Below, piece by piece: positions 1 to 64,000 of a stretch of 64,000 nucleotides of DNA. A model generated the notes under the pieces. The model ran no database searches, had not been told where the DNA came from, and worked only from the letters and a program-made list of their open reading frames with translations. Source of the stretch: an uncultured Planctomycetia bacterium (GTDB taxonomy: Bacteria; Omnitrophota; Gorgyraeia; Velamenicoccales; Velamenicoccaceae). A program made the position numbers and the translations under genes. Position 1 is the first letter of the stretch. Each line of letters starts with the position of its first letter. The DNA is taken from NCBI GenBank assembly GCA_964471325.1, contig CAYYFL010000008.1, positions 20,879 to 84,878 on the forward strand. Reading direction: 5' to 3'.

Positions 1-1
1 C

Positions 2-682
2 GGCACGGTCAATCTCCTGGAGGCCGTGCGTTATGCCAAGATCGACCCTGTGATCCACATCTGTAGTTCTTCGGAGGTCTACGGCCAGGTGCGCGAGAAC
101 GAGGTCCCGATCAAGGAATCGCAGCCTTTCCGGCCTGCTTCGCCGTATGCGGTCAGCAAGGTAGGCGAGGACATGCTGGCATCCCAATACGGCTTGTCTT
201 ACGGTTTGCGCATCATCACGACGCGCATGTTCACGCATACGGGACCCCGTCGGGGAGAGGTCTTCGTCACGTCTGCTTTCGCGCGCCAGATCGCCAGGAT
301 CGAGGCCGGCATCCAGGAGCCTGTCCTGAAAGTCGGCAATCTTGAAAGCATCCGCACGTTCGCCGACGTGCGGGATACGGTCCGTGCCTACTGGCTTCTC
401 GTCCAGAAGTGCAAGCCCGGCGAGGTCTACAATATCGGCGGAAGCATCTCAATGACTGTGGGCGAGATGCTCAAGAAACTTTTGAGCATGACGGACAAAA
501 AGATCTCCATCAAGGTCGATCCGGCGCTCCTGCGGCCTTCGGACGTGACGCTCCAGATCCCTGATTGCACAAAATTCAAGCAGGCGACGGGCTGGGAACC
601 CGAGATACCTTTTGAGAAAACCTTGAAAGATCTTCTGGACTTTTGGCGGGATCATTATGCCGCCAGGAAGAGAAGGTCCTAG
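2..682 (+). CDS. NAD-dependent sugar epimerase/dehydratase (extended SDR, GDP-sugar dehydratase/reductase-like), 5' end outside window
   Basis: The frame is open from nt 2 (GTVNLLEAV...), so the track ORF 26..682 begins at an internal GTG. The SDR catalytic YxxxK is present as PYAVSK. The rest matches the C-terminal substrate-binding half of extended SDRs. Confidence 0.8.
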   Translation, partial: GTVNLLEAVRYAKIDPVIHICSSSEVYGQVRENEVPIKESQPFRPASPYAVSKVGEDMLASQYGLSYGLRIITTRMFTHTGPRRGEVFVTSAFARQIARIEAGIQEPVLKVGNLESIRTFADVRDTVRAYWLLVQKCKPGEVYNIGGSISMTVGEMLKKLLSMTDKKISIKVDPALLRPSDVTLQIPDCTKFKQATGWEPEIPFEKTLKDLLDFWRDHYAARKRRS

Positions 683-702
683 ACAAATACGATCGAGGCG
701 CC

Positions 703-1992
703 ATGGAACGACCTTCTGTGTTGAGTTGCGGTATTTGCCTTTTTTCCGGTCTTGCGTCGCTGATCGTCCTTTTTGCCGTTTTTTCTTTTTGGACACGGCC
801 TGCCTATGCTACCGCAACGCATACCAAAATCTCCGAATGGAATAGGCGCAACGCCCACCTTGTTCCGAACGAAGAGGAAAAGCGGGCGATCGTCGCCCTC
901 AATCAGGATTATTCCATTCCGTGGCGGACGGCCACGGACAGCGACGGGGACGGCGTGGACGATGTCTATGATCCTTCGCCAATGGACTGGCGCGAAAACG
1001 GCTACGATCCATTTGCCGTCCTGGCTTTCCTGAGCTGGTATCACGACTGGAATGCTTATAAATACAACTGTGACGCCCTGAAAAAGGTCGTCGATCTCAT
1101 GAAAGACGCCGGCGTGGGGATGGTGCGTTTTGATTTTTTGTGGCAGGACATCGAGCCGCGGCCCGGCGAGTGGGATTTTGAGAAATACGACTATATCGTC
1201 AATCTTCTGACGGAACGCCAGGTCCGCATCCTGGGGATCCTGGGCTATTCCGTCAGCTGGGCCGGCAAGGCCTGGAATTATCCTCCCTACGACGACGAGA
1301 CTTTTGTCCGTTATGTCCGCCAAGTCATTTCCCGTTACAAAAACAAGATCAAGTATTGGGAGATCTGGAATGAGCCGGATTCGAGGACTTACTGGGTTCC
1401 TCAGGACGACATGAAGCGTTATACGGAGCTCCTCAAGAAAGTGTACGAGGCCGCCAAAGCCGCCGACCCCTCCTGCAAGATCGTCTTGGGCGGCATGACG
1501 AACAGCGGTTATTATGCGATCAAGAACGTCTATCGCAACGGCGGGAAAGATTATTTCGATGTCGTCAATATCCATCCCTTTGCAAATCCGCTTCGTGCCG
1601 GGGCCATGACGCAGGTCCTGGCGATATGTCGCAATGTCCGCCGCGAGATGGATAAGAACGGCGACCAGGACAAGAAGATCTGGATCACGGAGATCGGCGC
1701 TCCGGGCGTTGAACGGCCCAATAAGGACAATGCCTGGTGGGAAGGTATCAGTCCGACGGAAAAACAACAGGCCGCATGGGCGGGAGATGTGTATGAGCGG
1801 TTGACGGGTTTAGACGATGTCGAGAAGGTTTTCTGGGCGTTTTTCCGGGACAACCTGGGGCACTTCAAAAGCGGTGTCGATTTCTTCGGTTTGGTCCGTT
1901 GGGATTTTACGCCCAAGCCGTCTTTTTACGCGTATAAAAAATGCTCACACGCCGTCATGGACAGGTGGCGCTTGTTTAAGGGGGAGCCGTGA
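703..1992 (+). CDS. membrane-anchored glycoside hydrolase, clan GH-A TIM barrel (GH5/GH39-like)
   Basis: N-terminal hydrophobic anchor (CGICLFSGLASLIVLFAVFSF). Asp-rich Ca-binding-like DSDGDGVDDVYD. Acid/base-type motif WEIWNEPD and nucleophile-type WITEIGAPG. GAGG lies 4-5 nt before ATG 703; the track start 643 lies inside the previous gene. Confidence 0.65.
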   Translation: MERPSVLSCGICLFSGLASLIVLFAVFSFWTRPAYATATHTKISEWNRRNAHLVPNEEEKRAIVALNQDYSIPWRTATDSDGDGVDDVYDPSPMDWRENGYDPFAVLAFLSWYHDWNAYKYNCDALKKVVDLMKDAGVGMVRFDFLWQDIEPRPGEWDFEKYDYIVNLLTERQVRILGILGYSVSWAGKAWNYPPYDDETFVRYVRQVISRYKNKIKYWEIWNEPDSRTYWVPQDDMKRYTELLKKVYEAAKAADPSCKIVLGGMTNSGYYAIKNVYRNGGKDYFDVVNIHPFANPLRAGAMTQVLAICRNVRREMDKNGDQDKKIWITEIGAPGVERPNKDNAWWEGISPTEKQQAAWAGDVYERLTGLDDVEKVFWAFFRDNLGHFKSGVDFFGLVRWDFTPKPSFYAYKKCSHAVMDRWRLFKGEP

Positions 1993-2140
1993 TCTTTCCC
2001 CCGCACCCAGAATGCCCCACCTGTAAAGGTGGAGATTGGCGATGTCTCAAGACATCGCCATGGCATTCGGGCGGGATTCCGCCCTACGGCGGAAGCCCGG
2101 CACGAAAAGGGGCCATGGCTGTAAAACCGTGGGGCTCCAC

Positions 2141-2929
2141 ATGATTTCGTTTGTCGACGCCCATTGTCATCTGCAAGATGAGAGGATCAGGAGTGATGCG
2201 GGGGCCCTCATGGCCCGGGCCAAAGCCAAAGGGGTCTGTCGTCTGGTGTGCTGCGGCTCGGCGGAAGATGACTGGGAAGCCGTGGCCGCCCTCCGGGGAA
2301 AATATCCTGCCGAGATCGTTCCTTCTTTCGGCCTCCATCCCTGGCATATCAAGAATCGTTCTTCCAGATGGCTGGAGAATTTGGAAGGGTTCCTCAAGCG
2401 CATGCCATCAGGCGTCGGGGAGATCGGGCTGGACCACGGCCTGAAGGATTTTGATGAACAGGATCAAAGAGAGATTTTTCTGGCGCAACTGGCGCTGGCG
2501 CGGACACTCCGGCGTCCTGTGTCGATCCATTGCCGCAGGGGGTGGGATGTCTTGCTGGATGTCTTGAAGGATTTCGGCCCGTTGGATGCCGGCGGTGTCA
2601 TCCACTCCTATTCGGGGAGCGCGGAGATGGTGCCGTCTCTTGAAACTTATGGTCTTTATTTTTCTTTTTCCTGTTCAATCACGCGTTCGGGCAATACACG
2701 GGGCCGCCGCGCCCTGCGGGTCGTTCCCAGAGACAGGCTTTTGATCGAAACAGATTCGCCGGATATGCCGCCCGCCGGCTCAACAGGATTGAATGAACCG
2801 TCGCATCTGCTTTTGGCGGCGCAGACAGTGTCTGAAGTCCTCGGAGTCACCCTGGAAGACGTTGCTGTCCTGACGACTGCCAACGCCACGGCGCTTTTCG
2901 GATCTCTGGCTGCACCTGGCCCCATCTGA
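2141..2929 (+). CDS. tatD: TatD-family metal-dependent hydrolase
   Basis: Begins MISFVDAHCHL (HxH metal motif), followed by SIHCR, VIHSYSG and ETDSPDM motifs typical of TatD. The 35-aa N-extension of track ORF 2036 looks non-homologous. Confidence 0.85.
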   Translation: MISFVDAHCHLQDERIRSDAGALMARAKAKGVCRLVCCGSAEDDWEAVAALRGKYPAEIVPSFGLHPWHIKNRSSRWLENLEGFLKRMPSGVGEIGLDHGLKDFDEQDQREIFLAQLALARTLRRPVSIHCRRGWDVLLDVLKDFGPLDAGGVIHSYSGSAEMVPSLETYGLYFSFSCSITRSGNTRGRRALRVVPRDRLLIETDSPDMPPAGSTGLNEPSHLLLAAQTVSEVLGVTLEDVAVLTTANATALFGSLAAPGPI

Positions 2930-3073
2930 AGGGCCACACCTTGCTTCATCGGTCTAGCAAGTGCGCCACCTGCTGTGGCGGTGTTTCGCTTTCTGCGGAA
3001 CCCGTCCGGGTCTTTGTGCTATATGGCGGATACACAGGAATTGACCTGACGGTTTGTTTTGCGGGGGTGACCT

Positions 3074-3760
3074 ATGGGCAGGACGCGTATTTTTTCTCAT
3101 GAAGACCGTGTTTTCCAGGATCGCAGGGAAGCCGGCAGGATCCTGTCGGAAGCGTTGAAAGAATTTCGGGGAAAAGATGCCGTTGTCCTCGGCATTCCGC
3201 GCGGCGGCCTTGTCGTGGCTGCAGAGATCGCCAGGGCGATCGAGGCAGACCTGGATGTCGCTCTGACGCGGAAGATCGGCGCGCCGCTTCAGCCTGAATT
3301 GGCTATCGGCGCTCTCTCGGAAAGCGGACAGGTTTATCTGAACAGCGCTTTGGCGGCCCAGGTGGGAGCCGACGAGGACTATATCGAGCGGGAGAAGACG
3401 CGGCAGGCAGGTGCCATCAAGGAACGCGCACAGCAGTACAGAAAAGTCAGGCCGAAGGCCTCTATCACGGACCGCTTGGTGATTGTGACGGATGATGGTG
3501 CGGCCACAGGCGCGACCATGTTGGCAACGCTCTGGTCGTTGAGACAGGAGAAACCGCAACGTCTCATCGCCGCCCTGCCTGTCGTATCGGGCGATGCCGT
3601 CGAAATCCTTGCCGGCGCCGCCGACGAGCTTGTTGTCCTGCAGGTGCCGATGTATCTGGCCGGGATCAGCCAGTTTTACGGCGATTTTTCGCAGACAAGC
3701 GACGATGAAGTTGCGGGTATCCTCAAGGAATTCGTGGTGCGGCGCGGCAGGAAGTTGTGA
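3074..3760 (+). CDS. phosphoribosyltransferase-family protein
   Basis: PRPP-binding loop VIVTDDGAATGATM, preceded by GIPRGGLVVAAEIA. The size is typical of stand-alone putative PRTases. Confidence 0.75.
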   Translation: MGRTRIFSHEDRVFQDRREAGRILSEALKEFRGKDAVVLGIPRGGLVVAAEIARAIEADLDVALTRKIGAPLQPELAIGALSESGQVYLNSALAAQVGADEDYIEREKTRQAGAIKERAQQYRKVRPKASITDRLVIVTDDGAATGATMLATLWSLRQEKPQRLIAALPVVSGDAVEILAGAADELVVLQVPMYLAGISQFYGDFSQTSDDEVAGILKEFVVRRGRKL

Positions 3761-3838
3761 GGGAATTATGTCTCGCGATGGCTTGGTCTTTGGAGCCGGC
3801 AAGTTCAGCGGCCCTCCGAAAGATTTTCAGGAGGGGGC

Positions 3839-4606
3839 ATGAGAGAGGATCCGGGGCGTTTTTCCAGGACCGCTTTATTGCTCGGGAAGGATGCAGTTCA
3901 CCGTTTTAAGCAAAGCTCTGTGGCCGTCGTCGGACTGGGTGCCGTGGGGTCTTTTGCCCTGGAGGCCCTGGCCCGCGCAGGAGTAGGGTCTTTTTCCCTC
4001 GTCGATTTCGACGAGGTCAAGCCCACGAATTTCAACCGTCAGCTCTTTGCTTTGGAGTCCACCTTGGGTAAATCCAAGACAGGGGTCGCCTGCGAGCGGG
4101 TCCTTGATATCAATCCGCATTGCCAAGTCGTGGCGCAGCAGGCCTTTGCCGGCCCGGAAAATTTAAACGAGCTCCTGGATCCGGCCCCGGATGCGGTGAT
4201 TGACGCCATCGACAGCTTGAATCCCAAAACAGAGCTCCTTAAGTTCTGCGTCACCCATGGGATCCCCGTTGTTTCTTCCATGGGCGCCTGCGACAAGACA
4301 GACCCTTTTTGTGTCCGTGTCGCCGATATTTCCGAGACGAGAATTTGTCCTTTGGCCCGCAGGATCCGCAAGCGCCTCAAGAAGAACGGTATTCCTGAAG
4401 GGATCGTGTGTGTTTACGGGACCCAGAATCCTCGTGGGACCTTGGGCGAAGAAGGGGACGAAGAGACGCTAAGGAGAGGCCGCAAGCGCACGCCGCGCGG
4501 CTCTATTGGCTATATGACAGGCATATTCGGCCTTGTTGCCGCTTACGAAGTCTTGAAGATCCTGGCAGGAGGGTCTCTGGAGTCGGTCTCCGGCCCGGGG
4601 TCGTGA
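3839..4606 (+). CDS. tcdA: tRNA threonylcarbamoyladenosine dehydratase (ThiF/MoeB-fold, TcdA/CsdL-like)
   Basis: Rossmann motif VAVVGLGAVGSFALEALARAGVG, then DFDEVKPTNFNRQ. Length and hydrophobic C-terminal tail are as in TcdA. Confidence 0.75.
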   Translation: MREDPGRFSRTALLLGKDAVHRFKQSSVAVVGLGAVGSFALEALARAGVGSFSLVDFDEVKPTNFNRQLFALESTLGKSKTGVACERVLDINPHCQVVAQQAFAGPENLNELLDPAPDAVIDAIDSLNPKTELLKFCVTHGIPVVSSMGACDKTDPFCVRVADISETRICPLARRIRKRLKKNGIPEGIVCVYGTQNPRGTLGEEGDEETLRRGRKRTPRGSIGYMTGIFGLVAAYEVLKILAGGSLESVSGPGS

Positions 4607-4764
4607 AGTTTTGCAGGCATGGCCTCAGTTGAAAAACGGCCCAGAAGATGACATAATGTGCTGGAATATTTGAAGAAAGGCAAGGGGGGCCATCTTATGC
4701 CGCCGTTCGAAAACCGGGCCTTCAGGGCGGCGGAGGCGGAGATTGATTTTGCGGGAGAAAAAAC

Positions 4765-5067
4765 ATGAAGGGGCCGAAAGTTTACATGGTGATAGAGATC
4801 AAGATCAAAGACAAGGAAAAATACGGCCGGTATGTCGATGAAGTTTATGGTATCGTGCGCCGTCATGGCGGCCGTTATCTGGTCAGGGGCGGCCGCGTCA
4901 CGCCCATGTTCGGAGGCTGGACGCCGGAACGGATGGTTGTGATCGCGTTCGATTCGCTGGAGGATTTAAAGAAGTGTTTCGCGTCTCCAGAATATTCGGC
5001 GGTTGCCCCCCTGAGGGAGACGTCAACCGAAACCAGGTCCGTTATCCTGGAGGGATGCCAGCCATGA
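4765..5067 (+). CDS. DUF1330-family small protein
   Basis: 100-aa dimeric alpha/beta-barrel-type sequence (YMVIEIKIKDKEKYGRY ... VVIAFDSLEDLKKCFASPEY) that I recall as DUF1330. The stop overlaps the next start (ATGA). Confidence 0.6.
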   Translation: MKGPKVYMVIEIKIKDKEKYGRYVDEVYGIVRRHGGRYLVRGGRVTPMFGGWTPERMVVIAFDSLEDLKKCFASPEYSAVAPLRETSTETRSVILEGCQP

Positions 5068-5927
5068 GGGTCGCCGAAGGCGTCCATGCTTTAAAGATTC
5101 CATTTCGACTTCCCGTCGGACCGGACAATTTCCTGGAACGGTTTGTTTATTGTTATCTGGTGTGCGGCGATGCCGTCTGCCTGATCGACAGCGGCGTTGC
5201 TGGGAGTCAGAAGATCATTTTTGATTATCTTGTATCTATCGGCCGCAAGCCGCAGGACATTTCCATCTTGGTCCTGACGCATAGCCATCCGGACCATATG
5301 GGCGCCGCGCACGCAATCCGGGAAGCCACAGCGTGCACGGTGGCGGCGCATCTCTCGGAGAAAAACTGGATAGAAGATATCGATTTGCAGTTCAGGGAAA
5401 GGCCGGTGGCTGGTTTCGAGACGCTTGTCGCCGCCCCTGTCAAGGTTGATCGGATACTTAAAGACGGAGATGTCCTGGGATTGGGGGGCGGTTTTGACAT
5501 GGAGGTTTTTCATACGCCGGGGCATTCCAGGGGTTCGCTATCATTGTTCCTGCGCAAGCAGAAGGTGCTGTTCTGTGCGGATGCCGTCCTCCTGCCGGGA
5601 CAGTTGCCCATTTATGACGATAATGAAGCATGCGTGCGGTCTGTCAATAAGTTGAAATATATGCGAGGCGTCGAGACATTGCTTTCTTCCTGGGATGAGC
5701 CGAAACGGGGTCCCGAGGTGCTCCGGGCCTTGGATGAGAGTCTTATTTTTCTTCGAAGCATTCAGCGGGCGGTGTTTGAGGTGGTCAACGAGTATCCGAC
5801 GGCGGACCTGATGGCCATGTGCGGACAAGTGGTCAGGATCATGGGCTTGCCGCCAGCGGCGCTCAATCCCTTGGTGGCCAGGTCATTGGCGTCGAGCCTT
5901 GAGAAAAAACGGCCGCGCGGACACTAA
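5064..5927 (+). CDS. MBL-fold metallo-hydrolase
   Basis: HxHxDH motif as THSHPDHMGAA, later FHTPGHSRGS. ATG 5064 overlaps the upstream stop, with GGAGGG 10 nt upstream. Confidence 0.85.
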   Translation: MRVAEGVHALKIPFRLPVGPDNFLERFVYCYLVCGDAVCLIDSGVAGSQKIIFDYLVSIGRKPQDISILVLTHSHPDHMGAAHAIREATACTVAAHLSEKNWIEDIDLQFRERPVAGFETLVAAPVKVDRILKDGDVLGLGGGFDMEVFHTPGHSRGSLSLFLRKQKVLFCADAVLLPGQLPIYDDNEACVRSVNKLKYMRGVETLLSSWDEPKRGPEVLRALDESLIFLRSIQRAVFEVVNEYPTADLMAMCGQVVRIMGLPPAALNPLVARSLASSLEKKRPRGH

Positions 5928-5976
5928 TCTTCTGCGGCCGGGGCAAGGGCGGGCCCATGGGGCTCCAGAGGTCGGC

Positions 5977-6696
5977 ATGGACAACAGTTTGAAGATCGAA
6001 AACCTGACGGTGGAAGTGGGCGGCCGGGTGATCTTGGAAAATCTTAACCTGGAGATTTCCTCGGGCAGCACCCTTGTTTTGTTCGGGCCCAACGGTTCCG
6101 GAAAATCCACGTTGATCAAGGCCATCATGGGATTTGAGAATTATGCGATCACCCGGGGGAAGATCGTCTTCGGAGGAGAGGTGATCAACGGTTTGTCGAC
6201 GGATGAACGCGCCAAAAAAGGCATCGGCGTCCTTTTCCAGAACCCGCCGAAGATCAGGGGGATCAAGCTGCGCCAGATGGTGGAACTGGTCACGCGGCGG
6301 CCGGCGCAGGAAGACATCTTTGTCGATAAGCTCAACGTCGGGGAACTGATGGACAGGGACCTTAATGTGAATTTTTCCGGAGGCGAGATGAAGCGTTCGG
6401 AGCTTCTTCAGGTTTTGTCCCAAAAGCCGAAGCTTTTGCTTCTGGATGAGCCTGAATCGGGCGTCGACATCGAAAATATCGCCATGATGGGCAGGGTGCT
6501 CAATGCCTTTATCCGCGAGCATGCCGTGGCCTCGCTCATCATCACGCACACCGGTTATGTCTTGGATTATGTCGACGCCCAACACGCCTGCGTGTTGATG
6601 GACCGCGATATCCGCTGTTATGATGATCCGCGCAAGGTTTTTGAAGACATCCGTCAATTCGGTTATGAAAAGTGCCGCACCTGCCGGGGACAATGA
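5977..6696 (+). CDS. sufC: Fe-S cluster assembly ATPase SufC
   Basis: Walker A GPNGSGKST, signature FSGGEMKR, Walker B LLLLDEPESGVD, H-loop ITHTG. Translationally coupled (ATGA) to a SufB/D-family gene. Confidence 0.9.
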   Translation: MDNSLKIENLTVEVGGRVILENLNLEISSGSTLVLFGPNGSGKSTLIKAIMGFENYAITRGKIVFGGEVINGLSTDERAKKGIGVLFQNPPKIRGIKLRQMVELVTRRPAQEDIFVDKLNVGELMDRDLNVNFSGGEMKRSELLQVLSQKPKLLLLDEPESGVDIENIAMMGRVLNAFIREHAVASLIITHTGYVLDYVDAQHACVLMDRDIRCYDDPRKVFEDIRQFGYEKCRTCRGQ

Positions 6697-7796
6697 ACCT
6701 TATGGCTGATAAGGATGCCCGTCTCGGAAAAGAGGAAGCCCGCCGTCTGGAGCGCATCGGTTATGATGCATCCGAGAAGGAGCGCGCCGGTTCTTTTATC
6801 CAGCAGGACAGCGATTTGCTCCTGCATAAGACGCTCCATGAGGATATCGAGGTCATGGGGATCGATGAGGCCTTGAAGACTGTTCCCGACGCCGCGTCAT
6901 ACTACGGTAAGGCCTTTGCGGCGTTGGACCGGGAATATCCGAAAGAAACATCCGGCGGTTATTACATCAGGATCAAGGCCGGCAGGACCGTGCTTTTTCC
7001 CGTGCAGGCGTGCCTCTATCTCAAGAAGGCGAATTTCAAACAGAAGGTCCATAATCTCATCATCGCCGAACCCGGGTCAAAAGTCTATATCATTACCGGC
7101 TGTACGGCGCATAGCGCCTCACAGGAAGCGTATCACTTGGGTATTTCGGAGTTTTTTGTCGGCGAAGGGGCTTATGTGAATTTCACCATGATCCATAGCT
7201 GGACAAAAGATACGAACGTGGAGCCCAAGAGCATCGCCCTTGTCGACAAGCGAGGGACGTTTATCTCCAACTACATCTGCCTGGACCCTGTCAGGAATAT
7301 CACCATGTATCCGACGGCCGTATTGGGCGAGATGAGCATTGCGCATTTCAGCTCGCTCATGGCGGCCCATGAAGGTTCGGCCCAGGACATCGGCTCGCGC
7401 GTCATTTTCAACGGGAGGGGGTCTTCGGCGGAAATCATCTCGCGGGCCGTCAGCTTAGGAGGATCGGTTACTGCGCGCGGCCACCTCAAGGCCGCCTCAC
7501 CCGATATCAAGGCGCATTTGGAATGCCGGGGGCTTGTCGTCAACGAAAAAGGCAGGATCCATGCTATTCCGGAGCTCGAGACCGAATACAGGGATGTGGA
7601 TATGTCCCATGAGGCGGCGATCGGCAAGATCTCCAAAGAGGAGATCGAATATTTATGTTCCAGAGGGATTTCCAAAGATAAAGCGCAATCCCTTATCATC
7701 CGCGGTTTTGTAGACACCAACATCCTGTCGTTGCCTGAATTGTTGAAGAAAGAGATTGATCAACTTGCAGACCGGACATTGAAGTCCGGTCTATGA
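6693..7796 (+). CDS. sufB: Fe-S cluster assembly scaffold, SufB/SufD family (short form)
   Basis: C-terminal region with beta-helix-type repeats, ending HEAAIGKISKEEIEYLCSRGISKDKAQSLIIRGF, which is characteristic of SufB/SufD. Lies directly downstream of sufC. Confidence 0.8.
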   Translation: MNLMADKDARLGKEEARRLERIGYDASEKERAGSFIQQDSDLLLHKTLHEDIEVMGIDEALKTVPDAASYYGKAFAALDREYPKETSGGYYIRIKAGRTVLFPVQACLYLKKANFKQKVHNLIIAEPGSKVYIITGCTAHSASQEAYHLGISEFFVGEGAYVNFTMIHSWTKDTNVEPKSIALVDKRGTFISNYICLDPVRNITMYPTAVLGEMSIAHFSSLMAAHEGSAQDIGSRVIFNGRGSSAEIISRAVSLGGSVTARGHLKAASPDIKAHLECRGLVVNEKGRIHAIPELETEYRDVDMSHEAAIGKISKEEIEYLCSRGISKDKAQSLIIRGFVDTNILSLPELLKKEIDQLADRTLKSGL

Positions 7797-7908
7797 TTCT
7801 TTCCGGCGGCCTGCCTTGTTGGGTTTCTTATGAGGATTGCCAGGTCCTGGTTGTCCCAAAGATAAAACACATCTCATTTCGTGCGAGAAGAGCCAAGGAG
7901 GAGTCTGG

Positions 7909-8298
7909 ATGGAAAAGAGAAGGGTTCTGGTTGTGGATGATGAGGAGAACCTCCGTAAATTATTGAAGTTGAACCTGGAAGGGACCGGCAAGTTTACGGT
8001 TGAGACCTTGGCGGATGCCAAGGACCTTATCGAGACGCTTCATATGTTCAAGCCCGAGGTGATCCTGCTCGACCTCTTGTTGCCCGGCCTCGGCGGACTG
8101 GAGGCATGCGAGATGCTGAATAGGGATCCGCTGGGCGAGGGAGTGCCTATTATCGTTCTTTCTTCCCTGGCCAAAGACGGAGACAAACGCGCCGCTTACG
8201 GCAAAGGAGTCGTGGATTATCTCGTAAAGCCCATTGAGAACGATGATCTTGTCGCCAAGATCGAAAAGGTCCTTTTGAACAAAGACAGTTCGTCATGA
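7909..8298 (+). CDS. single-domain response regulator (receiver only)
   Basis: VLVVDDEEN, phospho-acceptor context VILLDLLLPGLGG, and DYLVKPI. AAGGAGGAG lies 6 nt upstream of ATG 7909. Confidence 0.85.
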   Translation: MEKRRVLVVDDEENLRKLLKLNLEGTGKFTVETLADAKDLIETLHMFKPEVILLDLLLPGLGGLEACEMLNRDPLGEGVPIIVLSSLAKDGDKRAAYGKGVVDYLVKPIENDDLVAKIEKVLLNKDSSS

Positions 8299-8355
8299 GA
8301 GGCGAGAGGGCGGCATCGGAATCGAAGAAGCCCTCGCGGCACAGGTCGTGATTGC

Positions 8356-11349
8356 ATGAAGATAAAATTTAACAAACCCCTTTTGGCTGCGATTCTTCTG
8401 TTTTTGGCCGCGGGGACGGTGTTGACCGGATGGGTTTTCCGCATCGAAGACAGGCGCATGCGCGAAGATTTCATGGTCGGGGCGCGCATCTTGAGGAGCG
8501 CCATCGACCCTTGGCGCATTTTGCGTTTAAGCGGTTCCGAAGCCGACCTTGTTTCTCCCGATTATCAGCGCCTGAAGGAACAATTGAGCCTGGCGCGTTT
8601 CTCCAACCCCGAATGTCGTTTCACCTACCTGATGGGCCGGCGGCCGGACGGTCAAGTCTTTTTCTTCGTAGATTCGGAACCGCCTAGTTCAAAGGATTAT
8701 TCGCCTCCCGGCCAGATCTATACAGAAATCTCTAGGCCCATGCAGGATGTCTTTGTGACCGGCAAGGAAGTTGTCGTAGGGCCGGCATCGGACCGGTGGG
8801 GGCGATGGGTCAGCGCGGCGGTCCCGATCGTCCATCCGGAAACAGGCAAGATCATTGCCGTGCTCGGCGTGGATATTGCGGCGCGTCACTGGACAGCGCT
8901 TATCATCTATCATTCCCTTCCTCCAGCGATCGTTACCCTATTGCTCTTCATGATAGTGGGGGCATTTTTGCTCATCCAACAGAGGGATAGGCTGGAAAAG
9001 ATGCGGCTTTTGGCCTCGCGGATGGCGTTGCAGCAGAGCACGGAAAACTTCCAGAAGCTGTTTGAGAATATGGCCGACGGCATGGCCATCTTTCGGGCGG
9101 TCGAGGAGGGGCGGAATTTTGTCTTTGTTAATCTGAATAAGGCAGGAGAGAAGATATCGCAGGTGAAACGGCAAGGCATTATCGGCAAAAAGATCACTGA
9201 GGTGTTTCCTGCCGCGGCAGATATCGGTCTCTTGGAGGTCTTGCGCCGGGTCTGGAGCAGCGGCGCATCGGAATATCTCCCCGGCACCCTCTATAAAGAC
9301 CAGCGGATCGAGCATTGGACTGAGAATTATATCTTAAGATTGCCGTCGGGCCTTGTGGTGTCGATCTATTCTAATATTCCCAAACGCAGGCAGATCGACG
9401 AGGAGATCAAGAGTCTGGCAAAGTTCCTTGACGAGAGCCCCCGTCCGATCTTGCGCATTTCCGTCGACGGCAGATTGCTTTTCGTCAACCGGGCCGGCCT
9501 GGATCAACTGGCGGACTGGCGCTTGCAAATGGCGCAGCTGGCGCCGCTTCACTTAAGGGACCTGGCGTTCAAGGCATTAGAGACCGGTTTGGGCCAGCAT
9601 GTCGATATTCCTTACGGCCAACAGGTATATTCTTTTTATGTGACGCCGGTCGGCGGATCCGGCTACGCCAATCTTTACGGCATTGACATCACTAGGCGCA
9701 AAAGGATGGAAGAGGAGTTAAAACGAAAGACCGAATTCCTGGAAGCCCAGACAGAAGCGTCCCTGGATGGACTGCTTGTCGTTGATGAAAACGGACAGAG
9801 ATCTCTAACGAATAAACGGTTGCTTAAGCTATGGCAGGTGCCGCAGGCCGTTGTCACCGATAAGAATGACGCGGCACTTTTGCAATTCGCGGCGAGCAGG
9901 GTGAAGAATCCCAAGGAATTTTTGGCCCAGGTCGATTATCTTTATGCCCACAGGAGCGAAACAAGCAAGGACGAAGTCGAGTTTAAGGACGGGATGATTT
10001 TTGAGAGATATTCTTCGCCCGTCATAGATAAGAATGGAAAATACTTCGGGCGTATCTGGACATTCCGCGATATCACCGAGCGCAAACAGGCGGAAAGGAA
10101 GATCCTGGAATACACCAAGCGTCTGGGGTATTTGACGAAGTATGCCAACGATCTGATCATCTTGCTTGACGAGAATTTTAACATTCTGGAAGTCAACGAG
10201 CGCGCCGAGGATGTTTATGGCTATAGTCGCGATGATCTGGTCGGGAAGCATGCGACTTTTTTGCGCGCATCTGAAGTCCAGGAGGCGTTCAGCCGACAGA
10301 TTGCGCCGGTCCATGAGGGAGGTTGTGTTCTTTTTGAAACGGTGCATGTGCGCAAGAGCGGGGAAAAATTTCCGGTCGAGATCAGCGTCAATGCCTTTGA
10401 TGCCGACAAGAAGAGGTTTTATTTGGCCGTCATCCGCGATATCACCGACCGCAAGAAAGCCGAAGAAAAGCTGAGCCAGGCCCTGGCAGAAGAGATTAAG
10501 CTCCGTGAAATGACCACAAGCATGCTGGAAGATAACAAGCAGATCAGGGAGAGGTTGGAAAAGAGCCTGGAAAAATTAAAAGAGGCCCAGGCCCAGCTTG
10601 TCCAGGCCGAGAAGATGGAGGCCATAGGCAGGATGGCTTCCGGCATCGCGCACGAGGTTAAAAATCCCCTCGGGATCATCCTCCAGGGGATCAATTACCT
10701 TGAGGGGAAGCTGACGGCCGTAGAAGATGGCAACCGCGAGATACTCCAAATGATGAAAAGCAGCGTCAAGAGGGCCGACGGTATCGTGCGCGCGCTTCTT
10801 GATTTTTCCAGGGCCGAAGAATTAAAGCTGGAACGGCAGGATATCAACGTTGTCATTGAGAGCGCCCTTGAGTTGACGAGACATAGGCTCAAGCTTCTTG
10901 TCGTGGAGCCTGTCTGCGACTTGGAAGAGGGGCTTCCAAAAATATATCTGGATCGGGGCAAGATCGAGCAGGTTTTCGTCAATTTATTCAACAATGCCCT
11001 GGACGCCATGCCTCAAGGCGGCAAGCTTTATGTCCGTTCTTATTTGTCAGAGATGAAGATGTTTGAAAATAGAGTGGGGAGCAGAAAAGAGGACGGTTTC
11101 AGGCCGGGGGAAACAGCCCTGGCGGTAGAAATAGAAGATACCGGCACGGGAATGGATGCGGATATCTTCAGCAAGATATTCGACCCGTTCTTTACGACAA
11201 AAGACCGGTCGGAGGGGACAGGGCTGGGTCTTTCGATTGCCAAGAACATCGTCGAGATGCACAACGGCTTGATCGGCGCAGAAAGCGAAAAAGGCAAAGG
11301 AACGAAATTCACCATTCTTTTCAAAGTTTTTAGAGAAGACAGGAGATGA
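8356..11349 (+). CDS. multi-PAS sensor histidine kinase
   Basis: Two TM segments flank an extracytoplasmic domain. Several PAS-like modules each end in DIT(R/E/D)RK. H-box ASGIAHEVKNPL, N-box FNNALDAM, G-boxes IEDTGTGM and GTGLGLSI. Confidence 0.9.
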   Translation: MKIKFNKPLLAAILLFLAAGTVLTGWVFRIEDRRMREDFMVGARILRSAIDPWRILRLSGSEADLVSPDYQRLKEQLSLARFSNPECRFTYLMGRRPDGQVFFFVDSEPPSSKDYSPPGQIYTEISRPMQDVFVTGKEVVVGPASDRWGRWVSAAVPIVHPETGKIIAVLGVDIAARHWTALIIYHSLPPAIVTLLLFMIVGAFLLIQQRDRLEKMRLLASRMALQQSTENFQKLFENMADGMAIFRAVEEGRNFVFVNLNKAGEKISQVKRQGIIGKKITEVFPAAADIGLLEVLRRVWSSGASEYLPGTLYKDQRIEHWTENYILRLPSGLVVSIYSNIPKRRQIDEEIKSLAKFLDESPRPILRISVDGRLLFVNRAGLDQLADWRLQMAQLAPLHLRDLAFKALETGLGQHVDIPYGQQVYSFYVTPVGGSGYANLYGIDITRRKRMEEELKRKTEFLEAQTEASLDGLLVVDENGQRSLTNKRLLKLWQVPQAVVTDKNDAALLQFAASRVKNPKEFLAQVDYLYAHRSETSKDEVEFKDGMIFERYSSPVIDKNGKYFGRIWTFRDITERKQAERKILEYTKRLGYLTKYANDLIILLDENFNILEVNERAEDVYGYSRDDLVGKHATFLRASEVQEAFSRQIAPVHEGGCVLFETVHVRKSGEKFPVEISVNAFDADKKRFYLAVIRDITDRKKAEEKLSQALAEEIKLREMTTSMLEDNKQIRERLEKSLEKLKEAQAQLVQAEKMEAIGRMASGIAHEVKNPLGIILQGINYLEGKLTAVEDGNREILQMMKSSVKRADGIVRALLDFSRAEELKLERQDINVVIESALELTRHRLKLLVVEPVCDLEEGLPKIYLDRGKIEQVFVNLFNNALDAMPQGGKLYVRSYLSEMKMFENRVGSRKEDGFRPGETALAVEIEDTGTGMDADIFSKIFDPFFTTKDRSEGTGLGLSIAKNIVEMHNGLIGAESEKGKGTKFTILFKVFREDRR

Positions 11350-11350
11350 G

Positions 11351-11725
11351 ATGGAAAAGAAAAGAGTGATGGTCGTGGATGATGAACAGGATTTTCTTAA
11401 GATAACGAAAATCAACCTGGAGCAGACGGGCCGTTTTGAGGTCGTGACGGTATCGGATGCAACCGGCATCGTGTCTCTGGTGAAGTCTTTTTGTCCCGAC
11501 GTGATTCTTCTCGATATCCTGATGCCGAAGACAGGGGGCGTCGAGGCGTGTAAAATGCTGAGCACGGATCCTGCGGCAAAGGATATTCCCGTGATCGTGA
11601 TCTCGGCGCTTGATACAAAGAAGGATAGGCTTGCCATGAAAGAGTTGGGCGTTGTTGATTTTCTTGTAAAACCCATAGAAATGGATGAGTTGATTTCCAG
11701 AATTGAACAGGTGCTGGAGGGATGA
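11351..11725 (+). CDS. single-domain response regulator (receiver only)
   Basis: VMVVDDEQD, VILLDILMPKTGG, DFLVKPI. Starts 2 nt after the kinase stop. Confidence 0.9.
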   Translation: MEKKRVMVVDDEQDFLKITKINLEQTGRFEVVTVSDATGIVSLVKSFCPDVILLDILMPKTGGVEACKMLSTDPAAKDIPVIVISALDTKKDRLAMKELGVVDFLVKPIEMDELISRIEQVLEG

Positions 11726-12420
11726 TGGCAAAAGGACGGCCGCGGCGCCTTGAAAATCCGAAAAAAATGCAAAGATATATCACGCCTGCGGCCATGCAAC
11801 GGTTGGACCGGCTGGCCGAGGAGAAATACGGCCTTCCGTCTTTGATCCTGATGGAGAACGCCGGCCGCAGCGCCGCCGAAGCGGTAGCGCGGCTGACCAG
11901 GGGCCAGAAGAGACGGGTGGCTTGCATTTGCGGCCGCGGCAACAACGGCGGCGATGGTTTTGTCGCCTGCCGCCATCTCATGAATAAGGGTATCGGTGTC
12001 GAGGCATTCGTGATGGATGGGGCGAAGGGGTTGACGGATGACGCCCGTCTCAACAGGGACATCCTCAAGAGATGGGGTTGTCCTGTCCACCGGATCGCCA
12101 CGACCGCAGATATCCGGACCTTGCGTCGAAGCCTTAAACGTTGCGCCTGTGTCGTTGATGCTGTCTTCGGTATCGGTTTTAGGGGCGCGCCCAGACCTCC
12201 TTACGATGAGGTGATCGCCGCCGTCAATGCGTCCGGCAGACCCGTTGTTTCGCTGGATGTCCCTTCAGGTCTCGATGCGTTGACAGGGCGCGCCCCCGGC
12301 GCCTGCATCCGTGCCTCCGTGACCGTGACGTTCGGATATCCCAAAACAGGCCTTGTCCGTCACGACGGCCCTTTTTACGCGGGTCGCATCCTTGTCGCAG
12401 ACATTTCCCTGCCCCGATAG
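11722..12420 (+). CDS. nnrE: NAD(P)H-hydrate epimerase (YjeF N-terminal domain only)
   Basis: LMENAGRSAAEA, CGRGNNGGDGFV, VVDAVFGIGF and SLDVPSGLD motifs of the YjeF_N/AI-BP family. No carbohydrate-kinase (NnrD) half is present. Confidence 0.8.
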   Translation: MMAKGRPRRLENPKKMQRYITPAAMQRLDRLAEEKYGLPSLILMENAGRSAAEAVARLTRGQKRRVACICGRGNNGGDGFVACRHLMNKGIGVEAFVMDGAKGLTDDARLNRDILKRWGCPVHRIATTADIRTLRRSLKRCACVVDAVFGIGFRGAPRPPYDEVIAAVNASGRPVVSLDVPSGLDALTGRAPGACIRASVTVTFGYPKTGLVRHDGPFYAGRILVADISLPR

Positions 12421-12476
12421 TTCTCCCAGCCGGATCCAGTATTTTTCCAGGAAGGTATACCGCCTTACGGGGCATT

Positions 12477-12504
12477 TTGTTTTTCGGTGGTTCTCCTGTA
12501 TAAT
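12477..12504 (+). promoter_or_regulatory. candidate sigma70-type promoter of crcB operon
   Basis: TTGTTT (12477-12482), 16 nt spacer, then perfect TATAAT (12499-12504) preceded by TG. It lies 49 nt upstream of the crcB ATG. Confidence 0.35.
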
Positions 12505-12552
12505 GAGGACAAGTTATTTTTCATTCTTGGCCCCATTAATGAAGGATATGTC

Positions 12553-12936
12553 ATGAAGTTTTTTCTGATCGGTCTTGGCGGCGCCATCGGCACGGTCTTG
12601 CGCTACATCGTTTCCGGGTTGGATTATAAATATTCATACGGCATTTTTCCCATCAGTACCCTTGTGGTGAATCTGGCGGGTTCTTTTGTCATCGGATTCC
12701 TCTGGGGGCTTTTTGAGGGTGCAGCCATCTCTCCTCAGGTGCGCCTGTTCATTTTTATCGGCGTCCTGGGGGGATTCACGACATTTTCAACGTTCGCGCT
12801 GGAAAATTTCAATCTTTTCCGGGACAGCGAGCATCATATCGCGCTCCTGAATATTCTCATTTCCAATCTCTGTGGGATTTTTCTGGTTTTTATCGGCTAT
12901 GCCCTGGCCAGGATGTTTCTGGGCTTCTTTAAATAG
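12553..12936 (+). CDS. crcB: fluoride ion channel CrcB/FluC
   Basis: About 127 aa with four TM helices. MKFFLIGLGGAIGTVLRY and GVLGGFTTFSTF are the two conserved CrcB motifs. Confidence 0.9.
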   Translation: MKFFLIGLGGAIGTVLRYIVSGLDYKYSYGIFPISTLVVNLAGSFVIGFLWGLFEGAAISPQVRLFIFIGVLGGFTTFSTFALENFNLFRDSEHHIALLNILISNLCGIFLVFIGYALARMFLGFFK

Positions 12937-12947
12937 GAGGTTCTTCC

Positions 12948-13283
12948 ATGAAATTGCCGCAGGAAGGAATGTTATTGAGGATTTTCGTTGGGGAGAGCGA
13001 CGTGCATCAAGGGAAAGCCCTTTATGAGCAGATTGTCCTGAAGGCGCGTGAACTGAACCTGGCAGGCGCGACGGTTTTACGCGGGATCATGGGATTCGGC
13101 GCCGACAGCCGCATGCATACGGCAAAATTGTTACGGCTGTCTGAAGATCTGCCCGTCGTCATCGAGATCGTCGACACCGAAGAAAATCTCAACAAAATCC
13201 TGCCTTTTCTTGACGAGGTCGTCGTCGAAGGATTAATCACGCTGGAGAAGGTAAGGGTCATTAAATACAGGCACAAAGATTGA
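12948..13283 (+). CDS. DUF190-family (PII-like) protein commonly linked to crcB
   Basis: LLRIFVGESD...LYEQIVLKARELNLAGATVLRGIMGFG pattern of DUF190. AGGAGG RBS. Immediately downstream of crcB. Confidence 0.8.
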   Translation: MKLPQEGMLLRIFVGESDVHQGKALYEQIVLKARELNLAGATVLRGIMGFGADSRMHTAKLLRLSEDLPVVIEIVDTEENLNKILPFLDEVVVEGLITLEKVRVIKYRHKD

Positions 13284-13296
13284 ATAAGGAGGGTGT

Positions 13297-14040
13297 GTGT
13301 TTCATCATAAAATTTTTGGTTTTGCAGTTGCCGGCGCGTTATGGATGATCGCCGTGCCGTTTGTTTTTGCCGAGGAGCTTAAGCCTGCTTCAGCACCGTC
13401 GCCGGACAAGGTCATGGCCGCGTACGAAGAGACAAGCATTTCCGCCATCGAAGACCTGATGCGGGAACACGGCGTCCTTGACCGGGTTCTTCTCATATAT
13501 GAAGAGCTTTTGAGACGGATGGAGGCGGACAAGCCTTTCCCGTCCGAGACCCTTCGTTCCGCAACAGATATCATCCGGGATTTCATCCAGGATTATCACG
13601 AGAGGCTCGAGGAAAAATATGTATTCGTGAAATTCCGGTATGCGCGGGCGCTTGAGGAATTGATTGGGACGCTCCAGCGTCAGCACGAGGCGGGGCGCTT
13701 GCTGGTCAAGGATATTGTTTCCTGCGAAAACCTTCGAAGCCCGGATGAAAAAAAGAAATTGATGGCGTCGATGCGCGCATTTATCCGGATGTACCGCCCC
13801 CATAAGGCCCGTGAAGACACTGTTGTGTTCCCGACTTTCCACGCCCTGACATATCTTTCCGAATACGATATGCTGGGTGATATCTTCGAGCAGGAGGAGG
13901 TCAGGCATTTCGGGGATGGCGGTTTCGATAAGATCGTCAGCCGCGTGGAGGCCCTTGAAAAGAAGCTCGGCATTTATGATTTATCGTCATTCACACCTGT
14001 GCCGACCGCAGAGTCCCGCGGGAATGAAGAGGGGGCTTGA
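13297..14040 (+). CDS. secreted/anchored hemerythrin-like (HHE cation-binding) domain protein
   Basis: GTG start. Signal/anchor FAVAGALWMIAVPFVFA. H/E-rich helices (LMREHGVLDRVL, DYHERLEEKYVF, RPHKAREDTVVFP) resemble hemerythrin-like domains. Confidence 0.55.
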   Translation: MFHHKIFGFAVAGALWMIAVPFVFAEELKPASAPSPDKVMAAYEETSISAIEDLMREHGVLDRVLLIYEELLRRMEADKPFPSETLRSATDIIRDFIQDYHERLEEKYVFVKFRYARALEELIGTLQRQHEAGRLLVKDIVSCENLRSPDEKKKLMASMRAFIRMYRPHKAREDTVVFPTFHALTYLSEYDMLGDIFEQEEVRHFGDGGFDKIVSRVEALEKKLGIYDLSSFTPVPTAESRGNEEGA

Positions 14041-15518
14041 TGCCGGTATCCATTGAGTTCATTTTGCTCTGGGTGTCCATACTGATTTTGATCAGTATTT
14101 TTTCAAGCAAGCTTTCGGATAAGTTCGCCGTCCCGGCGTTATTGTTGTTTTTGGTCATCGGGATGCTGGCGGGATTCGAAGGTCCCGGCGGGATCTATTT
14201 CGACGATCCGTCTCTGGCGAAGACGATCGGCATCGTCGCGCTTATCTTCATTATTTTTTCAGGCGGCCTGGACACCAGCTGGAAAGAGATCCGCCCCGTG
14301 GCCTTGCCGGGTTTTTTCCTCGCGACGGCCGGCGTTTTCCTGACGGCCTTCATCGTCGGGGTCTTCTCCGTTTTTATCCTGAGATTTTCGTTGCTGGAGG
14401 GGTTATTGCTCGGCGCCATCGTTTCTTCCACGGATGCGGCGGCCGTCTTCAGCGTTTTGCGGTCCAGGCACATCAGCCTCAAGAGCCCCCTCAAGCCGCT
14501 TTTGGAGCTGGAGTCCGGCAGTAACGATCCCATGGCCGTTTTTCTGACCCTCAGCTTTATCGGCATGCTGACGGCGAAAAATACAAGCGTCGCCACCTTG
14601 GCGTCCCGGTTTGTGCTGGATATGGGCGGAGGGGCGCTTGTGGGATATGTGATGGCCAAGACGAGCGTCTGGATCATCAACCGCCTGAAATTAGAATTCG
14701 ACGGTCTCTATCCCGTTTTGACGGTTTCGCTGGTGCTCCTGACGTATTCGCTGGCTGCGCTTTTGCAATGCAACGGGTTTCTGGCGGTTTTTCTGGTCGG
14801 ATTGATCATGGGGAAGCACGAGTTCCTCAACAAAAAAATGATCATGAGGTTCCACGACGGCCTTGCCTGGCTCATGCAGATCGTGATGTTCCTGACACTG
14901 GGTCTTTTGGTTTTTCCATCCCATCTTTTACCGGTCATGGGCGCCGGCCTTTTGATTGCGATTGTCCTTATGGTTTTGGCCCGTCCCGTCAGCGTCTTGG
15001 CGTGTCTTCTGCCGTTCCCGATGGTCTTGAGAAAAAAGATCATGGTGGCGTGGGTAGGTCTCAGGGGAGCGGCGCCGATCGTCCTGGCCACCTTCCCTTT
15101 GCTTGCAGGCATTTCGCAGGCGGATACGATCTTCAACGTGGTTTTCTTTGTCGTTCTGACCTCGGTTTTGATTCAGGGGACATCCATTCCTCTTGTTTCG
15201 CGGATCCTGAATGTTGGCGCCCCCATGGCCAACAAGCGCCGCTATCCCATTGAATTCGAGAAGATAGAAGGCATCGATGCGGAATTGACCGATTTGATCG
15301 TTCCTTATGTTTCAGAAGCGGTCGGCAAACGGCTCATGGAATTACATATGCCGGGCAAGTGTCTGATTGTGCTGATTTCCCGAGGGGACAGGTATGTCAT
15401 TCCTACAGGCCAGACGGTCATTGAGGGCGGCGACGTATTGCTTGTGCTTGCCAATGAGCACGACCTGGCCGCATTGCAAAAAAAGCTGGCAAGCCTGAGG
15501 GAAGAAGACAATGCGTAG
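14040..15518 (+). CDS. K+/H+ antiporter, CPA1 family (NhaP2/CvrA-like) with C-terminal TrkA_C domain
   Basis: About 12 TM helices, with LESGSNDPMAV and GLRGAAPIVLA motifs. The C-terminal soluble domain (VGKRLMELHMP...VIEGGDVLLVLA) is typical of TrkA_C. ATG 14040 overlaps the upstream stop. Confidence 0.85.
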   Translation: MPVSIEFILLWVSILILISIFSSKLSDKFAVPALLLFLVIGMLAGFEGPGGIYFDDPSLAKTIGIVALIFIIFSGGLDTSWKEIRPVALPGFFLATAGVFLTAFIVGVFSVFILRFSLLEGLLLGAIVSSTDAAAVFSVLRSRHISLKSPLKPLLELESGSNDPMAVFLTLSFIGMLTAKNTSVATLASRFVLDMGGGALVGYVMAKTSVWIINRLKLEFDGLYPVLTVSLVLLTYSLAALLQCNGFLAVFLVGLIMGKHEFLNKKMIMRFHDGLAWLMQIVMFLTLGLLVFPSHLLPVMGAGLLIAIVLMVLARPVSVLACLLPFPMVLRKKIMVAWVGLRGAAPIVLATFPLLAGISQADTIFNVVFFVVLTSVLIQGTSIPLVSRILNVGAPMANKRRYPIEFEKIEGIDAELTDLIVPYVSEAVGKRLMELHMPGKCLIVLISRGDRYVIPTGQTVIEGGDVLLVLANEHDLAALQKKLASLREEDNA

Positions 15519-15870
15519 GCCCCGGCAGAGAGAGGGGACCCGGACGAAAAAACGAAAGTTCAAGAGGAACGGCAGATTTTTTGTCTATATCGTTGAATGC
15601 AGCGACGGTACGTATTATACGGGCTATACCCCGTGTTTGAAGAGGCGGATCGGGCTGCATAACAAAGGCAGGGGTGCCAGGTATACGCGGGACAGAAGGC
15701 CGGTGAAACTCGTCTGGCACAAGCGGTATCGGAATTTCAGGCCGGCCTTTTTGGAAGAAAAGAGGGTCAAGACCCTGACCCGCAGGCAAAAAGAGGCCCT
15801 TGTGAAGGGGCTCAGGCTGAGGGTCATTCCCAAAAAGGGCGGACGATCGGCAAGGAGGGGCCGTCGATGA
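15511..15870 (+). CDS. GIY-YIG nuclease-family protein (UPF0213-like)
   Basis: FFVYIVECSDGTYYTGYT ... RRIGLHNKG ... VKLVW is the GIY-YIG core. Confidence 0.85.
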   Translation: MRRPRQREGTRTKKRKFKRNGRFFVYIVECSDGTYYTGYTPCLKRRIGLHNKGRGARYTRDRRPVKLVWHKRYRNFRPAFLEEKRVKTLTRRQKEALVKGLRLRVIPKKGGRSARRGRR

Positions 15871-17696
15871 ATTCCAGGAAGGACCCGGATTCCCTGAAGA
15901 GATCTTTGTGCGCCGTCATGGGGCTCGCCCTTGTTTTTATCGTTTTTCGGCCTTTCTTTCATGTTCAATTTTTGAGTTTTGATGACCCCCAGTATATTAC
16001 GCAGAATCCTTTTCTGGGGGCGTTCAGTTGGCACGCGGTTAGGCGTATTTGGGGGAATTTTTATTTCGGACAGTATCAGCCTCTCGTGCACCTGACTTAT
16101 CTTTTGGAATGCCGCCTTCTTGGAAACGATCCCTTTGTCTACCGTTTCACGAACATCCTTCTGCATGTCGTCAATACAGGCTTGGTCTATGCATGGATAA
16201 GCCGGCTGACGAAGAGCCGGTTGACAGGCGCCCTGACGGCCCTGTTGTTCGGTTTGCATCCGTTACGCGTTGAGTCCGTTGTCTGGCTCAGTGCCAGAAA
16301 GGACGTTCTGTTCGGTTTTTTTTATCTTTTGGGCATGAACGCTTATCTGGCCTATGTCCGTTGCGGCCGAAAGCGTGATTATCTGTTCGCCGGAATATTT
16401 TTCTTTTTGAGCCTTTTGTCAAAACCGGCGCTGGCCGTGACGTGGCCGCTGACGGCAATTATGGTAGATGGCTACGAAGGAAGATGGAAGAAAAAGGGGT
16501 CCTGGCTCGAGAAGATCCCGTTTTTCCTTCTGGCCTCCGTCTTTATTTTTATCATATTTTCCGCGGCGCGGTCATTTCCGTTGATTGTCCTGCCGGCCCA
16601 CTCTTCCGTTGCCTTCAGGGTGGCATGCAGTTGCAGCGCGATCCTGTTGTATGCGGGCAAAATACTGTGTCCTGTCCGTTTATCGGCCGTTTACGCATGG
16701 CCGCTGGGATGGCAGATGGAGGCGGCCGCCGTTTTACTTTCCCTGTTGCTTTTGGGTCTTGCGTATGCTGTCAGGCGGCTGCCGCCTTCGAGCCGGAGGA
16801 ACATCTTTTTCGGTCTTGGCATTTTTTTGGCGGGGATCCTTCCGGCATTGCATCTGTTCGCCGCCGGCCAGACGATGTTCGCCGCGGACCGTTACACATA
16901 CATCGCGTCCATCGGGCTGAGTTATCTTGCGGCCCTGGGAGGCGTGCGGTTATTTTCGACCGGGCGCAGGTTTTTCTTTATCTGTCTGGTGACGGTTGCG
17001 GCCGGGATTTTTGCGCTGGGGGTTTTGACTTGGCAAAGGACAGCGGTATGGAAGAACAATGCCGTCTTCTGGACAGACGTTTTGGCTAAATGTCCGTTGT
17101 TCATCGACGGTTACCTTAACCGAGGGGACTATTTTGTGGAACAGAAGGATGAAGACAAAGCGCTGAAGGATTATGCTGCAGGCCTGGCGGTGACCAGCCG
17201 TTTCTTTGCAGCTGAAGAAGCCGCGGAGGCGGGAGGGTTTTCTGAACGGCAGGGTTGGTCTGATGATCCATTCCTGCAGAACGAGTCCTTTGCCATCAAG
17301 GATGCCGATCCCCGTTCGAGATTTCTTGTCAGGATGGCATTGGCCCGCGCTTTCAAGGGAGACGATGCTGCCAGCGCCGTTTTGCTCAAAAAGGCCTTGG
17401 ATTATTTCGATGGCATCGGTTATTTTCCAAACGATATCAGCCTCCAGAGTTATCTTTTGATGGGTTTTTTAAAACAGGCGGCCGGCGACCGGCAGGGGGC
17501 CGAGATCTACTACCGCAAGGCTTGGGAGATATATCCTCCTTACGCCACTGTTTTTAAGAATAGGGCGTATTTTTATATTGCGATCGGCCGTCCCGGCGAG
17601 GCGGTCGAGATGCTGCGGGGCCTGCACGTCAACACCATGGGGGTCATTCCTTTTGCGGTCTGCGGGGATGGCTTTGATGCCGGCGGCGTTGAATGA
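15867..17696 (+). CDS. polytopic membrane protein with C-terminal TPR repeats (GT-C / protein O-mannosyltransferase-like)
   Basis: More than 10 TM helices with an N-terminal FDDPQYI motif (TMTC/PMT-like), then TPR-like repeats (YLNRGDYFVEQKDEDKALKDY, GAEIYYRKAWEIYPPY). Confidence 0.6.
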   Translation: MNSRKDPDSLKRSLCAVMGLALVFIVFRPFFHVQFLSFDDPQYITQNPFLGAFSWHAVRRIWGNFYFGQYQPLVHLTYLLECRLLGNDPFVYRFTNILLHVVNTGLVYAWISRLTKSRLTGALTALLFGLHPLRVESVVWLSARKDVLFGFFYLLGMNAYLAYVRCGRKRDYLFAGIFFFLSLLSKPALAVTWPLTAIMVDGYEGRWKKKGSWLEKIPFFLLASVFIFIIFSAARSFPLIVLPAHSSVAFRVACSCSAILLYAGKILCPVRLSAVYAWPLGWQMEAAAVLLSLLLLGLAYAVRRLPPSSRRNIFFGLGIFLAGILPALHLFAAGQTMFAADRYTYIASIGLSYLAALGGVRLFSTGRRFFFICLVTVAAGIFALGVLTWQRTAVWKNNAVFWTDVLAKCPLFIDGYLNRGDYFVEQKDEDKALKDYAAGLAVTSRFFAAEEAAEAGGFSERQGWSDDPFLQNESFAIKDADPRSRFLVRMALARAFKGDDAASAVLLKKALDYFDGIGYFPNDISLQSYLLMGFLKQAAGDRQGAEIYYRKAWEIYPPYATVFKNRAYFYIAIGRPGEAVEMLRGLHVNTMGVIPFAVCGDGFDAGGVE

Positions 17697-17720
17697 TTTA
17701 GAGCGAGAGGCCAAGGAAGA

Positions 17721-18182
17721 ATGTCCAAGAGAAGCATCAAGGATATGGTGAACGCTTTGGCAAAAGTGCTTAAAGAGCATCATGCCCCGCATGAGGTCGC
17801 CCTGGGCGTCGCCATTGGCGCTTTCATTGCTGTCCTGCCTTTGTACGGTTTTCACACATTGCTTTGCGTGATTGCGGCGGTTCTCATTCCCCGCGCCAAT
17901 AAATTAGCCATACTGTTGGGTACGAATATCTCGTTGCCTCCGACCATAGCCACCATTACCTGGACGTCTTATGATATCGGCCGCCTGATCCTGGCCCACA
18001 AGCGTTACCCGCCGCTTTCCTGGGAATACGTCAGGAATTTTAATATTTCAAGGTTCAGCGAGTTCTATTACCCTTTGTTCACAGGAAGCCTCGTTTTGGG
18101 ATTGATGTGCGCCGCGGTTTTTTATGTGATCACATGGATCATCGCCAGCCGCATGGGAAGGAAGCATTCTCTTGGAAAATAA
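17721..18182 (+). CDS. DUF2062-family membrane protein
   Basis: HEVALGVAIGAFIAVLPLYGFHTLL ... LGTNISLPP pattern that I recall for DUF2062. Three TM helices. Confidence 0.6.
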   Translation: MSKRSIKDMVNALAKVLKEHHAPHEVALGVAIGAFIAVLPLYGFHTLLCVIAAVLIPRANKLAILLGTNISLPPTIATITWTSYDIGRLILAHKRYPPLSWEYVRNFNISRFSEFYYPLFTGSLVLGLMCAAVFYVITWIIASRMGRKHSLGK

Positions 18183-18858
18183 TACCTCTTGCGTCATCCG
18201 TAAATATATCCCCAACGACCGGCCGGACGTCCGCCGGATCAGCGTGCAGACGGCATTGATGGGCGAGCCGGGTACTGTTTTTTTCGACGACGATGAGACG
18301 CTCGCCGATGCCCTTACGATTTATTTCACCGATCATGAACCGGGATCGTGTTTTGTCGCCGTCTGCGGCGGGAAGGTCGCCGGTTATGTGCTGGGAGCCA
18401 CGGATGTGCGGCGCATGGATAAAATATTCGGGACAAAAATCCTCCCGTTTTTATTGCCGAAGGCTTTCCGCCGCGGGACTTTCTTGTGCAGGAAGAATCT
18501 GCGTTTTCTGTTTCACGTATTCCTGAGTTTGCTGAAAGGCGAATTCCGGACGCCGGTCTTTTCAAAGGAGTATCCGGCGGCCCTGCACATCAATATCGAC
18601 AAGGGATTTCGTGCGTCGGGAATCGGTTCAAAACTGATTCATGCCTACCTGGATTATCTGAAAAAAGAGGGGGTCGCGGGGGTCCATTTTGCGACCATGT
18701 CTGAAAAAGCGGCAGGGTTTTTCGAAAAGAACGGTTTACGACGCCTGTTTTCGGGGAAGCGGTCTTATTTCAGGTACTTTTTAGGCAGGGATGTTCTCCT
18801 GGCTATTTACGGCATGCGCCTGGCCCCGGCGAAAGCGCAGGTCTGTCCACAAGGATAA
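18172..18858 (+). CDS. GNAT-family N-acetyltransferase
   Basis: CoA-binding motif FRASGIGSKLIHAYLDYLKKEG. TTG start as given by the track; there is no nearby ATG, so the start is uncertain. Confidence 0.7.
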   Translation: MENNTSCVIRKYIPNDRPDVRRISVQTALMGEPGTVFFDDDETLADALTIYFTDHEPGSCFVAVCGGKVAGYVLGATDVRRMDKIFGTKILPFLLPKAFRRGTFLCRKNLRFLFHVFLSLLKGEFRTPVFSKEYPAALHINIDKGFRASGIGSKLIHAYLDYLKKEGVAGVHFATMSEKAAGFFEKNGLRRLFSGKRSYFRYFLGRDVLLAIYGMRLAPAKAQVCPQG

Positions 18859-18874
18859 AAGCGAGGGAGCGGGT

Positions 18875-21463
18875 ATGATCAGCACGGGAGAGAAAGGGTT
18901 GGATCAGGTTATCACCGGTTTGCAGCTTGGGGACAATGTCGTCTGGCAGTTGGATTCCATCGACGATTACCGCGGGGTTGTCCTGCCTTTTGTGAAAAAA
19001 TCCTGCGAGGATAAGAAGAGGGTTGTCTACATACGTTTCGCCAGCCACAAGCCTCTCCTGAAAAGCTCCAAAAATGTCGTGACGTACCGGCTGGATGCCT
19101 CGGAGGGCTTCGAATCTTTCTCAGCCCAGATCAACCGCATCATCCGCAGGGAGGGCGAAGGGGTTTATTACGTCTTTGATTGCCTTTCGGATCTTCTTTT
19201 CGCCTGGTCCAACGACCTGATGATCGGGAATTTTTTTAAAATCACCTGTCCGTTTCTTTTCGAGCTGCATACGATCGCCTATTTTTCGATTCTGCGCCAC
19301 CGGCATTCCTTTATGACGGTGGCGCGTATCCGCGATACCACCCAGCTCCTTGTCGATGTCTATCATCATAAGAATAACTATTATATCCATCCGCTGAAGG
19401 TCTGGAACCGCTATTCCCCGACGATGTTTCTGCCCCACATCAAAAAAGGCGGCCGCTTCGTCCCTATCGCCAGCAGCGGCGATACGGCGAGGCTGTTCTC
19501 GAGTGTTTTTAAAAGCGGAGAGAGGAGCGTCAAGCAGAAACTGGACTACTGGGACAGGCTTTTTATGAAAGCCGAAGACCTTTGCGGCCAGACAGGCGTC
19601 TCGCGCGCCAGGAGGGAGCAGCTGGCCGGCCAGATATCCAGGCTCATCATCTCGCGCGATGAGAAGATATTGCGGTTGGCCAAGGATTATCTGACGCTGG
19701 AGGATTTTTTGACGATCAGATCGCGGATGATCGGGACCGGTTTTATCGGCGGTAAATCGGTCGGGATGCTGGTGGCCCGCAATGTCCTCCTGAAGGAAAA
19801 AACGCTCCAGGCAGAGAAGTTTTTTGAGCCGCATGATTCTTTTTATGTCGGCTCGGACGTCTTCTACACCTATATCGTCGAGAACGGCTGGTGGAAGGAA
19901 CTGATGGCACAGCGGACAAAAGACGGCTATTTCAGGCTTGCCCGCGGCCTCCGGGAGAAGTTATTGGGCGGCGTTTTCCCCGAGGAGATCAAGGAGCAAT
20001 TCCGGCGCATCATCGATTATTTCGGCCAGTCGCCGATCATCGTGCGTTCCAGCAGTTTGCTGGAAGACAGCTACGGCAACGTTTTTGCCGGCAAGTACGA
20101 GAGCGTCTTTTTAGTCAACCAGGGGACGCCGGAGGAGCGGTTGGCCGCGTTCATCGGGGCCGTTCACAGGGTTTACGCTTCGACCATGAGCGACGATGCC
20201 CTGGCATACCGTCTTAAGCGGGGGTTGGACAAGGTCGACGAGCAGATGGCCTTATTGGTCCAGCGCGTCTCCGGCGCCTTCCATAAGGGGTATTTTTTCC
20301 CGGATGTCGCCGGCGTCGGGATCTCCTACAATACCTTTGTCTGGAATAAGTCTATGGATCCGGAAGCCGGAATGCTGCGTCTGGTCCTCGGCCTGGGGAC
20401 GAGGGCTGTCAACCGCGTCGAGGGCGATTATCCGCGCATTGCGGCTTTGGATGAGCCGCTGCTCAAGGCCCATGCAGGCGCCGGAGACGCGCAGAAATTT
20501 TCCCAGCATGACGTGGATGTGCTTCATATAAAGGAAAACGCCTTTCGGACGGTTTCTGTGGGCGATCTTCTTGGTAAAAAGATAGATGTGCATCTGGATA
20601 TGATAGGGACAGAGGATCGTGAAGCCCCAAGTGCGGATAACGGGCAGGGGCCCCGCTGGATCATTACCTTTGACAGGCTTCTGTCGCAGAACGGATTCAG
20701 ACAGAAGATGCAGAAGCTCCTGAAAATCCTGGAGAAGGCCTACGGATACCCTGTCGATATCGAGTTTACCGTGAATTTCAAAGAAAAAGGGGAATTTCAG
20801 CTCAACCTTCTGCAGTGCAGGCCCATGCTGACCAAGGGCCTGGGAAGCAGGGTTGTCATTCCCGACGGGATAGCCAAAGAGGCCGTCGTTTTCGCATCAA
20901 GCGGCCACTTTATGGGCGGCAACATCTCTCTGGCCGTCGACAGGATCATTTATGTGGATCCGCAGGCCTATTGTGCCATCGAGTCCCAGTCGGGGAAATA
21001 CGATATTGCCCGCGCCATCGGAGATATCAACCGGCAGGTTTCCGACAAGGAGAAATGCGCGGCCATGTTGTTGGGGCCGGGCCGATGGGGGACGAGCACC
21101 CCGTCCCTGGGGGTCCCGGTCTCGTTTGCAGAGATCGACAACATGTCCGTCCTGGGGGAGCTGGCTTTTTCAGGCAACAATGTCATGCCGGAGCTTTCCT
21201 ACGGGACCCATTTTTTCCAGGACCTGGTGGAATCAGGTATTTTCTATTTGTCCCTTTATCCCGATAAACAGGGCGTGTATATCAATCGCGGCGTCCTGGA
21301 TGCGGAAACAAAGACGTTATCCGAATATTTTCCCCAATACAAGAAATACGAGCATGTCATCAAGATATTCGACGTCAAAGACAAAGGGGTGAAGTTTGCC
21401 GCCGACATCATGACGCAAAAAGTGATATGCTATTTCAGCGGAACAGAGCCAGGGAAAGTTTAA
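18875..21463 (+). CDS. PEP/pyruvate-binding (PPDK_N-type) domain protein with N-terminal KaiC/RecA-like pseudo-ATPase domain
   Basis: The central region IVRSSSLLEDSYGNVFAGKYES and later VGISYNTF match the ATP-grasp nucleotide-binding domain of PEP synthase / pyruvate phosphate dikinase. The N-terminus (GLDQVITGLQLGDNVVWQ) looks KaiC-like but lacks a P-loop. Confidence 0.75.
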   Translation: MISTGEKGLDQVITGLQLGDNVVWQLDSIDDYRGVVLPFVKKSCEDKKRVVYIRFASHKPLLKSSKNVVTYRLDASEGFESFSAQINRIIRREGEGVYYVFDCLSDLLFAWSNDLMIGNFFKITCPFLFELHTIAYFSILRHRHSFMTVARIRDTTQLLVDVYHHKNNYYIHPLKVWNRYSPTMFLPHIKKGGRFVPIASSGDTARLFSSVFKSGERSVKQKLDYWDRLFMKAEDLCGQTGVSRARREQLAGQISRLIISRDEKILRLAKDYLTLEDFLTIRSRMIGTGFIGGKSVGMLVARNVLLKEKTLQAEKFFEPHDSFYVGSDVFYTYIVENGWWKELMAQRTKDGYFRLARGLREKLLGGVFPEEIKEQFRRIIDYFGQSPIIVRSSSLLEDSYGNVFAGKYESVFLVNQGTPEERLAAFIGAVHRVYASTMSDDALAYRLKRGLDKVDEQMALLVQRVSGAFHKGYFFPDVAGVGISYNTFVWNKSMDPEAGMLRLVLGLGTRAVNRVEGDYPRIAALDEPLLKAHAGAGDAQKFSQHDVDVLHIKENAFRTVSVGDLLGKKIDVHLDMIGTEDREAPSADNGQGPRWIITFDRLLSQNGFRQKMQKLLKILEKAYGYPVDIEFTVNFKEKGEFQLNLLQCRPMLTKGLGSRVVIPDGIAKEAVVFASSGHFMGGNISLAVDRIIYVDPQAYCAIESQSGKYDIARAIGDINRQVSDKEKCAAMLLGPGRWGTSTPSLGVPVSFAEIDNMSVLGELAFSGNNVMPELSYGTHFFQDLVESGIFYLSLYPDKQGVYINRGVLDAETKTLSEYFPQYKKYEHVIKIFDVKDKGVKFAADIMTQKVICYFSGTEPGKV

Positions 21464-21503
21464 GGATCCAGTTTTGCCTGTTTGTGCGGACAAGGAGGAA
21501 GAG

Positions 21504-21662
21504 ATGAACGCTAAACTGGTCGAGAATATAGCCAGAAATATGCGGCCTAAAGACACTCCGGAATTGTTGAACATTTATACGGAAAATGACGGGGCCCAAG
21601 TCGAGATGTATCTGAAAATAAGACGTCATGCAGCCGCAGATAAGGTATCTTCAACCCGTTGA
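21504..21662 (+). CDS. hypothetical small protein (52 aa)
   Basis: AAGGAGGAAGAG lies directly upstream of ATG 21504. No family recognised. Confidence 0.35.
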   Translation: MNAKLVENIARNMRPKDTPELLNIYTENDGAQVEMYLKIRRHAAADKVSSTR

Positions 21663-21695
21663 TACAAGCCGTGCAGCGGTTACCTGGGAGATGAG

Positions 21696-22508
21696 ATGAA
21701 AAATCTATGTTGGGTTTTGTTGGGCACGGCATTCTTGGCCGGATGCGCCGCGAACAAGGTTTATGTGAATCCGCAAAAAACCATCCGCGAGATGACTCTC
21801 GACGAGACGGAATGCCGGACCATGGCCGATACCTTGGATCTTAAGGATGACGCCGGCAGGCAAAAGGAATACAACCAATGCATGCAAGAGAGAGGTTACA
21901 AGCTTGTTCCGGAAAAGGACGCCAGGCGCGTCAAAGGTTTCCAGGAGGTATGGGTTGATCCCGTGGTGGATTTTAAAGTTTACGAGGCCATTGTTATCGA
22001 CAAGGTGGATGTCAGCGAGGTCCAGGTCATGAATATGCGGGGGGCCCCCGGCACAAACGTCTCGGATGCGGACATCGACAGGCTTGCCGAGCGCATGCGT
22101 GACCGTTTTTCTGTCTTCCTGGGCGCAGTCCTGCCTGTCGTGCCGCAAGAGGAAGCCGGAAAGAGAAAGATACTGCGCATCCGTCTGAGCCTTTTGGATA
22201 TCGCTACAACGAATATCGGCGTCAACGTCGCCCTGCAGGCTGTGCCTATCCCTTATATGCCTGTTTCTTCCAAGGGGTTGTTCAGTTTTGAAGGCACGAT
22301 CACGGATTTCTCCAGCGGGAAAAAACTGGTGACGATGGCCGACAAGACAGGTTCAGGCAAGAATTCTTCTTTGATCGGTCTGGAAAAATTCGATAAATGG
22401 AAATATGCCTATGAGACCATTGATTACTGGGCGGACTGCCTGGCAAAGTTCCTGGCCGACAAGCGGGGAGAATCCTACAAGTCCCAGCTTAAATTCAAAT
22501 TTATTTGA
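21696..22508 (+). CDS. lipoprotein (DUF3313-like)
   Basis: Lipobox LLGTAFLAGC at residues 8-17. I recall DUF3313 as a similar-sized lipoprotein family, but this is not verified. Confidence 0.55.
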   Translation: MKNLCWVLLGTAFLAGCAANKVYVNPQKTIREMTLDETECRTMADTLDLKDDAGRQKEYNQCMQERGYKLVPEKDARRVKGFQEVWVDPVVDFKVYEAIVIDKVDVSEVQVMNMRGAPGTNVSDADIDRLAERMRDRFSVFLGAVLPVVPQEEAGKRKILRIRLSLLDIATTNIGVNVALQAVPIPYMPVSSKGLFSFEGTITDFSSGKKLVTMADKTGSGKNSSLIGLEKFDKWKYAYETIDYWADCLAKFLADKRGESYKSQLKFKFI

Positions 22509-22567
22509 GGAAAAACGATGCGGCATATGTTTCATCTGGGACATTCGACAAGGGGGAGCGGATCGTC

Positions 22568-23329
22568 ATGAAAAGATGGTATGAGGCGTTGTTTGAGAAT
22601 TATGCGCATAAATACGATCAAGAGTGTTATGTCAATGGAACACCCGGAGAATGTGATTCTATTGAACAGGAGATAAACCGCGATAAGTCAATAAAAATCC
22701 TGGATATCGGCTGCGGCACAGGCCGTCATGCCATTGAATTGGCAAAAAGAGGATACAACGTGACCGGCATCGACTTGTCGGCGGCGCAGCTCAAAAGGGC
22801 AAGGGAGAAGGCCCAAGAGGCGGGGGTGACCATCGACTTCCAGAAGCACGACGCCAGAAACCTTCCTTTTCGGGGCGAATTCGATCTGGCGATCATGCTC
22901 TGTGAGGGCGGTTTTTCTTTGATGGAAACGGATGAGATGAATTTTGAGATACTTAAAGGCGCGACCAGGGCGTTGAAGAATAACGGGAAGTTCATATTCA
23001 CCACATTGAACGCCTTGTTTCCGCTGTTTCATTCGGTAAAGGAATTTTATGGGTCGGCGGGTAAAGAAGGGGGTTCGGTTTGTAAAAGCATATCCTTCGA
23101 TTTGATGACGTTCCGCGATCATAATCGCGTTGAATTTGAAGATGACGCAGGAAATAAAAAAGCATTGGAATGCAATGAGCGATGTTATGTCCCCAGCGAA
23201 ATCACTTGGCTGCTTCATTCGCTTGGATATAAGAAGATAGAGATTTTTGGAGCTAAGCTCGGGGCATACTCAAGAAACGACAAGCTGACCACCGAAGACT
23301 TTGAAATGCTCGTCATCGCTGAAAAATGA
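22568..23329 (+). CDS. class I SAM-dependent methyltransferase
   Basis: Motif I ILDIGCGTGRHAIELA, motif II DLAIMLC. GGGGGAG RBS before ATG 22568. Confidence 0.85.
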   Translation: MKRWYEALFENYAHKYDQECYVNGTPGECDSIEQEINRDKSIKILDIGCGTGRHAIELAKRGYNVTGIDLSAAQLKRAREKAQEAGVTIDFQKHDARNLPFRGEFDLAIMLCEGGFSLMETDEMNFEILKGATRALKNNGKFIFTTLNALFPLFHSVKEFYGSAGKEGGSVCKSISFDLMTFRDHNRVEFEDDAGNKKALECNERCYVPSEITWLLHSLGYKKIEIFGAKLGAYSRNDKLTTEDFEMLVIAEK

Positions 23330-23377
23330 AAGAAGATAATTTTTAGACAATGTTTGAACGAAGGATAAACGTCAGCT

Positions 23378-24454
23378 ATGACTATGCAAAAGGGAATGCA
23401 AATCAAACGGCATGAGGTGCTGCCGCTGAGGGCGCCTTTAAGCCAGCCTTTTCGTACCGCGTTTGGTCAGCACGACACCTTGGATAATCTTCTTTTTAAG
23501 ATTGAACTGAACAATGGTGTCGTGGGTTTTGGCGAAGCGGCGGTGGCCACGCACATCACCGGCGAAACGCTCTCGCAAACGCAGAATAACCTTAAAAAGT
23601 GCGGGCAGAGTTTGTGCGGGCGTAATGTAGCCGACTATTTAAGCATCTCGTCTGCGCTCCACTGGCAGGTGCCGGACAATAAGGCCGCGCTTGCCGCTGT
23701 CGAAATGGCGGTTTTTGATGCGCTGGCGCGTTCTTTAAAGATACCGTTGTGGCGATTCTACGGCGATAGGCCGGTAAAGCTGCATACCGATATTACGATC
23801 GTCATCGATAGCGTAGAAAACGCCCGAAAGAAGGCGCGCGAATTCTACCTCCGCGGTTTCAGGGCGTTTAAGATCAAGATCGGCCGCGATAGAGACCAAG
23901 ACCTGGAACGGGTGATTGCGGTAGCCAGGATCACCAAGAATTCAAAATTGTATTTAGACGCTAATCAGGGTTATAGCGCGGAACAAACCTTAAAGTTCCT
24001 CAAAGACCTGGAAACATATAATATTATTCCCGATCTCATCGAACAACCGGTTCCCAAAGATGACAGGGAGGGGCTGAAAAAAGTGACGCGCCTTGCCAAA
24101 CCAAAGGTTTGTGCGGACGAAAGCGTAAAGGATATGGTAGATGCCATTTGGGCGGTCAAAGAAAAGGCCTGCGATGTGATTAATATCAAGTTGATGAAAT
24201 GCGGGCTTGTCCAGGCGAAAGAGATTGCGTTTTTGGCCAGGGCCAATCATATCGGCCTTATGATCGGCGGGATGATGGAAAGCAGCCTTGCCATGACCTG
24301 TTCGGCGCATATCGCATCGGGGTTGGGATTCATTGACTATGTCGATTTGGACACGCCGTTCTTTTTGAAGGACGGGTGCAAACATAAATTCCTTTCAAGA
24401 AGCGGGGAGTATGATCTCGGCAAGGCAAAAAACGGGATAGGCATAATACCTTAA
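23378..24454 (+). CDS. dipeptide epimerase (enolase superfamily, L-Ala-D/L-Glu epimerase-like)
   Basis: FKIKIG, LYLDANQGY, IEQPV, CADESV and NIKLMKCGL give the Lys/Asp/Glu/Asp/Lys catalytic and metal ligand pattern of MLE-subgroup epimerases. Confidence 0.8.
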   Translation: MTMQKGMQIKRHEVLPLRAPLSQPFRTAFGQHDTLDNLLFKIELNNGVVGFGEAAVATHITGETLSQTQNNLKKCGQSLCGRNVADYLSISSALHWQVPDNKAALAAVEMAVFDALARSLKIPLWRFYGDRPVKLHTDITIVIDSVENARKKAREFYLRGFRAFKIKIGRDRDQDLERVIAVARITKNSKLYLDANQGYSAEQTLKFLKDLETYNIIPDLIEQPVPKDDREGLKKVTRLAKPKVCADESVKDMVDAIWAVKEKACDVINIKLMKCGLVQAKEIAFLARANHIGLMIGGMMESSLAMTCSAHIASGLGFIDYVDLDTPFFLKDGCKHKFLSRSGEYDLGKAKNGIGIIP

Positions 24455-24458
24455 AAAG

Positions 24459-25628
24459 ATGGTCACAGATTCTTACGCCGTCATCGCTATCTTGGTTCTC
24501 ATTGAGTTTTGCGTCCTGTATCTTTCCAGCAGGCGAAGATTTAAAAAATATTTCCATTTCATCCCGCCGGTTTTCTGGATCTATGCCGTCCCTATGCTTT
24601 TTTCTTCGCTGGGCCTCATAACTGCGGAAAACCCATTTTATAATATCATCGCATCCAACCTGCTTCCGGCCAGCCTTGTTCTTCTTTTGCTTAGCACTGA
24701 CCTTAAGGCGATCTCGAGGCTGGGCAAAAAAGCCTTGATCATGATGTTGAGCGGCAGCATCTCCATCATGGTTGCCGTCCCCGTAGTTTTTTATCTCTTT
24801 AAGGGCATAGTCGGTAACCGCATGTGGAGCGGTTTTGGCGCGCTTTCCGCCTCTTGGGTGGGAGGCAGCGCCAACATGGTGGCCGTCAAGGAGGCCTTAG
24901 GCGCCCCTGAGCAGGTCTTCGCCCCCATGCTTGTCGTAGATACGGTCGTGCCTTATGTCTGGATGGCATTTTTGATTGCGGTCGTCGGGATGCAGAATAT
25001 TTTCGATCAAAAGGTCAAAGCCGATAGCAAGGTCCTGGAAGAGCTCAAGCGGCATTTGAGCGGCCGCCAGGAGCTTAAAAAAAGTTTTTCAGCCAAAGGG
25101 ACCTCTTGGATTATTTTTACCGCCGTGGCCGGCGTGGTTATTTCCAGGATTTGTGCTTATTATTTGCCGGCCGTTAAGAATACGATCTCGGCATATACCT
25201 GGACAATCATTTTTGCTTCAACCTTGGGTGTTTTGTTGTCGCTGACGCCGGCAAGAAAACTTGAACAGTCAAACTCGACCCTGTTCGGCTACTGGCTTTT
25301 ATATTTTGTGCTTGCGACTATCGGCGCCAAGGCTTGCATTCGCGATCTCAGCGCTGCCTTGGTGCTTATTGGAGCGGGGTTTTGCGTGATCATTTTGCAC
25401 GGCTTGATGATCGCCGCCGCCGCCAAGATAATACGCGCACCGATGTTTTTGGCAGCTACTGCCAGTCAGGCGAATATCGGCGGCCCGGCCTCGGCGCCGG
25501 TTGTGGCAGTGGTCTATCAGCCGGCATTGGCTTGTGTAGGAATCTTAATGGCGGTCCTGGGGAACCTAGTTGGAACATACGCAGGCATTATCACGGGTTA
25601 TGTCTGTAAATTCATTGCAAAAGCATGA
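24459..25628 (+). CDS. DUF819-family polytopic membrane protein
   Basis: About 10-12 TM helices. SASWVGGSANMVAV and ASQANIGGPASAP motifs that I associate with DUF819. Confidence 0.65.
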   Translation: MVTDSYAVIAILVLIEFCVLYLSSRRRFKKYFHFIPPVFWIYAVPMLFSSLGLITAENPFYNIIASNLLPASLVLLLLSTDLKAISRLGKKALIMMLSGSISIMVAVPVVFYLFKGIVGNRMWSGFGALSASWVGGSANMVAVKEALGAPEQVFAPMLVVDTVVPYVWMAFLIAVVGMQNIFDQKVKADSKVLEELKRHLSGRQELKKSFSAKGTSWIIFTAVAGVVISRICAYYLPAVKNTISAYTWTIIFASTLGVLLSLTPARKLEQSNSTLFGYWLLYFVLATIGAKACIRDLSAALVLIGAGFCVIILHGLMIAAAAKIIRAPMFLAATASQANIGGPASAPVVAVVYQPALACVGILMAVLGNLVGTYAGIITGYVCKFIAKA

Positions 25629-25885
25629 TGCGTGAACTATCGGCTCTTTTTGCTGCCTGGATGAAGAGGCGGTTTATTTTTATGAGCTGATGAACGCACG
25701 CGACAAATCCCGAGACGCTAAAATATTTATAATTATATGAGAAATAAAAAGATAGAAAAAAAGAATGTTTTTCTGAAAAGCTACGGATGACCGCTGGACT
25801 CGATCCCACAGGACTATCCTACCTTTTCTTGAAGAAATCTACAAAGACAAATTAGCTGAAATAACTACCTATATACCAAGAGGTT

Positions 25886-25923
25886 AAAGACAGTTTGAGG
25901 TTTGACTGTCTTTTTTATTTTTT
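25886..25923 (+). terminator. rho-independent terminator-like hairpin in the junction gap
   Basis: AAAGACAGT / ACTGTCTTT 9-bp stem, 10-nt loop, followed by a T-rich tract. No ORF ends nearby; DUF819 ends 258 nt upstream. Confidence 0.35.
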
Positions 25924-25984
25924 GACCTATTTGGAAGATTTCGGGAAGAGCATAGGTCACGTTTACATATTGGACGATTAGAAA

Positions 25985-27355
25985 ATGATCCCAGCTGGAA
26001 TATCACCCACAGAAGCAGCTTTCGAAGTTATTGGCCTGGTTAACGCCAAGTCGATCATGGATTACTTGTTTGTAGATACAAAAGTAGGAGCGGCTGTATT
26101 TCTGATCGGAATGCTGCTTTCTCTATGGACCGCGATCAAAGAAGCTGATTATTCATACTTGTGGGGTTACGTTTTCATGTATTTTGTTTTGTTATTTCTT
26201 TTTATTAAACCTATGACGAATGTCTCGAGCAGCACATCTACTATGGAACAAGCCGGCTGGAGTGAAGTCACCACTCAGCAGATTCTGCAGGATACCTTTA
26301 TCGATACCGGTAAGAGCCGTGCCGGCTCTCTGGGTCTTGTATTTATAAGCCAGGCTTATAATTCCGTTGTCTACGGCACGGTCAGTGCCATCACCCGAGC
26401 TACACAGCAGCAGGATTTTAACTATCTCAAGAATCCTTTTATTGTGAACAAGGTTTCGATGTACCTTGGGCATTTCAGCGCACAAGGCATCAAAAAAGAC
26501 CCGGTCTTGCGAAAAGACATGGAGGATTTCCTCAAGAGTGACTATCCGCAGACCTTGGGCAGGATGCTTAATAATAATGCGCAGACACAATTAACCAAAA
26601 AATGGTGGCCTGGGGATGAGGATGTGGTGGCGAACTATGATTCTGCTCAACGAAAGAGATGGGAGAATTTGGACTCTCGGCTGAACGACTACATCAAAAA
26701 ACAGATCGACACATGGGGATTGGCAGGCACATTTGTCAATCTGTTCGTAGATTATAAGGCTTTAAAGATTTCGCTGCTTTCCAGCGAGGTTGGAAAATCA
26801 GCTACTCAAATAGCCTCTGGTGAGGCCGGCTACGGCATAAATCCGCAAGGGGTTTCTTTGAGTTGGCTTGCCAGAAAGGCGACGGGTGCCTTTGCTTTTC
26901 TAGGTTCTACGGTAGGCCAGTTTTTCTCAAGTTCTTTGGCTGAGTTTATGATCAAGACCCTGCCTTATTTGGAAGGGTATGCCGTTATGATCATTTACAG
27001 TCTTTTTCCTTTTACGCTTCTTTTGTGTCTGTTGTTCAGGACCCCGGAGATCCTTAAGGAATACTTCGTTTATCTTTTCTGGGTTAAGTCCTGGGTGATT
27101 ATCTGGGCGCTTATTCATTACGCCTCTCTTTACATGGCCGCGCTACAGGCCAAATTAGCTTCCGGCACCACCAGCTCCTGGTTTTTCGAGAGGCCTTATT
27201 TTAATACGGTGACCGGGGTTCTTTTGGTCATGTCTCCAGGCATAGCCTGGTTTATGACCAAAGGTGTCTTGAGCGGCATAGGGGAGGCAGCTTCAGCCTT
27301 GACTGTTCACGCGGACAAAGGAACTGGAAAAGTTAGTTCTAAATTGGGAGTTTAG
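25985..27355 (+). CDS. traG: TraG N-terminal-domain-like polytopic membrane protein (F-type mating-pair formation)
   Basis: Multi-TM architecture. The C-terminal segment LPYLEGYAVMIIYSLFPFTLLLCLLF...YLFWVKSWVIIWALIHYA parallels the F TraG_N region LPFAQSLLMLILVCLFPLM...YFQMWPVMFAILNYA. It lacks the TraG C-terminal half. Confidence 0.5.
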   Translation: MIPAGISPTEAAFEVIGLVNAKSIMDYLFVDTKVGAAVFLIGMLLSLWTAIKEADYSYLWGYVFMYFVLLFLFIKPMTNVSSSTSTMEQAGWSEVTTQQILQDTFIDTGKSRAGSLGLVFISQAYNSVVYGTVSAITRATQQQDFNYLKNPFIVNKVSMYLGHFSAQGIKKDPVLRKDMEDFLKSDYPQTLGRMLNNNAQTQLTKKWWPGDEDVVANYDSAQRKRWENLDSRLNDYIKKQIDTWGLAGTFVNLFVDYKALKISLLSSEVGKSATQIASGEAGYGINPQGVSLSWLARKATGAFAFLGSTVGQFFSSSLAEFMIKTLPYLEGYAVMIIYSLFPFTLLLCLLFRTPEILKEYFVYLFWVKSWVIIWALIHYASLYMAALQAKLASGTTSSWFFERPYFNTVTGVLLVMSPGIAWFMTKGVLSGIGEAASALTVHADKGTGKVSSKLGV

Positions 27356-27420
27356 AGGGCAAATTATGCGTATTTTAATTGGTGAAGAATTGGGAGGGTA
27401 TCTAAATTATTTTAACAGGC

Positions 27421-27594
27421 TTATGCGGACAATTCTAGCATGGCTTTCTTCGCGCATCCTGTTGGACCATGAGCGCGTTGCACCCTTTTCCCGCGTCAGC
27501 TCTTGCGGTAGCCTTTTCCAAGCCTTCTCCCGAAGGCTACCGCATGTTTTCTTCCACCCCACCCCCGCCAGCCAGGCGGCCAATAGAAAGGCAG
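27421..27594 (+). repeat. left arm of 174-nt inverted repeat (IR-L)
   Basis: Reverse complement of 56792-56965. By manual alignment the central ~148 nt are identical. GC-rich. Ends 4 nt before ATG 27599. Confidence 0.9.
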
Positions 27595-27598
27595 GATC

Positions 27599-28366
27599 AT
27601 GAAACAAGGTAGGAACACCAAAGAAGAACAAACGCGCAGGATTAAACTTCTGGTTGGCTTTCTATTTACTTTCAGATATGCCACAAGAACCCAGTTGGAG
27701 ACATTCATTCAGTTGATCGTAAATATATCTCATACGCACTGGTTGGTAGATTACTCGCTCAAGAAAGGCTTTGTCAGCGTTTACTACGAACCTGTATTAA
27801 AAACGAAAATCTACTATCTGGGCCCCAAAGGCAAGCAACTAATCTCCCATGAGGCTATGATCGAACATTACCACTTTGAGAAAAGCTATGCTGGGATTAA
27901 TACTTTCGCCCATCAGAATGCCGTGGTTGAGGCCTTCTTCATGCTGAAAAGTCATCTTAATATCCAGGAATGGATCTGCGAATGGGCCTTGCGGGTAGGA
28001 AAAGAGCGCCGTGAAAAGATACCCGATGGATTGCTCGTTTTCCCGGATGGGACAAAGGCAGCCCTGGAGGTAGAGACTAGGTACAAAAAGCTAGATGTTT
28101 TAAGATATTTCGTCAAAAGATACCACTATGACATCACAAGGATCTCCAGATATGACTGCGTTTTGGTTATTTCCGCAAGCAGATTGAATTACGAAGGCCT
28201 GAAAACCCGCTTATACAACATAGCTCCTGAGCTTTGCGCGAGCAGGTTCTTCTTGAGCGACCTTGGCATGCTTGAGCAGGGGATGTGCCTTTATCAGAAC
28301 AAATTGATTCACCTAGAAGATGCCTTTGGATTATTAAGGCAAAATGCGGGGGCAAGCCATGAATAA
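27599..28366 (+). CDS. replication-relaxation (Replic_Relax, PF13814-like) family protein; candidate non-canonical relaxase/accessory
   Basis: N-terminal winged-helix-like part (FRYATRTQLETF). NTFAHQNAVVEAF and IPDGLLVFPDGTKAALEVETRYKK (PD-(D/E)xK-like) follow the Replic_Relax pattern. Adjacent to the coupling-protein gene. Confidence 0.6.
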   Translation: MKQGRNTKEEQTRRIKLLVGFLFTFRYATRTQLETFIQLIVNISHTHWLVDYSLKKGFVSVYYEPVLKTKIYYLGPKGKQLISHEAMIEHYHFEKSYAGINTFAHQNAVVEAFFMLKSHLNIQEWICEWALRVGKERREKIPDGLLVFPDGTKAALEVETRYKKLDVLRYFVKRYHYDITRISRYDCVLVISASRLNYEGLKTRLYNIAPELCASRFFLSDLGMLEQGMCLYQNKLIHLEDAFGLLRQNAGASHE

Positions 28367-30614
28367 GGGCTCAAGTCTTAAGAACGTGTTTATAAGGCTG
28401 TTATTGTTGCTTCCGCTCATCTATGTGGCCATTGGCTGGTCTATAGGCCTGAATTACGCCAGAAAAGGTCTTATTTTGGGACCTTATGGGGATATCCCTG
28501 TGGTTGCGAAAAGAGGGATACTGGGTTCTTCGGTGAGTGATATATCCGGAGGCACAGCCATAGTGTCTATTTTGTCACCACAGCTTGGCGATGACTCAAT
28601 GCATTTCACCATAGAGGGTTATTTTGAGATACCGGAAAGCTGGGTTTTCGATTTTCCACCTGGCTATGGGAAAAACCCTGGATACGGCCTAAGCAGAAGC
28701 TTTCTTTTGACCGGAAGCTATGGGCGGGCTCAAGCGTATGAGCTGAAAGCCCCGGGCCGTTCCATAGGAAGTTTATCCGTCAGCCAGCTGTTTGATTTTT
28801 TAAAGGCTACGGGAAGAACCGGAGACATGGAGAAATTGAGGCCGTATCTGGTTCTTGAAAAGTTTGAAAAGAAATACCCCTGGGCTTATTCTGACACCGT
28901 GCTTTTGTCCAAGACCATGGGAAACATCTTTTCCGAGAATTTCGTTCCCCATGACATCCTGGGTTTGGTTGGGTTATTTGTCTTGGTGATAGCCTTGAGC
29001 GCAAGGAACTTTTGGCTGTGGTTGTATTATCTCTATTGGGTCTTTGCCTATTGGTTCGCTAGGGTCGGCTTCCATGATTCCAATTTTGCTTTTAGCCCTG
29101 AAGGCTGGCAAGTAATCCTCTGGAGCTTCTGGCACGGGTTCATCCAGAAAGAAGGCAGGCTCTTTTTGGTTTGTGCCATGGGGTTGTCAGCCGTTCTTTT
29201 CGGGATTCTGGGATTTTTGTACCTGGTCAAGCACGTTCTGCCGCGCAAAAAGCGTGAGCTGGAGGACTTCCTGAAAGTAGACAAGGATATCCTGAAAAGA
29301 AAGGAGCTCTCTATTGAGAGCGTTGAATTCAAGAAGGTGCGTTACGACATCGACAGGAAACTTGTCCGGTATCAAAAAACAGACAAATACTTTTTGGGTG
29401 TCTCTGATGACAAAGAGGATATTGTCCTTGAAGAGAATATCCTTAACCACCATTTGCACGTATTGGGCTCGACAGGCAGCGGCAAGACCTCCCTGGTCGT
29501 CCTGCCGCTTGCCAGGCAGGCCCTGGATAAAGAGAGAGGATGTTGTTTCATAGACTTTAAAGGGGACGAGGTCTTCAAAAAATATGTCCGGAAGAAGGCA
29601 ATGGAGAATAATAAGAAGTTTTATTACTTCAGCATTGATCCTCATGAGGCGTCGATCGGCTACAATCCGTTGTCTTCAGGGGATATCCTTTCCAAGGTCG
29701 ACAGGATCATGACCGCCCTTGAGTTGATTTATCAGGGGCCGGCCGGTTTTTATTCCAATGTCCAGGCCATGACCTTTGTCGAGCTCTTGAAAAAGATGGC
29801 CAGCCAAAAACAGGAGATCAATTTCCTTCATGTTAAGGAAGACCTGGATGATCCACGTTTCCTTATGTCGGTTGACGTCAAAAGCCAGGAGATCAAGGGG
29901 TTATTGGCTGCGATCTCCTGGATCGCGGGAGTCGACGTTATCAACCGCGATCAACTGGATTTATCCCACGTGATCAAAAACGGGGATGTTGCGTTCTTTG
30001 CCTTAAAGAGCCAGGTGAATACGAGGCTCGCTGAGGCCATAGGCAAGATGCTCATTATCGATTTGAAATCCCAGGCTGTTTTTCGTAAAGAGACGGATCC
30101 GCCCTATTTTATCTTCATCGATGAATTTCAGAATCTGGCTTGTTCGCACTTCGTGGACGTCATCTCCAAGGTCAGGAGCGCGAATTTTTGCCTGGTTTTG
30201 TCCAATCAGTCGCGGGGGAACCTGTCGAGCGTTTCGCATGCTTTCGAAAACGCGATTTTTACCAATACCGCGACTAAGGTCATTTTTACTCAGGAAGACC
30301 CGCTTGACGCAAGATTCTGGTCTGAGAAGACGGGGCAAACTACCTACCAGGACAAGAGCGTTTTTCAGGTGGATACGATGGCCGCGGATAATAAAGGCGC
30401 CAGGCTTGACGGTTTAAGATCCGCCCAGGGCAATATCCATACAGCCAGGAAGAACTATATCTCAGAGAACGTGTTTTTGAGACTGCCCTTTGCCAAATCC
30501 GTAATCTTTTCGCGGGGGAAACTTACCCGCATCGTAAATCATGAGTTTTTATTTAACAAGGCGGAAAGGGACAGGCTCATATCCCTGCCGTTCGAAAATA
30601 AGGAAAGCAGGTAG
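28344..30614 (+). CDS. type IV coupling protein (TraD/VirD4-family ATPase)
   Basis: N-terminal TM region. Walker A HLHVLGSTGSGKTS, Walker B YFIFIDEFQNL, later LVLSNQS. ATG 28359 is an alternative start. Confidence 0.85.
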   Translation: MRGQAMNKGSSLKNVFIRLLLLLPLIYVAIGWSIGLNYARKGLILGPYGDIPVVAKRGILGSSVSDISGGTAIVSILSPQLGDDSMHFTIEGYFEIPESWVFDFPPGYGKNPGYGLSRSFLLTGSYGRAQAYELKAPGRSIGSLSVSQLFDFLKATGRTGDMEKLRPYLVLEKFEKKYPWAYSDTVLLSKTMGNIFSENFVPHDILGLVGLFVLVIALSARNFWLWLYYLYWVFAYWFARVGFHDSNFAFSPEGWQVILWSFWHGFIQKEGRLFLVCAMGLSAVLFGILGFLYLVKHVLPRKKRELEDFLKVDKDILKRKELSIESVEFKKVRYDIDRKLVRYQKTDKYFLGVSDDKEDIVLEENILNHHLHVLGSTGSGKTSLVVLPLARQALDKERGCCFIDFKGDEVFKKYVRKKAMENNKKFYYFSIDPHEASIGYNPLSSGDILSKVDRIMTALELIYQGPAGFYSNVQAMTFVELLKKMASQKQEINFLHVKEDLDDPRFLMSVDVKSQEIKGLLAAISWIAGVDVINRDQLDLSHVIKNGDVAFFALKSQVNTRLAEAIGKMLIIDLKSQAVFRKETDPPYFIFIDEFQNLACSHFVDVISKVRSANFCLVLSNQSRGNLSSVSHAFENAIFTNTATKVIFTQEDPLDARFWSEKTGQTTYQDKSVFQVDTMAADNKGARLDGLRSAQGNIHTARKNYISENVFLRLPFAKSVIFSRGKLTRIVNHEFLFNKAERDRLISLPFENKESR

Positions 30615-30636
30615 TATGTTCAATTTTTGAACATAC
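30614..30636. repeat. perfect 10-bp palindrome (GTATGTTCAA-ttt-TTGAACATAC)
   Basis: Overlaps the T4CP stop codon and precedes the pilin gene. May be an operator or a weak terminator; there is no following T-run. Confidence 0.5.
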
Positions 30637-30676
30637 CATATCGAGGTTGATCAAACAGAAAGGAGGCTTTAAAGCT

Positions 30677-31000
30677 ATGCAGATAAATATTATTGCAAAA
30701 CGGAGTGTGTTAAAGATGTGCGCTGTCCTGTGTCTGGTTTTGAGTCTTTCCCTGGCGCTCGCGCCTTTTGTCTTAGCGCAGGTGGATACGAGCCAGGAAC
30801 AGCAGGTTGTCAGTGATTTTGCCACTTTTATCATTAATATTCTCACTGGCCCTGTGTCAAAGATCTTAAGCGCGGTTCTGCTCATTGGAGGGGTGGTTGC
30901 GCTTTTAAACGGAAAACAAGGGGTGGCTATCGCGTGCGGTTTTGGGTTCATGATCCTGATGTTTATACCCAAGATCCTCCAAGGGCTGTTCAAAACATAA
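30677..31000 (+). CDS. VirB2/TrbC-type conjugative pilin precursor
   Basis: Long signal peptide ending LALAPFVLAQ, then two hydrophobic helices (ILTGPVSKILSAVLLIGGVVAL; VAIACGFGFMILMFIP), as in VirB2/TrbC pilins. AGGAGG lies 10 nt before ATG 30677. Confidence 0.55.
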   Translation: MQINIIAKRSVLKMCAVLCLVLSLSLALAPFVLAQVDTSQEQQVVSDFATFIINILTGPVSKILSAVLLIGGVVALLNGKQGVAIACGFGFMILMFIPKILQGLFKT

Positions 31001-31308
31001 TGAAAAAGTGCTGCCGGACCATCGATAGACCTTTGCTTCTTTTCGGCCTGGAACCAGAAGATGTAGGGATCCTGGCTTTGATCAGTGGTTTCTTGATCAT
31101 TTTCTTTGATCCTTTTTATGCTGGCACGGTTTTCTTCGGAGGATGGATACTTTTGAGAATAATGAAACAAGGTAAACCCCAGGGATATCTCGCGCACCTG
31201 TTTTATAAGCACGGGGTGAGGATTAAGGGTTTAATTGATCCGCCGGAACGCGTCGGACGGTATTCGGTTTTTGGGGGAGGTGATCGCGATGCAGATGCAG
31301 AGCTTTAG
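31000..31308 (+). CDS. traL: TraL-like (VirB3-class) T4SS inner-membrane protein
   Basis: IDRPLLLFGLEPEDV resembles F TraL RWFGLPLDEL. KQGKPQGYLAHLFYKHG ... PPERVGRYSV parallels F TraL KKGRGSSWLRDLIYWY ... VPDSCFRQWI. Confidence 0.6.
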   Translation: MKKCCRTIDRPLLLFGLEPEDVGILALISGFLIIFFDPFYAGTVFFGGWILLRIMKQGKPQGYLAHLFYKHGVRIKGLIDPPERVGRYSVFGGGDRDADAEL

Positions 31309-31480
31309 TCTTTTGGAATTGGCGTTAATCGTTTTGATGATTATTTTCTATTTTCTGCCGACCCTGGTGGCGTACTTTAGGCAGCACAAAAACATTCCGG
31401 CTATTTTTGTGCTTAATCTTCTTTTGGGCTGGACTGTTTTGGGATGGGTGAGTTCTTTAGTGTGGTCTTTCATGAAATAA
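31289..31480 (+). CDS. superinfection-immunity (Imm, PF14373-like) small membrane protein
   Basis: FYFLPTLVAYFRQHKNIPAIFVLNLLLGWTVLGWVSSLVWSF matches the YFLPxxxA...N.LLGWT.xGW signature. GGGGGAGGTG RBS. Overlaps the traL end by 20 nt. Confidence 0.7.
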   Translation: MQMQSFSLLELALIVLMIIFYFLPTLVAYFRQHKNIPAIFVLNLLLGWTVLGWVSSLVWSFMK

Positions 31481-31728
31481 ACATATATGGATTTTGTATT
31501 TAACATTTAAGTTGACAAAGGACTTCGTTTTACTATGCTGCTCAAGAGGATTTTGTTATGAACTTGTCCTCAAATAATCTTGATGCTGTATCTTATTATA
31601 TATAAGATAGTTATAATAAATACTGAATTCAAGTTAAAATAATGCATATTTGACTTGATATTTATGTTATGTATGTTATATTTGTTATGGAGGCTGCTAC
31701 TTATTATTATAACCAAAAGGACGGCTAA

Positions 31729-32127
31729 ATGGACATAATAATTACGTCTTGGGCTCTGGATTCGTACTTAGAAATGAAGCATAATAGAGTATTCAGCAAA
31801 GAAGAATATAAAAAGATCATTCGTCCAGATGTATTACGACTTAGGGATTATCCTGATGATCCCAAGTTTGAAAACGAAAAATTTTGGTCGATTGTCGCTG
31901 ATCAAAGTCATAATAAGATTGAAAATGGCTATAAAATGAAATGGCATCAAATTGGCAGTGGCAAAATTCAACTTCGTTTGACTGTGGGAATGTTTTGCAA
32001 TGCTTTTCTTTGCGAGGCATATGTCAAAAGAAATCCGAAGGCGGAACAAAGAAAAATAGCGCGTTTCAAGGTGTTTTTACAATTAATAAGACAAAGTCAA
32101 TATACTGAGAATGGGAGATTATCATGA
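31729..32127 (+). CDS. putative HigB/Gp49-like toxin (RelE/ParE superfamily), uncertain
   Basis: The C-terminal part IQLRLTVGMFCNAFLCEAYVKRNPKAEQRKIARFKVFL resembles the Gp49/HigB pattern (RilY...f.KKt.Ktp..ei..A). ATGA-coupled to a downstream HTH protein. Lies in a very AT-rich tract. Confidence 0.4.
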   Translation: MDIIITSWALDSYLEMKHNRVFSKEEYKKIIRPDVLRLRDYPDDPKFENEKFWSIVADQSHNKIENGYKMKWHQIGSGKIQLRLTVGMFCNAFLCEAYVKRNPKAEQRKIARFKVFLQLIRQSQYTENGRLS

Positions 32128-32618
32128 GAACCGGTGCGTTATTATCAGCCGATAGAAGTGTAGAGCTTATTGAAATAGGACACCAAATGAAACAAAGGGG
32201 GTTGTCTGATGTATTTATTGCAGCTGCCGTTCAGACAGCTTTCGAATTTGAGGGGGTTTATGATTTAATGAAAATGTGGTCAGAAGAGTCGGAGAAAAAA
32301 GAACAAGATGAAGTTATCGCTGATATACAAGAGATGATTGATGAATGTTCTCAGAAAGAAAAGATCGAAGGGACCTATGTGCGTTTTGACGATTTAGATC
32401 AAATTGCCAAAAACATTCGTTCTTTCAAAGATAGCTTGCGAATGATCGTCGAAAAAAAGGGTGGAATTAAGATGGTTGCAGATTTAACCGGCATCCCTCA
32501 GCCATCATTATCTAGATTTTTTAATTCTAGATCGATACCAAGAAGGATAACTTTGTTAAAAATTGCGAGGGCTTTAAATTTGAGCCAGATCCAAATTGCT
32601 ACTGAATGGAGTAGATGA
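32124..32618 (+). CDS. XRE-family HTH protein (putative HigA-type antitoxin/regulator)
   Basis: C-terminal helix-turn-helix VADLTGIPQPSLSRFFNSRSIPRRITLLKIARALNLSQ. Confidence 0.55.
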   Translation: MRTGALLSADRSVELIEIGHQMKQRGLSDVFIAAAVQTAFEFEGVYDLMKMWSEESEKKEQDEVIADIQEMIDECSQKEKIEGTYVRFDDLDQIAKNIRSFKDSLRMIVEKKGGIKMVADLTGIPQPSLSRFFNSRSIPRRITLLKIARALNLSQIQIATEWSR

Positions 32619-32677
32619 AAGAATGTCGTAACTGTGGAATGTGAACATAAAACATATATTCCTATGTTTAAAAAAAA

Positions 32678-32705
32678 CTTGACAAAACGATCTGAAGGTG
32701 TAAAT
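32678..32705 (+). promoter_or_regulatory. candidate sigma70-type promoter
   Basis: TTGACA (32678-32683), 16 nt spacer, TAAATT (32700-32705), in an ORF-free gap. Confidence 0.4.
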
Positions 32706-32711
32706 TAATAA

Positions 32712-32838
32712 TAGATAATTTGGTGTAAGGAGAATCAGAAGCGCGGATTCTCTCTAAAGTTTCAAAAGCAGTCCTATTGGAACAACCAAGGGGCTGGTTT
32801 CTTGAGGTAAAACTCAAGAAGCCAGCCCTTTTTTATTT
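32712..32838 (+). ncRNA. candidate ~125-nt small RNA or attenuating leader upstream of traE
   Basis: Bounded by the promoter above and a strong terminator. It has an internal 7-bp hairpin GAGAATC(32729-35)/GATTCTC(32745-51). No start codon follows the TAAGGAG at 32725. Confidence 0.3.
32791..32838 (+). terminator. rho-independent terminator
   Basis: GGGCTGGTTTCTTGAG / CTCAAGAAGCCAGCCC 16-bp stem (one G.U), 6-nt loop, then TTTTTTATTT. Ends 9 nt before the traE ATG. Confidence 0.75.
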
Positions 32839-32846
32839 GCCCAGAC

Positions 32847-33470
32847 ATGCCAAAATCACTGGAACACAATGAAACTACTAAACGCCCGACTTTCCTTGAG
32901 AAATGGGCCCGGGCTGAACAGACCAGCGCGTTTTTAGGTATGGCCCTTTACGCCTGCATCGCCTTCTGTCTGGCTCTTCTTATCACGGTCTTTAAGTTAT
33001 CCACAAGGTCGCAACCTATTTACTATATTCCAAGCTCGCATGAAGCGGGGATCTCCTATCCGAATCGAATAGAAAAAGAGGCTGTCTGCGCCTTTGCCTC
33101 AAACTGGCTGCTAGACCGCAATAACTTCACTTCCATCACAGTCAAGGAGACCTATGCAAGGGCCATGCGCTACATGGCGCCTGCGCTTCTTTCAAGAACA
33201 AGGGCTGGTCTTGAAGATGAGATTGGCCGGGTTTTGCGCGATAACATTTCATCCTTGTTTTCTTTAAGCCAAGATCCCCAATGGGAGCAATCTGGTAAAG
33301 AATTTAAGGTGATATTGACCGGAGAAAAGTCACTCTTCATGGGAAAAGAAAAACTGGATGACCGCAGTCTTCGCTACACGATCACCTTAGAGAGGGTCTC
33401 TCCGGTTCAGACCAACCCTTATGGCCTGGTTATTGCAGGGGTCAAGCAAGAGCAGATAGGAGAACAATGA
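32847..33470 (+). CDS. traE: TraE-like (VirB8-class) T4SS protein
   Basis: A single N-terminal TM (FLGMALYACIAFCLALLITVF) followed by a periplasmic domain. DNISSLFSL parallels F TraE DNVNSAFFQ. Ends NPYGLVIAGV. No SD is visible before the ATG. Confidence 0.55.
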   Translation: MPKSLEHNETTKRPTFLEKWARAEQTSAFLGMALYACIAFCLALLITVFKLSTRSQPIYYIPSSHEAGISYPNRIEKEAVCAFASNWLLDRNNFTSITVKETYARAMRYMAPALLSRTRAGLEDEIGRVLRDNISSLFSLSQDPQWEQSGKEFKVILTGEKSLFMGKEKLDDRSLRYTITLERVSPVQTNPYGLVIAGVKQEQIGEQ

Positions 33471-34213
33471 GAATATCCATCGCAGCTCTTCGTCCTTTTG
33501 GGATATTTTGCATTCTGTTGATTGTTTTTGGATTGGTCCTGACGGACGCGTTTGGAGAATCCGCGGCTGTTAACGGCAGCGAAGATGTCATCCCTTTGCG
33601 GTTGAAAACCGGCATGGTGACGCAGGCAGAGTTCCCAGAAAAGATTGCCGATGTCACAAAGAGCATTTCTTCGGATTTCCTTCAGGTCGAGACCCTCGGT
33701 AACAGGATGTTTTTGCTGCCGCTTAAAAGTTTTGATTCTTATCTTCATGTCGTCACAGAAGGAAATACTTCCTACTGCTTGCATTTGATCATGGACAATG
33801 TCGAGGCGCCTACTTCTATTGAGATCAAAAAAAGACCTCAAGCCAGGAAAGAGACCCAAAATCAGGGAACCTTTAACACGGTTGAGCTAATGAGGATGCT
33901 TCTAAAAGGAGAAGTGCCGCCAGGGGCAGCGAGTGCAGGGTCCAGCATACATGAGGTCTTCAATAACGGAGTTTTCCGCATAACAACGGATAAGGTTTAT
34001 GAGCTTGGAGGCGGGGCCAAAGCGCTGGTGTTGCGTTTTGAGAACCTAATGGATAAGCCCATTGTGCTGCCTATAGAAGATATAGAGCTACCGGGGTTAG
34101 TCGCAGCCAGCGTGGATACCCAGGTTTTGGGGCCAAGGCCCCGCAGCCAAGCTAAAAACAGTGCCGATTCCATGACAAAGGCCTACATGATTATTGAGGC
34201 GCAGGATCAGTAA
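33467..34213 (+). CDS. traK: TraK-like (VirB9-class) secreted T4SS core protein
   Basis: Signal peptide, about 248 aa, sited between traE and traB with an ATGA overlap as in F-type operons. The call rests mainly on synteny and size. Confidence 0.5.
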   Translation: MRISIAALRPFGIFCILLIVFGLVLTDAFGESAAVNGSEDVIPLRLKTGMVTQAEFPEKIADVTKSISSDFLQVETLGNRMFLLPLKSFDSYLHVVTEGNTSYCLHLIMDNVEAPTSIEIKKRPQARKETQNQGTFNTVELMRMLLKGEVPPGAASAGSSIHEVFNNGVFRITTDKVYELGGGAKALVLRFENLMDKPIVLPIEDIELPGLVAASVDTQVLGPRPRSQAKNSADSMTKAYMIIEAQDQ

Positions 34214-34223
34214 AAAAATATCC

Positions 34224-35456
34224 ATGACCAAAATCTCGTTTAAGGACATTCCTAGCTTTAATATTGTGGCATCGATACTAAGCCATAAGCCGCGGCCGGT
34301 TATCTTAGCGGTCTGCGGCTTGGCTATCGTTTTAGGATTCCTGGCTTTTAGCGGCGTCAAAGAGACCAAAAACATCAAAAAAAGCCTTACGACACCTGAT
34401 CGTTCTAAGGCAAAAACCAACCCTGAAGATAAAGATGTGGGTGTCCTTGTAGGCTCTGTAGATACCAAGACATATGTTTCCCGCATTGAAAAACAATACT
34501 ATGACATATCCTCGCGTCAGGACAATAGCGAAGCCCGCCTGGCAGAGCTGGAAAAAGACATAGCCGGCCTGCGAAAAAACCAGTCTGAGATAAGCAAGAT
34601 TATCGTGGATCTTGACAAAAGGGTGACGACTGCGCTGTCTGAAAGCATAAATTCAGGCAAGCCAGGTTTCCAAGAGAACCAGGAAGCTGGCAATGAGGGG
34701 ATCCTGGGTAATCCGTTGTCCGGGATAGCATCGGTCAAGCCAGCGATGCGCCTGGAGATGGCCAAAGTCAGCGAGATTAGAGGAGAAGCCGATGCTTTGA
34801 AAAAAAGATGCGTTTACCTGCCTTTGGGGAGTTTTGTCAAAGGCACTCTTTTGACCGGAGTCTATGCGCCTGTGAACGTCAACAATCCTCTGCCTGTCTT
34901 GATCAGCGTGGATGAGGCTTTTTACGGCCCTAATAACACAAGGATCCCCTTAAAAGGAGCTTTTGCCATTGGCAAGGCCATAGGTGATGTTGTCTCCAAG
35001 AGGGCCATCATCCAGATCGTCGGTTTTTCGGTCGTGTTGCCTGGAGGCAATACTTTTGAGCATGAGGGTAATTTAGGGTATCTGACAGACGAGACCGGCC
35101 GCCTGGGCATCCCAGGAGAGTTGATCTACAACACAGGTAAGCAGCTATCCTTGAGTTTTATCTCAGGGTTCTTGGCAGGAGGGGCCGAAGCGCTCTCTCA
35201 GGCGCAGACTTCAACCGTGGTCGGCGCCTACGGTCAGACTGCTCAAAACGTCACAGGCAATACAGGTAATTATGCCATGTTCTCAGGGCTGGCTAACAGC
35301 GCCCAGGGCATGGCCTCGTATTATCAAAAACAATTGGAGGCCATGATCCCTGCCATCAAGATCGAAGCTGGAACAAAAGTGACCCTGGTCATCCAGAAAG
35401 GGGTGGAAATTGAAGGCCTTAAAGCTTCTGTTGACGATTTCGATTATGTTGATTAG
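34224..35456 (+). CDS. traB: TraB/TrbI/VirB10-family T4SS core protein
   Basis: N-terminal TM, coiled-coil/Pro-poor linker, C-terminal barrel region GTLLTGVYAPVNVNNPLPVLISV...IPGELIYNTGKQL typical of the VirB10 family. Confidence 0.75.
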   Translation: MTKISFKDIPSFNIVASILSHKPRPVILAVCGLAIVLGFLAFSGVKETKNIKKSLTTPDRSKAKTNPEDKDVGVLVGSVDTKTYVSRIEKQYYDISSRQDNSEARLAELEKDIAGLRKNQSEISKIIVDLDKRVTTALSESINSGKPGFQENQEAGNEGILGNPLSGIASVKPAMRLEMAKVSEIRGEADALKKRCVYLPLGSFVKGTLLTGVYAPVNVNNPLPVLISVDEAFYGPNNTRIPLKGAFAIGKAIGDVVSKRAIIQIVGFSVVLPGGNTFEHEGNLGYLTDETGRLGIPGELIYNTGKQLSLSFISGFLAGGAEALSQAQTSTVVGAYGQTAQNVTGNTGNYAMFSGLANSAQGMASYYQKQLEAMIPAIKIEAGTKVTLVIQKGVEIEGLKASVDDFDYVD

Positions 35457-35814
35457 TTCCGGCTGCGCGGCTTCCCACAAGGTGGTTGTCAGCGGAGCTC
35501 AGGATAAGGTGATGGACGCGTATCTTTCCGCTGTGAGTTCAGGCAGGCGTGATTCTGGTGAGTTCATCAAGGACAAGTTAAAACTCAACAAGGCATTCGG
35601 ATATGTCGCGCCTTATGTGCCTGTCATTGAGCCCGCGGATGTCAGACTTGTCTGGATCCCGGCTCATAAGTCAAAAGAGGACAAAGATACCTTAGTCGCT
35701 GGCCACTGGATATACGTCATGGTGAAAGAATCAAGCTGGTTCATCGATTCCCAGAAGCAGGACAAAGCGAGGATCCCTTTATTGGTTCCTTACAAAGAAA
35801 CTGTCGCGAAATGA
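35410..35814 (+). CDS. traV: TraV-like outer-membrane lipoprotein
   Basis: TTG start. Lipobox MLISSGC. The C-terminal VRLVWIPAHKS...GHWIYVMVKESSWF parallels F TraV ALWIAPYID...SVFFVIKPSAW. Overlaps traB by 47 nt. Confidence 0.6.
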   Translation: MKALKLLLTISIMLISSGCAASHKVVVSGAQDKVMDAYLSAVSSGRRDSGEFIKDKLKLNKAFGYVAPYVPVIEPADVRLVWIPAHKSKEDKDTLVAGHWIYVMVKESSWFIDSQKQDKARIPLLVPYKETVAK

Positions 35815-38348
35815 TCAAAACCCAAACCCTTGAGTCGTTCTTTGAAGAAGGCAGGTCTTTCACAGACCTTCTGCCTTATTACACTCATGAAAACGGCTTG
35901 TTTGTTCTCAAAGACGGCAGCATGGGCCAGATCTGGGAGATTTCGCTGATTGAAAGCGAGACGAAATCCGCAGACCACCTGGAGGAGTTATCCCGGTCCC
36001 TGGAAGGGATTCTCCTGAGGCTGCCTGAAGATATGGTCAGCTGCCAGTTCATCCTGGTTTGCGATGAGGATTTCAACGACAGGATAGAAACTTATCAAAA
36101 CAATGGAGGGCCTTTTGACAACGAGATCATCAAGAGCTGCAGTCAAAGCAAGATAAAACACCTCAAGGAGGGAAAGGACGGTTTTTTTGAGCAGGCAGCC
36201 GGCAGCTATTGCTCCAAAAACATACGTTGTTTTTTCACCTTGCGGTATTTTCCGTCATGGGTCTATCCGGCCTTCGGCGATAAGGTCCATTTTTATTTCA
36301 CAGGCAAAGATACGATCGGAAAAAAGATCGAAGAGGATTTCCTGGTCTACTGCCAGACCATTGCCCGCTTCTGTGAAGTCGTAGAGGGGGTCTTTAAGGC
36401 CTGTGAGATCAGCTATCAGAAGGTAGATGAAAGGCAATTGCACAAGCTTCTCTACAAGATGCTTAATCCGAAACGCAGCCAAGGCACGGGCATTCCTGCG
36501 TTAAGAGAAGATGAATATATGTATGATCAGCTTTTGTACAATGCACCACGCGTTTACGGGGAAGGGTTCGAATTCGAAGACAGGCGTTATCAGGTTGTGA
36601 CCTTGAAGGAGCTGCCTTTGGCTACGGAACCAGGCATGTTCAGCGCTGAAGTCGTCCGCGGAACGCGCTTTTCCCTGTTGGATATGCTTAAAGATTTCAT
36701 CATGGTGGTCAATTTCCATATCCCGAAACAGGAGGAAGCCATAAAAAGGATCAAGATGCAGAAGGCTTTTGCCTTCCTGCAGCGCTCCACGTATTTCGGA
36801 GATAAGTCCATTGAGGCCCTGGAGAAAAAGGAAGAACTGGATTCCGTAGTCAAGGAAACCTTCACCTCAGGCCATAAGATCATCTATCCCAGGATCCATT
36901 TCATCATCTCAGGGGAAACCCAGGAGTCTTGCGACAATCTGACAGCCAACATGCTGAACGCCCTCTCGCGCATGGGCGCTGAAGGCTTAAAAGAAGAGAT
37001 TATCGGTGCGTCGCTGTTTTTATCGTGCCTGCCTTTGTGTTTTGACCATCATTACGAGCGGTTCATCAAGCGCACCAGGCGCATGGTTTCAAGCAATCTT
37101 AGCGACATGCTTCCCTTGTACGGCTCAGTCCGAGGGACCCAGACGCCAGCCCAGCTGTATCTGAACAGAAGGGGCGAGCCTGTATTCTGGGATTTTTTTG
37201 ATTCCAACACAAACCCGCATACAATCGTGATCGGCGCCTCAGGCTCAGGCAAGAGTTTCTTCGTGAATGACTTCATCCTGCAGAATGCGCGGCTGGATTC
37301 GCATTTCTTTGTCCTGGACAAGGGAGATTCCTACAAGAAGCTCTGCTCAGTTTTAGGGGGCCAGTACATAAGGTTTGAGTTGAATGACCCCGTAACCATC
37401 AATCCTTTTTTAAAAATGCCGGATGCAGAGCACCTGGCTTTTTTGGTGACCATGTTATCCCAAATGTGCTCAGGCGGCGATGAACGCGAAAGGCTCCTGC
37501 GCGAGCACGAAGGCGTGCTTCAGCAGGCGATACTCGCTGCCTATAAGGACAGGAAAGCCAAGGACGAGGAACTGGTTCTGTCAGACGTGGTTGAGAAGCT
37601 TAAAAGCCACAGCTGCAACAGGAAGCTCGGGGTTGGCGAAAGCATTGGCATAAAGCTTGCTTTGAAGCTCAGGTCTTTTACCAAGGAAGGGCCTTTTGGC
37701 AAATTCTTCGACGGGAAAAATCAGTTCAGCCTTGGCGCCAAGTTCACTGTCTTTGAGCTGGGGAATCTAAGTGCTCATCCTGACCTGCAGGTGGTGGTCC
37801 TCTTAAACATCATGTATTTCATCACTCATTTTGTCTCGCAGCCCGAAATGAGGCCTAAACGGAAATTCCTTTTGATTGATGAGGCCTGGAGTCTCTTGAA
37901 ACTTCAGAATACGGCGGAATTCATCACCAATTCGTTTAAGACGTACCGCAAATACCGCTGTTCCTGCTGCGCCATAACGCAGGAGATCACTGACTTAATA
38001 GGAAAAGAGTGCGGCATCGCCATCCAGGCCAATGCAGCCAACAAAGTGTTTTTAAAACAGGAGCCCAATGTCATCGACTCCTTAAAAGGTTTTGCATCGT
38101 TGTCTGAAAAAGAGATCGAACTCCTGAAGTCTGTCGAGACCCAGAAAGGGAGATTCTCGGAAGCCCTCATAGTCTCGGATTCATCCCGCGGCGTCATCCG
38201 CCTCGTGCCGGATCCTTTCCTTTACTGGCTGGCAACAAGCGATGCCAAGGACAACGGATACTTGGAGGACAAATTGCAGAAGTTTGGCGACAGGTATTTG
38301 GAGGCGCTTTCAGAATGCGCCGAGGAGAAACCTTATGGTCTACGCTAA
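35811..38348 (+). CDS. traC: TraC/VirB4-family T4SS ATPase
   Basis: Walker A IVIGASGSGKSFF, Walker B KFLLIDEAWSLL. 845 aa, as for F TraC. Confidence 0.9.
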   Translation: MIKTQTLESFFEEGRSFTDLLPYYTHENGLFVLKDGSMGQIWEISLIESETKSADHLEELSRSLEGILLRLPEDMVSCQFILVCDEDFNDRIETYQNNGGPFDNEIIKSCSQSKIKHLKEGKDGFFEQAAGSYCSKNIRCFFTLRYFPSWVYPAFGDKVHFYFTGKDTIGKKIEEDFLVYCQTIARFCEVVEGVFKACEISYQKVDERQLHKLLYKMLNPKRSQGTGIPALREDEYMYDQLLYNAPRVYGEGFEFEDRRYQVVTLKELPLATEPGMFSAEVVRGTRFSLLDMLKDFIMVVNFHIPKQEEAIKRIKMQKAFAFLQRSTYFGDKSIEALEKKEELDSVVKETFTSGHKIIYPRIHFIISGETQESCDNLTANMLNALSRMGAEGLKEEIIGASLFLSCLPLCFDHHYERFIKRTRRMVSSNLSDMLPLYGSVRGTQTPAQLYLNRRGEPVFWDFFDSNTNPHTIVIGASGSGKSFFVNDFILQNARLDSHFFVLDKGDSYKKLCSVLGGQYIRFELNDPVTINPFLKMPDAEHLAFLVTMLSQMCSGGDERERLLREHEGVLQQAILAAYKDRKAKDEELVLSDVVEKLKSHSCNRKLGVGESIGIKLALKLRSFTKEGPFGKFFDGKNQFSLGAKFTVFELGNLSAHPDLQVVVLLNIMYFITHFVSQPEMRPKRKFLLIDEAWSLLKLQNTAEFITNSFKTYRKYRCSCCAITQEITDLIGKECGIAIQANAANKVFLKQEPNVIDSLKGFASLSEKEIELLKSVETQKGRFSEALIVSDSSRGVIRLVPDPFLYWLATSDAKDNGYLEDKLQKFGDRYLEALSECAEEKPYGLR

Positions 38349-38787
38349 AAGATTTGCAGTTCTATTTTCCATCTTATGGCTGGCCGGTTGTTGCTCTTTG
38401 GGTCCAGCGGTAAAGAAGAGAAACGACTATGAACAGGGCTACAGGCAAGGAGTCCATGAGAATATCCATGATTTTGCCCAGAGTTTCTATGGCAACGAGT
38501 TTCCTTATTTTTACTGGCAGAGCCCTGTTGTCCAGAATGTGAATATCCCGGCTCATATTGAGAACGGGTTATTCATTCCTGAGCATAATGAGCCGGTCAT
38601 GATTGAGCCTGGTGCATGGAGAAAGAGATTCGGCTACCCGATTAGGGTTGCGAAGAATAAGCCGGACAAAACAGAAGGAGAGGATTATGCGCTCAAGTAT
38701 TTTGATTTTGATAGCAGGGATATTACTGTGTTTCCCGAATCCTACGCAGGCGATAAACCAGGAAACGAAAACAAAGATTCTCGCTAG
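38335..38787 (+). CDS. lipoprotein upstream of secretin (PilM-position; possible pilotin)
   Basis: MVYAKRFAVLFSILWLAGC lipobox. GAGGAG RBS. The 3' 101 nt overlap the secretin ORF in another frame. Confidence 0.45.
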   Translation: MVYAKRFAVLFSILWLAGCCSLGPAVKKRNDYEQGYRQGVHENIHDFAQSFYGNEFPYFYWQSPVVQNVNIPAHIENGLFIPEHNEPVMIEPGAWRKRFGYPIRVAKNKPDKTEGEDYALKYFDFDSRDITVFPESYAGDKPGNENKDSR

Positions 38788-40234
38788 CGAGTGGCAGACA
38801 GCAGCAAAGCCGGAAGCCGGAACCACCGGAGATAAGCTGATTCCTGCGGCCGCAACCGAGGTCAAAAAAGATACGAAACCAGCTGAATTGCCGCCGGCGT
38901 TCTCAAAGAAAATCACCCTGAGAGCAAATGGCGTCAACATAAGGACGATCTTGGGCAAGTTAGGCGAATTGACGGGATTGAGTGTGGTTTATGACCCGGA
39001 ATTCAACTCGGATGCGGTCGTGGCCCTGGATGCTTTGGATACGCCAATGGGGCAGGTGTTGGCAGACATCCTTTTCCCCTTATCGAGCAGCTTCAAGGTT
39101 AAAGATAAGAGCCTGGTCGTCGTCGCCCGCGAAACCCGTGTCTTTAAGCTGAGTCTTCCGCCGTCAAGCCAGGATTTCAGCGATATGGTGAGTAACGAAT
39201 CATGGACGAATCCGCAAGGCAATACCTCGAACAACACCGGAACCCTGTCCGGCTCCACATCCAATATGAGCGTCAAAGTAGGCGCGAGGGTCTTTGTGGA
39301 AACCAAAGAGGACAATATCTCTTTCTGGAAGGATATAGAGACCAACCTCTCGAAGATGATTTCCGCAAGGGGGAAGTACTCCTTTAATAAGCCTGCGGGT
39401 CTGGTCATGGTTTCGGATAATCCGATATGTCTTGATAAGATCAGTCGTTACATCGACCTGGTCAATGCCGAAAGCAATAAGCAGATCCTGATCGAAGTCA
39501 AAGTCCTGGAAGTCAGCCTGTCCAGACAGAATGCCGGAGGCATAGACTGGAACGCCATCTATAAGAATCTGGCAGGGATAAAAAAGATAACGTTGAGTTC
39601 AGATTTCGCAGCTCAAAACATCGCATCTGGCAGCCTTTTTACTTTGAGCGCAACCGGTCCCAAGGATGATTCAGGAACCGGATCAAGTGGCTTAAGCGTA
39701 CTTATCCAGGCGCTTGAAACCCAGGGGAAGGTTGAGGTGATCTCACAGCCCAAGGTCATGCTTTTGAACAACCAGTCTGCTATGGTCCAAGTCGGGACCG
39801 TGACAAGCTATGTTTCAAACACAACGACCACAGCGACACAGGCGGGTCTGGTTGCAACGAGCGCCAACACAGACCAGGTGCAGGAAGGTGTGACTTTGAG
39901 GCTCATGGCCAGCATCTTGCACGATGAGATCCTTGTGCAGCTGACGCCGGTGGTGACGACCTTGGATACGATCAGAAGCATCAGCATGGGAGGCGGCGTT
40001 ACCATTGAAGCGCCCAAGACTTCAACCCGTTCCATGCATACGCTTGTCAAAATCAAGGACGGCCAGACCATCGCAGTCGGCGGCCTGATCACCTCCAATG
40101 ACACCAAGACCAGGCAAGGCATACCTGTCTTAAGCGAGCTGCCGTTCTTAGGAAGGCTTTTCGAATTCAAAAATAAATCCTTAAACAGAACCGAACTGGT
40201 CATTTTCATAACACCTAAAATACTGCCAAGATGA
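38687..40234 (+). CDS. secretin (GspD/PilQ superfamily; R64 PilN-position)
   Basis: Signal peptide MRSSILILIAGILLCFPNPTQA. C-terminal secretin signature VGGLITSNDTKTRQGIPVLSELPFLGRLFEFKNKSLNRTELVIFITPKIL. Confidence 0.85.
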   Translation: MRSSILILIAGILLCFPNPTQAINQETKTKILASEWQTAAKPEAGTTGDKLIPAAATEVKKDTKPAELPPAFSKKITLRANGVNIRTILGKLGELTGLSVVYDPEFNSDAVVALDALDTPMGQVLADILFPLSSSFKVKDKSLVVVARETRVFKLSLPPSSQDFSDMVSNESWTNPQGNTSNNTGTLSGSTSNMSVKVGARVFVETKEDNISFWKDIETNLSKMISARGKYSFNKPAGLVMVSDNPICLDKISRYIDLVNAESNKQILIEVKVLEVSLSRQNAGGIDWNAIYKNLAGIKKITLSSDFAAQNIASGSLFTLSATGPKDDSGTGSSGLSVLIQALETQGKVEVISQPKVMLLNNQSAMVQVGTVTSYVSNTTTTATQAGLVATSANTDQVQEGVTLRLMASILHDEILVQLTPVVTTLDTIRSISMGGGVTIEAPKTSTRSMHTLVKIKDGQTIAVGGLITSNDTKTRQGIPVLSELPFLGRLFEFKNKSLNRTELVIFITPKILPR

Positions 40235-41409
40235 ACTACCTTATTTTCGATTCCGATATCTACTACGAGACAAAAGAAAAGTCCGGAAGGATATCCAGGC
40301 AGGAAGCCGTGATGATTGTCGCAGGCCCGGACAAGGACGTCTCCGTTGCCGTCATCGATACCATCCAGAAACACCTGGCCGCGCCCCAGAAGGACGCCTT
40401 CAGCCGCGACCAGTTGATAGCCGAAAGCTTTAACTCCGAATACGTCACGCAGTCAGAGCAAATAGCGGCCAATCTCTTCCAGGTGATTGCCATAGAGCGC
40501 GCCAAAGTCGTGGAGATCTATAAATGCTTCGGGTTTGAAAACGTACGGCGCCTGGTTCCTTATGCCGTGGCCTTGAGGGAATTCCTGAAGATCAACAATC
40601 TCTTGGATGCTAAAAAACGGATCGTTTTCCTGGATTATCTGAATCCCATAGTGCTTTTGACGATTTTCCACCAAGACACGTTCACCACGCCCCGTAGGCT
40701 GGCCTTGAACAACCGCATCCCAACAGAAATCACCCGCAGTCAGGAGAACTACAAGAACGTCAATAAAGACGCAAACGGCATCGATTTTTTGATCATTACC
40801 AATTCAAAGGATATCAAGGACAAGATTACTGCCAGCGGCCTTGAGGCCGATGAAAATATCGCCCTGGTCAAGGATCCTTATCCGGCCTTGACAGGCCTTA
40901 AGGAAGGCTCGTTCAGCATACACTATCTCCTGCCTGAGCAGTTCATTCGCTTAAGGCGGCTAAAAGAGATGAAAAAGCGTTTCTTGAACCTTGGGATTAT
41001 GGCCGCAATTTTTAGCGTATTTTTGGCCGCATTTGCGTTTTCTTTTGGCATCAATAAGGACAGGAAGCTTGCCTTGAGGGATTTGCGGCTTAAAAAGCGA
41101 TTCGAAAGCGAAAAGCTAAAACAGGGTTATGCGGCAAAATACAGAGACATCGTAAGACGTGAAGCAGGGCTCAATTTCGACGATTACCTTGAGTCTTTTA
41201 TCAATGCGGTGCCTAATGAATACAAAATAGAGTCCATGGTCGTAAGGAAGATAACATCCGGGGCTTTTCGGTTTGAGGCGGTCTTGTTGACAGACGTTGA
41301 TAAGACATCTCCTGTCTTGGCTCTACCGCGGGTTTTCAGGCAGGCCAATACAGAGAATGTTCTGGTCAAAGGCAATCCCGGGGTTCGCGTGACGTTGGAT
41401 ATTTCCTAA
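40231..41409 (+). CDS. pilus-assembly protein (R64 PilO-position; PilM/PilN-like, bitopic)
   Basis: A cytoplasmic ~250-aa domain, one TM (LGIMAAIFSVFLAAFAFSF) and a periplasmic tail. Assignment is by position between the secretin and the ATPase. Confidence 0.4.
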   Translation: MNYLIFDSDIYYETKEKSGRISRQEAVMIVAGPDKDVSVAVIDTIQKHLAAPQKDAFSRDQLIAESFNSEYVTQSEQIAANLFQVIAIERAKVVEIYKCFGFENVRRLVPYAVALREFLKINNLLDAKKRIVFLDYLNPIVLLTIFHQDTFTTPRRLALNNRIPTEITRSQENYKNVNKDANGIDFLIITNSKDIKDKITASGLEADENIALVKDPYPALTGLKEGSFSIHYLLPEQFIRLRRLKEMKKRFLNLGIMAAIFSVFLAAFAFSFGINKDRKLALRDLRLKKRFESEKLKQGYAAKYRDIVRREAGLNFDDYLESFINAVPNEYKIESMVVRKITSGAFRFEAVLLTDVDKTSPVLALPRVFRQANTENVLVKGNPGVRVTLDIS

Positions 41410-41428
41410 GCGGAAGGAGGTGGAACCG

Positions 41429-41656
41429 ATGTCGATTTTTTACGGAAAACTCAGCCGCAGAGTAGGCAAGGAGGGGAAGGAATACTTTGTGGGCCGGGCA
41501 GGCGGCATTCCCATCAGGGCAGCCTGGGGAAAAAAGAAGGAAGACGACATCTGCATATTTTTGGATGTCGACAGGATCAATTTCCTGGCAAAGGGGGAGA
41601 AGGCAAACGGCGCCGGCGCAGAGGCAACTGCCGGAGAAGAGGAAAATCAGGCGTAG
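41429..41656 (+). CDS. hypothetical protein (75 aa)
   Basis: GGAAGGAGG lies 8 nt before ATG 41429. No family recognised. Confidence 0.3.
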   Translation: MSIFYGKLSRRVGKEGKEYFVGRAGGIPIRAAWGKKKEDDICIFLDVDRINFLAKGEKANGAGAEATAGEEENQA

Positions 41657-41729
41657 CGATCAATCAAAGAGCTCATCCGGTGCATTTAGGGCCGGATGAG
41701 CTTGGAGATTTTTTAAGAAAATAAATCCC

Positions 41730-42215
41730 ATGAAAACCATCACATTTCTTTTTGCAGCGGCAATTCTGGTTTTATCCATAAAAATATGGGGCCTTAACCA
41801 GGATACGAGCTTACTTAATAGCCGGCTGAATAAAACCCGGGAAGAGATCAATGCGATCATCCTGAAAGAAAAAGGGCTCGCCGTCTATAAGAACGAGGCG
41901 GCTTTGCCTTTGGATCAATACTATCTGCAAGTTTACAACGACATCAAGGAAATAGCCGCCTATTACAATGAGGCCTGCGAGGTCAAGATCGCCGGAGCCA
42001 AGGACTTGACGGCTCTAAAGGATCTTTTTAAGCCGTCTGTCTATGAAGGGATAAAATACTTCGACATTCTCTGTCGGTTCAGTTTAAACGAAAGAACAGG
42101 GGGTTCTTTATTGCGTATGTTTTGTAGCTTAGGCCAGGCCGGCCCGATGGAGATTCTGGAAGTTTATTTGGAAAAAAATACCGTTGTCCTGATCATGCGC
42201 CTGTATGGGACTTGA
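41730..42215 (+). CDS. bitopic pilus-assembly protein (PilO/PilP-position)
   Basis: N-terminal TM FLFAAAILVLSIKIW followed by a coiled segment. Assigned by position only. Confidence 0.35.
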   Translation: MKTITFLFAAAILVLSIKIWGLNQDTSLLNSRLNKTREEINAIILKEKGLAVYKNEAALPLDQYYLQVYNDIKEIAAYYNEACEVKIAGAKDLTALKDLFKPSVYEGIKYFDILCRFSLNERTGGSLLRMFCSLGQAGPMEILEVYLEKNTVVLIMRLYGT

Positions 42216-42234
42216 GAAAAAGGAGGATGCCCGC

Positions 42235-42855
42235 ATGAGAAAATTTTTGACATTATCTCTGATTTTCATCTTCAGCATGGCTCCAAGGTTTGTCTGGGCC
42301 GGCGATGACAACCTTTTGGCTGTGGATATCCCAGGTCAGAAGAAGCAAGGTCCTGGTCAGGAAAACAAAGTCCTTCCGACAGAGCGGCCCCCCGAGAATA
42401 GCGCGCCTGTCATTTCGGGGCAGGGGGATGAATTCGCTAAGGATCTTGAAAAAATAAAGGCTTTCCAGGAAGCGATGAATGACAGACGCCGTGCCATAGA
42501 AATGATTCGGCTCGACCTTGAGAAAGAGAGTCTGATTTTAAAGGAAAAGCAGGCGCAGAAGCAAATATATGATATCGACAACAGCCTGCCCTTGGCCAAA
42601 AAAGAGGAGCTCCAGAAAAACGCGTTGTCAGACGGGCTCAGAGCTCCTCTGGCCGATCCTGCGGACGTCAGGCTCGCGATGCTTTTGATCTCCGGAGACC
42701 TCAAGGAAGGGATCCTTACCATTAAAAACACGGCCTATCCGTTCAAAGAGGGCGACTGTGTCGCCTCTAAGCTGACTGTTTCAAAGATAACGCAGGATGC
42801 GGTTACTTTCAAACAGGCGGATCAAACAGAATTTACGCTGGATTTCATGGATTAA
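42235..42855 (+). CDS. secreted PilP/GspC-like pilus-assembly protein
   Basis: Signal peptide. The C-terminal beta-domain GILTIKNTAYPFKEGDCVASKLTVSKITQDAVTF resembles PilP / GspC-HR domains. AAGGAGGA RBS. Confidence 0.4.
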   Translation: MRKFLTLSLIFIFSMAPRFVWAGDDNLLAVDIPGQKKQGPGQENKVLPTERPPENSAPVISGQGDEFAKDLEKIKAFQEAMNDRRRAIEMIRLDLEKESLILKEKQAQKQIYDIDNSLPLAKKEELQKNALSDGLRAPLADPADVRLAMLLISGDLKEGILTIKNTAYPFKEGDCVASKLTVSKITQDAVTFKQADQTEFTLDFMD

Positions 42856-42858
42856 AAT

Positions 42859-44499
42859 ATGGCCATAGAAAAGATCGGCGACATCCTCCTTCAAGCCCAC
42901 AGCGTGACAAAAGAAGAGCTGGACTATTGTCTTGCGATCCAGAAGGGCCAAAAGATCGATGAGAAGATAGGCAGGATCTTAAAGTATTTTCACTTTGCAA
43001 CGGACGAAGAGATCGCTCGTGCCTTGGCACAGCAGGTGGGGTGGAAGTATTTCGACAAAAAATACACGATTGATCTTGAGACGATCGACGGGATAGGCTT
43101 TGACTTTTTTAAGGAAGAGACGTTTGTCCCTGTGAGGACTGAGCAGGGGCTGGCGTTTGTCTTTGCGCATCCTTTTGCCGTCGCGGCCACGGATTGTTTG
43201 TCGAAATACGGCTTAAGCGACAAAGACTGCTACGTCGGCAGCGAAGATCAGGTCTGTTATCACCTGGATTGTCTTTCCAACCGCAAAAGGGCGGCCGAGA
43301 TAGAAAAAAAGATAGGCCTTATTAAAGAGCAGGGCCTTATTGGTAACGAGCTCAAGGAATTGGCGGACTCGCTTTTGGATGAAGCGATCATCCAGGCTGC
43401 AAGCGACATCCACATCGAGCCTGAGGAAAAGATAAGCACGGTGCGTTTCAGGATCGACGGGATGCTTTATTTTCGACTGGCGATCCGGCCCGATGTACAC
43501 AATAATCTTGTCAACATTATATTCAGCAAGGCGGATATCACGGTCAGCGATTTTTTGAAGTTCCACGATGCCAGGTTCCAGCACAATTATTCAAACCACG
43601 CGGTTGATGTCAGGGTTTCCTGTATCCCATCGTCTCACGGCCCGGCCCTGGTGCTTCGCCTCTTGGACGTCAACAGGTCCCTCATCAGTCTGGAGCAACT
43701 GGGATTTGACAGGGCGCATTTTGACTGCATACGCCGCATTGCGCAGAAGCCCCACGGCATCATCATCATGGCTGGTCCCACAGGTTCAGGCAAGACGACG
43801 ACGCTTTATGCCATCTTAAATGAGCTTAAGTCCATCTCAACGAAAGTAATCACGATCGAGGACCCCGTGGAGATAAAGATGCCGCTTGCCAACCAGGTCC
43901 AGATCAACGAGAAGCAGGGTATCACGTTCGCTCATGCGACCCGGGCTTTTTTAAGGCATGACCCGAATATCATCCTGATCGGAGAGATCCGGGATAAGGA
44001 CACGGCTCAAGAAGCCATCCGCGCTGCCATGACAGGCCACAGGGTGCTTTCAACCTTGCACACAAACACGGCCGTTGATTCTGTCTACAGGCTCCATGAT
44101 CTTGGGGTTGATCTAGCCTATATCTCAAACAGCATCCTGGCTGTTATCTCGCAAAGGCTGATCAGGAAGCTGTGTCCGTTCTGCAAAAAAAGAGTCACGG
44201 TCAAGAAAGAGAAGTGGCCTGGATTCTTTAAGGAACAATTCAAGGAAGACAAAAGTGAAATACGTGCCTACAAAGCCGTCGGATGCGACCATTGCCAGGG
44301 TGGTTACAAAGGCCGCACTGTTATTGCCGAGATCCTGGAATTTGATCCTGAGATTAAAAGTAGAGTCGCCTCGGGACGACTCGAGTCGCTTTATGACAAA
44401 GAGAGGGAAAAGACGCGTCTTAACCTCAGACAGGACGCCGCCAGGCTTATTCTTTGCGGTGTCACTTCGTTTGAGGAAGCAGAAAGGATCATCGGATAG
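42859..44499 (+). CDS. type IV pilus / T2SS assembly ATPase (GspE/PilB family; R64 PilQ-position)
   Basis: N-terminal T2SSE_N-type domain. Walker A GPTGSGKTTT, Asp box, His box GHRVLSTLHTN, and a tetra-Cys motif CPFC...CDHC. Confidence 0.9.
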   Translation: MAIEKIGDILLQAHSVTKEELDYCLAIQKGQKIDEKIGRILKYFHFATDEEIARALAQQVGWKYFDKKYTIDLETIDGIGFDFFKEETFVPVRTEQGLAFVFAHPFAVAATDCLSKYGLSDKDCYVGSEDQVCYHLDCLSNRKRAAEIEKKIGLIKEQGLIGNELKELADSLLDEAIIQAASDIHIEPEEKISTVRFRIDGMLYFRLAIRPDVHNNLVNIIFSKADITVSDFLKFHDARFQHNYSNHAVDVRVSCIPSSHGPALVLRLLDVNRSLISLEQLGFDRAHFDCIRRIAQKPHGIIIMAGPTGSGKTTTLYAILNELKSISTKVITIEDPVEIKMPLANQVQINEKQGITFAHATRAFLRHDPNIILIGEIRDKDTAQEAIRAAMTGHRVLSTLHTNTAVDSVYRLHDLGVDLAYISNSILAVISQRLIRKLCPFCKKRVTVKKEKWPGFFKEQFKEDKSEIRAYKAVGCDHCQGGYKGRTVIAEILEFDPEIKSRVASGRLESLYDKEREKTRLNLRQDAARLILCGVTSFEEAERIIG

Positions 44500-45705
44500 A
44501 TGCATTACAGATACAACGTTCTTTCACGGACCGGCAATGAGATAAGCGGCGTCGAGCAGGGCTCTTATCAGGCGATCAGGGACAAACTAAAAGACAATAA
44601 TTTTCACATTCTGTCCCTGGAGCCCGACCTTGTTAAGTCTATCGAATTTTACCTGAAAAGAAAGAGGGTCAGGGTCCAGGCCTTGGCGGAACTTTTTGAA
44701 GACCTTTCCAACATCTTGGAGAGCGGCCTGAGCATGAACGAGGCCATTATGACGCTTGAAGAATCCAGCGTTGAACCGGTCTTAAAGCACGCTCTTTCGC
44801 AGATCAACGACAGCCTTGCCACGGGCATTTCATTGGCTGAGGCTTTTAGCCGCACAGAAGTCTTCCCCTGGCAGGTTCTCAATATGGTCCGGGTCGGCGA
44901 GAAATCCGGAGGTCTTGAGCGGGTATTCAGGGATCTGGCAGGGTATTATTCCAGGGAGGCGGACTTTTTACGCAGTTTAAAAGGCGCCCTGGTTTATCCG
45001 GCGGTCGTGCTCTTTCTGCTTGTCGCGGTTATGTTTTACGTTTCTTTCCAGGTGATCCCACATCTGGAATCGCTCCTGCCGTTAAAGGAGAATGCCTATT
45101 TTTTCACGCGTCTGCTTTTGTCTTTGAGCCATGGCCTGAGGGATTATTGGTTTATGTATCTGGTTATTCCTGTTGCCTTGGTTTTTCTTTATTCAAAGCT
45201 CAAGATAAGCCAGGTAGAGCGTATAAGGGATTTTTACTACAGGATCCCCGTCTTAGGCCCTTTGATAAAGGACGTGGCTTTCAGCTTTTTGTTTTCCAAC
45301 CTTGCGATCCTGCAAAGAAACGGCATCAGCGTCATCGAGGCCCTTTCCCTGGTCCGCGAGACGGCCTTTGACAAGTTCTTTGCCGGCAAGATCGCCAAGG
45401 TCAAGGACGCCGTCGTCAGCGGGTTGAGCCTGTGGCAGGCTTTAAAACACGATGCATTTTTCCCGAAGTCTGTCTACTCAAGCATCAGAAAAGGCGAGGA
45501 GATGGGCAACCTTGACAGATACCTGCAGAGCCTGGCGGATTCGTATTTCAAGAAGGTGACCAGGAAGATCGATGCGCTTCTGGGTTTTATCCAGCCGGCA
45601 TTTTTGATGCTTTGCGGGATTCTTCTGTTATTCATCGTCTCGGCGTTTGTCATACCTGTCTACAGCAATCTTTCGAATATCGCAGGCGGGAACGTCAAAT
45701 TCTAA
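44500..45705 (+). CDS. type IV pilus platform protein (GspF/PilC family; R64 PilR-position)
   Basis: Two repeated T2SSF-type domains with three TM helices. Starts directly after the ATPase stop. Confidence 0.9.
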   Translation: MHYRYNVLSRTGNEISGVEQGSYQAIRDKLKDNNFHILSLEPDLVKSIEFYLKRKRVRVQALAELFEDLSNILESGLSMNEAIMTLEESSVEPVLKHALSQINDSLATGISLAEAFSRTEVFPWQVLNMVRVGEKSGGLERVFRDLAGYYSREADFLRSLKGALVYPAVVLFLLVAVMFYVSFQVIPHLESLLPLKENAYFFTRLLLSLSHGLRDYWFMYLVIPVALVFLYSKLKISQVERIRDFYYRIPVLGPLIKDVAFSFLFSNLAILQRNGISVIEALSLVRETAFDKFFAGKIAKVKDAVVSGLSLWQALKHDAFFPKSVYSSIRKGEEMGNLDRYLQSLADSYFKKVTRKIDALLGFIQPAFLMLCGILLLFIVSAFVIPVYSNLSNIAGGNVKF

Positions 45706-45718
45706 AAGGAGGTGGACA

Positions 45719-46144
45719 ATGAGGAACAAGAAGGGTTTTACGTTGATCGAACTGGTCCTGGTCATCAGTATCATCGCGCTTCTCATCATGGCCGTGGGTC
45801 TGGCTTCAGGTGTCAGGGAAAACGCCAAGATCCACTCAGCCGCGGAGTCCGTCAAGTCTTTAAGGACTGCTGCGGAAAGCTACATTGCTTCAGGCAAGAT
45901 AACGTATGAGGGGATTGCAGTTTCCGAACTAAAGACTGCCGGCTACTTACCCGAGAGTTTTTCGGAGACAGGATCAAATCCGTGGGGAGGGGATTACGCG
46001 GTCGTACCGGACACAGACCCCAGCAAGGTGGATATCTCCTTAACACAGGTCAGTACTTCCGGCGCAGCACGGCTTTCAGCCTTGTTTGCCAACAGCGCGA
46101 CAGCAACGAGCTATTCATCCGGAACATGGACTGCGACATTCTGA
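45719..46144 (+). CDS. type IV (pseudo)pilin with class III signal peptide
   Basis: MRNKKGFTLIELVLVISIIALL: prepilin cleavage/methylation motif G|FTLIE. AAAGGAGG RBS. Confidence 0.85.
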   Translation: MRNKKGFTLIELVLVISIIALLIMAVGLASGVRENAKIHSAAESVKSLRTAAESYIASGKITYEGIAVSELKTAGYLPESFSETGSNPWGGDYAVVPDTDPSKVDISLTQVSTSGAARLSALFANSATATSYSSGTWTATF

Positions 46145-46596
46145 AAAAGGATGGTTTTAGCTTAATTGAACTGAGCCTTGTTTTCGCGATAGCTTTCCTA
46201 TCGCTGGGGGCGGCTTTTTATTCTGCGGCCAGAATGAGGCAGAGCGCTCTAGCCATGAGGACGATCCAGGAGCTGGATGCCTTGGCGAGCGCAAGCGCTC
46301 AATATTACCTGGAGAGCGGGGCGTGGCCGCAAGATGTGGCGGATCTGCGGCCCGCCTACCTCAGTCCTCAGGCAACAGACGTTAATCCTTTTGGCAATGT
46401 TTATGCCATAACAGGCGGCGCCTCAAGCGTCACTGTTTCGACAGCGCTGCCGAAGGGGCTCATAACGCCTGAAAATTCTGGCAGCGAGATTGTGGTTCAG
46501 AATCAAGGCGCCAATGATCTGGTCAGCGTCGCAAGGTCCGTTGAGAGCACAACGTGGGGACTGCAGTATGACAAAAAGAATATCTTCCATCAATAA
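46126..46596 (+). CDS. type IV minor pilin
   Basis: MDCDILKKDGFSLIELSLVFAIAFL: prepilin motif G|FSLIE. Overlaps the previous gene by 19 nt. Confidence 0.75.
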   Translation: MDCDILKKDGFSLIELSLVFAIAFLSLGAAFYSAARMRQSALAMRTIQELDALASASAQYYLESGAWPQDVADLRPAYLSPQATDVNPFGNVYAITGGASSVTVSTALPKGLITPENSGSEIVVQNQGANDLVSVARSVESTTWGLQYDKKNIFHQ

Positions 46597-47401
46597 AAAG
46601 GGATTTTCCTTAATCGAGCTATGCATTGTGATGGGGGTTTTGGCCATCCTTGCTTCATCCATCACGCCGGTCTTTATCAAAAGGATTCAGATCAAGGCAG
46701 CTGAAAAGACCGCGCTTGAAATGGCCAATATCCAGCAGGCGGCTTGCGCTTATTTTGTCACAAACGACGCCTGGCCTGACAGTATTCAGACGCTGGAAAC
46801 AGCGGGCTATCTTAATCCTTCTTGGAGCGCCAACAATCCCTGGCAGAATGCGTATAACATTTCATCGACGGCAACAGGCTTCAGCATCACGACTGTGGTG
46901 CCTCAGGAATGGACCAATCTTGTCGCAGGAAACTTGCCTACGAGCTCGGTCGCCGGCGGATCCGTGACGAGCACGGTTTCGGTGCCGGGGGCTATGCCTA
47001 ATGAATCGCTTCCTGCAGGCGCCATCGTCATCTGGTCCGGAACTGTTGCCAGCATTCCTTCGGGATGGCAGCTCTGCGATGGGACCAACGGTACGCCTGA
47101 TTTAAGGGACAGGTTCGTCGTAGGAGCAAGCCGGGATGTGGGAAGTATGGCTGAGACCAATGTCTTAGGGGTTTTGACCAAGGCAGGAGGTGAGGCCAAA
47201 CATACCTTGACCATAGCCGAGATGCCCCCGCATGCGCACTCTTACCGCTGGTGGAACGCATGGTATTTCTCGGGTAGTTCCGAGCTTGGCGCTAAAGGCA
47301 GTTATAATGACAATGCCCAGACAGGTATTACAGGAGGCGGGCAGCCTTTTGATATGCTGCCGCCTTATTATGCCCTATGTTTTATCATGAAGATGCCTTA
47401 A
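46568..47401 (+). CDS. type IV pilin fused to phage tail-collar (PF07484-like) domain; candidate tip adhesin (R64 PilV-position)
   Basis: N-terminus KKGFSLIELCIVMGVLAIL. C-terminus GWQLCDGTNGTPDLRDRFVVG...GGEAKHTLTIAEMPPHAH...GGGQPFDMLPPYYALCFIMK reproduces the collar-domain signature (GW..CDG, PDLRgRf, GGe..h.Lt..e.P.H.H, qP..n.pPy....yiI). Confidence 0.8.
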   Translation: MTKRISSINKKGFSLIELCIVMGVLAILASSITPVFIKRIQIKAAEKTALEMANIQQAACAYFVTNDAWPDSIQTLETAGYLNPSWSANNPWQNAYNISSTATGFSITTVVPQEWTNLVAGNLPTSSVAGGSVTSTVSVPGAMPNESLPAGAIVIWSGTVASIPSGWQLCDGTNGTPDLRDRFVVGASRDVGSMAETNVLGVLTKAGGEAKHTLTIAEMPPHAHSYRWWNAWYFSGSSELGAKGSYNDNAQTGITGGGQPFDMLPPYYALCFIMKMP

Positions 47402-47619
47402 GGTTCAGGCGATTCCTGTTTTGTCTGTTTTTCCTGGCAGCATCTTCTTCGGTCTGTTTTGCTTCTCAGGATGTCATTGATTTGGGAGAGGAAGGTTTCA
47501 GTTGCCCTCTGACGCTTAGAGTCAATGAAAAGAGTTTGTCTGTGATAAACGAAGAAGCCAATGTTATTGCAGATTCAAGGTAGAATGGTTAGAAATCTAT
47601 TATCTTTGTGATCGTCGAC

Positions 47620-48132
47620 TTATATCCCGAGGGTCTTCTTGATGTCTTTTATTAAAAGATACAAGTGCAATGGATCAATCGGTGAAGGTTCAAAGCCGAA
47701 ATGTTCATAAAATGATTTAGCACGTTCGTGTTTCGCATGGACGAAAATAGCCCGTCCGCCAATACTGTCAGCCGCGGCAACAATGCGCACCAGCGCATCG
47801 CGCAATAAGGCTTTGCCTAGACCACTACCTTGTTCGATTTTATCGACAGCCAGGCGCGCAAGAATGACCACGGGGACAGGATGGTTGGCCAATCCTTTGC
47901 CTACGCGTTGAGGGGTATCCTCTTTGCTTATGGAGCCGGGGGTGAGGGTGTAATATCCCACAACCTGCTTATTTTTGGTTGTGACATAGGTTCTTGAAGA
48001 ACCATTTTGGTTATTGATGAGCGCAAATTTTCGCAGGTAGGAATTCAGGGCTTCATCCCCGCAATCAAAATCATCGATTGCGTGAGATTCATGGAGCAAA
48101 ACAGGAGTGTCTAAAGAAGATCCTTTACTCAT
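47620..48132 (-). CDS. GNAT-family acetyltransferase toxin (TacT/KacT-like)
   Basis: FDCGDEALNSYL, YVTTKNKQVVGYYTL and RLAVDKIEQGSGLGKALL are typical of DUF1778-partnered GNAT toxins. Overlaps the antitoxin stop by 8 nt. Confidence 0.8.
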   Translation of the reverse strand: MSKGSSLDTPVLLHESHAIDDFDCGDEALNSYLRKFALINNQNGSSRTYVTTKNKQVVGYYTLTPGSISKEDTPQRVGKGLANHPVPVVILARLAVDKIEQGSGLGKALLRDALVRIVAAADSIGGRAIFVHAKHERAKSFYEHFGFEPSPIDPLHLYLLIKDIKKTLGI

Positions 48133-48400
48133 TAAAAATGTTTTGTTCCTGGAAAAGCTTCTTAAGCCTGGGGATTTCTCTGGCCGGGCTATCAAGAGCG
48201 GCACAGAAGGCTTTCCATTGGGCTTGAGGCAGTTGGAAGTGGGTTTTGTCGGCTATCAATTCTTCCGCTTCTTTCAAGGCGCTATCGAGAACAAAAGCTG
48301 ATAGCTTCTTGTGATGAAGGGAGGCCGCATATACAAGAAGATTTTTTTGGGAGCTCTCAATGCGTAAATCAATACGTCTATTTTTTTGTGCTATGGCCAT
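48125..48400 (-). CDS. DUF1778-family RHH antitoxin (TacA-like)
   Basis: RIDLRIESSQKNLLVYAASLHHKKLSAFVLDSALKEAEELI matches the DUF1778 pattern. ATG 48400 is preferred to the track start. Confidence 0.85.
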   Translation of the reverse strand: MAIAQKNRRIDLRIESSQKNLLVYAASLHHKKLSAFVLDSALKEAEELIADKTHFQLPQAQWKAFCAALDSPAREIPRLKKLFQEQNIFNE

Positions 48401-48450
48401 GATTCGTCTCCTTTCTTTAGGTAATAAAAATATAACATATAGTACACACA

Positions 48451-49377
48451 TTGTCCACACTAAATTTAAAATATTTTAAAAAGGCATTTAGCCTCATTTT
48501 GTTGCTAAGCCTGTGTTTTGTTTCCAGCAGGGCTAATGCCCTTGAGCTTGGCGATATCTCCGGGATGATTGATTGGAATTGCCTGGATCTAAAGGTGATC
48601 GGAACCTGTGTTGGGCCTTTTGGCATGCCTGGCATTATCATTATGTACTGGGAGCCGGCACTTCTCATTGAAACTGTCAAGCGGCCCGGTGATACGGTTA
48701 TCGGATCGTTGCAACCCGAGCTCTCAAATCTTGTGACCCAGGCCGTCAAGGATTTCGCTAAAAGTTTAGGCGCATCATCCATGCCTGTTTCAAGCGGATC
48801 AGGCTCATCGAAGATCGATGAGACGAACCTGCAATTTAATGAGGCGCACGTGTATGGGCTTCCTTTTAAAGATGAGATTATGGCATCTTTGGGCATGACA
48901 TGCCCGGACAAGCTTCCGACAGGTTCTTTGATCAAATATCTTTCAGAACTGGATGCTTCGGAGTGGCGAATTGGGGTTCTGGAAGCCTCTAACCCCAAGA
49001 GCATGGCTTCAGCTGCAGCTGGCCCGGCCTGCGCTGTGATAGCCAGTTTTATGAATGATTTGTGCATGGGGTATTGGGGAGCGACCTATCCAAGAAGAGG
49101 CTTTTTTACGCATCAAAGCCAGGTCGTAGGAAGCGCGGTTGCAGCGGTCCGGGCTGTGAGCATTGCTTCAGGTTTAAATATACCTGGACATGTTGTTTTT
49201 GAAGGCACTGGTTTTGTGCCGTTTTTTGAAAACGACAAGCTGCAATTGATTTATCCTGTTGTATCAGGGTGCATCAAAATAGGCCAGAATCCGGCATCCT
49301 GGGAATCCGGCAAGCTGTCCGCTTCAGGCAAATACCTGTGGCTGTATTGGCGAAGAAGAATATGCTGCGTGTATTAG
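48451..49377 (+). CDS. traU: TraU-like periplasmic T4SS protein
   Basis: Signal peptide. MYWEPALLIETVKRPGD parallels F TraU SMWEPARLIEFQRVPGC. TTG is the only possible start before the signal peptide. Confidence 0.75.
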   Translation: MSTLNLKYFKKAFSLILLLSLCFVSSRANALELGDISGMIDWNCLDLKVIGTCVGPFGMPGIIIMYWEPALLIETVKRPGDTVIGSLQPELSNLVTQAVKDFAKSLGASSMPVSSGSGSSKIDETNLQFNEAHVYGLPFKDEIMASLGMTCPDKLPTGSLIKYLSELDASEWRIGVLEASNPKSMASAAAGPACAVIASFMNDLCMGYWGATYPRRGFFTHQSQVVGSAVAAVRAVSIASGLNIPGHVVFEGTGFVPFFENDKLQLIYPVVSGCIKIGQNPASWESGKLSASGKYLWLYWRRRICCVY

Positions 49378-49877
49378 GTGTCAGTTTCTTTGTGTTGTTG
49401 GTGGTTTTGCCTTTGGGCTTTTGCCAGGAGAGCGATTGCAGCGAATGTTCTAAAGGCATAGCTGATCTAAATCCTGGCTTAAAGGAAAAAATAGAGGAAA
49501 TACAGAGACAAGCCTATGACAGGATGAGCGGGGTAGGGCAAGATCAGAATTCCGAGATTATATTATTCATCGATCCGGATTCCGACTTTTCAGACACCGT
49601 TGTCAGCGCTCTTGTGAATTTCAAAAAAGAGAATCCAGGATGGATTGTCAAGACTGTCATTGTTACCAATGATAAGCAGGGTTTGAAGAACAGGCTGATT
49701 CGGAAACGGGATTATTTCAATAACGGTATGGAGTTCGATATTGACTTTAATGGTAATCTGACAAGGCAGTTTGGCATCGATAAGACTCCTAGCTATGTCA
49801 TTTTTCGTGATGGGAAGCATTGCATAATAACAGGCCGGACTGATCTGAGCGAGATCATTGAGCAGCTTAATAAATGA
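49362..49877 (+). CDS. TrbC/TraW-like periplasmic T4SS assembly protein
   Basis: Signal peptide. ILFIDPDS and FDIDFNGNLTRQFGIDKTPSYVIF resemble the F TrbC/TraW pattern (vFvS.SMP ... IdP.lF..f.I..VPa.V). Confidence 0.5.
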   Translation: MLRVLGVSFFVLLVVLPLGFCQESDCSECSKGIADLNPGLKEKIEEIQRQAYDRMSGVGQDQNSEIILFIDPDSDFSDTVVSALVNFKKENPGWIVKTVIVTNDKQGLKNRLIRKRDYFNNGMEFDIDFNGNLTRQFGIDKTPSYVIFRDGKHCIITGRTDLSEIIEQLNK

Positions 49878-50605
49878 GATGTCTTTTGATATTGATTACT
49901 TTGTTTGTCTATACGCCTTTTGCCTGTAGTGAGGGGATGTTTCAATACGACAGGATCGATTTTTTTAAAGAACCGGATGCAAGAAAAGATATTGTTTCAG
50001 AACCAAGGCGGAAGAACTTTGAATCAATAGAGAGCGAATGGGCTGAGCCTGTTGTCAATCCTTCAGGCGAAGTGACTATTTATGTACCGCCTAAAGAGGT
50101 GAGGGATTTTCTTGATAAACCTGATCCTGAAAATGCCAGAGCATACCTCGAATGGAACTTAAACAGGATCAGAAAATTCGTCACGGCCCAGGAGATGCTT
50201 GCCAAACAAGCAGAGACGCTTAATCAGCCAGAGAAAGACAATGGTGCGGCGGACGCAGATTCGCATCAGACGAATTCGACAAACGGTGCTTCCAAAGATT
50301 CTGTCCCTCAGGGAGATTACCTGTTTTTCTTTATGTTAAAAGGCTGTCTTGCCTGCGAAAAAGAAGCCCGCGTCATAGAAAGCATCTATCTCACCCACCC
50401 TGAAATCAGGATCCAGGCTTTTGCCAGAGGTTTTGGCGATGACGACTTGAGAAAATTTATGTTTCCTGCGATAGAGGATAAGGGGATGAGCGCCTTATTC
50501 AAGATCGAGTCTTATCCGACGATCGTCGTATTTAACAGTAAAAGACAAAAGTATTTCCTCTCTGGACTTGCGGACAAAGAGAAGATACTAAAATTATTCA
50601 GATGA
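49874..50605 (+). CDS. traF: TraF-like thioredoxin-fold T4SS protein with CxxC
   Basis: LFFFMLKGCLACEKEARVIE ... FPAIEDKGMSALFKIESYPTIVVF follows the F TraF pattern (fFF.s.C..C ... fP....d.G.a..l.v...Pa). Confidence 0.65.
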   Translation: MRCLLILITLFVYTPFACSEGMFQYDRIDFFKEPDARKDIVSEPRRKNFESIESEWAEPVVNPSGEVTIYVPPKEVRDFLDKPDPENARAYLEWNLNRIRKFVTAQEMLAKQAETLNQPEKDNGAADADSHQTNSTNGASKDSVPQGDYLFFFMLKGCLACEKEARVIESIYLTHPEIRIQAFARGFGDDDLRKFMFPAIEDKGMSALFKIESYPTIVVFNSKRQKYFLSGLADKEKILKLFR

Positions 50606-51882
50606 AAAGGATCATTCTTTTGTGGATCTTTGTCTTTATCGGCGCTTGTGCAAGCTATGCGGATATCTTCACAAAAGACGATTCAACGCCTTATACCATT
50701 GAGAGCGCGGTTTCGGAAGATAATTCAGGGTTTTATTACAGAGGGGGCGTTGACTATAATCCTCCGGTTGCCCCGCAAGAGCCCGGCGTAGGCTATTCCA
50801 TTGTCAGCGGATCAAAAGGTTGCAGCGGCTTCGATTTTGCCTCAAGTTTCACGTCGCTTTTCTCCCAGCAGATATTAGAGGACTATTTGAAGGGTATATC
50901 CAGTGCTGCCATGGCAGCTGCGCCGATGCTGCTTTTAGAGTATGTTTCGCCGACCTTGGCGGATATCGTAAAACATTTCAACAGCATGACGAATATGAGG
51001 TTGGGTTTAAGATATGCCCAGTGCGAGGATATCGAGAAGGCGGCTGGCGCCTACATCGACAAGTTAAGGAAAACAAGCGAAGACGTGTGCGTCAAAGAGA
51101 AGGTGGCCCAGGGCTTTGATATCGATTCAGCGCTTAAGGTCTGCAAAGGCAAAAGTGATCCGTTTGCATACCTGAAGAATGCCGATGGTATTCCTCTGCT
51201 AGGGGGAGGCAAGATAGAAGTTATTTCCGATATCTTAAAGAAGATAAATATTCCTGAAGGCAGGAAGGATTTCGTCAAGTCGGTGGTCGGTGAAACCACC
51301 ATCACGTCTTCGCAGATTGAGAACAATAAGGGACAGAAGTCTATCTACAGTGTGAATGAAGATTTTAGGAACGATGCTATGGCCAAGCTTGCGTCCTTGG
51401 TGGATGGGTATATTACATCAAGAAGCATTTCAGAGGATGCGTTAAAAGAAATTTCACTGCCGAATAGCCCGATAGTTGACGAACAGATTAAAGAGATTGT
51501 TCTTATGCCAAGGGCAAAGCAGTACATAGCCATTGCCAAGTTAGCTTCTAACATGGCCTATTTTCAAACCATCGCCAAATACCGCCAGGCCCTGGACGAT
51601 CTGCTTGAGGCCATGCGTACATCAGGTCTTGATGATGTGCAGCGAGGGGTCTTGGAGAGGGGCTATAACGCTTTAAAAGAAGAATTCGAAAGATTCAAGG
51701 AGGAAAGGCAGATCTATAAAGATTATAATGAGACAATAGCAGGTGTCTTATCGGAGGCCGAGAGAGAAAAGCTAAATATTATCATCAACGATGATGGAAC
51801 GGATTCGTATTTTAACGATTCCACAGAAAATCAGGACAAAAAAGAGATGTATCTGTCCGTATCCGAAGAGAAAAAAGAATAG
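50602..51882 (+). CDS. traH: TraH-like T4SS protein
   Basis: Signal peptide. GCSGFDFASSFTSLFSQQILEDYLKGISSAAMAAAPMLLLEYVSP parallels F TraH GGCGGIDLYLGSFSFINKEQLVQMLRNIASNAAGYAFQLALDAMCP. Confidence 0.7.
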   Translation: MKRIILLWIFVFIGACASYADIFTKDDSTPYTIESAVSEDNSGFYYRGGVDYNPPVAPQEPGVGYSIVSGSKGCSGFDFASSFTSLFSQQILEDYLKGISSAAMAAAPMLLLEYVSPTLADIVKHFNSMTNMRLGLRYAQCEDIEKAAGAYIDKLRKTSEDVCVKEKVAQGFDIDSALKVCKGKSDPFAYLKNADGIPLLGGGKIEVISDILKKINIPEGRKDFVKSVVGETTITSSQIENNKGQKSIYSVNEDFRNDAMAKLASLVDGYITSRSISEDALKEISLPNSPIVDEQIKEIVLMPRAKQYIAIAKLASNMAYFQTIAKYRQALDDLLEAMRTSGLDDVQRGVLERGYNALKEEFERFKEERQIYKDYNETIAGVLSEAEREKLNIIINDDGTDSYFNDSTENQDKKEMYLSVSEEKKE

Positions 51883-52096
51883 CTTGGTTTATCTTGAGGA
51901 GTAGAACCTCAAATGATAAAATGCAGACAGGTTTATCATAATTCTTGGTTACTCCTTGATGCAAGTATCGCATATAATTTAAGGGATTTGGAATAAAATA
52001 GTTATGGCAAAGCAATTGTTAATGCAATCTTATTTTGGTGTGATATATAATGATAAACGATAATAAGCAATGTAACCATTGGGAAGAGGTCTACCC

Positions 52097-52273
52097 ATGG
52101 TAAAAATTGAAACTTATCTTACGGTAAGGCAAGTTGCGAGACAGCTGGGCTTATCGGAATATATGGTTAGGCAGCTTATCCGCGATAAGGAAATGCGGGC
52201 GACAAAAATCAGACAGTGACGAGTAAGGCCTGAGGATTTAGATAATTTTATCAGGGCGAGGACTAAAAAGTAG
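52097..52273 (+). pseudogene. excisionase/AlpA-type HTH gene interrupted by an in-frame TGA at the conserved Trp position
   Basis: Manual translation gives MVKIETYLTVRQVARQLGLSEYMVRQLIRDKEMRATKIRQ-TGA(52217-52219)-RVRPEDLDNFIRARTKK-TAG. The family consensus is ...vkiGrrWripredLe.fl. Confidence 0.5.
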
Positions 52274-52365
52274 AAAGTGTTAAAGACAATTATTCCCTTA
52301 CAAAAACAGGTCGTTAATGGAAGCTGTCTTTGTTGTTTCAGAGATTTAATAGGGAGGTTTAAACA

Positions 52366-54039
52366 ATGAAGAAGAAATCACAGATTAAGCAATTGGAATT
52401 ACCATTCAAGGTTAATAAGGAAGTCGTTAGCCATTTGAGTTTGGGCTTATACAGAAATTTCGCAAGAGCGATTAAGGAACTGATCTCTAATGCATACGAT
52501 GCTGGTGCCACAGAAGTTAAAATCAAGCTGGATCTCGATAAGGCAGAGATTATTGTGAGGGATAACGGCCATGGGATGAGTCTCGAGGATATCGAAAATA
52601 AATTTCTTACAATTGGTTTTGTAACTTCTCCATCTGACAAACCAGATGAACTCGGAAGATATCGAATAGGCACATTTGGGATAGGTTGTCTTTCTGTTTT
52701 TCCATATTGCGATACTATCCATGTAATAACAAAAAAACGAGACAATGACGAATTAATTGAGCTAAATATTGTAACGCAGCGTTTTTTCAGTGGGGTACCA
52801 TCTGATATTGACAAAGAAAAGGCACAATGTATTATTCATAAAAGCGATTTACCCAAAAAAGAGGGGGAAACAATCATATCTCTGAAAAACATAAAACCTC
52901 ACCTAATTAAAGAGCTGCGACAGAAACGAGGCTCTGGTTGGTCCAGCATAGATAAGTTTAGCGGTTTTGAAAAATTTAAATGGACACTGAGTCAATATGC
53001 GCCAATTGAGTTTTCTTCGGATCATAAAGAATTACATGATTTTTTCAGCGTGTCTAAAAGAGTCTCCATGAGACTATGGCTTGATGGAGAAGAGCTTTTT
53101 CGGAATATTCCTGAAAATATGGAAATCCTTGAAAAAGGAGAAGAAAAATTTGGGAAAGTCGTAGTTAAATATGTTATTACAACATCAAAAAAACCGGTCG
53201 AGCCAGAGGAAGCAAGAGGGCTGCAAGTCAGACTCAGAGATGTCGCAGTGGGATTGCCAACGGATTTTGAGGTTACAAAATTTACTGGCAAAGTTCCAGG
53301 GAAATTGAATTATTTATCAGGAGAAGTCTGCATTATGGAGGGTCTTGATTCAGCGCTTATGATTGACAGAGATAATTTTTCGTATACAGAAGAAGTGGCT
53401 GAAATGCAGGAGTTTTTCAGAAAGAAGCTGATTAAATGGAACGACGTTCAGGAAAAGTGGGCTTCAAAAGACAAGGATATTTATGAAGCATTGATGCCGC
53501 TGAAAGATTCTGAGCCGATAATCAATGAATTGAAAAAAGCAAAAATAATCCATTTCTCAAAAGAAAGATTAAGGCTTCCTAGGGAGTCTTTAGTAAAAAG
53601 AGTCAAAGACAAGTTGATCTCGCCAGCTGAAACAATAAAAAAGGCGCTGTCTGATAAGACGGATTTTAAGATCATCTCAAAGAAGCAAAGTGTTAAGGCT
53701 AATCAGCCTGCATTGGAAATCAAGCAAAAAGAAAAATCAATAGTTATTTATGAGGATCATCCTGAATTTTCTGAAATAATTGAAGTTGAAAACAAGAAAT
53801 TTTCTGTCCTTTACGATGAGTGGAATTACAAGAAAACCCAGTATGCATTGTGCAAATTTGAGAAAGACGAAAAGAACGTTGTTTTTAACTCATCTCATCC
53901 TCTCTTTAAGAGCAAAATAAATGATGAGATTATTAAGAGAATAGCCCTTGGTTTCCTCTTGATTGCTAAGAATAGGAAGGATGGGGGAAAATTGCTCAGT
54001 GAATTAAATGGCCTCCTTGAAGATGTGTTCAAGAGATAA
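52366..54039 (+). CDS. GHKL-superfamily ATPase (HATPase_c_3 / MORC-paraMORC-like)
   Basis: Bergerat-fold boxes: N-box KELISNAYDAGA, G1 VRDNGHGMS, G2 IGTFGIGCLS. The ~380-aa C-terminal region is unassigned. Confidence 0.8.
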   Translation: MKKKSQIKQLELPFKVNKEVVSHLSLGLYRNFARAIKELISNAYDAGATEVKIKLDLDKAEIIVRDNGHGMSLEDIENKFLTIGFVTSPSDKPDELGRYRIGTFGIGCLSVFPYCDTIHVITKKRDNDELIELNIVTQRFFSGVPSDIDKEKAQCIIHKSDLPKKEGETIISLKNIKPHLIKELRQKRGSGWSSIDKFSGFEKFKWTLSQYAPIEFSSDHKELHDFFSVSKRVSMRLWLDGEELFRNIPENMEILEKGEEKFGKVVVKYVITTSKKPVEPEEARGLQVRLRDVAVGLPTDFEVTKFTGKVPGKLNYLSGEVCIMEGLDSALMIDRDNFSYTEEVAEMQEFFRKKLIKWNDVQEKWASKDKDIYEALMPLKDSEPIINELKKAKIIHFSKERLRLPRESLVKRVKDKLISPAETIKKALSDKTDFKIISKKQSVKANQPALEIKQKEKSIVIYEDHPEFSEIIEVENKKFSVLYDEWNYKKTQYALCKFEKDEKNVVFNSSHPLFKSKINDEIIKRIALGFLLIAKNRKDGGKLLSELNGLLEDVFKR

Positions 54040-54047
54040 GGGTTACT

Positions 54048-54773
54048 ATGGCAGATTTAGACACGCTGAGAGGGCAACTAATAGAGGAGCTGTGGCTTCC
54101 TGTTGTTAAAGAAGCAGGCAAACATTTTTATGGTAGGCGAAAGAATAAAAGAATGAGGCTTTTTACGCTCACAGATGGAGTTCTTTTCGGCGAACTGATA
54201 AGATTTGAGGGGGAGGGCTTGATACAAAGAGGAGATGCTGTATTGTGGGTTAGCAATATGATTAAAGCAGTCAGGGCGGAAACAGAGTCAAGAGGCTCTG
54301 TTTATAGCGGCTCAATATGCGACGAGGAAGTGTTAGGCACAGTATGCCCCTTAAGATCCTTGTTTCCATGCGATATTTTGAATCTTGATTTTTCATCACA
54401 AGATTATAATTCTAATAATCAAAGAATTGAGAAAGAGATAGGGAAAACAGAACAATTTTTGTGTTTGCAGAACCAAAAGCGCAATCCTGGGTTCGTAGTC
54501 TTGCAGAGTACTGTTATTGATGCAGAGGTTTTAGATAGGGATGCTATCAAAAATTTTTCTGATTCTATGCACGAGAATGACTGGGGTGGTTTGACAATAG
54601 ATGGCTTTCCTCAACTTGTTGCAGACAATGGGCAAAAGAGGAATTTTATCAAACAAGTATTGCAATCCTTGGGTCAGAAATATAAATACAGAGCTTTAAA
54701 AATAACAGATGCTGTTAAGATAATTGATGCCAACCAGCAACTAATTTCAATAGCTGGTATTTTTACGAGGTAA
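54048..54773 (+). CDS. hypothetical protein (possible Rossmann/methyltransferase-like fold)
   Basis: Tightly packed in the operon. LFPCDILNLDFSSQD resembles the D.i.LDpfG-type motif of some MTase-fold proteins. No confident family. Confidence 0.45.
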   Translation: MADLDTLRGQLIEELWLPVVKEAGKHFYGRRKNKRMRLFTLTDGVLFGELIRFEGEGLIQRGDAVLWVSNMIKAVRAETESRGSVYSGSICDEEVLGTVCPLRSLFPCDILNLDFSSQDYNSNNQRIEKEIGKTEQFLCLQNQKRNPGFVVLQSTVIDAEVLDRDAIKNFSDSMHENDWGGLTIDGFPQLVADNGQKRNFIKQVLQSLGQKYKYRALKITDAVKIIDANQQLISIAGIFTR

Positions 54774-54777
54774 CAAT

Positions 54778-55563
54778 ATGAAAACCTTCAGATCAGACAG
54801 ATTGCCTAGATTGACGAAAATTATGTATGACAGCCAACTCAGGCTGAATACTAAAAATTGGGAAGATACACTAAAAGCGAACCATCAAGAAGTTGAGCGG
54901 TTGTTGGAAATGATAAGCATTTTCGATTCCTGGAGAACTTCTTTGGAACGAGCTTACGGTGATGTAGCTAGGGATTTAATTAAAGAAACATTTATGGATG
55001 CTTATATGTCTGTGCATTTTGCTTGTATGGCCTTATATAAGCAAGCCCATGTATCTTTGAGGACTGAGCTTGAGACAGCTTTAAGGTTAGTATATTTTTC
55101 TAGCCATCCCGTTGAATTCAAGTGGTGGAGGGATGATAAAGATTATTTTCATGGGAGACATGTTTGGGGAGATAAATTTGATTATTTCAGAAATTTAGAA
55201 TATTTTCAGCGCTTTGAACAGCGGGCAGTTAAATTATTTGAAACAGAAAATAGGAATAATCCAAATAATATAGGGAAACTATATAAAATTTTATCGAAGT
55301 ATGTGCACAGCGGCTTTCCAGCTTTTTTAACAACCATGCAAAGCGTTGCTCCAGTATATAAACGAGCAGACCTTAATCTTTGGATTGTTAATTTCAAAGA
55401 GGTCCAAAAATGCATTAATACTATTCTTGCTTTGGGTTTTTCTGCTGAATTTAAAGCCTTTGATGCTATTGTACAAAGGAATGTCTTAAGAGTGATCAGA
55501 GACAGAAATTATAAGCGTGGTTTAAAACAGGTGTTAGGGTTACGAATTCAAGGACGTATATAG
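54778..55563 (+). CDS. hypothetical all-alpha protein (weak HEPN/Abi-like features)
   Basis: Tightly packed in the operon. Contains an Rx6H string (RLVYFSSH) and LSKYVHSG. No confident family. Confidence 0.45.
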   Translation: MKTFRSDRLPRLTKIMYDSQLRLNTKNWEDTLKANHQEVERLLEMISIFDSWRTSLERAYGDVARDLIKETFMDAYMSVHFACMALYKQAHVSLRTELETALRLVYFSSHPVEFKWWRDDKDYFHGRHVWGDKFDYFRNLEYFQRFEQRAVKLFETENRNNPNNIGKLYKILSKYVHSGFPAFLTTMQSVAPVYKRADLNLWIVNFKEVQKCINTILALGFSAEFKAFDAIVQRNVLRVIRDRNYKRGLKQVLGLRIQGRI

Positions 55564-55566
55564 AAA

Positions 55567-56658
55567 ATGGGACAAGAAGCGATCGAAAATCAATTGGATA
55601 TTTTGCATAAGGCTCCTTCTACTAGATATCAGGGAAGCAAGAGAAGCATATTAGCTTGGATATACGAAAACCTAAAAGACATTCAGTTCGAAAGTGTCCT
55701 TGATGGCTTTGGGGGGACGGGAAGCGTCAGTTATTTATTTAAACTGATGAATAAGAAAGTAACGTTCAATGATATCCTTCCGTCAAACCATATGACGGGC
55801 ATTGCTCTTATTGAGAATGATTGCATAACTCTAGATGAAGATGATTTAGAGTTTATATCCCACCGAAATGGCTTCAACTATCCGACTTTCATCGAAGACA
55901 CCTTTAAAGGAATATATTACACTTCTGGTGAGAATAGGTTGCTTGATGTGTTGGCCTTAAATATAAGGATGCTTTCTGAAAAATATCAAGGCGATGTTTT
56001 AGCCAAGAAACAGGCGTTGGCTTATTATGTTTTGTTTCAGGCTTGTTTATGTAAACGGCCTTTCAATCTCTTTCATAGAAAAAATCTCTCACTTAGGACT
56101 GCGAGAAACATAAAGAGAACATTTGGAAATAAGAAGACTTGGAATACTCATTTTGAAACATTTCTAAAAAGATTTAATGCAGAGGTTTCCCAGAAAGTCT
56201 TTTCCAATGGTCTTGTAAATAAAGCCATTTCCCAGGACATTGTGGCTATAAAAAAGGAAGATTTTGACCTTGTGTATTTAGACCCACCCTATGCAAGAGC
56301 AGATGAAAAAACACCAAAAGATTATCACGAGCTGTATCATTTTCTCGACGGTTTTGTTGATTATGATAATTGGCCGAAAAATATAAATTTAAACACAAAT
56401 AATAAGAGGATGTTTAAGCAAAAAAACCATTGGGATGAAGGAAAGATTGAAGACAACTTTGATGCTTTGTTCAGGAAGTTTAAGGATTCAATAATTGTTG
56501 TCTCCTACGGAGAGCCCGGATTCCCTTCCATTTATAAAATCAAACAGCTTCTTTCGAAATATAAGTCAAAAGTAAAAATTGCCAAAAAGGAATACAAATA
56601 CAAGTTGAATCACCGGAACGGGCACGGCTTATATGAGGTTTTAATAATAGGGGTTTAG
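55567..56658 (+). CDS. Dam-type (D12 class) N6-adenine DNA methyltransferase
   Basis: N-terminal YQGSKRSILAWI, SAM motif DGFGGTGSVS, catalytic LVYLDPPYA. Confidence 0.85.
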   Translation: MGQEAIENQLDILHKAPSTRYQGSKRSILAWIYENLKDIQFESVLDGFGGTGSVSYLFKLMNKKVTFNDILPSNHMTGIALIENDCITLDEDDLEFISHRNGFNYPTFIEDTFKGIYYTSGENRLLDVLALNIRMLSEKYQGDVLAKKQALAYYVLFQACLCKRPFNLFHRKNLSLRTARNIKRTFGNKKTWNTHFETFLKRFNAEVSQKVFSNGLVNKAISQDIVAIKKEDFDLVYLDPPYARADEKTPKDYHELYHFLDGFVDYDNWPKNINLNTNNKRMFKQKNHWDEGKIEDNFDALFRKFKDSIIVVSYGEPGFPSIYKIKQLLSKYKSKVKIAKKEYKYKLNHRNGHGLYEVLIIGV

Positions 56659-56791
56659 CATGATATATACTTTTGATGAAAGAAATCCCGCCAAAGATTG
56701 GGACACTTCTTTCCTTTTAGTTTCTCATCCTATTTTCTTACAATGCTTAGAAATTCCCCCTCAAATTACTTCTGAATGGAATATAAGATTT

Positions 56792-56965
56792 CTGCCTTCC
56801 TATTGGCCGCCTGGCTGGCGGGGGTGGGGTGGAAGAAAACATGCGGTAGCCTTCGGGAGAAGGCTTGGAAAAGGCTACCGCAAGAGCTGACGCGGGAAAA
56901 GGGTGCAACGCGCTCATGGTCCAACAGGATGCGCGAAGAAAGCCATGTTGAAATTGTCCGTATAA
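56792..56965 (-). repeat. right arm of 174-nt inverted repeat (IR-R)
   Basis: Reverse complement of 27421-27594. Lies between the methylase and the PIN-like gene. Confidence 0.9.
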
Positions 56966-57038
56966 CAAAAAGCGATAATAGAATTTTTTAAAGCGAGAGG
57001 ATGTTTTTTGCTTGGGCGGTTAGGGTGCAGAAGGAGAA

Positions 57039-57536
57039 ATGAATATGGATAATGAGGAAAGAGTGCCTTACAGATTGCTCTATGCGATCTTTCTTGATTC
57101 CTGCGCCTTTTATCCGTCGCAAAAAGATCAAAAATTAGCGAGGAATAAATTGTGGGAGTTTGAGGATAAAGGGCTTATTAAAACAATGGAAAAAGCAGAA
57201 GCTACTAATGAAGAAATTGAACGGGCCCCTAAAGAACTTAGAAAAAGAATAGAGAGGGAGTCCAGAATAATTAATTGCGATTCGATAGAAACCAGGGAAG
57301 ACCGAGAAGCATTAAGTGAAATAGAGAAACTGTTATTTTCTAATAAACAAAAATTAGCGGACAACGAAAAGCGAGATGCTAGAAATATATTTTGTGCCAA
57401 GAAAATGGGATGCGACTTATTTGTTACAGTTGATAATTGTCATATTCTAAAGAGAGCAGAAATAATAAAGGAAAAATTCAGATTTCGTGTCGTCATGCCA
57501 ACCCAATGCGTAAAAATAATTTCAGAGGAATTGTAA
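57039..57536 (+). CDS. PIN-like domain protein (putative nuclease), uncertain
   Basis: N-terminal AIFLDSCAF and C-terminal GCDLFVTVDNCHIL resemble the first and last acidic motifs of PIN domains. GAAGGAG RBS. Confidence 0.4.
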   Translation: MNMDNEERVPYRLLYAIFLDSCAFYPSQKDQKLARNKLWEFEDKGLIKTMEKAEATNEEIERAPKELRKRIERESRIINCDSIETREDREALSEIEKLLFSNKQKLADNEKRDARNIFCAKKMGCDLFVTVDNCHILKRAEIIKEKFRFRVVMPTQCVKIISEEL

Positions 57537-57617
57537 AAAATGACCTGTTCTTGATTTTGCAGTTTTTGTTTGGCCGCAGTAAGTAAGTCCTCCTTTTTTT
57601 TCCTCGCCAAAAATACT

Positions 57618-57820
57618 CAAGGCTTTAATTTCGTCAACAAAATTCAGGAAATAATTCGTCTCCACTCTTGTGGTCTGCCTCAAGAGTGACGTGTCCCTTC
57701 GGGGAGTCCTCAATTTTTTCCTCGAATCCAGGAAGGTTCGCTTACTCCATCCGTCGTTCGCTCTCCTTCGGCCAAGCCCTGTTTTATTGACTAAACCGCC
57801 GTTTGTGGTCTGCCTCAAAC
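57618..57820 (+). repeat. structured intergenic module, copy A
   Basis: Direct repeat of 58990-59190. Contains two hairpins with the invariant loop TGGTCTGCCT (57657-57691, 57800-57821). Confidence 0.85.
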
Positions 57821-57870
57821 GCCTTTAAAGGCCTTGAGTTGCTTTTTGGCGTAAAAGAAAGGAGGACCAC

Positions 57871-58176
57871 ATGCGTCCAAGAACAAAAAAACAGGAACAA
57901 AATCAAGAAAGGAAGGAGGTGAGCAAGATGTTCGAAGTCTCCAGGATCCATCGTATCGAAGGAAACGATACTCTGAAGGCCTTTGTGGATATCAAAGTCG
58001 CTGACAGCGTTTTGATCAAAGGCTTGAGGGTCATGGCCGGCAAGAATGATACCTTGTTCGTCGCCATGCCGTCCCAGAAGGCGGAGGATGGCAAATACTA
58101 TCCTACCGTCAAGCCTCTTACCAAAGAGGCTAACCAAGAGCTGCAGGATGCAGTTCTTGCTGCCTATAACGAATAG
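57871..58176 (+). CDS. spoVG: SpoVG-family nucleic-acid-binding protein with possible 19-aa basic N-extension
   Basis: MFEVSRIHRIEGNDTLKAFVDIKVADSVLIKGLRVMAGKNDTLFVAMPSQKAEDGKYYPTVKPLT follows the SpoVG consensus. Both ATG 57871 and ATG 57928 have strong SD sequences. Confidence 0.8.
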   Translation: MRPRTKKQEQNQERKEVSKMFEVSRIHRIEGNDTLKAFVDIKVADSVLIKGLRVMAGKNDTLFVAMPSQKAEDGKYYPTVKPLTKEANQELQDAVLAAYNE

Positions 58177-58275
58177 GCAGTGAAAAAAGCTGCGCTATCG
58201 GCTATACGGGCACTTTAAAAAATCAAACCCAAGGCTAAAATTCCTTTTCTTTTTTTCCGCGATATCTTAATTAAA

Positions 58276-58308
58276 AACCCTCTGCAATATAAATTTTTGC
58301 AGAGGGTT
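58276..58308 (-). terminator. rho-independent terminator (minus strand; possibly bidirectional)
   Basis: AACCCTCTGCAA / TTGCAGAGGGTT 12-bp perfect stem, 9-nt loop. On the minus strand it is followed by TTTTTAATTAA. Confidence 0.65.
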
Positions 58309-58351
58309 GGAAAATTAAGCTCCACTATTATTCAAATCGCTCTTGCGCTTA

Positions 58352-58510
58352 TTAGGGCTTTCGCAATACCTGGCTCGCAGATATCTTTACCACTTTCTCA
58401 TTCCGCCACACCGTTAGAGGCCGTCCACTGCGTTTGTGGTCCTCAACGACCTCTCGAACCGCTTCTTTGAGCGCCCTAAAAGCCTTTGCCTGCATAGTTT
58501 TTTTGGTCAT
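58352..58510 (-). CDS. small protein (52 aa) partnered with zeta-like ATPase genes
   Basis: Manual translation: MTKKTMQAKAFRALKEAVREVVEDHKRSGRPLTVWRNEKVVKISASQVLRKP. It starts 5 nt after the ATPase stop. I recall this type of small ORF next to zeta-like AAA ATPases. Confidence 0.4.
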   Translation of the reverse strand: MTKKTMQAKAFRALKEAVREVVEDHKRSGRPLTVWRNEKVVKISASQVLRKP

Positions 58511-58514
58511 TGCC

Positions 58515-58754
58515 TTACCTCAATGTTCTCATTATTTTTTCAAATAAAACTTTATCAAGGATCTCTGTTTTGCCGTTTTTTTCCTGTGCGATCAATCGGG
58601 GCACGGCATCGGCATTATTAAACAACAGCCACGTATCTGCCAATGGTTTATAGTAGCTCAAACATTTCGCGTAATCAGGCAAAAACTTCTTCGCAAATGT
58701 CGTCTTGCCGGAGCCGTTCGGGCCGGCGATGACATAAACATTTTTGGTTTTCAT
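58515..58754 (-). pseudogene. internally deleted zeta-toxin-like P-loop ATPase remnant
   Basis: N-terminal VYVIAGPNGSGKTTFAKKF is joined directly to a C-terminal-type tail ADTWLLFNNADAVPRLIA. It is 79 aa against about 190 aa in intact family members. Confidence 0.55.
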
Positions 58755-58779
58755 GCGTTAAAATTATATCTCAAAGAAA

Positions 58780-58812
58780 AACCTCCTGCAACAAATTATG
58801 ATGCAGAGGGTT
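58780..58812 (-). terminator. terminator-like hairpin, paralogous to 58276-58308
   Basis: AACCTCCTGCA / TGCAGAGGGTT (one mismatch). On the minus strand it is followed by TTTTTCTTT. Confidence 0.45.
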
Positions 58813-58946
58813 AGAAAATCAGCTCTTCCAGAGGAGCTCAAAGAGAAAGATCGGCAAGTTAAGCTCTTGCGGCCTGACGCGCCTTTTTATCCCTCAGCAC
58901 CCTGTTTCTCACCGTCTTTGTCGTTTTCTTTCCTGGTTTTTCAGGT

Positions 58947-58978
58947 ATGGCTTCGTCTCCTTTCTGTTTGTTTTCGCT
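58947..58978 (-). repeat. inverted copy of the RBS/start region of gene 59247 (anti-RBS arm of module B)
   Basis: ATGGCTTCGTCTCCTTTCTG(TTTG)TTTTCGCT is the reverse complement of 59221-59248 apart from a 4-nt insertion. Weaker similarity continues to about 58850. Confidence 0.85.
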
Positions 58979-58989
58979 TTTGTAACCGT

Positions 58990-59190
58990 AAGCCCTGATT
59001 TTCGTCAATAAAATCACGAAAATAATTCGTCTCCGCTTTTGTGGTCTGCCTCAAAAGCAGCTTCGCCCCTTCGGGGAGTCCTCAATTTTTTTCGCGACCC
59101 AGGAAGGCTCTCGCGCTCCGTCCGTCGTTTGTTCGCCTTCGGGCAGGCCTGTTTTTTTGACAAAAACCGCCGTTTGTGGTCTGCCTCAAC
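58990..59190 (+). repeat. structured intergenic module, copy B
   Basis: Direct repeat of 57618-57820, with hairpins at 59035-59058 and 59167-59194 carrying the same loop TGGTCTGCCT. Confidence 0.85.
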
Positions 59191-59246
59191 CGGCTTCAGG
59201 CGCTTAGGTTAAATTCTCCAAGCGAAAACAGAAAGGAGACGAAGCC

Positions 59247-59531
59247 ATGAAAAACACGAACAAGAAAGAAAACGAACAAAAATTCGACGAAGGGGTGTTG
59301 AGGGCTGACGGCTGCATGATGAGGCATAACCAGCCGCGTCAGGCGGAATTCCGGACGCGCGAAGAGGATTTTCCCGAATCTTCCTTCGGAAAGTCAGCGT
59401 ACTGGGAAGAGAGAAGACTGCTCAACCGCGTCCATGAGCTCATGGCTATGGGTTTTAAGATCAGGCCTGAGCAAACCCTGGAAGAGTTTGTCCAGGCGCA
59501 TGAGGATGCGTTTACAGAGGAGGCGCTATGA
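59247..59531 (+). CDS. hypothetical protein (94 aa)
   Basis: GAAAGGAG RBS. The N-terminal K/N/E/Q-rich leader (MKNTNKKENEQK) is similar to the optional leader of the spoVG-like gene (MRPRTKKQEQNQ). Confidence 0.45.
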   Translation: MKNTNKKENEQKFDEGVLRADGCMMRHNQPRQAEFRTREEDFPESSFGKSAYWEERRLLNRVHELMAMGFKIRPEQTLEEFVQAHEDAFTEEAL

Positions 59532-59710
59532 AGGTATCTGAGTTTCCTGAAAGCTTGAGGAAGATCATCTTGTCCAGCGTGGATGAGATGAATCTGGAGC
59601 AAAAAGTAACCATGGCCCAGGTGAGTATTTCCTTCCGCGTGGGCCAGGAGATCCACGTTGAAAACTGGGAATACAAGGAAAATACCGCAGAAGGAGGGGT
59701 CAGATGTTGA
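59528..59710 (+). CDS. hypothetical protein (60 aa)
   Basis: ATGA-coupled to the previous gene. No family recognised. Confidence 0.35.
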   Translation: MKVSEFPESLRKIILSSVDEMNLEQKVTMAQVSISFRVGQEIHVENWEYKENTAEGGVRC

Positions 59711-60045
59711 CGGAAAGCGGATTAGGGCAATTCACAGGCACGACGCAATGGTTCAGGCACTTGAGCGGTTATCTTTATACGGACGGTGTGCAATATGTGG
59801 CTGAACAAGGCGGCGCCTACTGGCTTTTGGACAAGATCCTGTTTATAACCCGGGCCAAGGCGAAGCTGTGGGAGTTTGGGGTCTGGAGGCTGTCCGTGCG
59901 CGAGGACCGTTCAGCCGTGCTTGTCTGTGAAGACGGCAATTATAACAAGCTTTTTGAGGAGAAGATCGACTGGACGGATTTTCCGCTCAATAAAATTGAA
60001 TTGTGGTTTGAAAACGGCGTCCTGATACTGCCGAGCGAACACTAA
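59704..60045 (+). CDS. DUF6876-like plasmid/ICE leading-region protein
   Basis: FTGTTQWFRHLSGYLYTDGVQYVAEQGGAYWLLD matches my recollection of the DUF6876 N-terminal signature. Not verified. Confidence 0.45.
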   Translation: MLTESGLGQFTGTTQWFRHLSGYLYTDGVQYVAEQGGAYWLLDKILFITRAKAKLWEFGVWRLSVREDRSAVLVCEDGNYNKLFEEKIDWTDFPLNKIELWFENGVLILPSEH

Positions 60046-60067
60046 TCAAAGAAAGGAGGTGAATACT

Positions 60068-60298
60068 ATGCAATTAAACGATCTGAATGGGAAAACCACC
60101 ATCAAAGTCGCAGGAGAAGAAGTCGAGGTCTGTGCTTCTGATTCTGTCAAGGACACCTTAAAAAGGCTCCTTGAGGAAAAGGGCATCGATTCCTTCACGA
60201 TTCTCGTTGACGGCAATGAGGTGGCCTCAACGAACGATCTGCCAGAGACGTTTGCAGATCACGAAATCGAGGTGCAAAGATACGTCAAGGCAGGCTAA
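60068..60298 (+). CDS. ThiS/MoaD-like beta-grasp ubiquitin-like protein ending in Ala-Gly (PRTRC protein C-like)
   Basis: 76 aa. The pattern IKVAGEEVEV...VKDTLKRLLEEKGI..FTILVDGNEV...L.ETFADHEIEVQRYVKAG-stop follows the ThiS/MoaD layout. GAAAGGAGG lies 8 nt before ATG 60068. Confidence 0.6.
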   Translation: MQLNDLNGKTTIKVAGEEVEVCASDSVKDTLKRLLEEKGIDSFTILVDGNEVASTNDLPETFADHEIEVQRYVKAG

Positions 60299-60363
60299 AA
60301 GAAAGGAGAAAGAACGCGGAAAAGAGGGGAGCGACTCCCCTCTTTTCCTTTTTAGAGGTCAAA

Positions 60364-60966
60364 ATGATTGATGAAAAACTAATACACAACGCAAGGCCGG
60401 CATCCAGAATCATAGAAGAGATTGACGACTCCTGGCGCCAATTTGTTGAGAACTTAAAAGACCAGGCGTTCAAAGTCCCCTTTAAAGGAGACTATAGGTG
60501 TTGTGTCAAGAATGACTTTTTTCACGTTGAAGCCTACGTAGGTCCTCTTGTGATCGATAAGCTCTACGATGGCCGCAACACCTATCTGCTCAAGACCCCG
60601 ATTAAGCATGAGGCCTTTACGCTCTATGGCGAATATGACCAGGCCGGGGACTTTTGCAACTTTGTTTCAGACCCTGAGATCGGCTGCCACTATCTGGCCA
60701 TGAGCAATATGGACGCCGGCCGCAAGATCTGCACAGGAGACCTCCAGGTTAACAACGCGAGCCTCAATTCGCTTGAAGCGCTCAAAACAATGGCATTAGA
60801 GGTTATCAAGTCTTTCAGGCTCATTAATCTGACATCTTTAGGCACCGTGATATTGCCTGAAGAGCATTCTATCCTTAAAGATATCTTATCTGATAAGTCT
60901 AAAGGCCCGGATATGAAAACAAAGAGCCTGCTAGACGCAAATTTGATCGAACCATTATTAAAATAG
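60364..60966 (+). CDS. candidate E2-like (UBC-fold) protein (PRTRC protein B-position)
   Basis: Sited between the Ubl and E1 genes. HYLAMSNMDAGRKICTGDL resembles the UBC active-site stretch HPN(I/V)...G.IC. Confidence 0.4.
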   Translation: MIDEKLIHNARPASRIIEEIDDSWRQFVENLKDQAFKVPFKGDYRCCVKNDFFHVEAYVGPLVIDKLYDGRNTYLLKTPIKHEAFTLYGEYDQAGDFCNFVSDPEIGCHYLAMSNMDAGRKICTGDLQVNNASLNSLEALKTMALEVIKSFRLINLTSLGTVILPEEHSILKDILSDKSKGPDMKTKSLLDANLIEPLLK

Positions 60967-60977
60967 GAGAAGAAACA

Positions 60978-61922
60978 ATGCCTCAAGGAGCTATTTACTC
61001 GCGGCAGGAGTTAATCGACCAACTGGACATACCGGAAATCGCTACCGTCATAGGGTGCGGCGGCACAGGATTCTGGACCGCGGTGTTTCTGGCGATGAGC
61101 GGGGTGGAAGAATTGGTCCTGGTGGATCGCGATATCATCGAGATATCCAATCTTAACAGATTGCTCTTGGAAGAGCGGCACGTGGGAAAGAAAAAGATCG
61201 AAGTTCTAAAAGAAATCATCTCAGGTGTTAGAAAATCAACAAGGATCGAAACCCATGACATGCGCATTGAAAAATCAGCGGACTGCCAGGTCCTGCGTGG
61301 GAAAGTATTCTGCTGTACAGATAATTTGAAAAGCCAGCAGCTTATCTGTGCATATGCCAAGAAAAACGACTTAACCTATCAGAGAATAGGCTATGACGGC
61401 ACGGTTTTGAACGTCTCCAGGGCCTTTCCCTTGTCTTTTAAAGAAGTCGAAGGCCAGGAAGGCTATACGTTTACCCCTTCTTGGGTCGTTCCAGCGGCAC
61501 TGGCAGCCGCAGCCGGCGTCGCCTCGGTCATGTATAAGCGGCTGTCTTTGATGGAAGATTTGGGCAAGTTGCACATACAGCATTCTTCCTTTGTCCCTGA
61601 GAAGATCTTGGATGAAGCCAAGCAGGAACGTGAAGATTACATCACAGATCATATCGATGATTATCTTCCCAGCGGTTACGGCTATTGCGACGACTGCAGC
61701 CATTGCGATGACTGCAATAGGGTGGACCCAGAAGATCATTGCTCAGACTGCGACAAGGAATACACCCAAGCTGATCTTGACGAAAAAATCGCTGAAGAGA
61801 AAGAAGAATGGCTGAAAGAAACAATCGAAGAGATCAAATCAGGTGAGATCTCCAGGGAAGAATTAAAAGAAGCTTTGAAGCAATGGTTTAAAATCACTCA
61901 AAGGAGGCCAAAAAATGAATAA
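60978..61922 (+). CDS. ThiF/MoeB/E1-like adenylating enzyme with Cys-rich acidic C-terminal tail
   Basis: ATVIGCGGTGFWTAVFLAMSGV (nucleotide loop) and LVDRDIIEISNLNRL (ThiF signature). Tail YCDDCSHCDDCNRVDPEDHCSDCD. Confidence 0.85.
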   Translation: MPQGAIYSRQELIDQLDIPEIATVIGCGGTGFWTAVFLAMSGVEELVLVDRDIIEISNLNRLLLEERHVGKKKIEVLKEIISGVRKSTRIETHDMRIEKSADCQVLRGKVFCCTDNLKSQQLICAYAKKNDLTYQRIGYDGTVLNVSRAFPLSFKEVEGQEGYTFTPSWVVPAALAAAAGVASVMYKRLSLMEDLGKLHIQHSSFVPEKILDEAKQEREDYITDHIDDYLPSGYGYCDDCSHCDDCNRVDPEDHCSDCDKEYTQADLDEKIAEEKEEWLKETIEEIKSGEISREELKEALKQWFKITQRRPKNE

Positions 61923-62574
61923 TATCCAAAACAACGCAAGCAATATCTTAAACGTCAATATCAAAAATTATACGGACTGCGGATGGTGTTCGGATAAGGC
62001 CAACGAGGAGATCCTGAATATCCCTTGGTTCATCTGGAGCCAGTGGCTGTATATTTCCCGGAGGATGGGCAAGAAAGAGTGGGGAGCGATATTTTGGGTC
62101 AAGGATAACACCGTAACCGGTTTTAAGATTCCCAAACAGGAAGTCAACTCGGTTGAGTGCGCATTCAAAGAGGAATTGGGCGGGGACGGGATTATCCATT
62201 CCCATCATGATATGGGTGCTTTTCATTCGACTCAGGATGACGCCCACGCGCGCAATCTTTATCAGTATTCGATAGTTCTTTCGAATTCAGATGGAAGCGT
62301 CTGTACGAAAAGACTCAAACTGCCCTGCGGAGCTTTCGGCTATATGCAGGTGCGGCTTGGCATCGTTGATCTGCCGGAAATCGATCTGGAAAAAATCGGC
62401 GAGAAAAAGAGAGAAGCGACCTTGGAGCAATCCGAAGAGGAATTATGCCGACAGGCCCAATGCGACGAGCTGCAAATGCAGTGTGAAGAATGCATGAGGT
62501 CTGATTGCCATGGTTGCGAGATTTTTCTTGCTATGCAGAAAATAGAGGCCGGAATGTTTGGGACCGGGTTTTAG
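61915..62574 (+). CDS. JAB/MPN (JAMM) metalloprotease
   Basis: Exact JAMM spacing HxH-x7-S-xx-D in IIHSHHDMGAFHSTQDD, with an upstream Glu (FKEELGG). Cys-rich C-terminus. Overlaps the E1 stop by 8 nt. Confidence 0.85.
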   Translation: MNNIQNNASNILNVNIKNYTDCGWCSDKANEEILNIPWFIWSQWLYISRRMGKKEWGAIFWVKDNTVTGFKIPKQEVNSVECAFKEELGGDGIIHSHHDMGAFHSTQDDAHARNLYQYSIVLSNSDGSVCTKRLKLPCGAFGYMQVRLGIVDLPEIDLEKIGEKKREATLEQSEEELCRQAQCDELQMQCEECMRSDCHGCEIFLAMQKIEAGMFGTGF

Positions 62575-62861
62575 AGGTTCCTGAGACAGGCACGACAAGG
62601 GCGGCGGGGTCAATCCGGGCATTATTGGTTTCTGGGATCTAGTCAAATCCACGATGAAAGACGGCTTTATATCTGTAAAGCTTTACGCGATATTAATGAT
62701 GCGTCAAAAAATGCCTCATGATGAGGTTGGTCCATTTTTTGCGATGATTGCGGAGTGCTAACTTTAAACGGCCTTTTCCGTCGAGAAAAATGAGTATCTG
62801 AAAAATCGGGCAAAAATTAACCCTTGATTTCCTCGGAGAAATATGTTACGCATTATTCATT

Positions 62862-63632
62862 ATGGAGAAAGTTTTCATTTTTGATGAAGACATCAAGACA
62901 CGATCTTTCCTTTATGAGTTGATTTCGGAGCTTGGATGGGGCGTGCATACGGTCGCCTCCGGCTCCGTGATCCTTGATTTATTGAAGAACGAACGGCCCG
63001 GCCTGATCATTCTTGCCGAGCAGGAAGGGGAGTTCTGCGGTTTTTCCCTTGTCAGAAAGATCCGCATATTCGATAAAGACGTAAAAATCATTGTATTTTT
63101 CAATCCTGCCTCCGGCCCTTGCCGTGATCCCAACTCAGTCTCAAGAGAGGCAGATATCAGCGCCTACCTGCCCAAGGATTTTCAGGATCCGCGTATCATT
63201 AAGGAAATTATTTCTGTTTTGAATCAACAAATCTATATGAAGCCTGAAGGCATGACGATCCGCGGGAATATTCTTGTTGTCGATGATGAAATAGAAGGCA
63301 GGGAAACAGTGGCCCATTTTTTGCGCAGGAGAGGATTCAGCGCTGATGTGGCCTTAAGCGGCGAAGAGTGCGTTGAAAAGATCAAACAGAAGCCCTTTGA
63401 TCTTGTTCTTCTTGATATTTCCTTGGCGGGCATGGACGGCCTGTTGACCCTCAAGCGGATCAGGGAAATCAACCCCAATATCAAGGTCATCATGAGCACG
63501 GGGCTTGCCAACCCCGAAGTCATTGAGCAGGCGAAATCGCTGGGGGCCGATGATTATCTGGTGAAGCCTTTTAATTTCGGCAGCCTGGAAGCATCTTTGG
63601 TTGCTTTACTGATCAGCAAAAAAAAGACATAA
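62862..63632 (+). CDS. tandem-receiver response regulator (degenerate first receiver, canonical second)
   Basis: The second domain has ILVVDDE, LVLLDISLAGMDG and DYLVKPF. The first domain has Ala-Glu (LIILAEQ) where the phospho-acceptor Asp is expected. Confidence 0.8.
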   Translation: MEKVFIFDEDIKTRSFLYELISELGWGVHTVASGSVILDLLKNERPGLIILAEQEGEFCGFSLVRKIRIFDKDVKIIVFFNPASGPCRDPNSVSREADISAYLPKDFQDPRIIKEIISVLNQQIYMKPEGMTIRGNILVVDDEIEGRETVAHFLRRRGFSADVALSGEECVEKIKQKPFDLVLLDISLAGMDGLLTLKRIREINPNIKVIMSTGLANPEVIEQAKSLGADDYLVKPFNFGSLEASLVALLISKKKT

Positions 63633-63720
63633 AAATGATGGTGTGTTGCATAACCCGCTAAGGCTGAAAGAAGGTCGTCTCCGTCAGTTCAGCGAACGCT
63701 GGTATTTTGAAGATGTATAG

Positions 63721-63756
63721 GCCTCTGCTGCGGTTATCGGCAGAGGCTTTATATTT
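63721..63756 (+). terminator. terminator-like hairpin
   Basis: GCCTCTGC / GCAGAGGC 8-bp stem, 11-nt loop, followed by TTTATATTT. Lies 89 nt after the response-regulator stop. Confidence 0.4.
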
Positions 63757-64000
63757 CAGAGATTAGAAATTCACGTTTGATCTGGAGGCGAAGAACTTCG
63801 CGTTTGATTTTTGGATAGAGTAGAATGTGCAAGCTGAAAGAGTAGTAATACCCATAGCTATCTGCGTTCGTGTGTTGTATATTTATGCTGGATGCAGGCA
63901 CCTTGTTGAAAGCGAAAACAGCAATGTTGCTGTAACCTATTGCGAAACATTATGTTAAATCTCTGAATAAATAAGTAGTAGATGCGGTCAACGGTTAGGA

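Follow-up and report, generated by a model that had tools for sequence, protein, structure and literature searches.

The 64-kb window analyzed here (the whole stretch of DNA, to which positions refer unless stated otherwise) is a conjugative element integrated into an Omnitrophota chromosome; Ca. Velamenicoccus archaeovorus LiM carries a related one. The window contains two inverted, near-identical copies of a non-coding site, one of which abuts the gene of a candidate relaxase. We propose, with middling confidence, that these copies represent a duplicated, inverted oriT or relaxosome site of the element. An earlier sequence-only reading had named four options for the repeat without choosing among them: a substrate for inversion, a duplicated oriT or relaxase-binding region, a structured RNA gene, and a MITE-like insertion. 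The second option is the best supported by sequence comparison, because the site is conserved and non-coding, abuts the relaxase gene, forms a hairpin in which one arm is invariant and the other covaries, and has a conserved inverted second copy. The MITE option is refuted and the RNA option has little support.

Organization of the element and its inverted repeat

Omnitrophota, a phylum of nanobacteria most of which are uncultured, count a predator of archaea among their members. Conjugation in this phylum is hardly described, and we found no description of the present element in the literature searched. For transfer it encodes a MOBC-like Replic_Relax protein and a type IV coupling protein (T4CP), together with an F-like T4SS and a type IVb pilus. 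The leftmost conserved gene is TraG_N (25985-27355, + strand), and the true left boundary of the element lies upstream of it. The relaxase candidate (27599-28366, + strand) is followed by the T4CP gene (TraG-D_C / TrwB_AAD_bind; 28344-30614, + strand) and by the F-like T4SS genes, encoding a pilin and TraL/E/B/V/C/U/F/H (30647-51882, + strand). Embedded in the latter block are a type IVb pilus cluster (secretin, T2SSE, T2SSF and PilS-like pilins) and, on the - strand, a TacA/GNAT toxin-antitoxin pair. A variable cargo follows (52097-56658, + strand) with HTH_17, a GHKL ATPase, two unknown ORFs and a D12 N6-adenine methylase; relatives hold different cargo at this position. Pfam searches of most ORFs of 25.7-64 kb, and precomputed Pfam calls for the whole related element on contig JACQXK010000009.1, revealed no integrase or excisionase-integrase pair, and transfer as an excised circle is therefore not certain.

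A repeat search over the whole window found a single inverted pair, formed by positions 27421-27594 (left copy, + strand) and 56792-56965 (right copy, - strand), which are 174 nt long, 97% complementary and separated by 29,197 nt. The near-perfect repeat reported by the sequence-only reading is thus real. Base-by-base comparison gave five mismatches (27425, 27435, 27436, 27438 and 27587) and an identical core of 148 nt at 27439-27586 (+ strand; 56800-56947 on the - strand), which we interpret as a gene-conversion tract. The length of this core had been given correctly, but its coordinates (27438-27585) were one off, and the weak similarity said to continue for about 20 nt exists on the outer side only, provided that a 4-nt indel is allowed. 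The arms are indeed GC-rich in AT-richer surroundings, with 57% GC against 34-44% in the four 500-nt flanks and 45% in the whole element.

The left arm lies in the TraG_N-relaxase intergenic region and ends 4 nt before the relaxase ATG (27599), as had been noted, and the right arm lies between the D12 methylase gene and ORF165. The gene content described earlier also holds: the Replic_Relax and T4CP genes, the T4SS/pilus block, the GHKL ATPase and the D12 methylase are enclosed by the arms, and TraG_N and a ThiF/JAB cassette (60978-62574) lie outside. The right copy has a conserved outer flank (57039-60045, + strand) composed of ORF165, a structured unit, SpoVG, a second structured unit, orf94 and DUF6876. 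Between the arms and the conserved ends of the element there is thus one gene (TraG_N) on the left and the short orf94-DUF6876 module on the right, in agreement with the view that the arms are subterminal and not simply element termini.

A chance origin of the repeat is excluded because it extends over 174 nt at 97%, and an assembly foldback is excluded because a closed genome (V. archaeovorus) has the same architecture with diverged arms. Short-read contigs of two assemblies (ERZ27257500 and SRR8476420) stop within the arms, so that in the present contig the way the 29-kb segment is oriented rests on the assembler.

Conservation of the two copies across relatives

The family is widespread in Omnitrophota and comprises at least 184 TraH and at least 145 relaxase cluster representatives. 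All ten loci with upstream sequence (the window, L005-L011, L031 and L142) have a copy immediately 5' of the relaxase gene, and in nine of them (L005-L010, L031, L142 and the window) TraG_N adjoins this left copy on its outer side. A T4SS-less module of relaxase and T4CP (L144-L149), only 50% identical, carries a shorter relative of the copy, which fits only the centre of the profile (nhmmer E about 2e-6) and in which GACGGCTACCGCA replaces GAAGGCTACCGCA.

An inverted second copy is present in five elements (the window, V. archaeovorus, JACQXK010000009.1, L016 and L034), positioned beyond TraH and variable defence cargo. Its outer flank is conserved as well, with orf94 in four of the five elements and DUF6876 wherever the contig reaches. 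In three elements the two copies are found on a single molecule, with 26.6-30.1 kb between them. In the closed V. archaeovorus genome they occupy 604,587-604,826 (+) and 634,963-635,223 (-) of that sequence, while in JACQXK010000009.1 the arms are 170 nt long and 26.6 kb apart. The identity between the arms amounts to 97% in the window, 94% in JACQXK010000009.1 and about 52% in V. archaeovorus. Since the arms are near-identical in two elements and strongly diverged in the third, the duplication is old, and its copies have been homogenised by gene conversion. The sequence-only reading had suggested gene conversion or very recent duplication; the former agrees with these data, but the latter does not, as the two-copy layout occurs in clades with proteins only 60-72% identical.

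Scans beyond these loci added little. In L137/L138 and L141, the 10 kb around TraH yielded no right copy, with cargo filling or overrunning that range, and no second copy was found within 10 kb on either side of the T4SS-less module L156, an element that extends beyond that range. A 16-mer scan of JGI metagenomes returned mostly chance matches, with L031, L034 and L053 as the only family members among the matches listed. A hairpin-only pattern scan of IMG/VR gave two matches, both inside unrelated coding sequence and attributable to chance.

The conserved hairpin and its invariant motif

The core of each copy is a conserved hairpin (27505-27543, + strand; mirrored at 56843-56881) with a variable 5' arm GCGGTAGCCTT (27505-27515), a 17-nt loop and a 3' arm AAGGCTACCGC (27533-27543). 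This pairing and the alternative AGCCTTC-TCCC-GAAGGCT, both described earlier, are present. The motif CGAAGGCTACCG (27531-27542, + strand; 56844-56855 on the - strand) is invariant in all 14 aligned copies, and identity falls to about 40% in its flanks; it is a candidate relaxase recognition or nic-proximal sequence. Its upstream complement pairs with it at 11 or more positions in 13 of the 14 copies. Covariation was read from pairing tables drawn up for each sequence, in place of a column-wise count on a MAFFT alignment, in which the 5' arms of different clades do not line up. Two compensatory changes were found, with G-C replacing U-A in L144 and A-U replacing G-C in the right copy of V. archaeovorus. 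Wobble changes occur at three positions, and the window shows a re-created 5' arm. The wobble changes favor the sense strand, and energies computed with DNA parameters are mixed. Downstream of the hairpin lies a C-rich, G-poor tract with repeated CCA/CCCA (27553-27575, + strand), which may contain the binding repeats of the relaxase wHTH domain. Two traits of an oriT are thus found here, namely a non-coding cis site beside the relaxase gene of its own element and a hairpin with a conserved 3' arm, the 5' arm of which varies with compensatory and wobble changes.

Other identities of the site were considered. Gene finders called a 78-aa ORF across the left arm (27366-27602, + strand), which we judge spurious: L005, L007 and L008 have it interrupted, and relatives read through the invariant motif in different frames. 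An intrinsic terminator does not fit either, as a T-run follows the hairpin in the window's clade only and a scan found no terminator in the arms. Little speaks for the structured RNA gene proposed earlier, given that the window has no match at the Rfam gathering score, that whole-arm folding reaches z-scores of only -1.5 and -1.1, and that just one hairpin is conserved. The region 56600-59400, with the right arm included, gave no relevant Rfam match at E ≤ 1, and a known RNA family, for lack of a covariance-model match in Rfam, was rejected as the identity of the arm.

The candidate relaxase

The gene next to the left copy encodes a 255-aa protein with a predicted wHTH and a predicted PD-(D/E)XK-like domain, a MOBC-type relaxase candidate. 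It matches Replic_Relax (PF13814) with 27.2 bits at a curated cut-off of 25.3, and its homologues are named ‘replication-relaxation family protein’ by NCBI. Residues P142, D143, E157 and E159 are invariant across 28 homologues, and K163 is nearly so. Foldseek searches with the AF2 model (pLDDT 83.7) returned weak matches throughout (E 0.02-0.1), to the PD-(D/E)XK nucleases NucS/EndoMS, Can2 and YaeQ and to the wHTH proteins MarR/PadR, while a sequence profile search of the PDB yielded nothing meaningful. In every locus, the T4SS-less modules included, the genes for the relaxase and the T4CP overlap. Homologues were not found in viral contigs, nor by blastn or tblastn in plasmids; the plasmid searches also gave no match to known oriT or relaxase sequences and no blastn match to the arm.

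Plasmid pTEF1, typed MOBC by MOB-suite, offers a point of comparison. Its sole gene annotated as replication-relaxation family protein matches PF13814 with 28.5 bits. The plasmid is related to pAD1, and we take this protein to be the counterpart of TraX. Aligned by hhalign, the relaxase candidate and the pTEF1 protein share a collinear D..ExE..K pattern, but the alignment is weak (E 0.15, reported probability 0.4). PD-(D/E)XK relaxases are the least understood kind of relaxase and are not known to form a covalent intermediate. The domain order predicted for the candidate would match that of MOBC relaxases, PD-(D/E)XK enzymes that carry a wHTH at the N-terminus (PMC12857230).

A duplicated oriT as the favored interpretation

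In the proposed arrangement each copy would comprise the hairpin with the invariant 3' arm CGAAGGCTACCGC, a short conserved segment on its 3' side and the C-rich repeat tract. This site would be bound and nicked by the 255-aa protein with its predicted wHTH and PD-(D/E)XK domains, which would pass the nicked strand on to the F-like T4SS. Of the two copies, the left one would be ancestral and relaxase-proximal, and would also provide the relaxase-T4CP operon with its leader and ribosome-binding site; the right one would be an additional site at the distal end of the T4SS and cargo module. Gene conversion would keep the copies alike in most elements. As a by-product, recombination between the copies, either by RecA or as relaxase-mediated oriT-oriT recombination, may invert the 29-kb segment. 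Nicking, the initiation of transfer, the strand used and the activity of both copies are predictions drawn from comparative sequence data.

Alternative explanations

It is possible, though on balance somewhat unlikely, that the arms are duplicates of the control region (promoter/operator plus 5' leader) of the relaxase-T4CP-T4SS operon, autoregulated via the wHTH protein, with the right copy acting as second operator, decoy or start of an antisense transcript. In the antisense variant, a transcript from the right copy into the cargo and the T4SS operon would terminate or tune read-through. The left copy does reach the ribosome-binding region (AGAAAGGCAGGA; 27585-27596, + strand) and the start codon of the relaxase gene, and the initial prediction for Replic_Relax proteins was a role in transcriptional regulation (PMC3424549). 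AGAAAGGCAGGA is also kept in the right copies of the window's clade, and in L016 the right copy even includes the initial 10 nt of the relaxase ORF. Moreover, the C-to-U changes in the 5' arm preserve G-U pairs on the sense strand only, as an RNA would predict. However, the right copies of the distant clade (L139 and L034) lack the ribosome-binding segment, yet they keep the hairpin and the C-rich tract, and no gene lies downstream of any right copy in the sense direction. A consensus scan found no convincing sigma-70 promoter in either arm: the left arm has one weak site matching 9 of 12 positions at its outer edge, about the level of shuffled sequence, and the right arm has none. The missing terminator, the unexceptional folding of the whole arm and the missing Rfam match count against this explanation too. 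Since the copy overlaps the relaxase leader and ribosome-binding site, part of the conservation of the left copy is an ordinary expression signal. It is common for oriT regions to overlap promoters, and for this reason the oriT and the regulatory interpretations are compatible.

Programmed inversion appears improbable as the main function of the arms. In this scenario they would flip the 29-kb relaxase-T4SS-cargo segment, such that the neighbor of the relaxase operon alternates between the TraG_N side and the orf94/DUF6876 side, altering its expression or leading region. The upstream signals of the operon would be kept in either orientation, because both arms carry the same leader and ribosome-binding site. 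The very junction expected from an inversion is seen in L053, where a relaxase gene on the - strand and the R-type outer flank with orf94 and DUF6876 diverge from a single copy, and this contig is one of only three family members that the context-blind motif scan recovered among the matches listed. But L053 is a 2.3-kb short-read contig, a misjoin across the repeat would look identical, and the reciprocal junction (TraG_N-copy-cargo) was not seen. The arms of two elements (97% and 94% identity) are similar enough for RecA, and MOBC, MOBF, MOBP and MOBH relaxases have been reported to recombine paired oriTs (PMC5714925). Against this, the three elements in which a single molecule holds the two copies share one orientation, including the closed V. 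archaeovorus genome, in which the arms are too diverged for RecA. The Pfam searches described above (most ORFs of 25.7-64 kb and the whole JACQXK element) likewise gave no serine or tyrosine recombinase and no DDE enzyme that could serve as dedicated site-specific recombinase. Known invertible segments (fim, hin, shufflons and invertons) have repeats of 10-40 bp and an adjacent dedicated invertase, and flip promoters or gene ends. The present case resembles them in that inverted repeats flank a segment and L053 shows a flipped junction, but it differs in the size of the repeat (about 170 nt) and of the segment (29 kb), and no invertase was found in the scanned ORFs.

Transposon terminal inverted repeats, or a MITE inserted twice, with the 29-kb unit or each arm being self-mobile, are very improbable. 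A large gene block is bracketed by inverted repeats, and these are GC-rich islands in AT-richer DNA, but the outer flanks are conserved together with the arms (TraG_N in nine loci, orf94 in four of five), so the arms are not a mobile boundary, and the true left boundary lies upstream of TraG_N. The MITE-like insertion proposed by the sequence-only reading fails on the same grounds: the window has two copies only, the copies occupy the same two gene contexts with none dispersed among the fetched loci, no direct repeat or target-site duplication adjoins the arms, a Pfam scan of most ORFs of 25.7-64 kb found no transposase, and the plasmid collection has no match. These results largely refute MITE, IS or transposon ends as the identity of the arms.

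A false overlap that attached the right arm and all following sequence to the contig is barely credible. The short-read contigs do end inside the arms, and the exact ORF165 and DUF6876 proteins right of the right arm have no match in the contig collection. But the five mismatches and the differing edges of the arms show that they represent two loci, not one, cargo runs into a right copy in L013 and L014, a right copy runs into ORF165 in the independent contig L016, and the closed genome shows the same layout.

Comparison with known duplicated origins

Taking the arms as a putative duplicated oriT, a close parallel is found in IncX plasmids (R6K, R485 and pOLA52), which have two oriTs inside long inverted repeats, one of them beside the relaxase gene (PMC3402527). 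Both systems have inverted copies of a (here presumed) transfer origin in repeats of more than 100 bp, one by the relaxase gene and the other distant, beside other functions. IncX plasmids, however, belong to Enterobacteriaceae and use a TaxC relaxase with a TaxA accessory protein and a VirB-type T4SS, and the function of their oriTs is demonstrated. The Omnitrophota system is chromosomal, with an F-like T4SS and a PD-(D/E)XK (Replic_Relax/MOBC-like) candidate, shows no sequence similarity to them, and its oriT role is predicted. Its site is an analogue of the IncX duplicated oriT and not a member, because plasmid blastn and tblastn gave no match and the relaxase family is different.

ICEclc has two functional oriTs (PMC5812530), and relaxase-dependent recombination at oriT has been described (PMC5812530, PMC5714925). 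Like the presumed situation in Omnitrophota, it is an integrative conjugative element with one relaxase recognizing two origins, but it differs in its MOBH relaxase, its tyrosine integrase and its machinery of the ICEclc/ICEHin1056 family, and there is no sequence relation.

With TraX of pAD1, compared via the pTEF1 protein, the candidate shares its size (about 255-261 aa), a Replic_Relax score just above the threshold and the D..ExE..K pattern; in both systems the relaxase gene is near the T4CP gene, and the oriT (putative in our case) is near the relaxase gene. The relation is at family level only (hhalign E 0.15, with an empty plasmid tblastn). In addition, pAD1 has a Gram-positive host and a different T4SS, a paired inverted layout is not described for it, and the Omnitrophota site has its own invariant motif. 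TraX combines a wHTH with PD-(D/E)XK architecture (PMC12857230). It is described as binding short direct repeats tens of bases from nic (Francia & Clewell 2002 and Francia et al. 2013, cited in PMC12857230 and PMC5714925), and it is listed among the relaxases able to recombine oriT copies (PMC5714925).

Implications

For genome analysis, the repeat is a predictable breakpoint of short-read assemblies and marks an insertion hot spot for defence cargo. For the study of transfer, the family offers a compact, testable cis site, with an invariant 12-mer on a covarying hairpin beside a candidate relaxase. If the copies are indeed transfer origins, the conserved inverted pair would be a second, phylogenetically remote example beside the IncX plasmids and ICEclc, and the question why elements keep two origins would therefore become approachable by comparison.

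A further reading, quite unlikely in our estimation, is that the two opposite-strand oriT-like sites act as a pair in a non-excising, integrase-less, chromosomally fixed conjugation system with a non-covalent PD-(D/E)XK relaxase. Sites firing outwards would export chromosomal DNA of both sides in a bidirectional, Hfr-like manner, and sites firing inwards would deliver both complementary strands of the 29-kb module; relaxase-catalyzed inversion between the sites would switch the mode. If this were true, a chromosomally fixed system would serve gene exchange in the ultra-small, host-dependent Omnitrophota.

Organization of the inverted repeat

A repeat search of the whole window returned a sole inverted pair, at 27421-27594 (+) and 56792-56965 (-), with arms of 174 nt that are 97% complementary and separated by 29,197 nt, in agreement with the sequence-only reading. 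Base-by-base comparison located five mismatches (27425, 27435, 27436, 27438, and 27587). The perfect run spans 27439-27586 (= 56800-56947); its length of 148 nt had been proposed correctly, but with coordinates one base off. The arms have a GC content of 57% versus 34-44% in the four 500-nt flanks. The ATG of the Replic_Relax gene (27599) lies 4 nt past the end of the left arm, as first described, and both pairings suggested as alternatives are present in the arm sequence, with the 11-12 bp pairing prevailing in the predicted fold of both strands. TraG_N lies outside the left arm. Between the arms are the Replic_Relax gene, the coupling protein (T4CP), an F-like T4SS into which a type IVb pilus cluster is embedded, followed by HTH_17, a GHKL ATPase, and a D12 methylase, while ORF165, SpoVG, orf94, DUF6876, and ThiF/JAB lie outside the right arm. 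This is the gene content that had been assigned to the inside and outside of the arms.

The pilus cluster (38603-47401), kept in all relatives, sits in the middle of the T4SS gene set and comprises a secretin, a T2SSE ATPase, a T2SSF platform, a PilS-like pilin, and a further prepilin whose match to the phage tail-collar domain is weak and below threshold. A pair of a TacA-type antitoxin and a GNAT acetyltransferase toxin (47620-48460, -) is located between the pilus genes and TraU; it is also found in Ca. Velamenicoccus archaeovorus and is missing from the relative loci L016, L139, and L141.

The left copy as a conserved non-coding site

The 240-nt gap between TraG_N and the relaxase gene can be aligned across all relatives. 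Core identity between clades goes down to about 40%, with CGAAGGCTACCG unchanged in 14 out of 14 aligned copies. Gene callers place an ORF of 78-90 aa at the left copy, which is interrupted in three relatives (L005, L007, and L008), and the reading frame through the invariant motif varies between relatives. Conservation thus acts at the nucleic-acid level. In the window this ORF (78 aa, 27366-27602) has an ATGA overlap with the relaxase start; it is not preserved as an open frame, and its presence in public annotations probably reflects erroneous gene calling.

The invariant motif supplies the 3′ arm of a hairpin; in 13 of the 14 copies, at least 11 of its positions pair with a complement upstream. 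A per-position pairing table contains two compensatory changes, U-A to G-C in L144, a distant relaxase and T4CP module, and G-C to A-U in the right copy of V. archaeovorus. The motif of the L144 element reads GACGGCTACC, with a matching upstream AGCCGTCG. C-to-U changes at three positions of the 5′ arm retain G-U/G-T pairs. The ancestral 5′ arm has decayed in the window, where a new perfect complement, GCGGTAGCCTT, is found immediately 3′ of the old arm. Past the hairpin, all copies in the T4SS-bearing family have a tract that is rich in C, poor in G, and contains between two and eight overlapping CCA/CCCA motifs; the distant L144 copy is devoid of this tract (9 C in the stretch, one CCA). The arm as a whole is not unusually structured (folding z of -1.5 and -1.1), and the Rfam search proposed earlier matched it to no family.

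The right copy and a cargo hot spot

Right copies were sought around TraH homologues by motif search and nhmmer profiles. Four more elements proved to have an inverted second copy: V. archaeovorus (L015 17628-17888, minus strand, at a distance of 30.1 kb from its left counterpart in this closed chromosome), L016 (15067-15326), JACQXK010000009.1 (L139 15947-16118; a blastn match of 170 nt, 94% identical to its own left copy 26.6 kb away), and L034. The right copy lies beyond TraH in all five elements, window included. Outward of it, orf94 is encoded in four out of five (the exception is V. archaeovorus), followed by DUF6876 in the three elements whose contigs extend far enough. The inverted second copy is a conserved feature and no accident of the window contig.

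The block between TraH and this copy is different in each of the four elements where the stretch was fetched. It encodes a GHKL ATPase and a D12 methylase in the window (52097-56658), type I restriction-modification in V. archaeovorus (L015 11775-17582), a LexA-like protein with E2/ThiF in L016 (11288-14943), and SpoVG with ThiF/JAB in JACQXK010000009.1. In two other relatives, at least 10 kb after TraH, filling the fetched range, is occupied by AbiEii and a large DUF4011 helicase (L138 11287-20863) or by a reverse transcriptase, a Cas4-like protein, and Mrr (L141 12184-21281); any right copies of these two would lie beyond that range. The stretch is an insertion hot spot for varied, mostly defence-type cargo.

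Age and homogenization of the pair

Between the left and right copies, the core shows no difference in the window, is 94% alike in JACQXK010000009.1, and is alike in only about 52% of aligned columns in V. archaeovorus. The two-copy layout is thus old and selected independently of arm identity, and high identity, where present, results from gene conversion. Of the two origins offered by the sequence-only reading, conversion thus stands and a very recent duplication does not. The V. archaeovorus right copy is nearer to the left copy of L006 (71%) than to its own partner, which argues that parts of the element were swapped between lineages. The end point of the conversion tract varies: in the window and in JACQXK010000009.1 it lies 4 nt and 15 nt, respectively, short of the relaxase ATG, and in the L016 right copy it lies 10 nt inside the ORF. 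Since right copies of the distant clade have no RBS segment and keep the hairpin and the C-rich tract, the copies would share a function distinct from relaxase translation.

The neighboring relaxase candidate

The 255-aa protein next to the left arm matches the Pfam family Replic_Relax barely over threshold. This family was placed in the PD-(D/E)XK superfamily, usually fused to an HTH, by Steczkiewicz et al. (PMC3424549). P142, D143, E157, and E159 are invariant in 28 homologues, and K163 nearly so. The AlphaFold model (pLDDT 83.7) has weak structural neighbors of the two expected kinds, namely PD-(D/E)XK nucleases (NucS/EndoMS, Can2, YaeQ) and MarR/PadR winged helices. Plasmid pTEF1, which we take to be closely related to pAD1, is typed as MOBC by MOB-suite and has one gene for a 261-aa ‘replication-relaxation family protein’ near its T4CP gene, which we take as the TraX counterpart. 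That protein matches the same Pfam family (28.5 bits) and aligns collinearly to the Omnitrophota profile with D..ExE..K in register, although weakly (hhalign E 0.15, reported probability 0.4). MOBC relaxases (TraX of pAD1, MobC of CloDF13) are PD-(D/E)XK enzymes; TraX, with a wHTH at its N terminus, binds to five direct repeats that lie 70-120 bp from nic and acts with no detectable covalent intermediate (2025 review, PMC12857230). We have moderate confidence in the predicted PD-(D/E)XK catalytic fold. The relaxase gene always overlaps the T4CP gene, T4SS-less modules included, and the protein was therefore filed as a Replic_Relax/MOBC-type relaxase candidate.

Modules of relaxase and T4CP with no adjacent T4SS were seen in L144-L153, L156, L157, and L012. 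L144 and its relatives have the order HTH_36, a shorter relative of the copy, relaxase, T4CP, Imm_superinfect, Fic, SNF2/PLD helicase, and MmeI-type methylase; in L012, relaxase and T4CP are followed by DUF6876 about 1.9 kb on. This suggests that they are mobilizable relatives of the element. Among contigs of this kind, four Logan contigs from different runs each begin at exactly 30 nt upstream of the relaxase ATG, as would be seen at the edge of a repeat.

Host range and boundaries of the element

An 80-kb ENA metagenome contig and one Logan contig encode the window relaxase with exactly the same residues. Relatives at 60-92% identity are Omnitrophota throughout, including the closed Ca. Velamenicoccus archaeovorus LiM chromosome. 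With at least 184 TraH and at least 145 relaxase cluster representatives, the named ones all from this phylum, the family is widespread in Omnitrophota.

Upstream of TraG_N, the window and L005-L008 encode unrelated proteins, and the JACQXK010000009.1 element is flanked by housekeeping genes (to its left folE and others, to its right genes of fatty-acid synthesis). This identifies an integrated element with TraG_N as its conserved left end. The complete JACQXK010000009.1 element (L142 and L139) spans about 122.3-153.3 kb, with arms about 1.7 kb and 2.2 kb inside its left and right ends. The arms are thus subterminal rather than terminal, and conserved genes continue beyond them, in line with the initial view that they are not simply element termini. 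Neither the Pfam-scanned ORFs of the window (most of those in 25.7-64 kb) nor the Pfam calls precomputed for the complete JACQXK010000009.1 element include an integrase, resolvase, or DDE transposase family; apart from small HTH_17 (excisionase-like) ORFs, nothing of this kind was seen. An IS200-type Y1_Tnp gene adjoins the left element end in one genome only.

The left 25.6 kb of the window (1-25628) has 53% GC versus 45% in the element, and its annotated right-hand part encodes ordinary metabolism (PPDK_N, DUF3313, a methyltransferase, an MR_MLE enolase-superfamily enzyme, and DUF819), which places the boundary between host and element at about 25.6-25.98 kb. In JACQXK010000009.1, a direct repeat of 45 nt without mismatches (L142 13619-13663 and L139 11320-11364, 18.4 kb apart) lies on either side of the block that runs from the pilin genes to TraH.

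Structured units beside SpoVG and orf94

A structured unit of about 270 nt occurs twice in the window (+), at 57600-57870 and 58971-59246, each ending in a strong Shine-Dalgarno directly before a small gene (SpoVG, 57871-58176; orf94, 59247-59531). Further copies are located in L016 (15909-16180, 17303-17576), L053 (640-960), L139 (12590-12925, 16445-16765), and L034 (two copies). In the RNAalifold consensus of nine copies, 17 of the 42 pairs show compensatory changes. Single-sequence folding gives a z of -4.0 when the unit is treated as RNA (+ strand) and of -6.8 when it is treated as ssDNA (- strand). The loop GTGGTCTGCCTC is common to two internal hairpins, a TTGACA/TTGACT box is conserved, and Rfam has no match. 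The unit may represent an mRNA leader not described before, or else a single-strand promoter belonging to a leading region, and may be more novel than the inverted repeat. The 13-mer ATTTCGTCAACAA, which forms the hairpin loop of the oriT-like copy in L009 and other distant-clade copies, is also found at 57629-57643 in the 5′ half of the first unit, beside SpoVG, with the variant TTTTCGTCAATAA in the second unit. Its occurrence in both settings hints at a possible shared protein-binding site.

Proposed function of the paired sites

An oriT is typically a non-coding site at the relaxase gene with a hairpin, a conserved 3′ stretch, and a repeat-like tract tens of bases off. The copy described here is conserved, non-coding, and abuts the relaxase gene. 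Its hairpin combines an invariant relaxase-proximal arm with a distal arm for which pairing is enough, and is followed on the 3′ side by a short conserved stretch and, some tens of bases away, by a repeat-like tract. As our preferred reading, we give an even chance to the arms being two inverted copies of the oriT or relaxosome site of the element, the left one doubling as leader of the relaxase-T4CP operon. Nicking at the copies by the relaxase, its polarity, and activity of both copies are what we infer for such a putative pair. The wobble pattern hints that the hairpin may act on the relaxase-sense strand, in which case the two sites would point towards each other; DNA-parameter energies do not decide between the strands. 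It seems rather improbable that the element does not excise and uses its two opposed sites for bidirectional chromosomal export or both-strand delivery.

IncX plasmids have two oriTs within long inverted repeats, one of them beside the relaxase gene (PMC3402527), and ICEclc has two functional oriTs (PMC5812530). The likeness to IncX plasmids lies in two inverted origin copies with one at the relaxase gene, although the Omnitrophota sites are candidates only; that to ICEclc lies in two origins within one element, functional in ICEclc but putative here.

Inversion of the segment between the arms would yield the junction seen in L053, a 2.3-kb JGI contig recovered solely through its 16-mer, where the copy lies between a relaxase gene (-) and, on the other side, 460 nt, orf94, and DUF6876; the 460 nt are homologous to the outer flank of the right copy in L139 and L034. 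Relaxases (TraX, NikB, TrwC, and that of ICEclc) are reported to recombine paired oriTs (PMC5714925), the arms are alike enough for RecA in two elements, and with the same leader on both arms the relaxase operon would retain its upstream signals in either orientation. Against a programmed switch, a short-read misjoin across the repeat would yield exactly L053, no invertase is present among the scanned ORFs, and the three long records share one orientation. We consider inversion quite unlikely as the primary function of the arms and likely as an occasional consequence.

The MITE-like insertion raised by the sequence-only reading, or transposon ends in general, was rejected, with only two copies, always in the same two contexts, conserved genes running on outside the arms, and no target-site duplication, no transposase among the scanned ORFs, and no match in plasmid records. 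An intrinsic terminator is dismissed because the T-run is restricted to one clade and the arms yielded no terminator-like site, and a known RNA because Rfam has no match. Against an assembly artefact, the arm edges differ, each junction is present in independent contigs, and the layout recurs in a closed genome. Two assemblies do have contigs that break within the arms, which is what an exact repeat of 148 nt would be expected to cause.

The literature searched describes neither this element nor its relaxase or repeat. Paired inverted oriTs are known in principle; novelty lies in the phylum concerned, in the kind of relaxase, in the chromosomal and integrase-less setting, and in the pair being conserved throughout a family. 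With the function proposed here, the pair would bear on the unresolved question of why an element keeps two origins.

Follow-up and report, generated by a model that had tools for sequence, protein, structure and literature searches.

The genes of a type IV pilus machine lie within the tra operon of a mobile element in an uncultured nanobacterium. The window, a 64,000-nt stretch of one contig, comes from Candidatus Omnitrophota; its TraC and the TraC of 'Ca. Velamenicoccus archaeovorus' share 89% identity. This chromosome carries an integrated mobile element with an F-like type IV secretion system (T4SS) operon in which a type IV pilus machine is embedded; a pilus gene set inside an F-like tra operon seems to be a previously undescribed layout, and it is kept in over a hundred related loci. 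T4SS genes were identified by Pfam and NCBIfam profile matches, backed by matches of orthologues, and the first three genes below sit just upstream of position 30677, where the initial annotation began:

25985-27355, plus strand: TraG N-terminal (VirB6-like) domain protein (PF07916 TraG_N)
27599-28366, plus strand: replication-relaxation (MOBC-like) protein, candidate relaxase (PF13814)
28344-30614, plus strand: type IV coupling protein, TraD/VirD4-like (TraG-D_C, TrwB_AAD_bind, T4SS-DNA_transf)
30677-31000, plus strand: VirB2/TrbC-like conjugative pilin (PF04956, weak, E = 1e-3; 12 of 14 orthologues match, best E = 3e-6)
31000-31308, plus strand: TraL, VirB3-like (no profile match of its own; orthologues 14/14 match PF07178, best E = 4e-8; position kept in 29 loci)
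31289-31480, plus strand: small membrane protein, superinfection-immunity family (PF14373 on the precomputed gene call)
32847-33470, plus strand: TraE (PF05309, 31 bits, cut-off 24.8)
33467-34213, plus strand: TraK, VirB9-like (no profile match of its own; orthologues match TraK_N (6), TraK_C (3), CagX (3))
34194-35456, plus strand: TraB, VirB10-like (PF03743 TrbI, 77 bits; F-type TraB model, 81 bits)
35410-35814, plus strand: TraV lipoprotein, VirB7-like (PF09676, 24.9 bits, cut-off 21)
35811-38348, plus strand: TraC (VirB4 ATPase), nearest the F type (PF11130 TraC_F_IV, 95 bits)
48499-49377, plus strand: TraU (PF06834, 113 bits)
49413-49877, plus strand: thioredoxin-like periplasmic protein, TrbB-like (Thioredoxin_2, weak; 14 orthologues match)
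49874-50605, plus strand: TraF-like thioredoxin-fold protein with a CLAC motif (PF13728, 22.3 bits, cut-off 23; 15 orthologues match, best E = 1e-6)
50602-51882, plus strand: TraH (PF06122, 44 bits, cut-off 25)

All the genes named by the initial annotation were recovered at or near its positions, and its list of missing parts also held: the window yielded neither TraN nor TraW, and neither a prepilin peptidase nor a lytic transglycosylase. The prepilin peptidase must be supplied by the host. Its designation of the T4SS as F-type stands in part. The gene set is F-like and TraC scored best against TIGR02746 (381 bits, vs. 221 for generic VirB4 and 171 for the ICE type, PFL_4706), but this TraC shares only about 25% identity with any TraC from a plasmid, the pilin resembles VirB2/TrbC and not TraA, and the window lacks TraN, TraW, and the TraG C-terminal half. 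The label needs a qualifier. The TraK profile matches TrwF/VirB9 weakly (E = 0.07). The TraG_N protein scored 58.7 bits against PF07916 (cut-off 36.1; profile positions 33-458 of 462) and matches the 922-residue F TraG model at positions 318-458 only; it has no F-type C-terminal domain. The MOBC-like protein barely passes PF13814 (27.2 bits, cut-off 25.3) and matches the NCBIfam MobC subfamily with E = 5e-8, under that model's cut-off; the coupling protein scored 93 bits against the SXT_TraD subfamily.

F systems carry trbI-traW between traC and traU. Here that slot is occupied by a nine-kb type IV filament block (38335-47401, plus strand):

38335-38787, plus strand: secretin-associated lipoprotein (ATG at 38335; lipobox LAGC)
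38687-40234, plus strand: secretin (PF00263, 130 bits)
40231-41409, plus strand: 392-aa bitopic assembly protein, GspL / PilM-PilN-like (AlphaFold model and Foldseek)
41429-42855, plus strand: three small proteins (gene calls; position kept in 31-50 loci), as follows
41429-41656, plus strand: 75-aa cytoplasmic protein (gene call)
41730-42215, plus strand: 161-aa protein with an N-terminal TM helix, GspM/PilO-like by position
42235-42855, plus strand: 206-aa secreted protein, GspB/PilP-like (orthologues, PF16537 T2SSB)
42859-44499, plus strand: GspE/PilB-type assembly ATPase, MshEN-like N-terminus (PF00437 T2SSE, 365 bits)
44500-45705, plus strand: GspF/PilC platform protein (PF00482 T2SSF, 158 bits, two domains; GspF, 212 bits)
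45719-46144, plus strand: major prepilin, 141 aa (leader MRNKKG/FTLIE; N_methyl 32.5, PilS_N 23.1 bits)
46126-46596, plus strand: minor prepilin, 156 aa (leader MDCDILKKDG/FSLIE; N_methyl in 7/10 orthologues)
46568-47401, plus strand: adhesin-type prepilin, 277 aa (N_methyl and Collar; C-terminal phage tail-fibre (collar/receptor-binding) domain)

The lipoprotein gene, which overlaps the traC stop by 14 nt, is conserved in 45 loci, and in four relatives (L022, L024, L026, and L032) its core motif forms the N-terminus of a fused secretin ORF. The secretin scored 222 bits against MshL, 163 against PilN-IVB, and 138 against GspD, its best solved relative being BfpB. For the 392-aa protein (model pLDDT 70.6), Foldseek returned cyto-GspL first (E = 1e-8, TM 0.62), then PilM and EpsL. 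PF16537 was matched by six orthologues, probably of the 206-aa protein. All three prepilin leaders are 6-12 residues long and are followed by Phe at +1 and Glu at +5; the adhesin-type prepilin, whose most variable segment is residues 221-260, matches the PDB tail-fibre proteins 9qgo (4e-11), 6ov6 (3e-10), and 9nxk (3e-9).

The block had been described as a type IVb pilus cluster in R64 order, and the two halves of this description fared differently. The R64 genes run pilL/N-O-P-Q-R-S...V, and collinearity of the block with them is supported. The type IVb or R64-type label itself was not supported. The assembly ATPase is GspE/PilB-like by family models (GspE 383, PilB 375 bits) and by solved structures (GspE 307 bits; T4a PilB/PilF 254-285; T4b BfpD 131), and is 42-43% identical to plasmid GspE vs. 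~31% to the T2SS/T4P-family ATPases of ~60-110 kb enterobacterial plasmids, which we take to be IncI-type PilQ. Short prepilin leaders are a T4a/T2SS trait, and in a profile search no block protein matched the PilL, PilM, PilO, or PilP families of R64 or PAPI-1. Some T4b affinity is nevertheless suggested by BfpB as the secretin's best solved relative, the lipoprotein-secretin fusions, and weak matches of the major prepilin to PilS_N and Bundlin.

The remaining features concern the element, its ends, and its cargo:

25784-25984: element left end, approximate (chromosomal genes to the left; DUF819 end at 25628)
27421-27594: 174-nt repeat, candidate oriT or recombination site (second, inverted copy at 56792-56965)
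31729-32831, plus strand: window-specific insertion of a 132-aa ORF, an HTH (HigA/antidote-like) protein, and a strong terminator-like hairpin
47620-48400, minus strand: TacA antitoxin and GNAT toxin (TacAT-type) pair (GNAT families; PF08681 TacA1 on the gene call)
51883-56791, plus strand: variable cargo of a HATPase_c_3 protein, two unknown proteins, and a D12 adenine methyltransferase
56792-64000, plus strand: conserved distal backbone, continuing beyond the window (second 174-nt repeat copy)

The element is integrated in the chromosome, and other samples carry it without the flank seen here. Three further metagenomes (X2, X3, and X5) contain contigs that align with the window at 90-99% to the right of 25784-25806, with no match to the flank at 23.6-25.7 kb and without the window's cargo. 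At the left end GC falls from 0.52-0.56 to 0.46, the genes to its left are housekeeping genes, and an unbroken contig of even depth spans the junction. The coupling and MOBC-like protein genes adjoin the 174-nt repeat, at which assemblies break; its two window copies are 97% complementary, and it is kept in a related locus (L061, 91%) and in the LiM genome (80%). The cargo after traH (GC 0.37) is absent from L061 as well as from X2, X3, and X5, and relatives carry other defence or TA genes in this variable hotspot. Other metagenomes cover the distal backbone at 90-97% as far as position 64000; this backbone comprises small genes, DUF6876, a ubiquitin-like protein, ThiF/E1, JAB, and a response regulator, and the ~200-nt hairpin repeats upstream of its small genes resemble plasmid leading regions.

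A search for the same interleaved order in other genomes, as the initial annotation had proposed, found the traC-to-lipoprotein/secretin junction in 45 related loci and the pilin-to-traU junction in 45, a recurrence far beyond chance; the layout is kept in at least 90 loci, and the family is widespread in Candidatus Omnitrophota. Among Omnitrophota loci with enough sequence, the secretin directly follows traC in 36 of 39 and the ATPase is present in 18 of 26, and every metagenome locus with enough upstream sequence has secretin...pilins-traU-traH. Relatives retain the pilus block down to TraC identities of 46-50%. Divergence of its GspE, GspF, and secretin tracks that of TraC (r = 0.97-0.98; TraB 0.99). 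In the relatives, the module junctions (traC to lipoprotein, median -14 nt; pilin to traU, median at most 38 nt) match in tightness the junctions within modules (traV to traC, -4; gspE to gspF, 0), which argues that the layout is not a recent insertion. In the nearest non-Omnitrophota F-type loci, traU follows traC by 0.7-2 kb and pilus genes are lacking.

A single block for both machines had been claimed, co-directional and possibly co-transcribed. It is not co-directional throughout: the minus-strand TacAT pair sits between the last pilin gene and traU in the window and LiM only; the tight or overlapping junctions in relatives favour a common unit, and the tra and pilus genes presumably share one at the level of transcription. 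One metatranscriptome gave short low-depth contigs on both modules, for which DNA carry-over is possible.

On balance, we favour the reading that this region encodes the mating machinery of an integrated mobile element, probably a conjugative one, with the pilus catching recipients in place of TraN and the TraG C-terminal domain, which in F give mating-pair formation and stabilisation. One ancestral operon would encode two machines: a deep-branching F-like T4SS (VirB2-like pilin, TraL, TraE, TraK, TraB, TraV, TraC, TraU, thioredoxin-like protein, TraF, TraH, and TraG_N), with the coupling protein and MOBC-like relaxase candidate just upstream in this lineage, and a filament machine (lipoprotein/secretin, GspL/PilM-N-like, GspM/PilO-like, and GspB/PilP-like proteins, ATPase, platform, and major, minor, and tail-fibre-tipped pilins). 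The pilus would display its tail-fibre-like adhesin, catch a recipient cell, and keep it against the donor, while the T4SS and coupling protein would pass relaxase-bound single-stranded DNA into it. We infer both pilus function and DNA transfer; TraN and TraG-C are missing here, and the adhesin-like pilin carries a tail-fibre domain. The proposed role parallels that of R64/TP114 thin pili and the PAPI-1 pilus, and T4P-assisted or T4P-dependent conjugation has precedent (review, PMC12857230). Several observations were counted against this reading: some relatives of the cluster do not look conjugative, as described below; the filament block holds no retraction ATPase, so recipient pull-in by the pilus is only presumed; the MOBC-like match lies barely over the Pfam cut-off; the window, beyond which the right end lies, yielded neither an integrase nor att sites nor a canonical HUH relaxase; and TraN may be located past the window's end.

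In these ultra-small episymbiotic or predatory bacteria the apparatus might instead serve host or prey interaction, with T4SS and pilus mainly for attachment to larger host cells and for injecting or extracting macromolecules rather than for moving the element. The cluster occurs across Omnitrophota down to 37-50% TraC identity, and not every family member looks conjugative: in clusters at 46-50% the 5 kb upstream contain neither a coupling protein nor a relaxase, the neighbours being ordinary chromosomal genes, for example those of an ABC transporter and TPR proteins, and two loci (L038 and L039) hold only traB-traV-traC-lipoprotein-secretin-gspL, between threonyl-tRNA-synthetase-like, dnaN-like, and dnaA-like genes (identified by eye from N-terminal sequences). 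Host cells are an equally plausible target of the tail-fibre-like adhesin. For the predatory epibiont 'Ca. V. archaeovorus', a transfer of molecules to its prey has been suggested (PMC13153191), T4P count as symbiosis factors in this phylum (PMC10066038), and in Saccharibacteria T4SS and T4P are both essential for epibiotic growth (PMC12857230). The window version, however, has coupling and MOBC-like proteins and is integrated with a sharp end, and its absence of flank in other samples, its swappable defence cargo, and the several TraC copies in some single MAGs are the behaviour of a selfish mobile element. No link between tra genes and predation was found in the Omnitrophota literature searched, and we consider this explanation improbable.

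Equally improbable is one chimeric machine, in which the secretin, lipoprotein, and GspL/GspM-like proteins would be T4SS envelope parts or the pilus a DNA conduit, as the PAPI-1 pilus has reportedly been modelled. It draws on the most invariant linkage in the family, traC-lipoprotein-secretin-gspL(-gspM), with its traC-lipoprotein overlap: in five MAGs (L028, L030, L031, L034, and L046) exactly these genes accompany the T4SS core, and ATPase, platform, pilins, and traU/traF are missing; in L047 the linkage is preserved with the genes permuted; L038 and L039 have the reduced set; and L016 has lost the secretin and kept the lipoprotein. However, the usual F-type outer-membrane core of TraK, TraB, and TraV is complete, so a secretin should be dispensable for the T4SS, and loci without ATPase or pilins could use a host T4aP in trans or be decaying.

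That the block is a type II secretion system, with a short periplasmic pseudopilus exporting proteins and no surface pilus, is considerably less probable still. Its ATPase scores highest against GspE, a GspL-like fold is the top structural match, orthologues match GspB, the pilins weakly match GspG and GspH models, and the leaders are short; but a profile search of the block found no GspC and no GspH-I-J-K minor pseudopilin set, the secretin is nearest the pilus secretins MshL, PilN, and BfpB, a 277-aa pilin with a receptor-binding domain suits an exposed fibre tip, and the block holds no conserved candidate exoprotein genes. Recent insertion of an unrelated pilus island is very improbable: the TacAT pair and the HTH pair show that the operon tolerates insertions, but the block's conservation and co-divergence with TraC, its overlapping coding junctions, a GC equal to that of traB-traC, and the lack of mobility genes or flanking repeats effectively refute any recent event; the initial annotation had named flanking mobility genes or att sites as signs of secondary insertion. 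An old insertion, in an ancestor of the family, belongs to the favoured reading. The HTH pair lies at 31729-32618, its HTH protein matches HTH_3 (dnstrm_HI1420 below cut-off), and together with a terminator-like hairpin of 19-bp stem at 32788-32831 it parts traL from traE, in an insertion of GC 0.38 absent from all related loci.

We confirmed the gene list of the initial annotation with an ORF listing and HMM scans of the window, which also placed TraG_N, a MOBC-like protein and a coupling protein upstream of the start first proposed:

25985-27355, TraG_N (HMM scan)
27599-28366, replication-relaxation/MOBC-like protein (HMM scan)
28344-30614, TraD/VirD4-type coupling protein (HMM scan)
30677-31000, VirB2/TrbC-like pilin (HMM scan and orthologues)
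31000-31308, TraL (orthologue matches)
after TraL, small superinfection-immunity-family protein (gene call)
32847-38348, TraE, TraK, TraB, TraV and TraC, after a window-specific insertion
38335 (ATG), + strand, lipoprotein, in a 14-nt overlap with the traC stop
38687-40234, + strand, secretin (HMM scan)
up to 47401, + strand, remainder of the pilus block: a 392-aa bitopic protein (p392), three small proteins, a T2SSE ATPase, a T2SSF platform and three prepilins
48499-51882, TraU, a thioredoxin-like protein, a TraF-like protein and TraH, downstream of the pilus block

The T4SS had been called F-type, a label that, judged from sequence, appears to hold with caveats: TraC, TraU, TraH, TraF and the core proteins speak for it, and the points against it are the lack, within the window, of TraN, TraW and a TraA-type propilin. 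TraC matched PF11130 (TraC_F_IV: 95 bits, cut-off 28), and its best NCBIfam model was TIGR02746 (381 bits, under the equivalog cut-off of 567). TraU (113 bits, cut-off 26.5) and TraH (44 bits, cut-off 25) of the window also exceeded their Pfam cut-offs, as did TraE, TraB, TraV and TraG_N. The window TraF reached 22.3 bits (cut-off 23), and 15 orthologues matched TraF. TraL, TraK and the pilin were weak or silent as window proteins, and the assignments of TraL and TraK come solely from orthologues in related loci: all 14 TraL orthologues matched the TraL family, and those of TraK matched TraK_N (6), TraK_C (3) and CagX (3), the TraK profile reaching E = 0.07 against TrwF/VirB9. Twelve of 14 pilin orthologues matched TrbC/VirB2 (PF04956), and neither the pilin nor its orthologues matched a TraA-type propilin. 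The closest plasmid TraC was ~25% identical, and every plasmid match listed was annotated as F-type TraC or as a TraC/VirB4-like ATPase.

With F, pED208 and gammaproteobacterial F-like plasmids, the system shares TraL, TraE, TraK, TraB, TraV, TraC, TraU, TraF, TraH, TraG_N and a TrbB-like thioredoxin, and their order is essentially that of F. It differs in that its pilin belongs to the VirB2/TrbC family and not to TraA, TraG is present as its N-terminal domain only, and TraN, TraW and TrbC were not found among the element ORFs within the window; the element runs past 64000, so a distal copy of TraN or TraW is possible. TraC and TraB scored clearly better against F-type than against ICE models (381 vs. 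171 bits and 81 vs. 48 bits, respectively), and for TraU and TraH the ICE-family models TIGR03756 and TIGR03755 gave slightly higher scores than the F-plasmid models did.

The interleaving of tra and pilus genes, as initially described, is real and ancient, and the same order recurred in Omnitrophota genomes and metagenomes. A genome scan returned 50 Omnitrophota loci and a TraH-seeded metagenome scan 80 more. Close TraC homologues came without exception from Candidatus Omnitrophota, and the complete genome of the predatory epibiont ‘Ca. Velamenicoccus archaeovorus’ LiM (CP019384.1) carries a TraC copy at 89% identity; the LiM homologue thus lies within a complete chromosome. Gene order from TraG_N to TraH was kept across related loci, with a secretin after traC in 36/39 loci having at least 2.5 kb past traC and an ATPase after traC in 18/26 loci having at least 7 kb. 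Each of the two junctions, traC to lipoprotein/secretin and pilin to traU, was observed in 45 loci, and 10 loci had both. Their median spacings (traC-lipoprotein: -14 nt; pilin-traU: at most 38 nt) were as tight as those within each module (traV-traC: -4 nt; gspE-gspF: 0 nt). In pairwise comparisons, GspE, GspF and the secretin diverged in step with TraC (r = 0.97-0.98; TraB: r = 0.99), although these values are inflated by clade structure and serve as supporting evidence only. The nearest relatives from outside Omnitrophota, gammaproteobacterial F-type loci, have traU 0.7-2 kb past traC without pilus genes, whereas ~9 kb of pilus genes fill the interval here. From the junction counts and tightness, the co-divergence and the pilus-free F-type relatives, we infer that the pilus block was gained once, early in the lineage, at the position of trbI-traW in F, and has been co-inherited with the tra genes since; a recent secondary insertion was rejected. 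Searched by megablast against plasmids and E. coli genomes, the 21-kb region gave no match. One metatranscriptome run yielded short contigs on tra as well as pil genes; they fit expression without being decisive, and document the presence of the two modules but not their co-transcription.

A single metagenome sample, Ga0265297, held at least 12 distinct traH-bearing backbone variants (L062, L076, L085, L091, L094, L096, L097, L102, L104, L113, L131, and L138), and the within-community diversity of the element family is therefore high. One locus that clearly belongs to the Omnitrophota cluster family (L031, DYOU01000021.1) is recorded as ‘Candidatus Elulimicrobium sp.’, a name placed by NCBI in the Patescibacteria group; faulty binning or labelling could explain the mismatch, and so could transfer between phyla. 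The closest relatives of the pilus ATPase include the proteins P0243-P0258, which are ~1000 aa long with two GspE-like stretches (37-40% identity) and look like tandem double ATPases.

Of the initial reading of the block as an R64-type IVb pilus, the gene order stood. ORFs in the window run secretin, large bitopic protein, small protein(s), ATPase, platform, pilin and adhesin, and R64 (IncI1) and TP114 (IncI2) have the same order, from lipoprotein/secretin through large bitopic protein, small proteins, ATPase, platform and pilin to an adhesin pilin. The type IVb label itself found little support in the ATPase scores, the short leaders and the missing R64/PAPI-1 accessory families. The ATPase scored 307 bits against GspE, 254-285 bits against T4a PilF/PilB and 131 bits against BfpD. 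It was 42-43% identical to plasmid GspE vs. ~31% to T2SS/T4P-family ATPases of ~60-110 kb enterobacterial plasmids, which we take to be IncI-type PilQ, and a representative-library search returned clusters named ‘PilB’ and ‘GspE/PulE’ at 36-38% identity. The three prepilin leaders are 6, 10, and 12 residues long and are followed by Phe at +1; those of type IVb prepilins are long, about 15-30 residues. No Pfam or NCBIfam match to the PilL, PilM, PilO, PilP or PilV families was obtained in the block, and no PilT transglycosylase, PilU peptidase, recombinase or shufflon repeats were found in the window.

Affinity to T4b systems is partial. The closest solved relative of the secretin was BfpB (85 bits, vs. 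67 for GspD and 66 for PilQ), the lipoprotein, separate from the secretin in the window, is fused to it in four relatives, the major pilin matched PilS_N (23.1 bits) and Bundlin (19.8 bits) weakly, and the gene order parallels R64. Among NCBIfam models, however, the secretin scored higher against MshL (222 bits, cut-off 250) than against PilN-IVB TIGR02520 (163 bits, cut-off 288). On this evidence, the block is best read as a type IV filament machine of unassigned subtype with a GspE/MshL-like core and not as an R64-type IVb pilus. Like MSHA, T2SS and T4aP systems, it combines a GspE/PilB-type ATPase having an MshEN-like N-terminus (MshEN: 17.4 bits, cut-off 23.1; c-di-GMP motif domain: 31 bits, cut-off 38), a GspF platform, a GspL/PilM-N-like protein, an MshL-like secretin and short-leader prepilins, but all of its NCBIfam scores fall under the equivalog cut-offs, it has a secretin closest to a T4b structure, it lacks PilT and a peptidase, it lies within a conjugation operon, and it carries a phage tail-fibre tip pilin. 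The block has D-, E-, F-, G-, L-, M- and B-like T2SS proteins; GspC and the GspH-I-J-K minor pseudopilin set were absent from it in HMM scans, and the GspH and GspG matches of its pilins were weak and confined to the N-terminal helix.

At the sequence level, p392 returned nothing in Pfam and NCBIfam scans or with a sequence profile against PDB sequences. Its AlphaFold model (pLDDT 70.6) matched the GspL cytoplasmic domain best (E = 1e-8, TM = 0.62), followed by PilM and EpsL, and on these fold matches p392 is predicted to be an assembly protein of GspL, or fused PilM-PilN, type. Six orthologues in a mixed scan matched GspB (T2SSB), and these probably belong to the 206-aa secreted protein. The largest prepilin (277 aa) begins as a pilin and ends in a C-terminal domain with homology to the collar/receptor-binding domains of phage tail fibres (PDB 9qgo, 4e-11; 6ov6, 3e-10; 9nxk, 3e-9), and its variability peaks at residues 221-260. 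Prepilin peptidase, retraction ATPase and transglycosylase genes were not found in the window, in agreement, for the peptidase and the transglycosylase, with the initial annotation, which had also noted no TraN and no clear TraW. A weak terminator-like hairpin (47406-47427) lies just 3′ of the last pilin gene. A scan for sigma-70 promoters, a model not valid for Omnitrophota, gave no gain over shuffled sequence.

The element behaves like an integrative mobile element, with a sharp end, flank-free copies elsewhere, swappable cargo and several copies in single MAGs. Genes to the left of ~25.78 kb are housekeeping genes with a GC content of 0.52-0.56 (0.37-0.51 to the right), and a single contig of even depth spans the chromosome-element junction in the run where the window is found at 100%; the run behind L142, from activated sludge, has the element at 100%. 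Three other metagenomes carry the backbone at 90-99% identity from 25784-25806 to 64000, and all three lack the left flank and the cargo at 51873-56813; the cargo is also missing in L061, a related locus. Up to four TraC copies occur in a single MAG. No integrase, att sites or canonical relaxase were found in the window, beyond which the right end of the element lies, and tRNA and Rfam scans were empty, which leaves the window without a tRNA-linked attachment site. The coupling protein is clear, the one relaxase candidate is the PF13814/MobC-like protein (27.2 bits), and together they argue for a conjugative nature. Clusters at 46-50% TraC identity have no coupling protein nearby and ordinary neighbours, and part of the cluster family may therefore be domesticated. 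In the chromosomal flank, crcB is followed by a DUF190 gene (12487-13283), where no fluoride riboswitch was detected at the Rfam threshold.

Pilus-assisted conjugation is known from IncI plasmids and PAPI-1-type islands, in which separate clusters encode an I- or G-type T4SS and a type IVb pilus. R64 and TP114 resemble the present element in pairing a conjugation system with a type IV pilus that has a dedicated tip adhesin, and PAPI-1/ICEclc-type (G-type) elements in being integrated and in including a type IV pilus in the transfer machinery. IncI plasmids, however, have an I-type (Dot/Icm-like) T4SS and keep their pil genes apart from it in a cluster of their own, whereas here the T4SS is F-like and the pilus lies inside the tra operon, with a GspE/PilB-like ATPase, short leaders and no shufflon, PilT transglycosylase or PilU peptidase. 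PAPI-1 likewise has its pil genes as a separate block, and its pilus subtype differs. Saccharibacteria (Patescibacteria), likened here by description, are also ultra-small host-dependent bacteria with a T4SS and T4P, but their systems are monoderm-type, at separate loci and not mobile elements. According to a 2025 review, the known partnerships between a T4SS and a T4P are those of IncI, PAPI-1 and Saccharibacteria; the IncI thin pilus is thought to catch recipients, and in Saccharibacteria both systems are essential for epibiotic growth (PMC12857230).

We propose that the embedded pilus, with its tail-fibre-like adhesin tip, would find and hold recipients, standing in for the missing F-type TraN and TraG C-terminal domain, and that the F-like T4SS, coupling protein and MOBC-like protein would move the DNA. 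The element would then be a natural experiment in how F-type mating-pair stabilization (TraN, TraG-C) can be replaced. What sets the element apart is the placement of pilus genes inside an F-like tra operon, their GspE/MshL-like make and the phage-tail-fibre tip, in a tra-pilus fusion stable through deep divergence in a candidate phylum without cultured genetics. The literature searched describes T4aP and Tad pili in Omnitrophota, but neither a conjugation system nor a cluster that joins T4SS and pilus genes, and the integrative element reported for the phylum in a 2026 survey lacks conjugation machinery. With no published description found, these may be the first recognisable conjugative elements of Omnitrophota, and they could become vectors for a phylum so far beyond manipulation.

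Reduced and fused relatives bear on a second reading, in which a VirB4/VirB10/VirB7 T4SS core acts via or with the secretin and a GspL/GspM platform as one hybrid nanomachine with which Omnitrophota nanobacteria would dock to other cells and trade macromolecules with them, the conjugative elements being one lineage of a phylum-wide, partly chromosome-domesticated apparatus. Reduced versions of it retain just traB-traV-traC-lipoprotein-secretin-gspL (gspL being the gene for the GspL-like protein). That is the content of L038 and L039 (TraC 37-39%), whose neighbours resemble ThrRS, DnaN, DnaA and secA genes by eye from N-terminal sequences, and which are either a remnant or a domesticated core. 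Five MAGs (L028, L030, L031, L034, and L046) carry traC-lipoprotein-secretin-gspL-gspM-traH and lack the ATPase, platform, pilins, traU and traF. In these five and in L032, a conserved secreted protein of 960-1290 aa without a Pfam domain, which may be an alternative adhesin, follows traH or a GspB-like gene. L016 (TraC 50%) lacks the secretin-to-pilin genes and keeps the lipoprotein, and L047 has traC, lipoprotein, secretin and gspL~gspM in permuted order. A single ORF encodes both the GspL-like and the GspM-like protein in L023 (14106-15647) and L047 (2834-4381), and the lipoprotein core is the N-terminus of the secretin ORF in L022, L024, L026, and L032; since such fusions exist, the drift of our iterated lipoprotein profile onto secretins reflects real biology. 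The gene content of the reduced variants thus makes the lipoprotein-secretin-GspL trio the constant partner of TraC, and this partnership keeps the hybrid machine in play, although we consider it unlikely and prefer a pilus that assists a separate F-like T4SS. The variants make the question of whether a T4SS and a type IV filament can be one machine concrete and testable.

Two repeat families were observed in the element. A 174-nt inverted repeat (27421-27594 and 56792-56965, 97% complementary) brackets the whole tra-pil-cargo segment, with one copy just 5′ of the MOBC-like gene, and is conserved in L061 and LiM. Short-read assemblies break at it, and contigs with exact p392 all end there. Its fold is unexceptional (z = -2.2), and it is a candidate oriT or recombination site. 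A role as a switch that inverts the whole tra segment was also considered, and gene orders in relatives (L082) do not match a simple inversion. A repeat of ~200 nt (57619-57825 and 58990-59196), also present in L061, L083, L136, L095, L069, L071, and L082, lies directly 5′ of small genes on the + strand (57871-58176 and 59247-59531) whose ribosome-binding sites are strong. The motif TTGTGGTCTGCCTCAA occurs in it twice, and as single-stranded DNA it is predicted to form a hairpin that is long and imperfect (dG = -49 kcal/mol; z = -6.0 and -3.3). By analogy with the single-strand promoters found in the leading regions of plasmids, which it resembles, oriT would lie close by.

Accessory genes are found at several places. 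A TacA antitoxin and GNAT acetyltransferase toxin pair (47620-48400, minus strand), present only in the window and LiM, sits between the last pilin gene and traU. The insertion between traL and traE (31729-32831, GC 0.38), unique to the window, comprises an ORF of 132 aa, an HTH protein that matches ‘addiction module antidote’ weakly and a terminator-like hairpin with a 19-bp stem, and is probably another toxin-antitoxin pair. The cargo at 52366-56658 (GC 0.37), probably a defence or restriction-like system, is missing in close relatives of the element; it encodes a HATPase_c_3 (MORC/GHKL-like) protein, a D12 adenine methyltransferase and, between them, two unknown proteins. At the same spot, L072 has a C-5 methyltransferase and a HATPase_c_3 protein, and the post-traH interval of relatives holds other defence or toxin-antitoxin genes (NTase-HEPN, AbiE, type I R-M, and methyltransferases). 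Downstream of this cargo hotspot, a PRTRC-like cassette (59704-62574) is kept in the element family and comprises DUF6876, a 79-aa ubiquitin/ThiS-like ORF, a 200-aa unknown protein, a ThiF/E1-like protein and a JAB protein with a weak PRTRC_A match.
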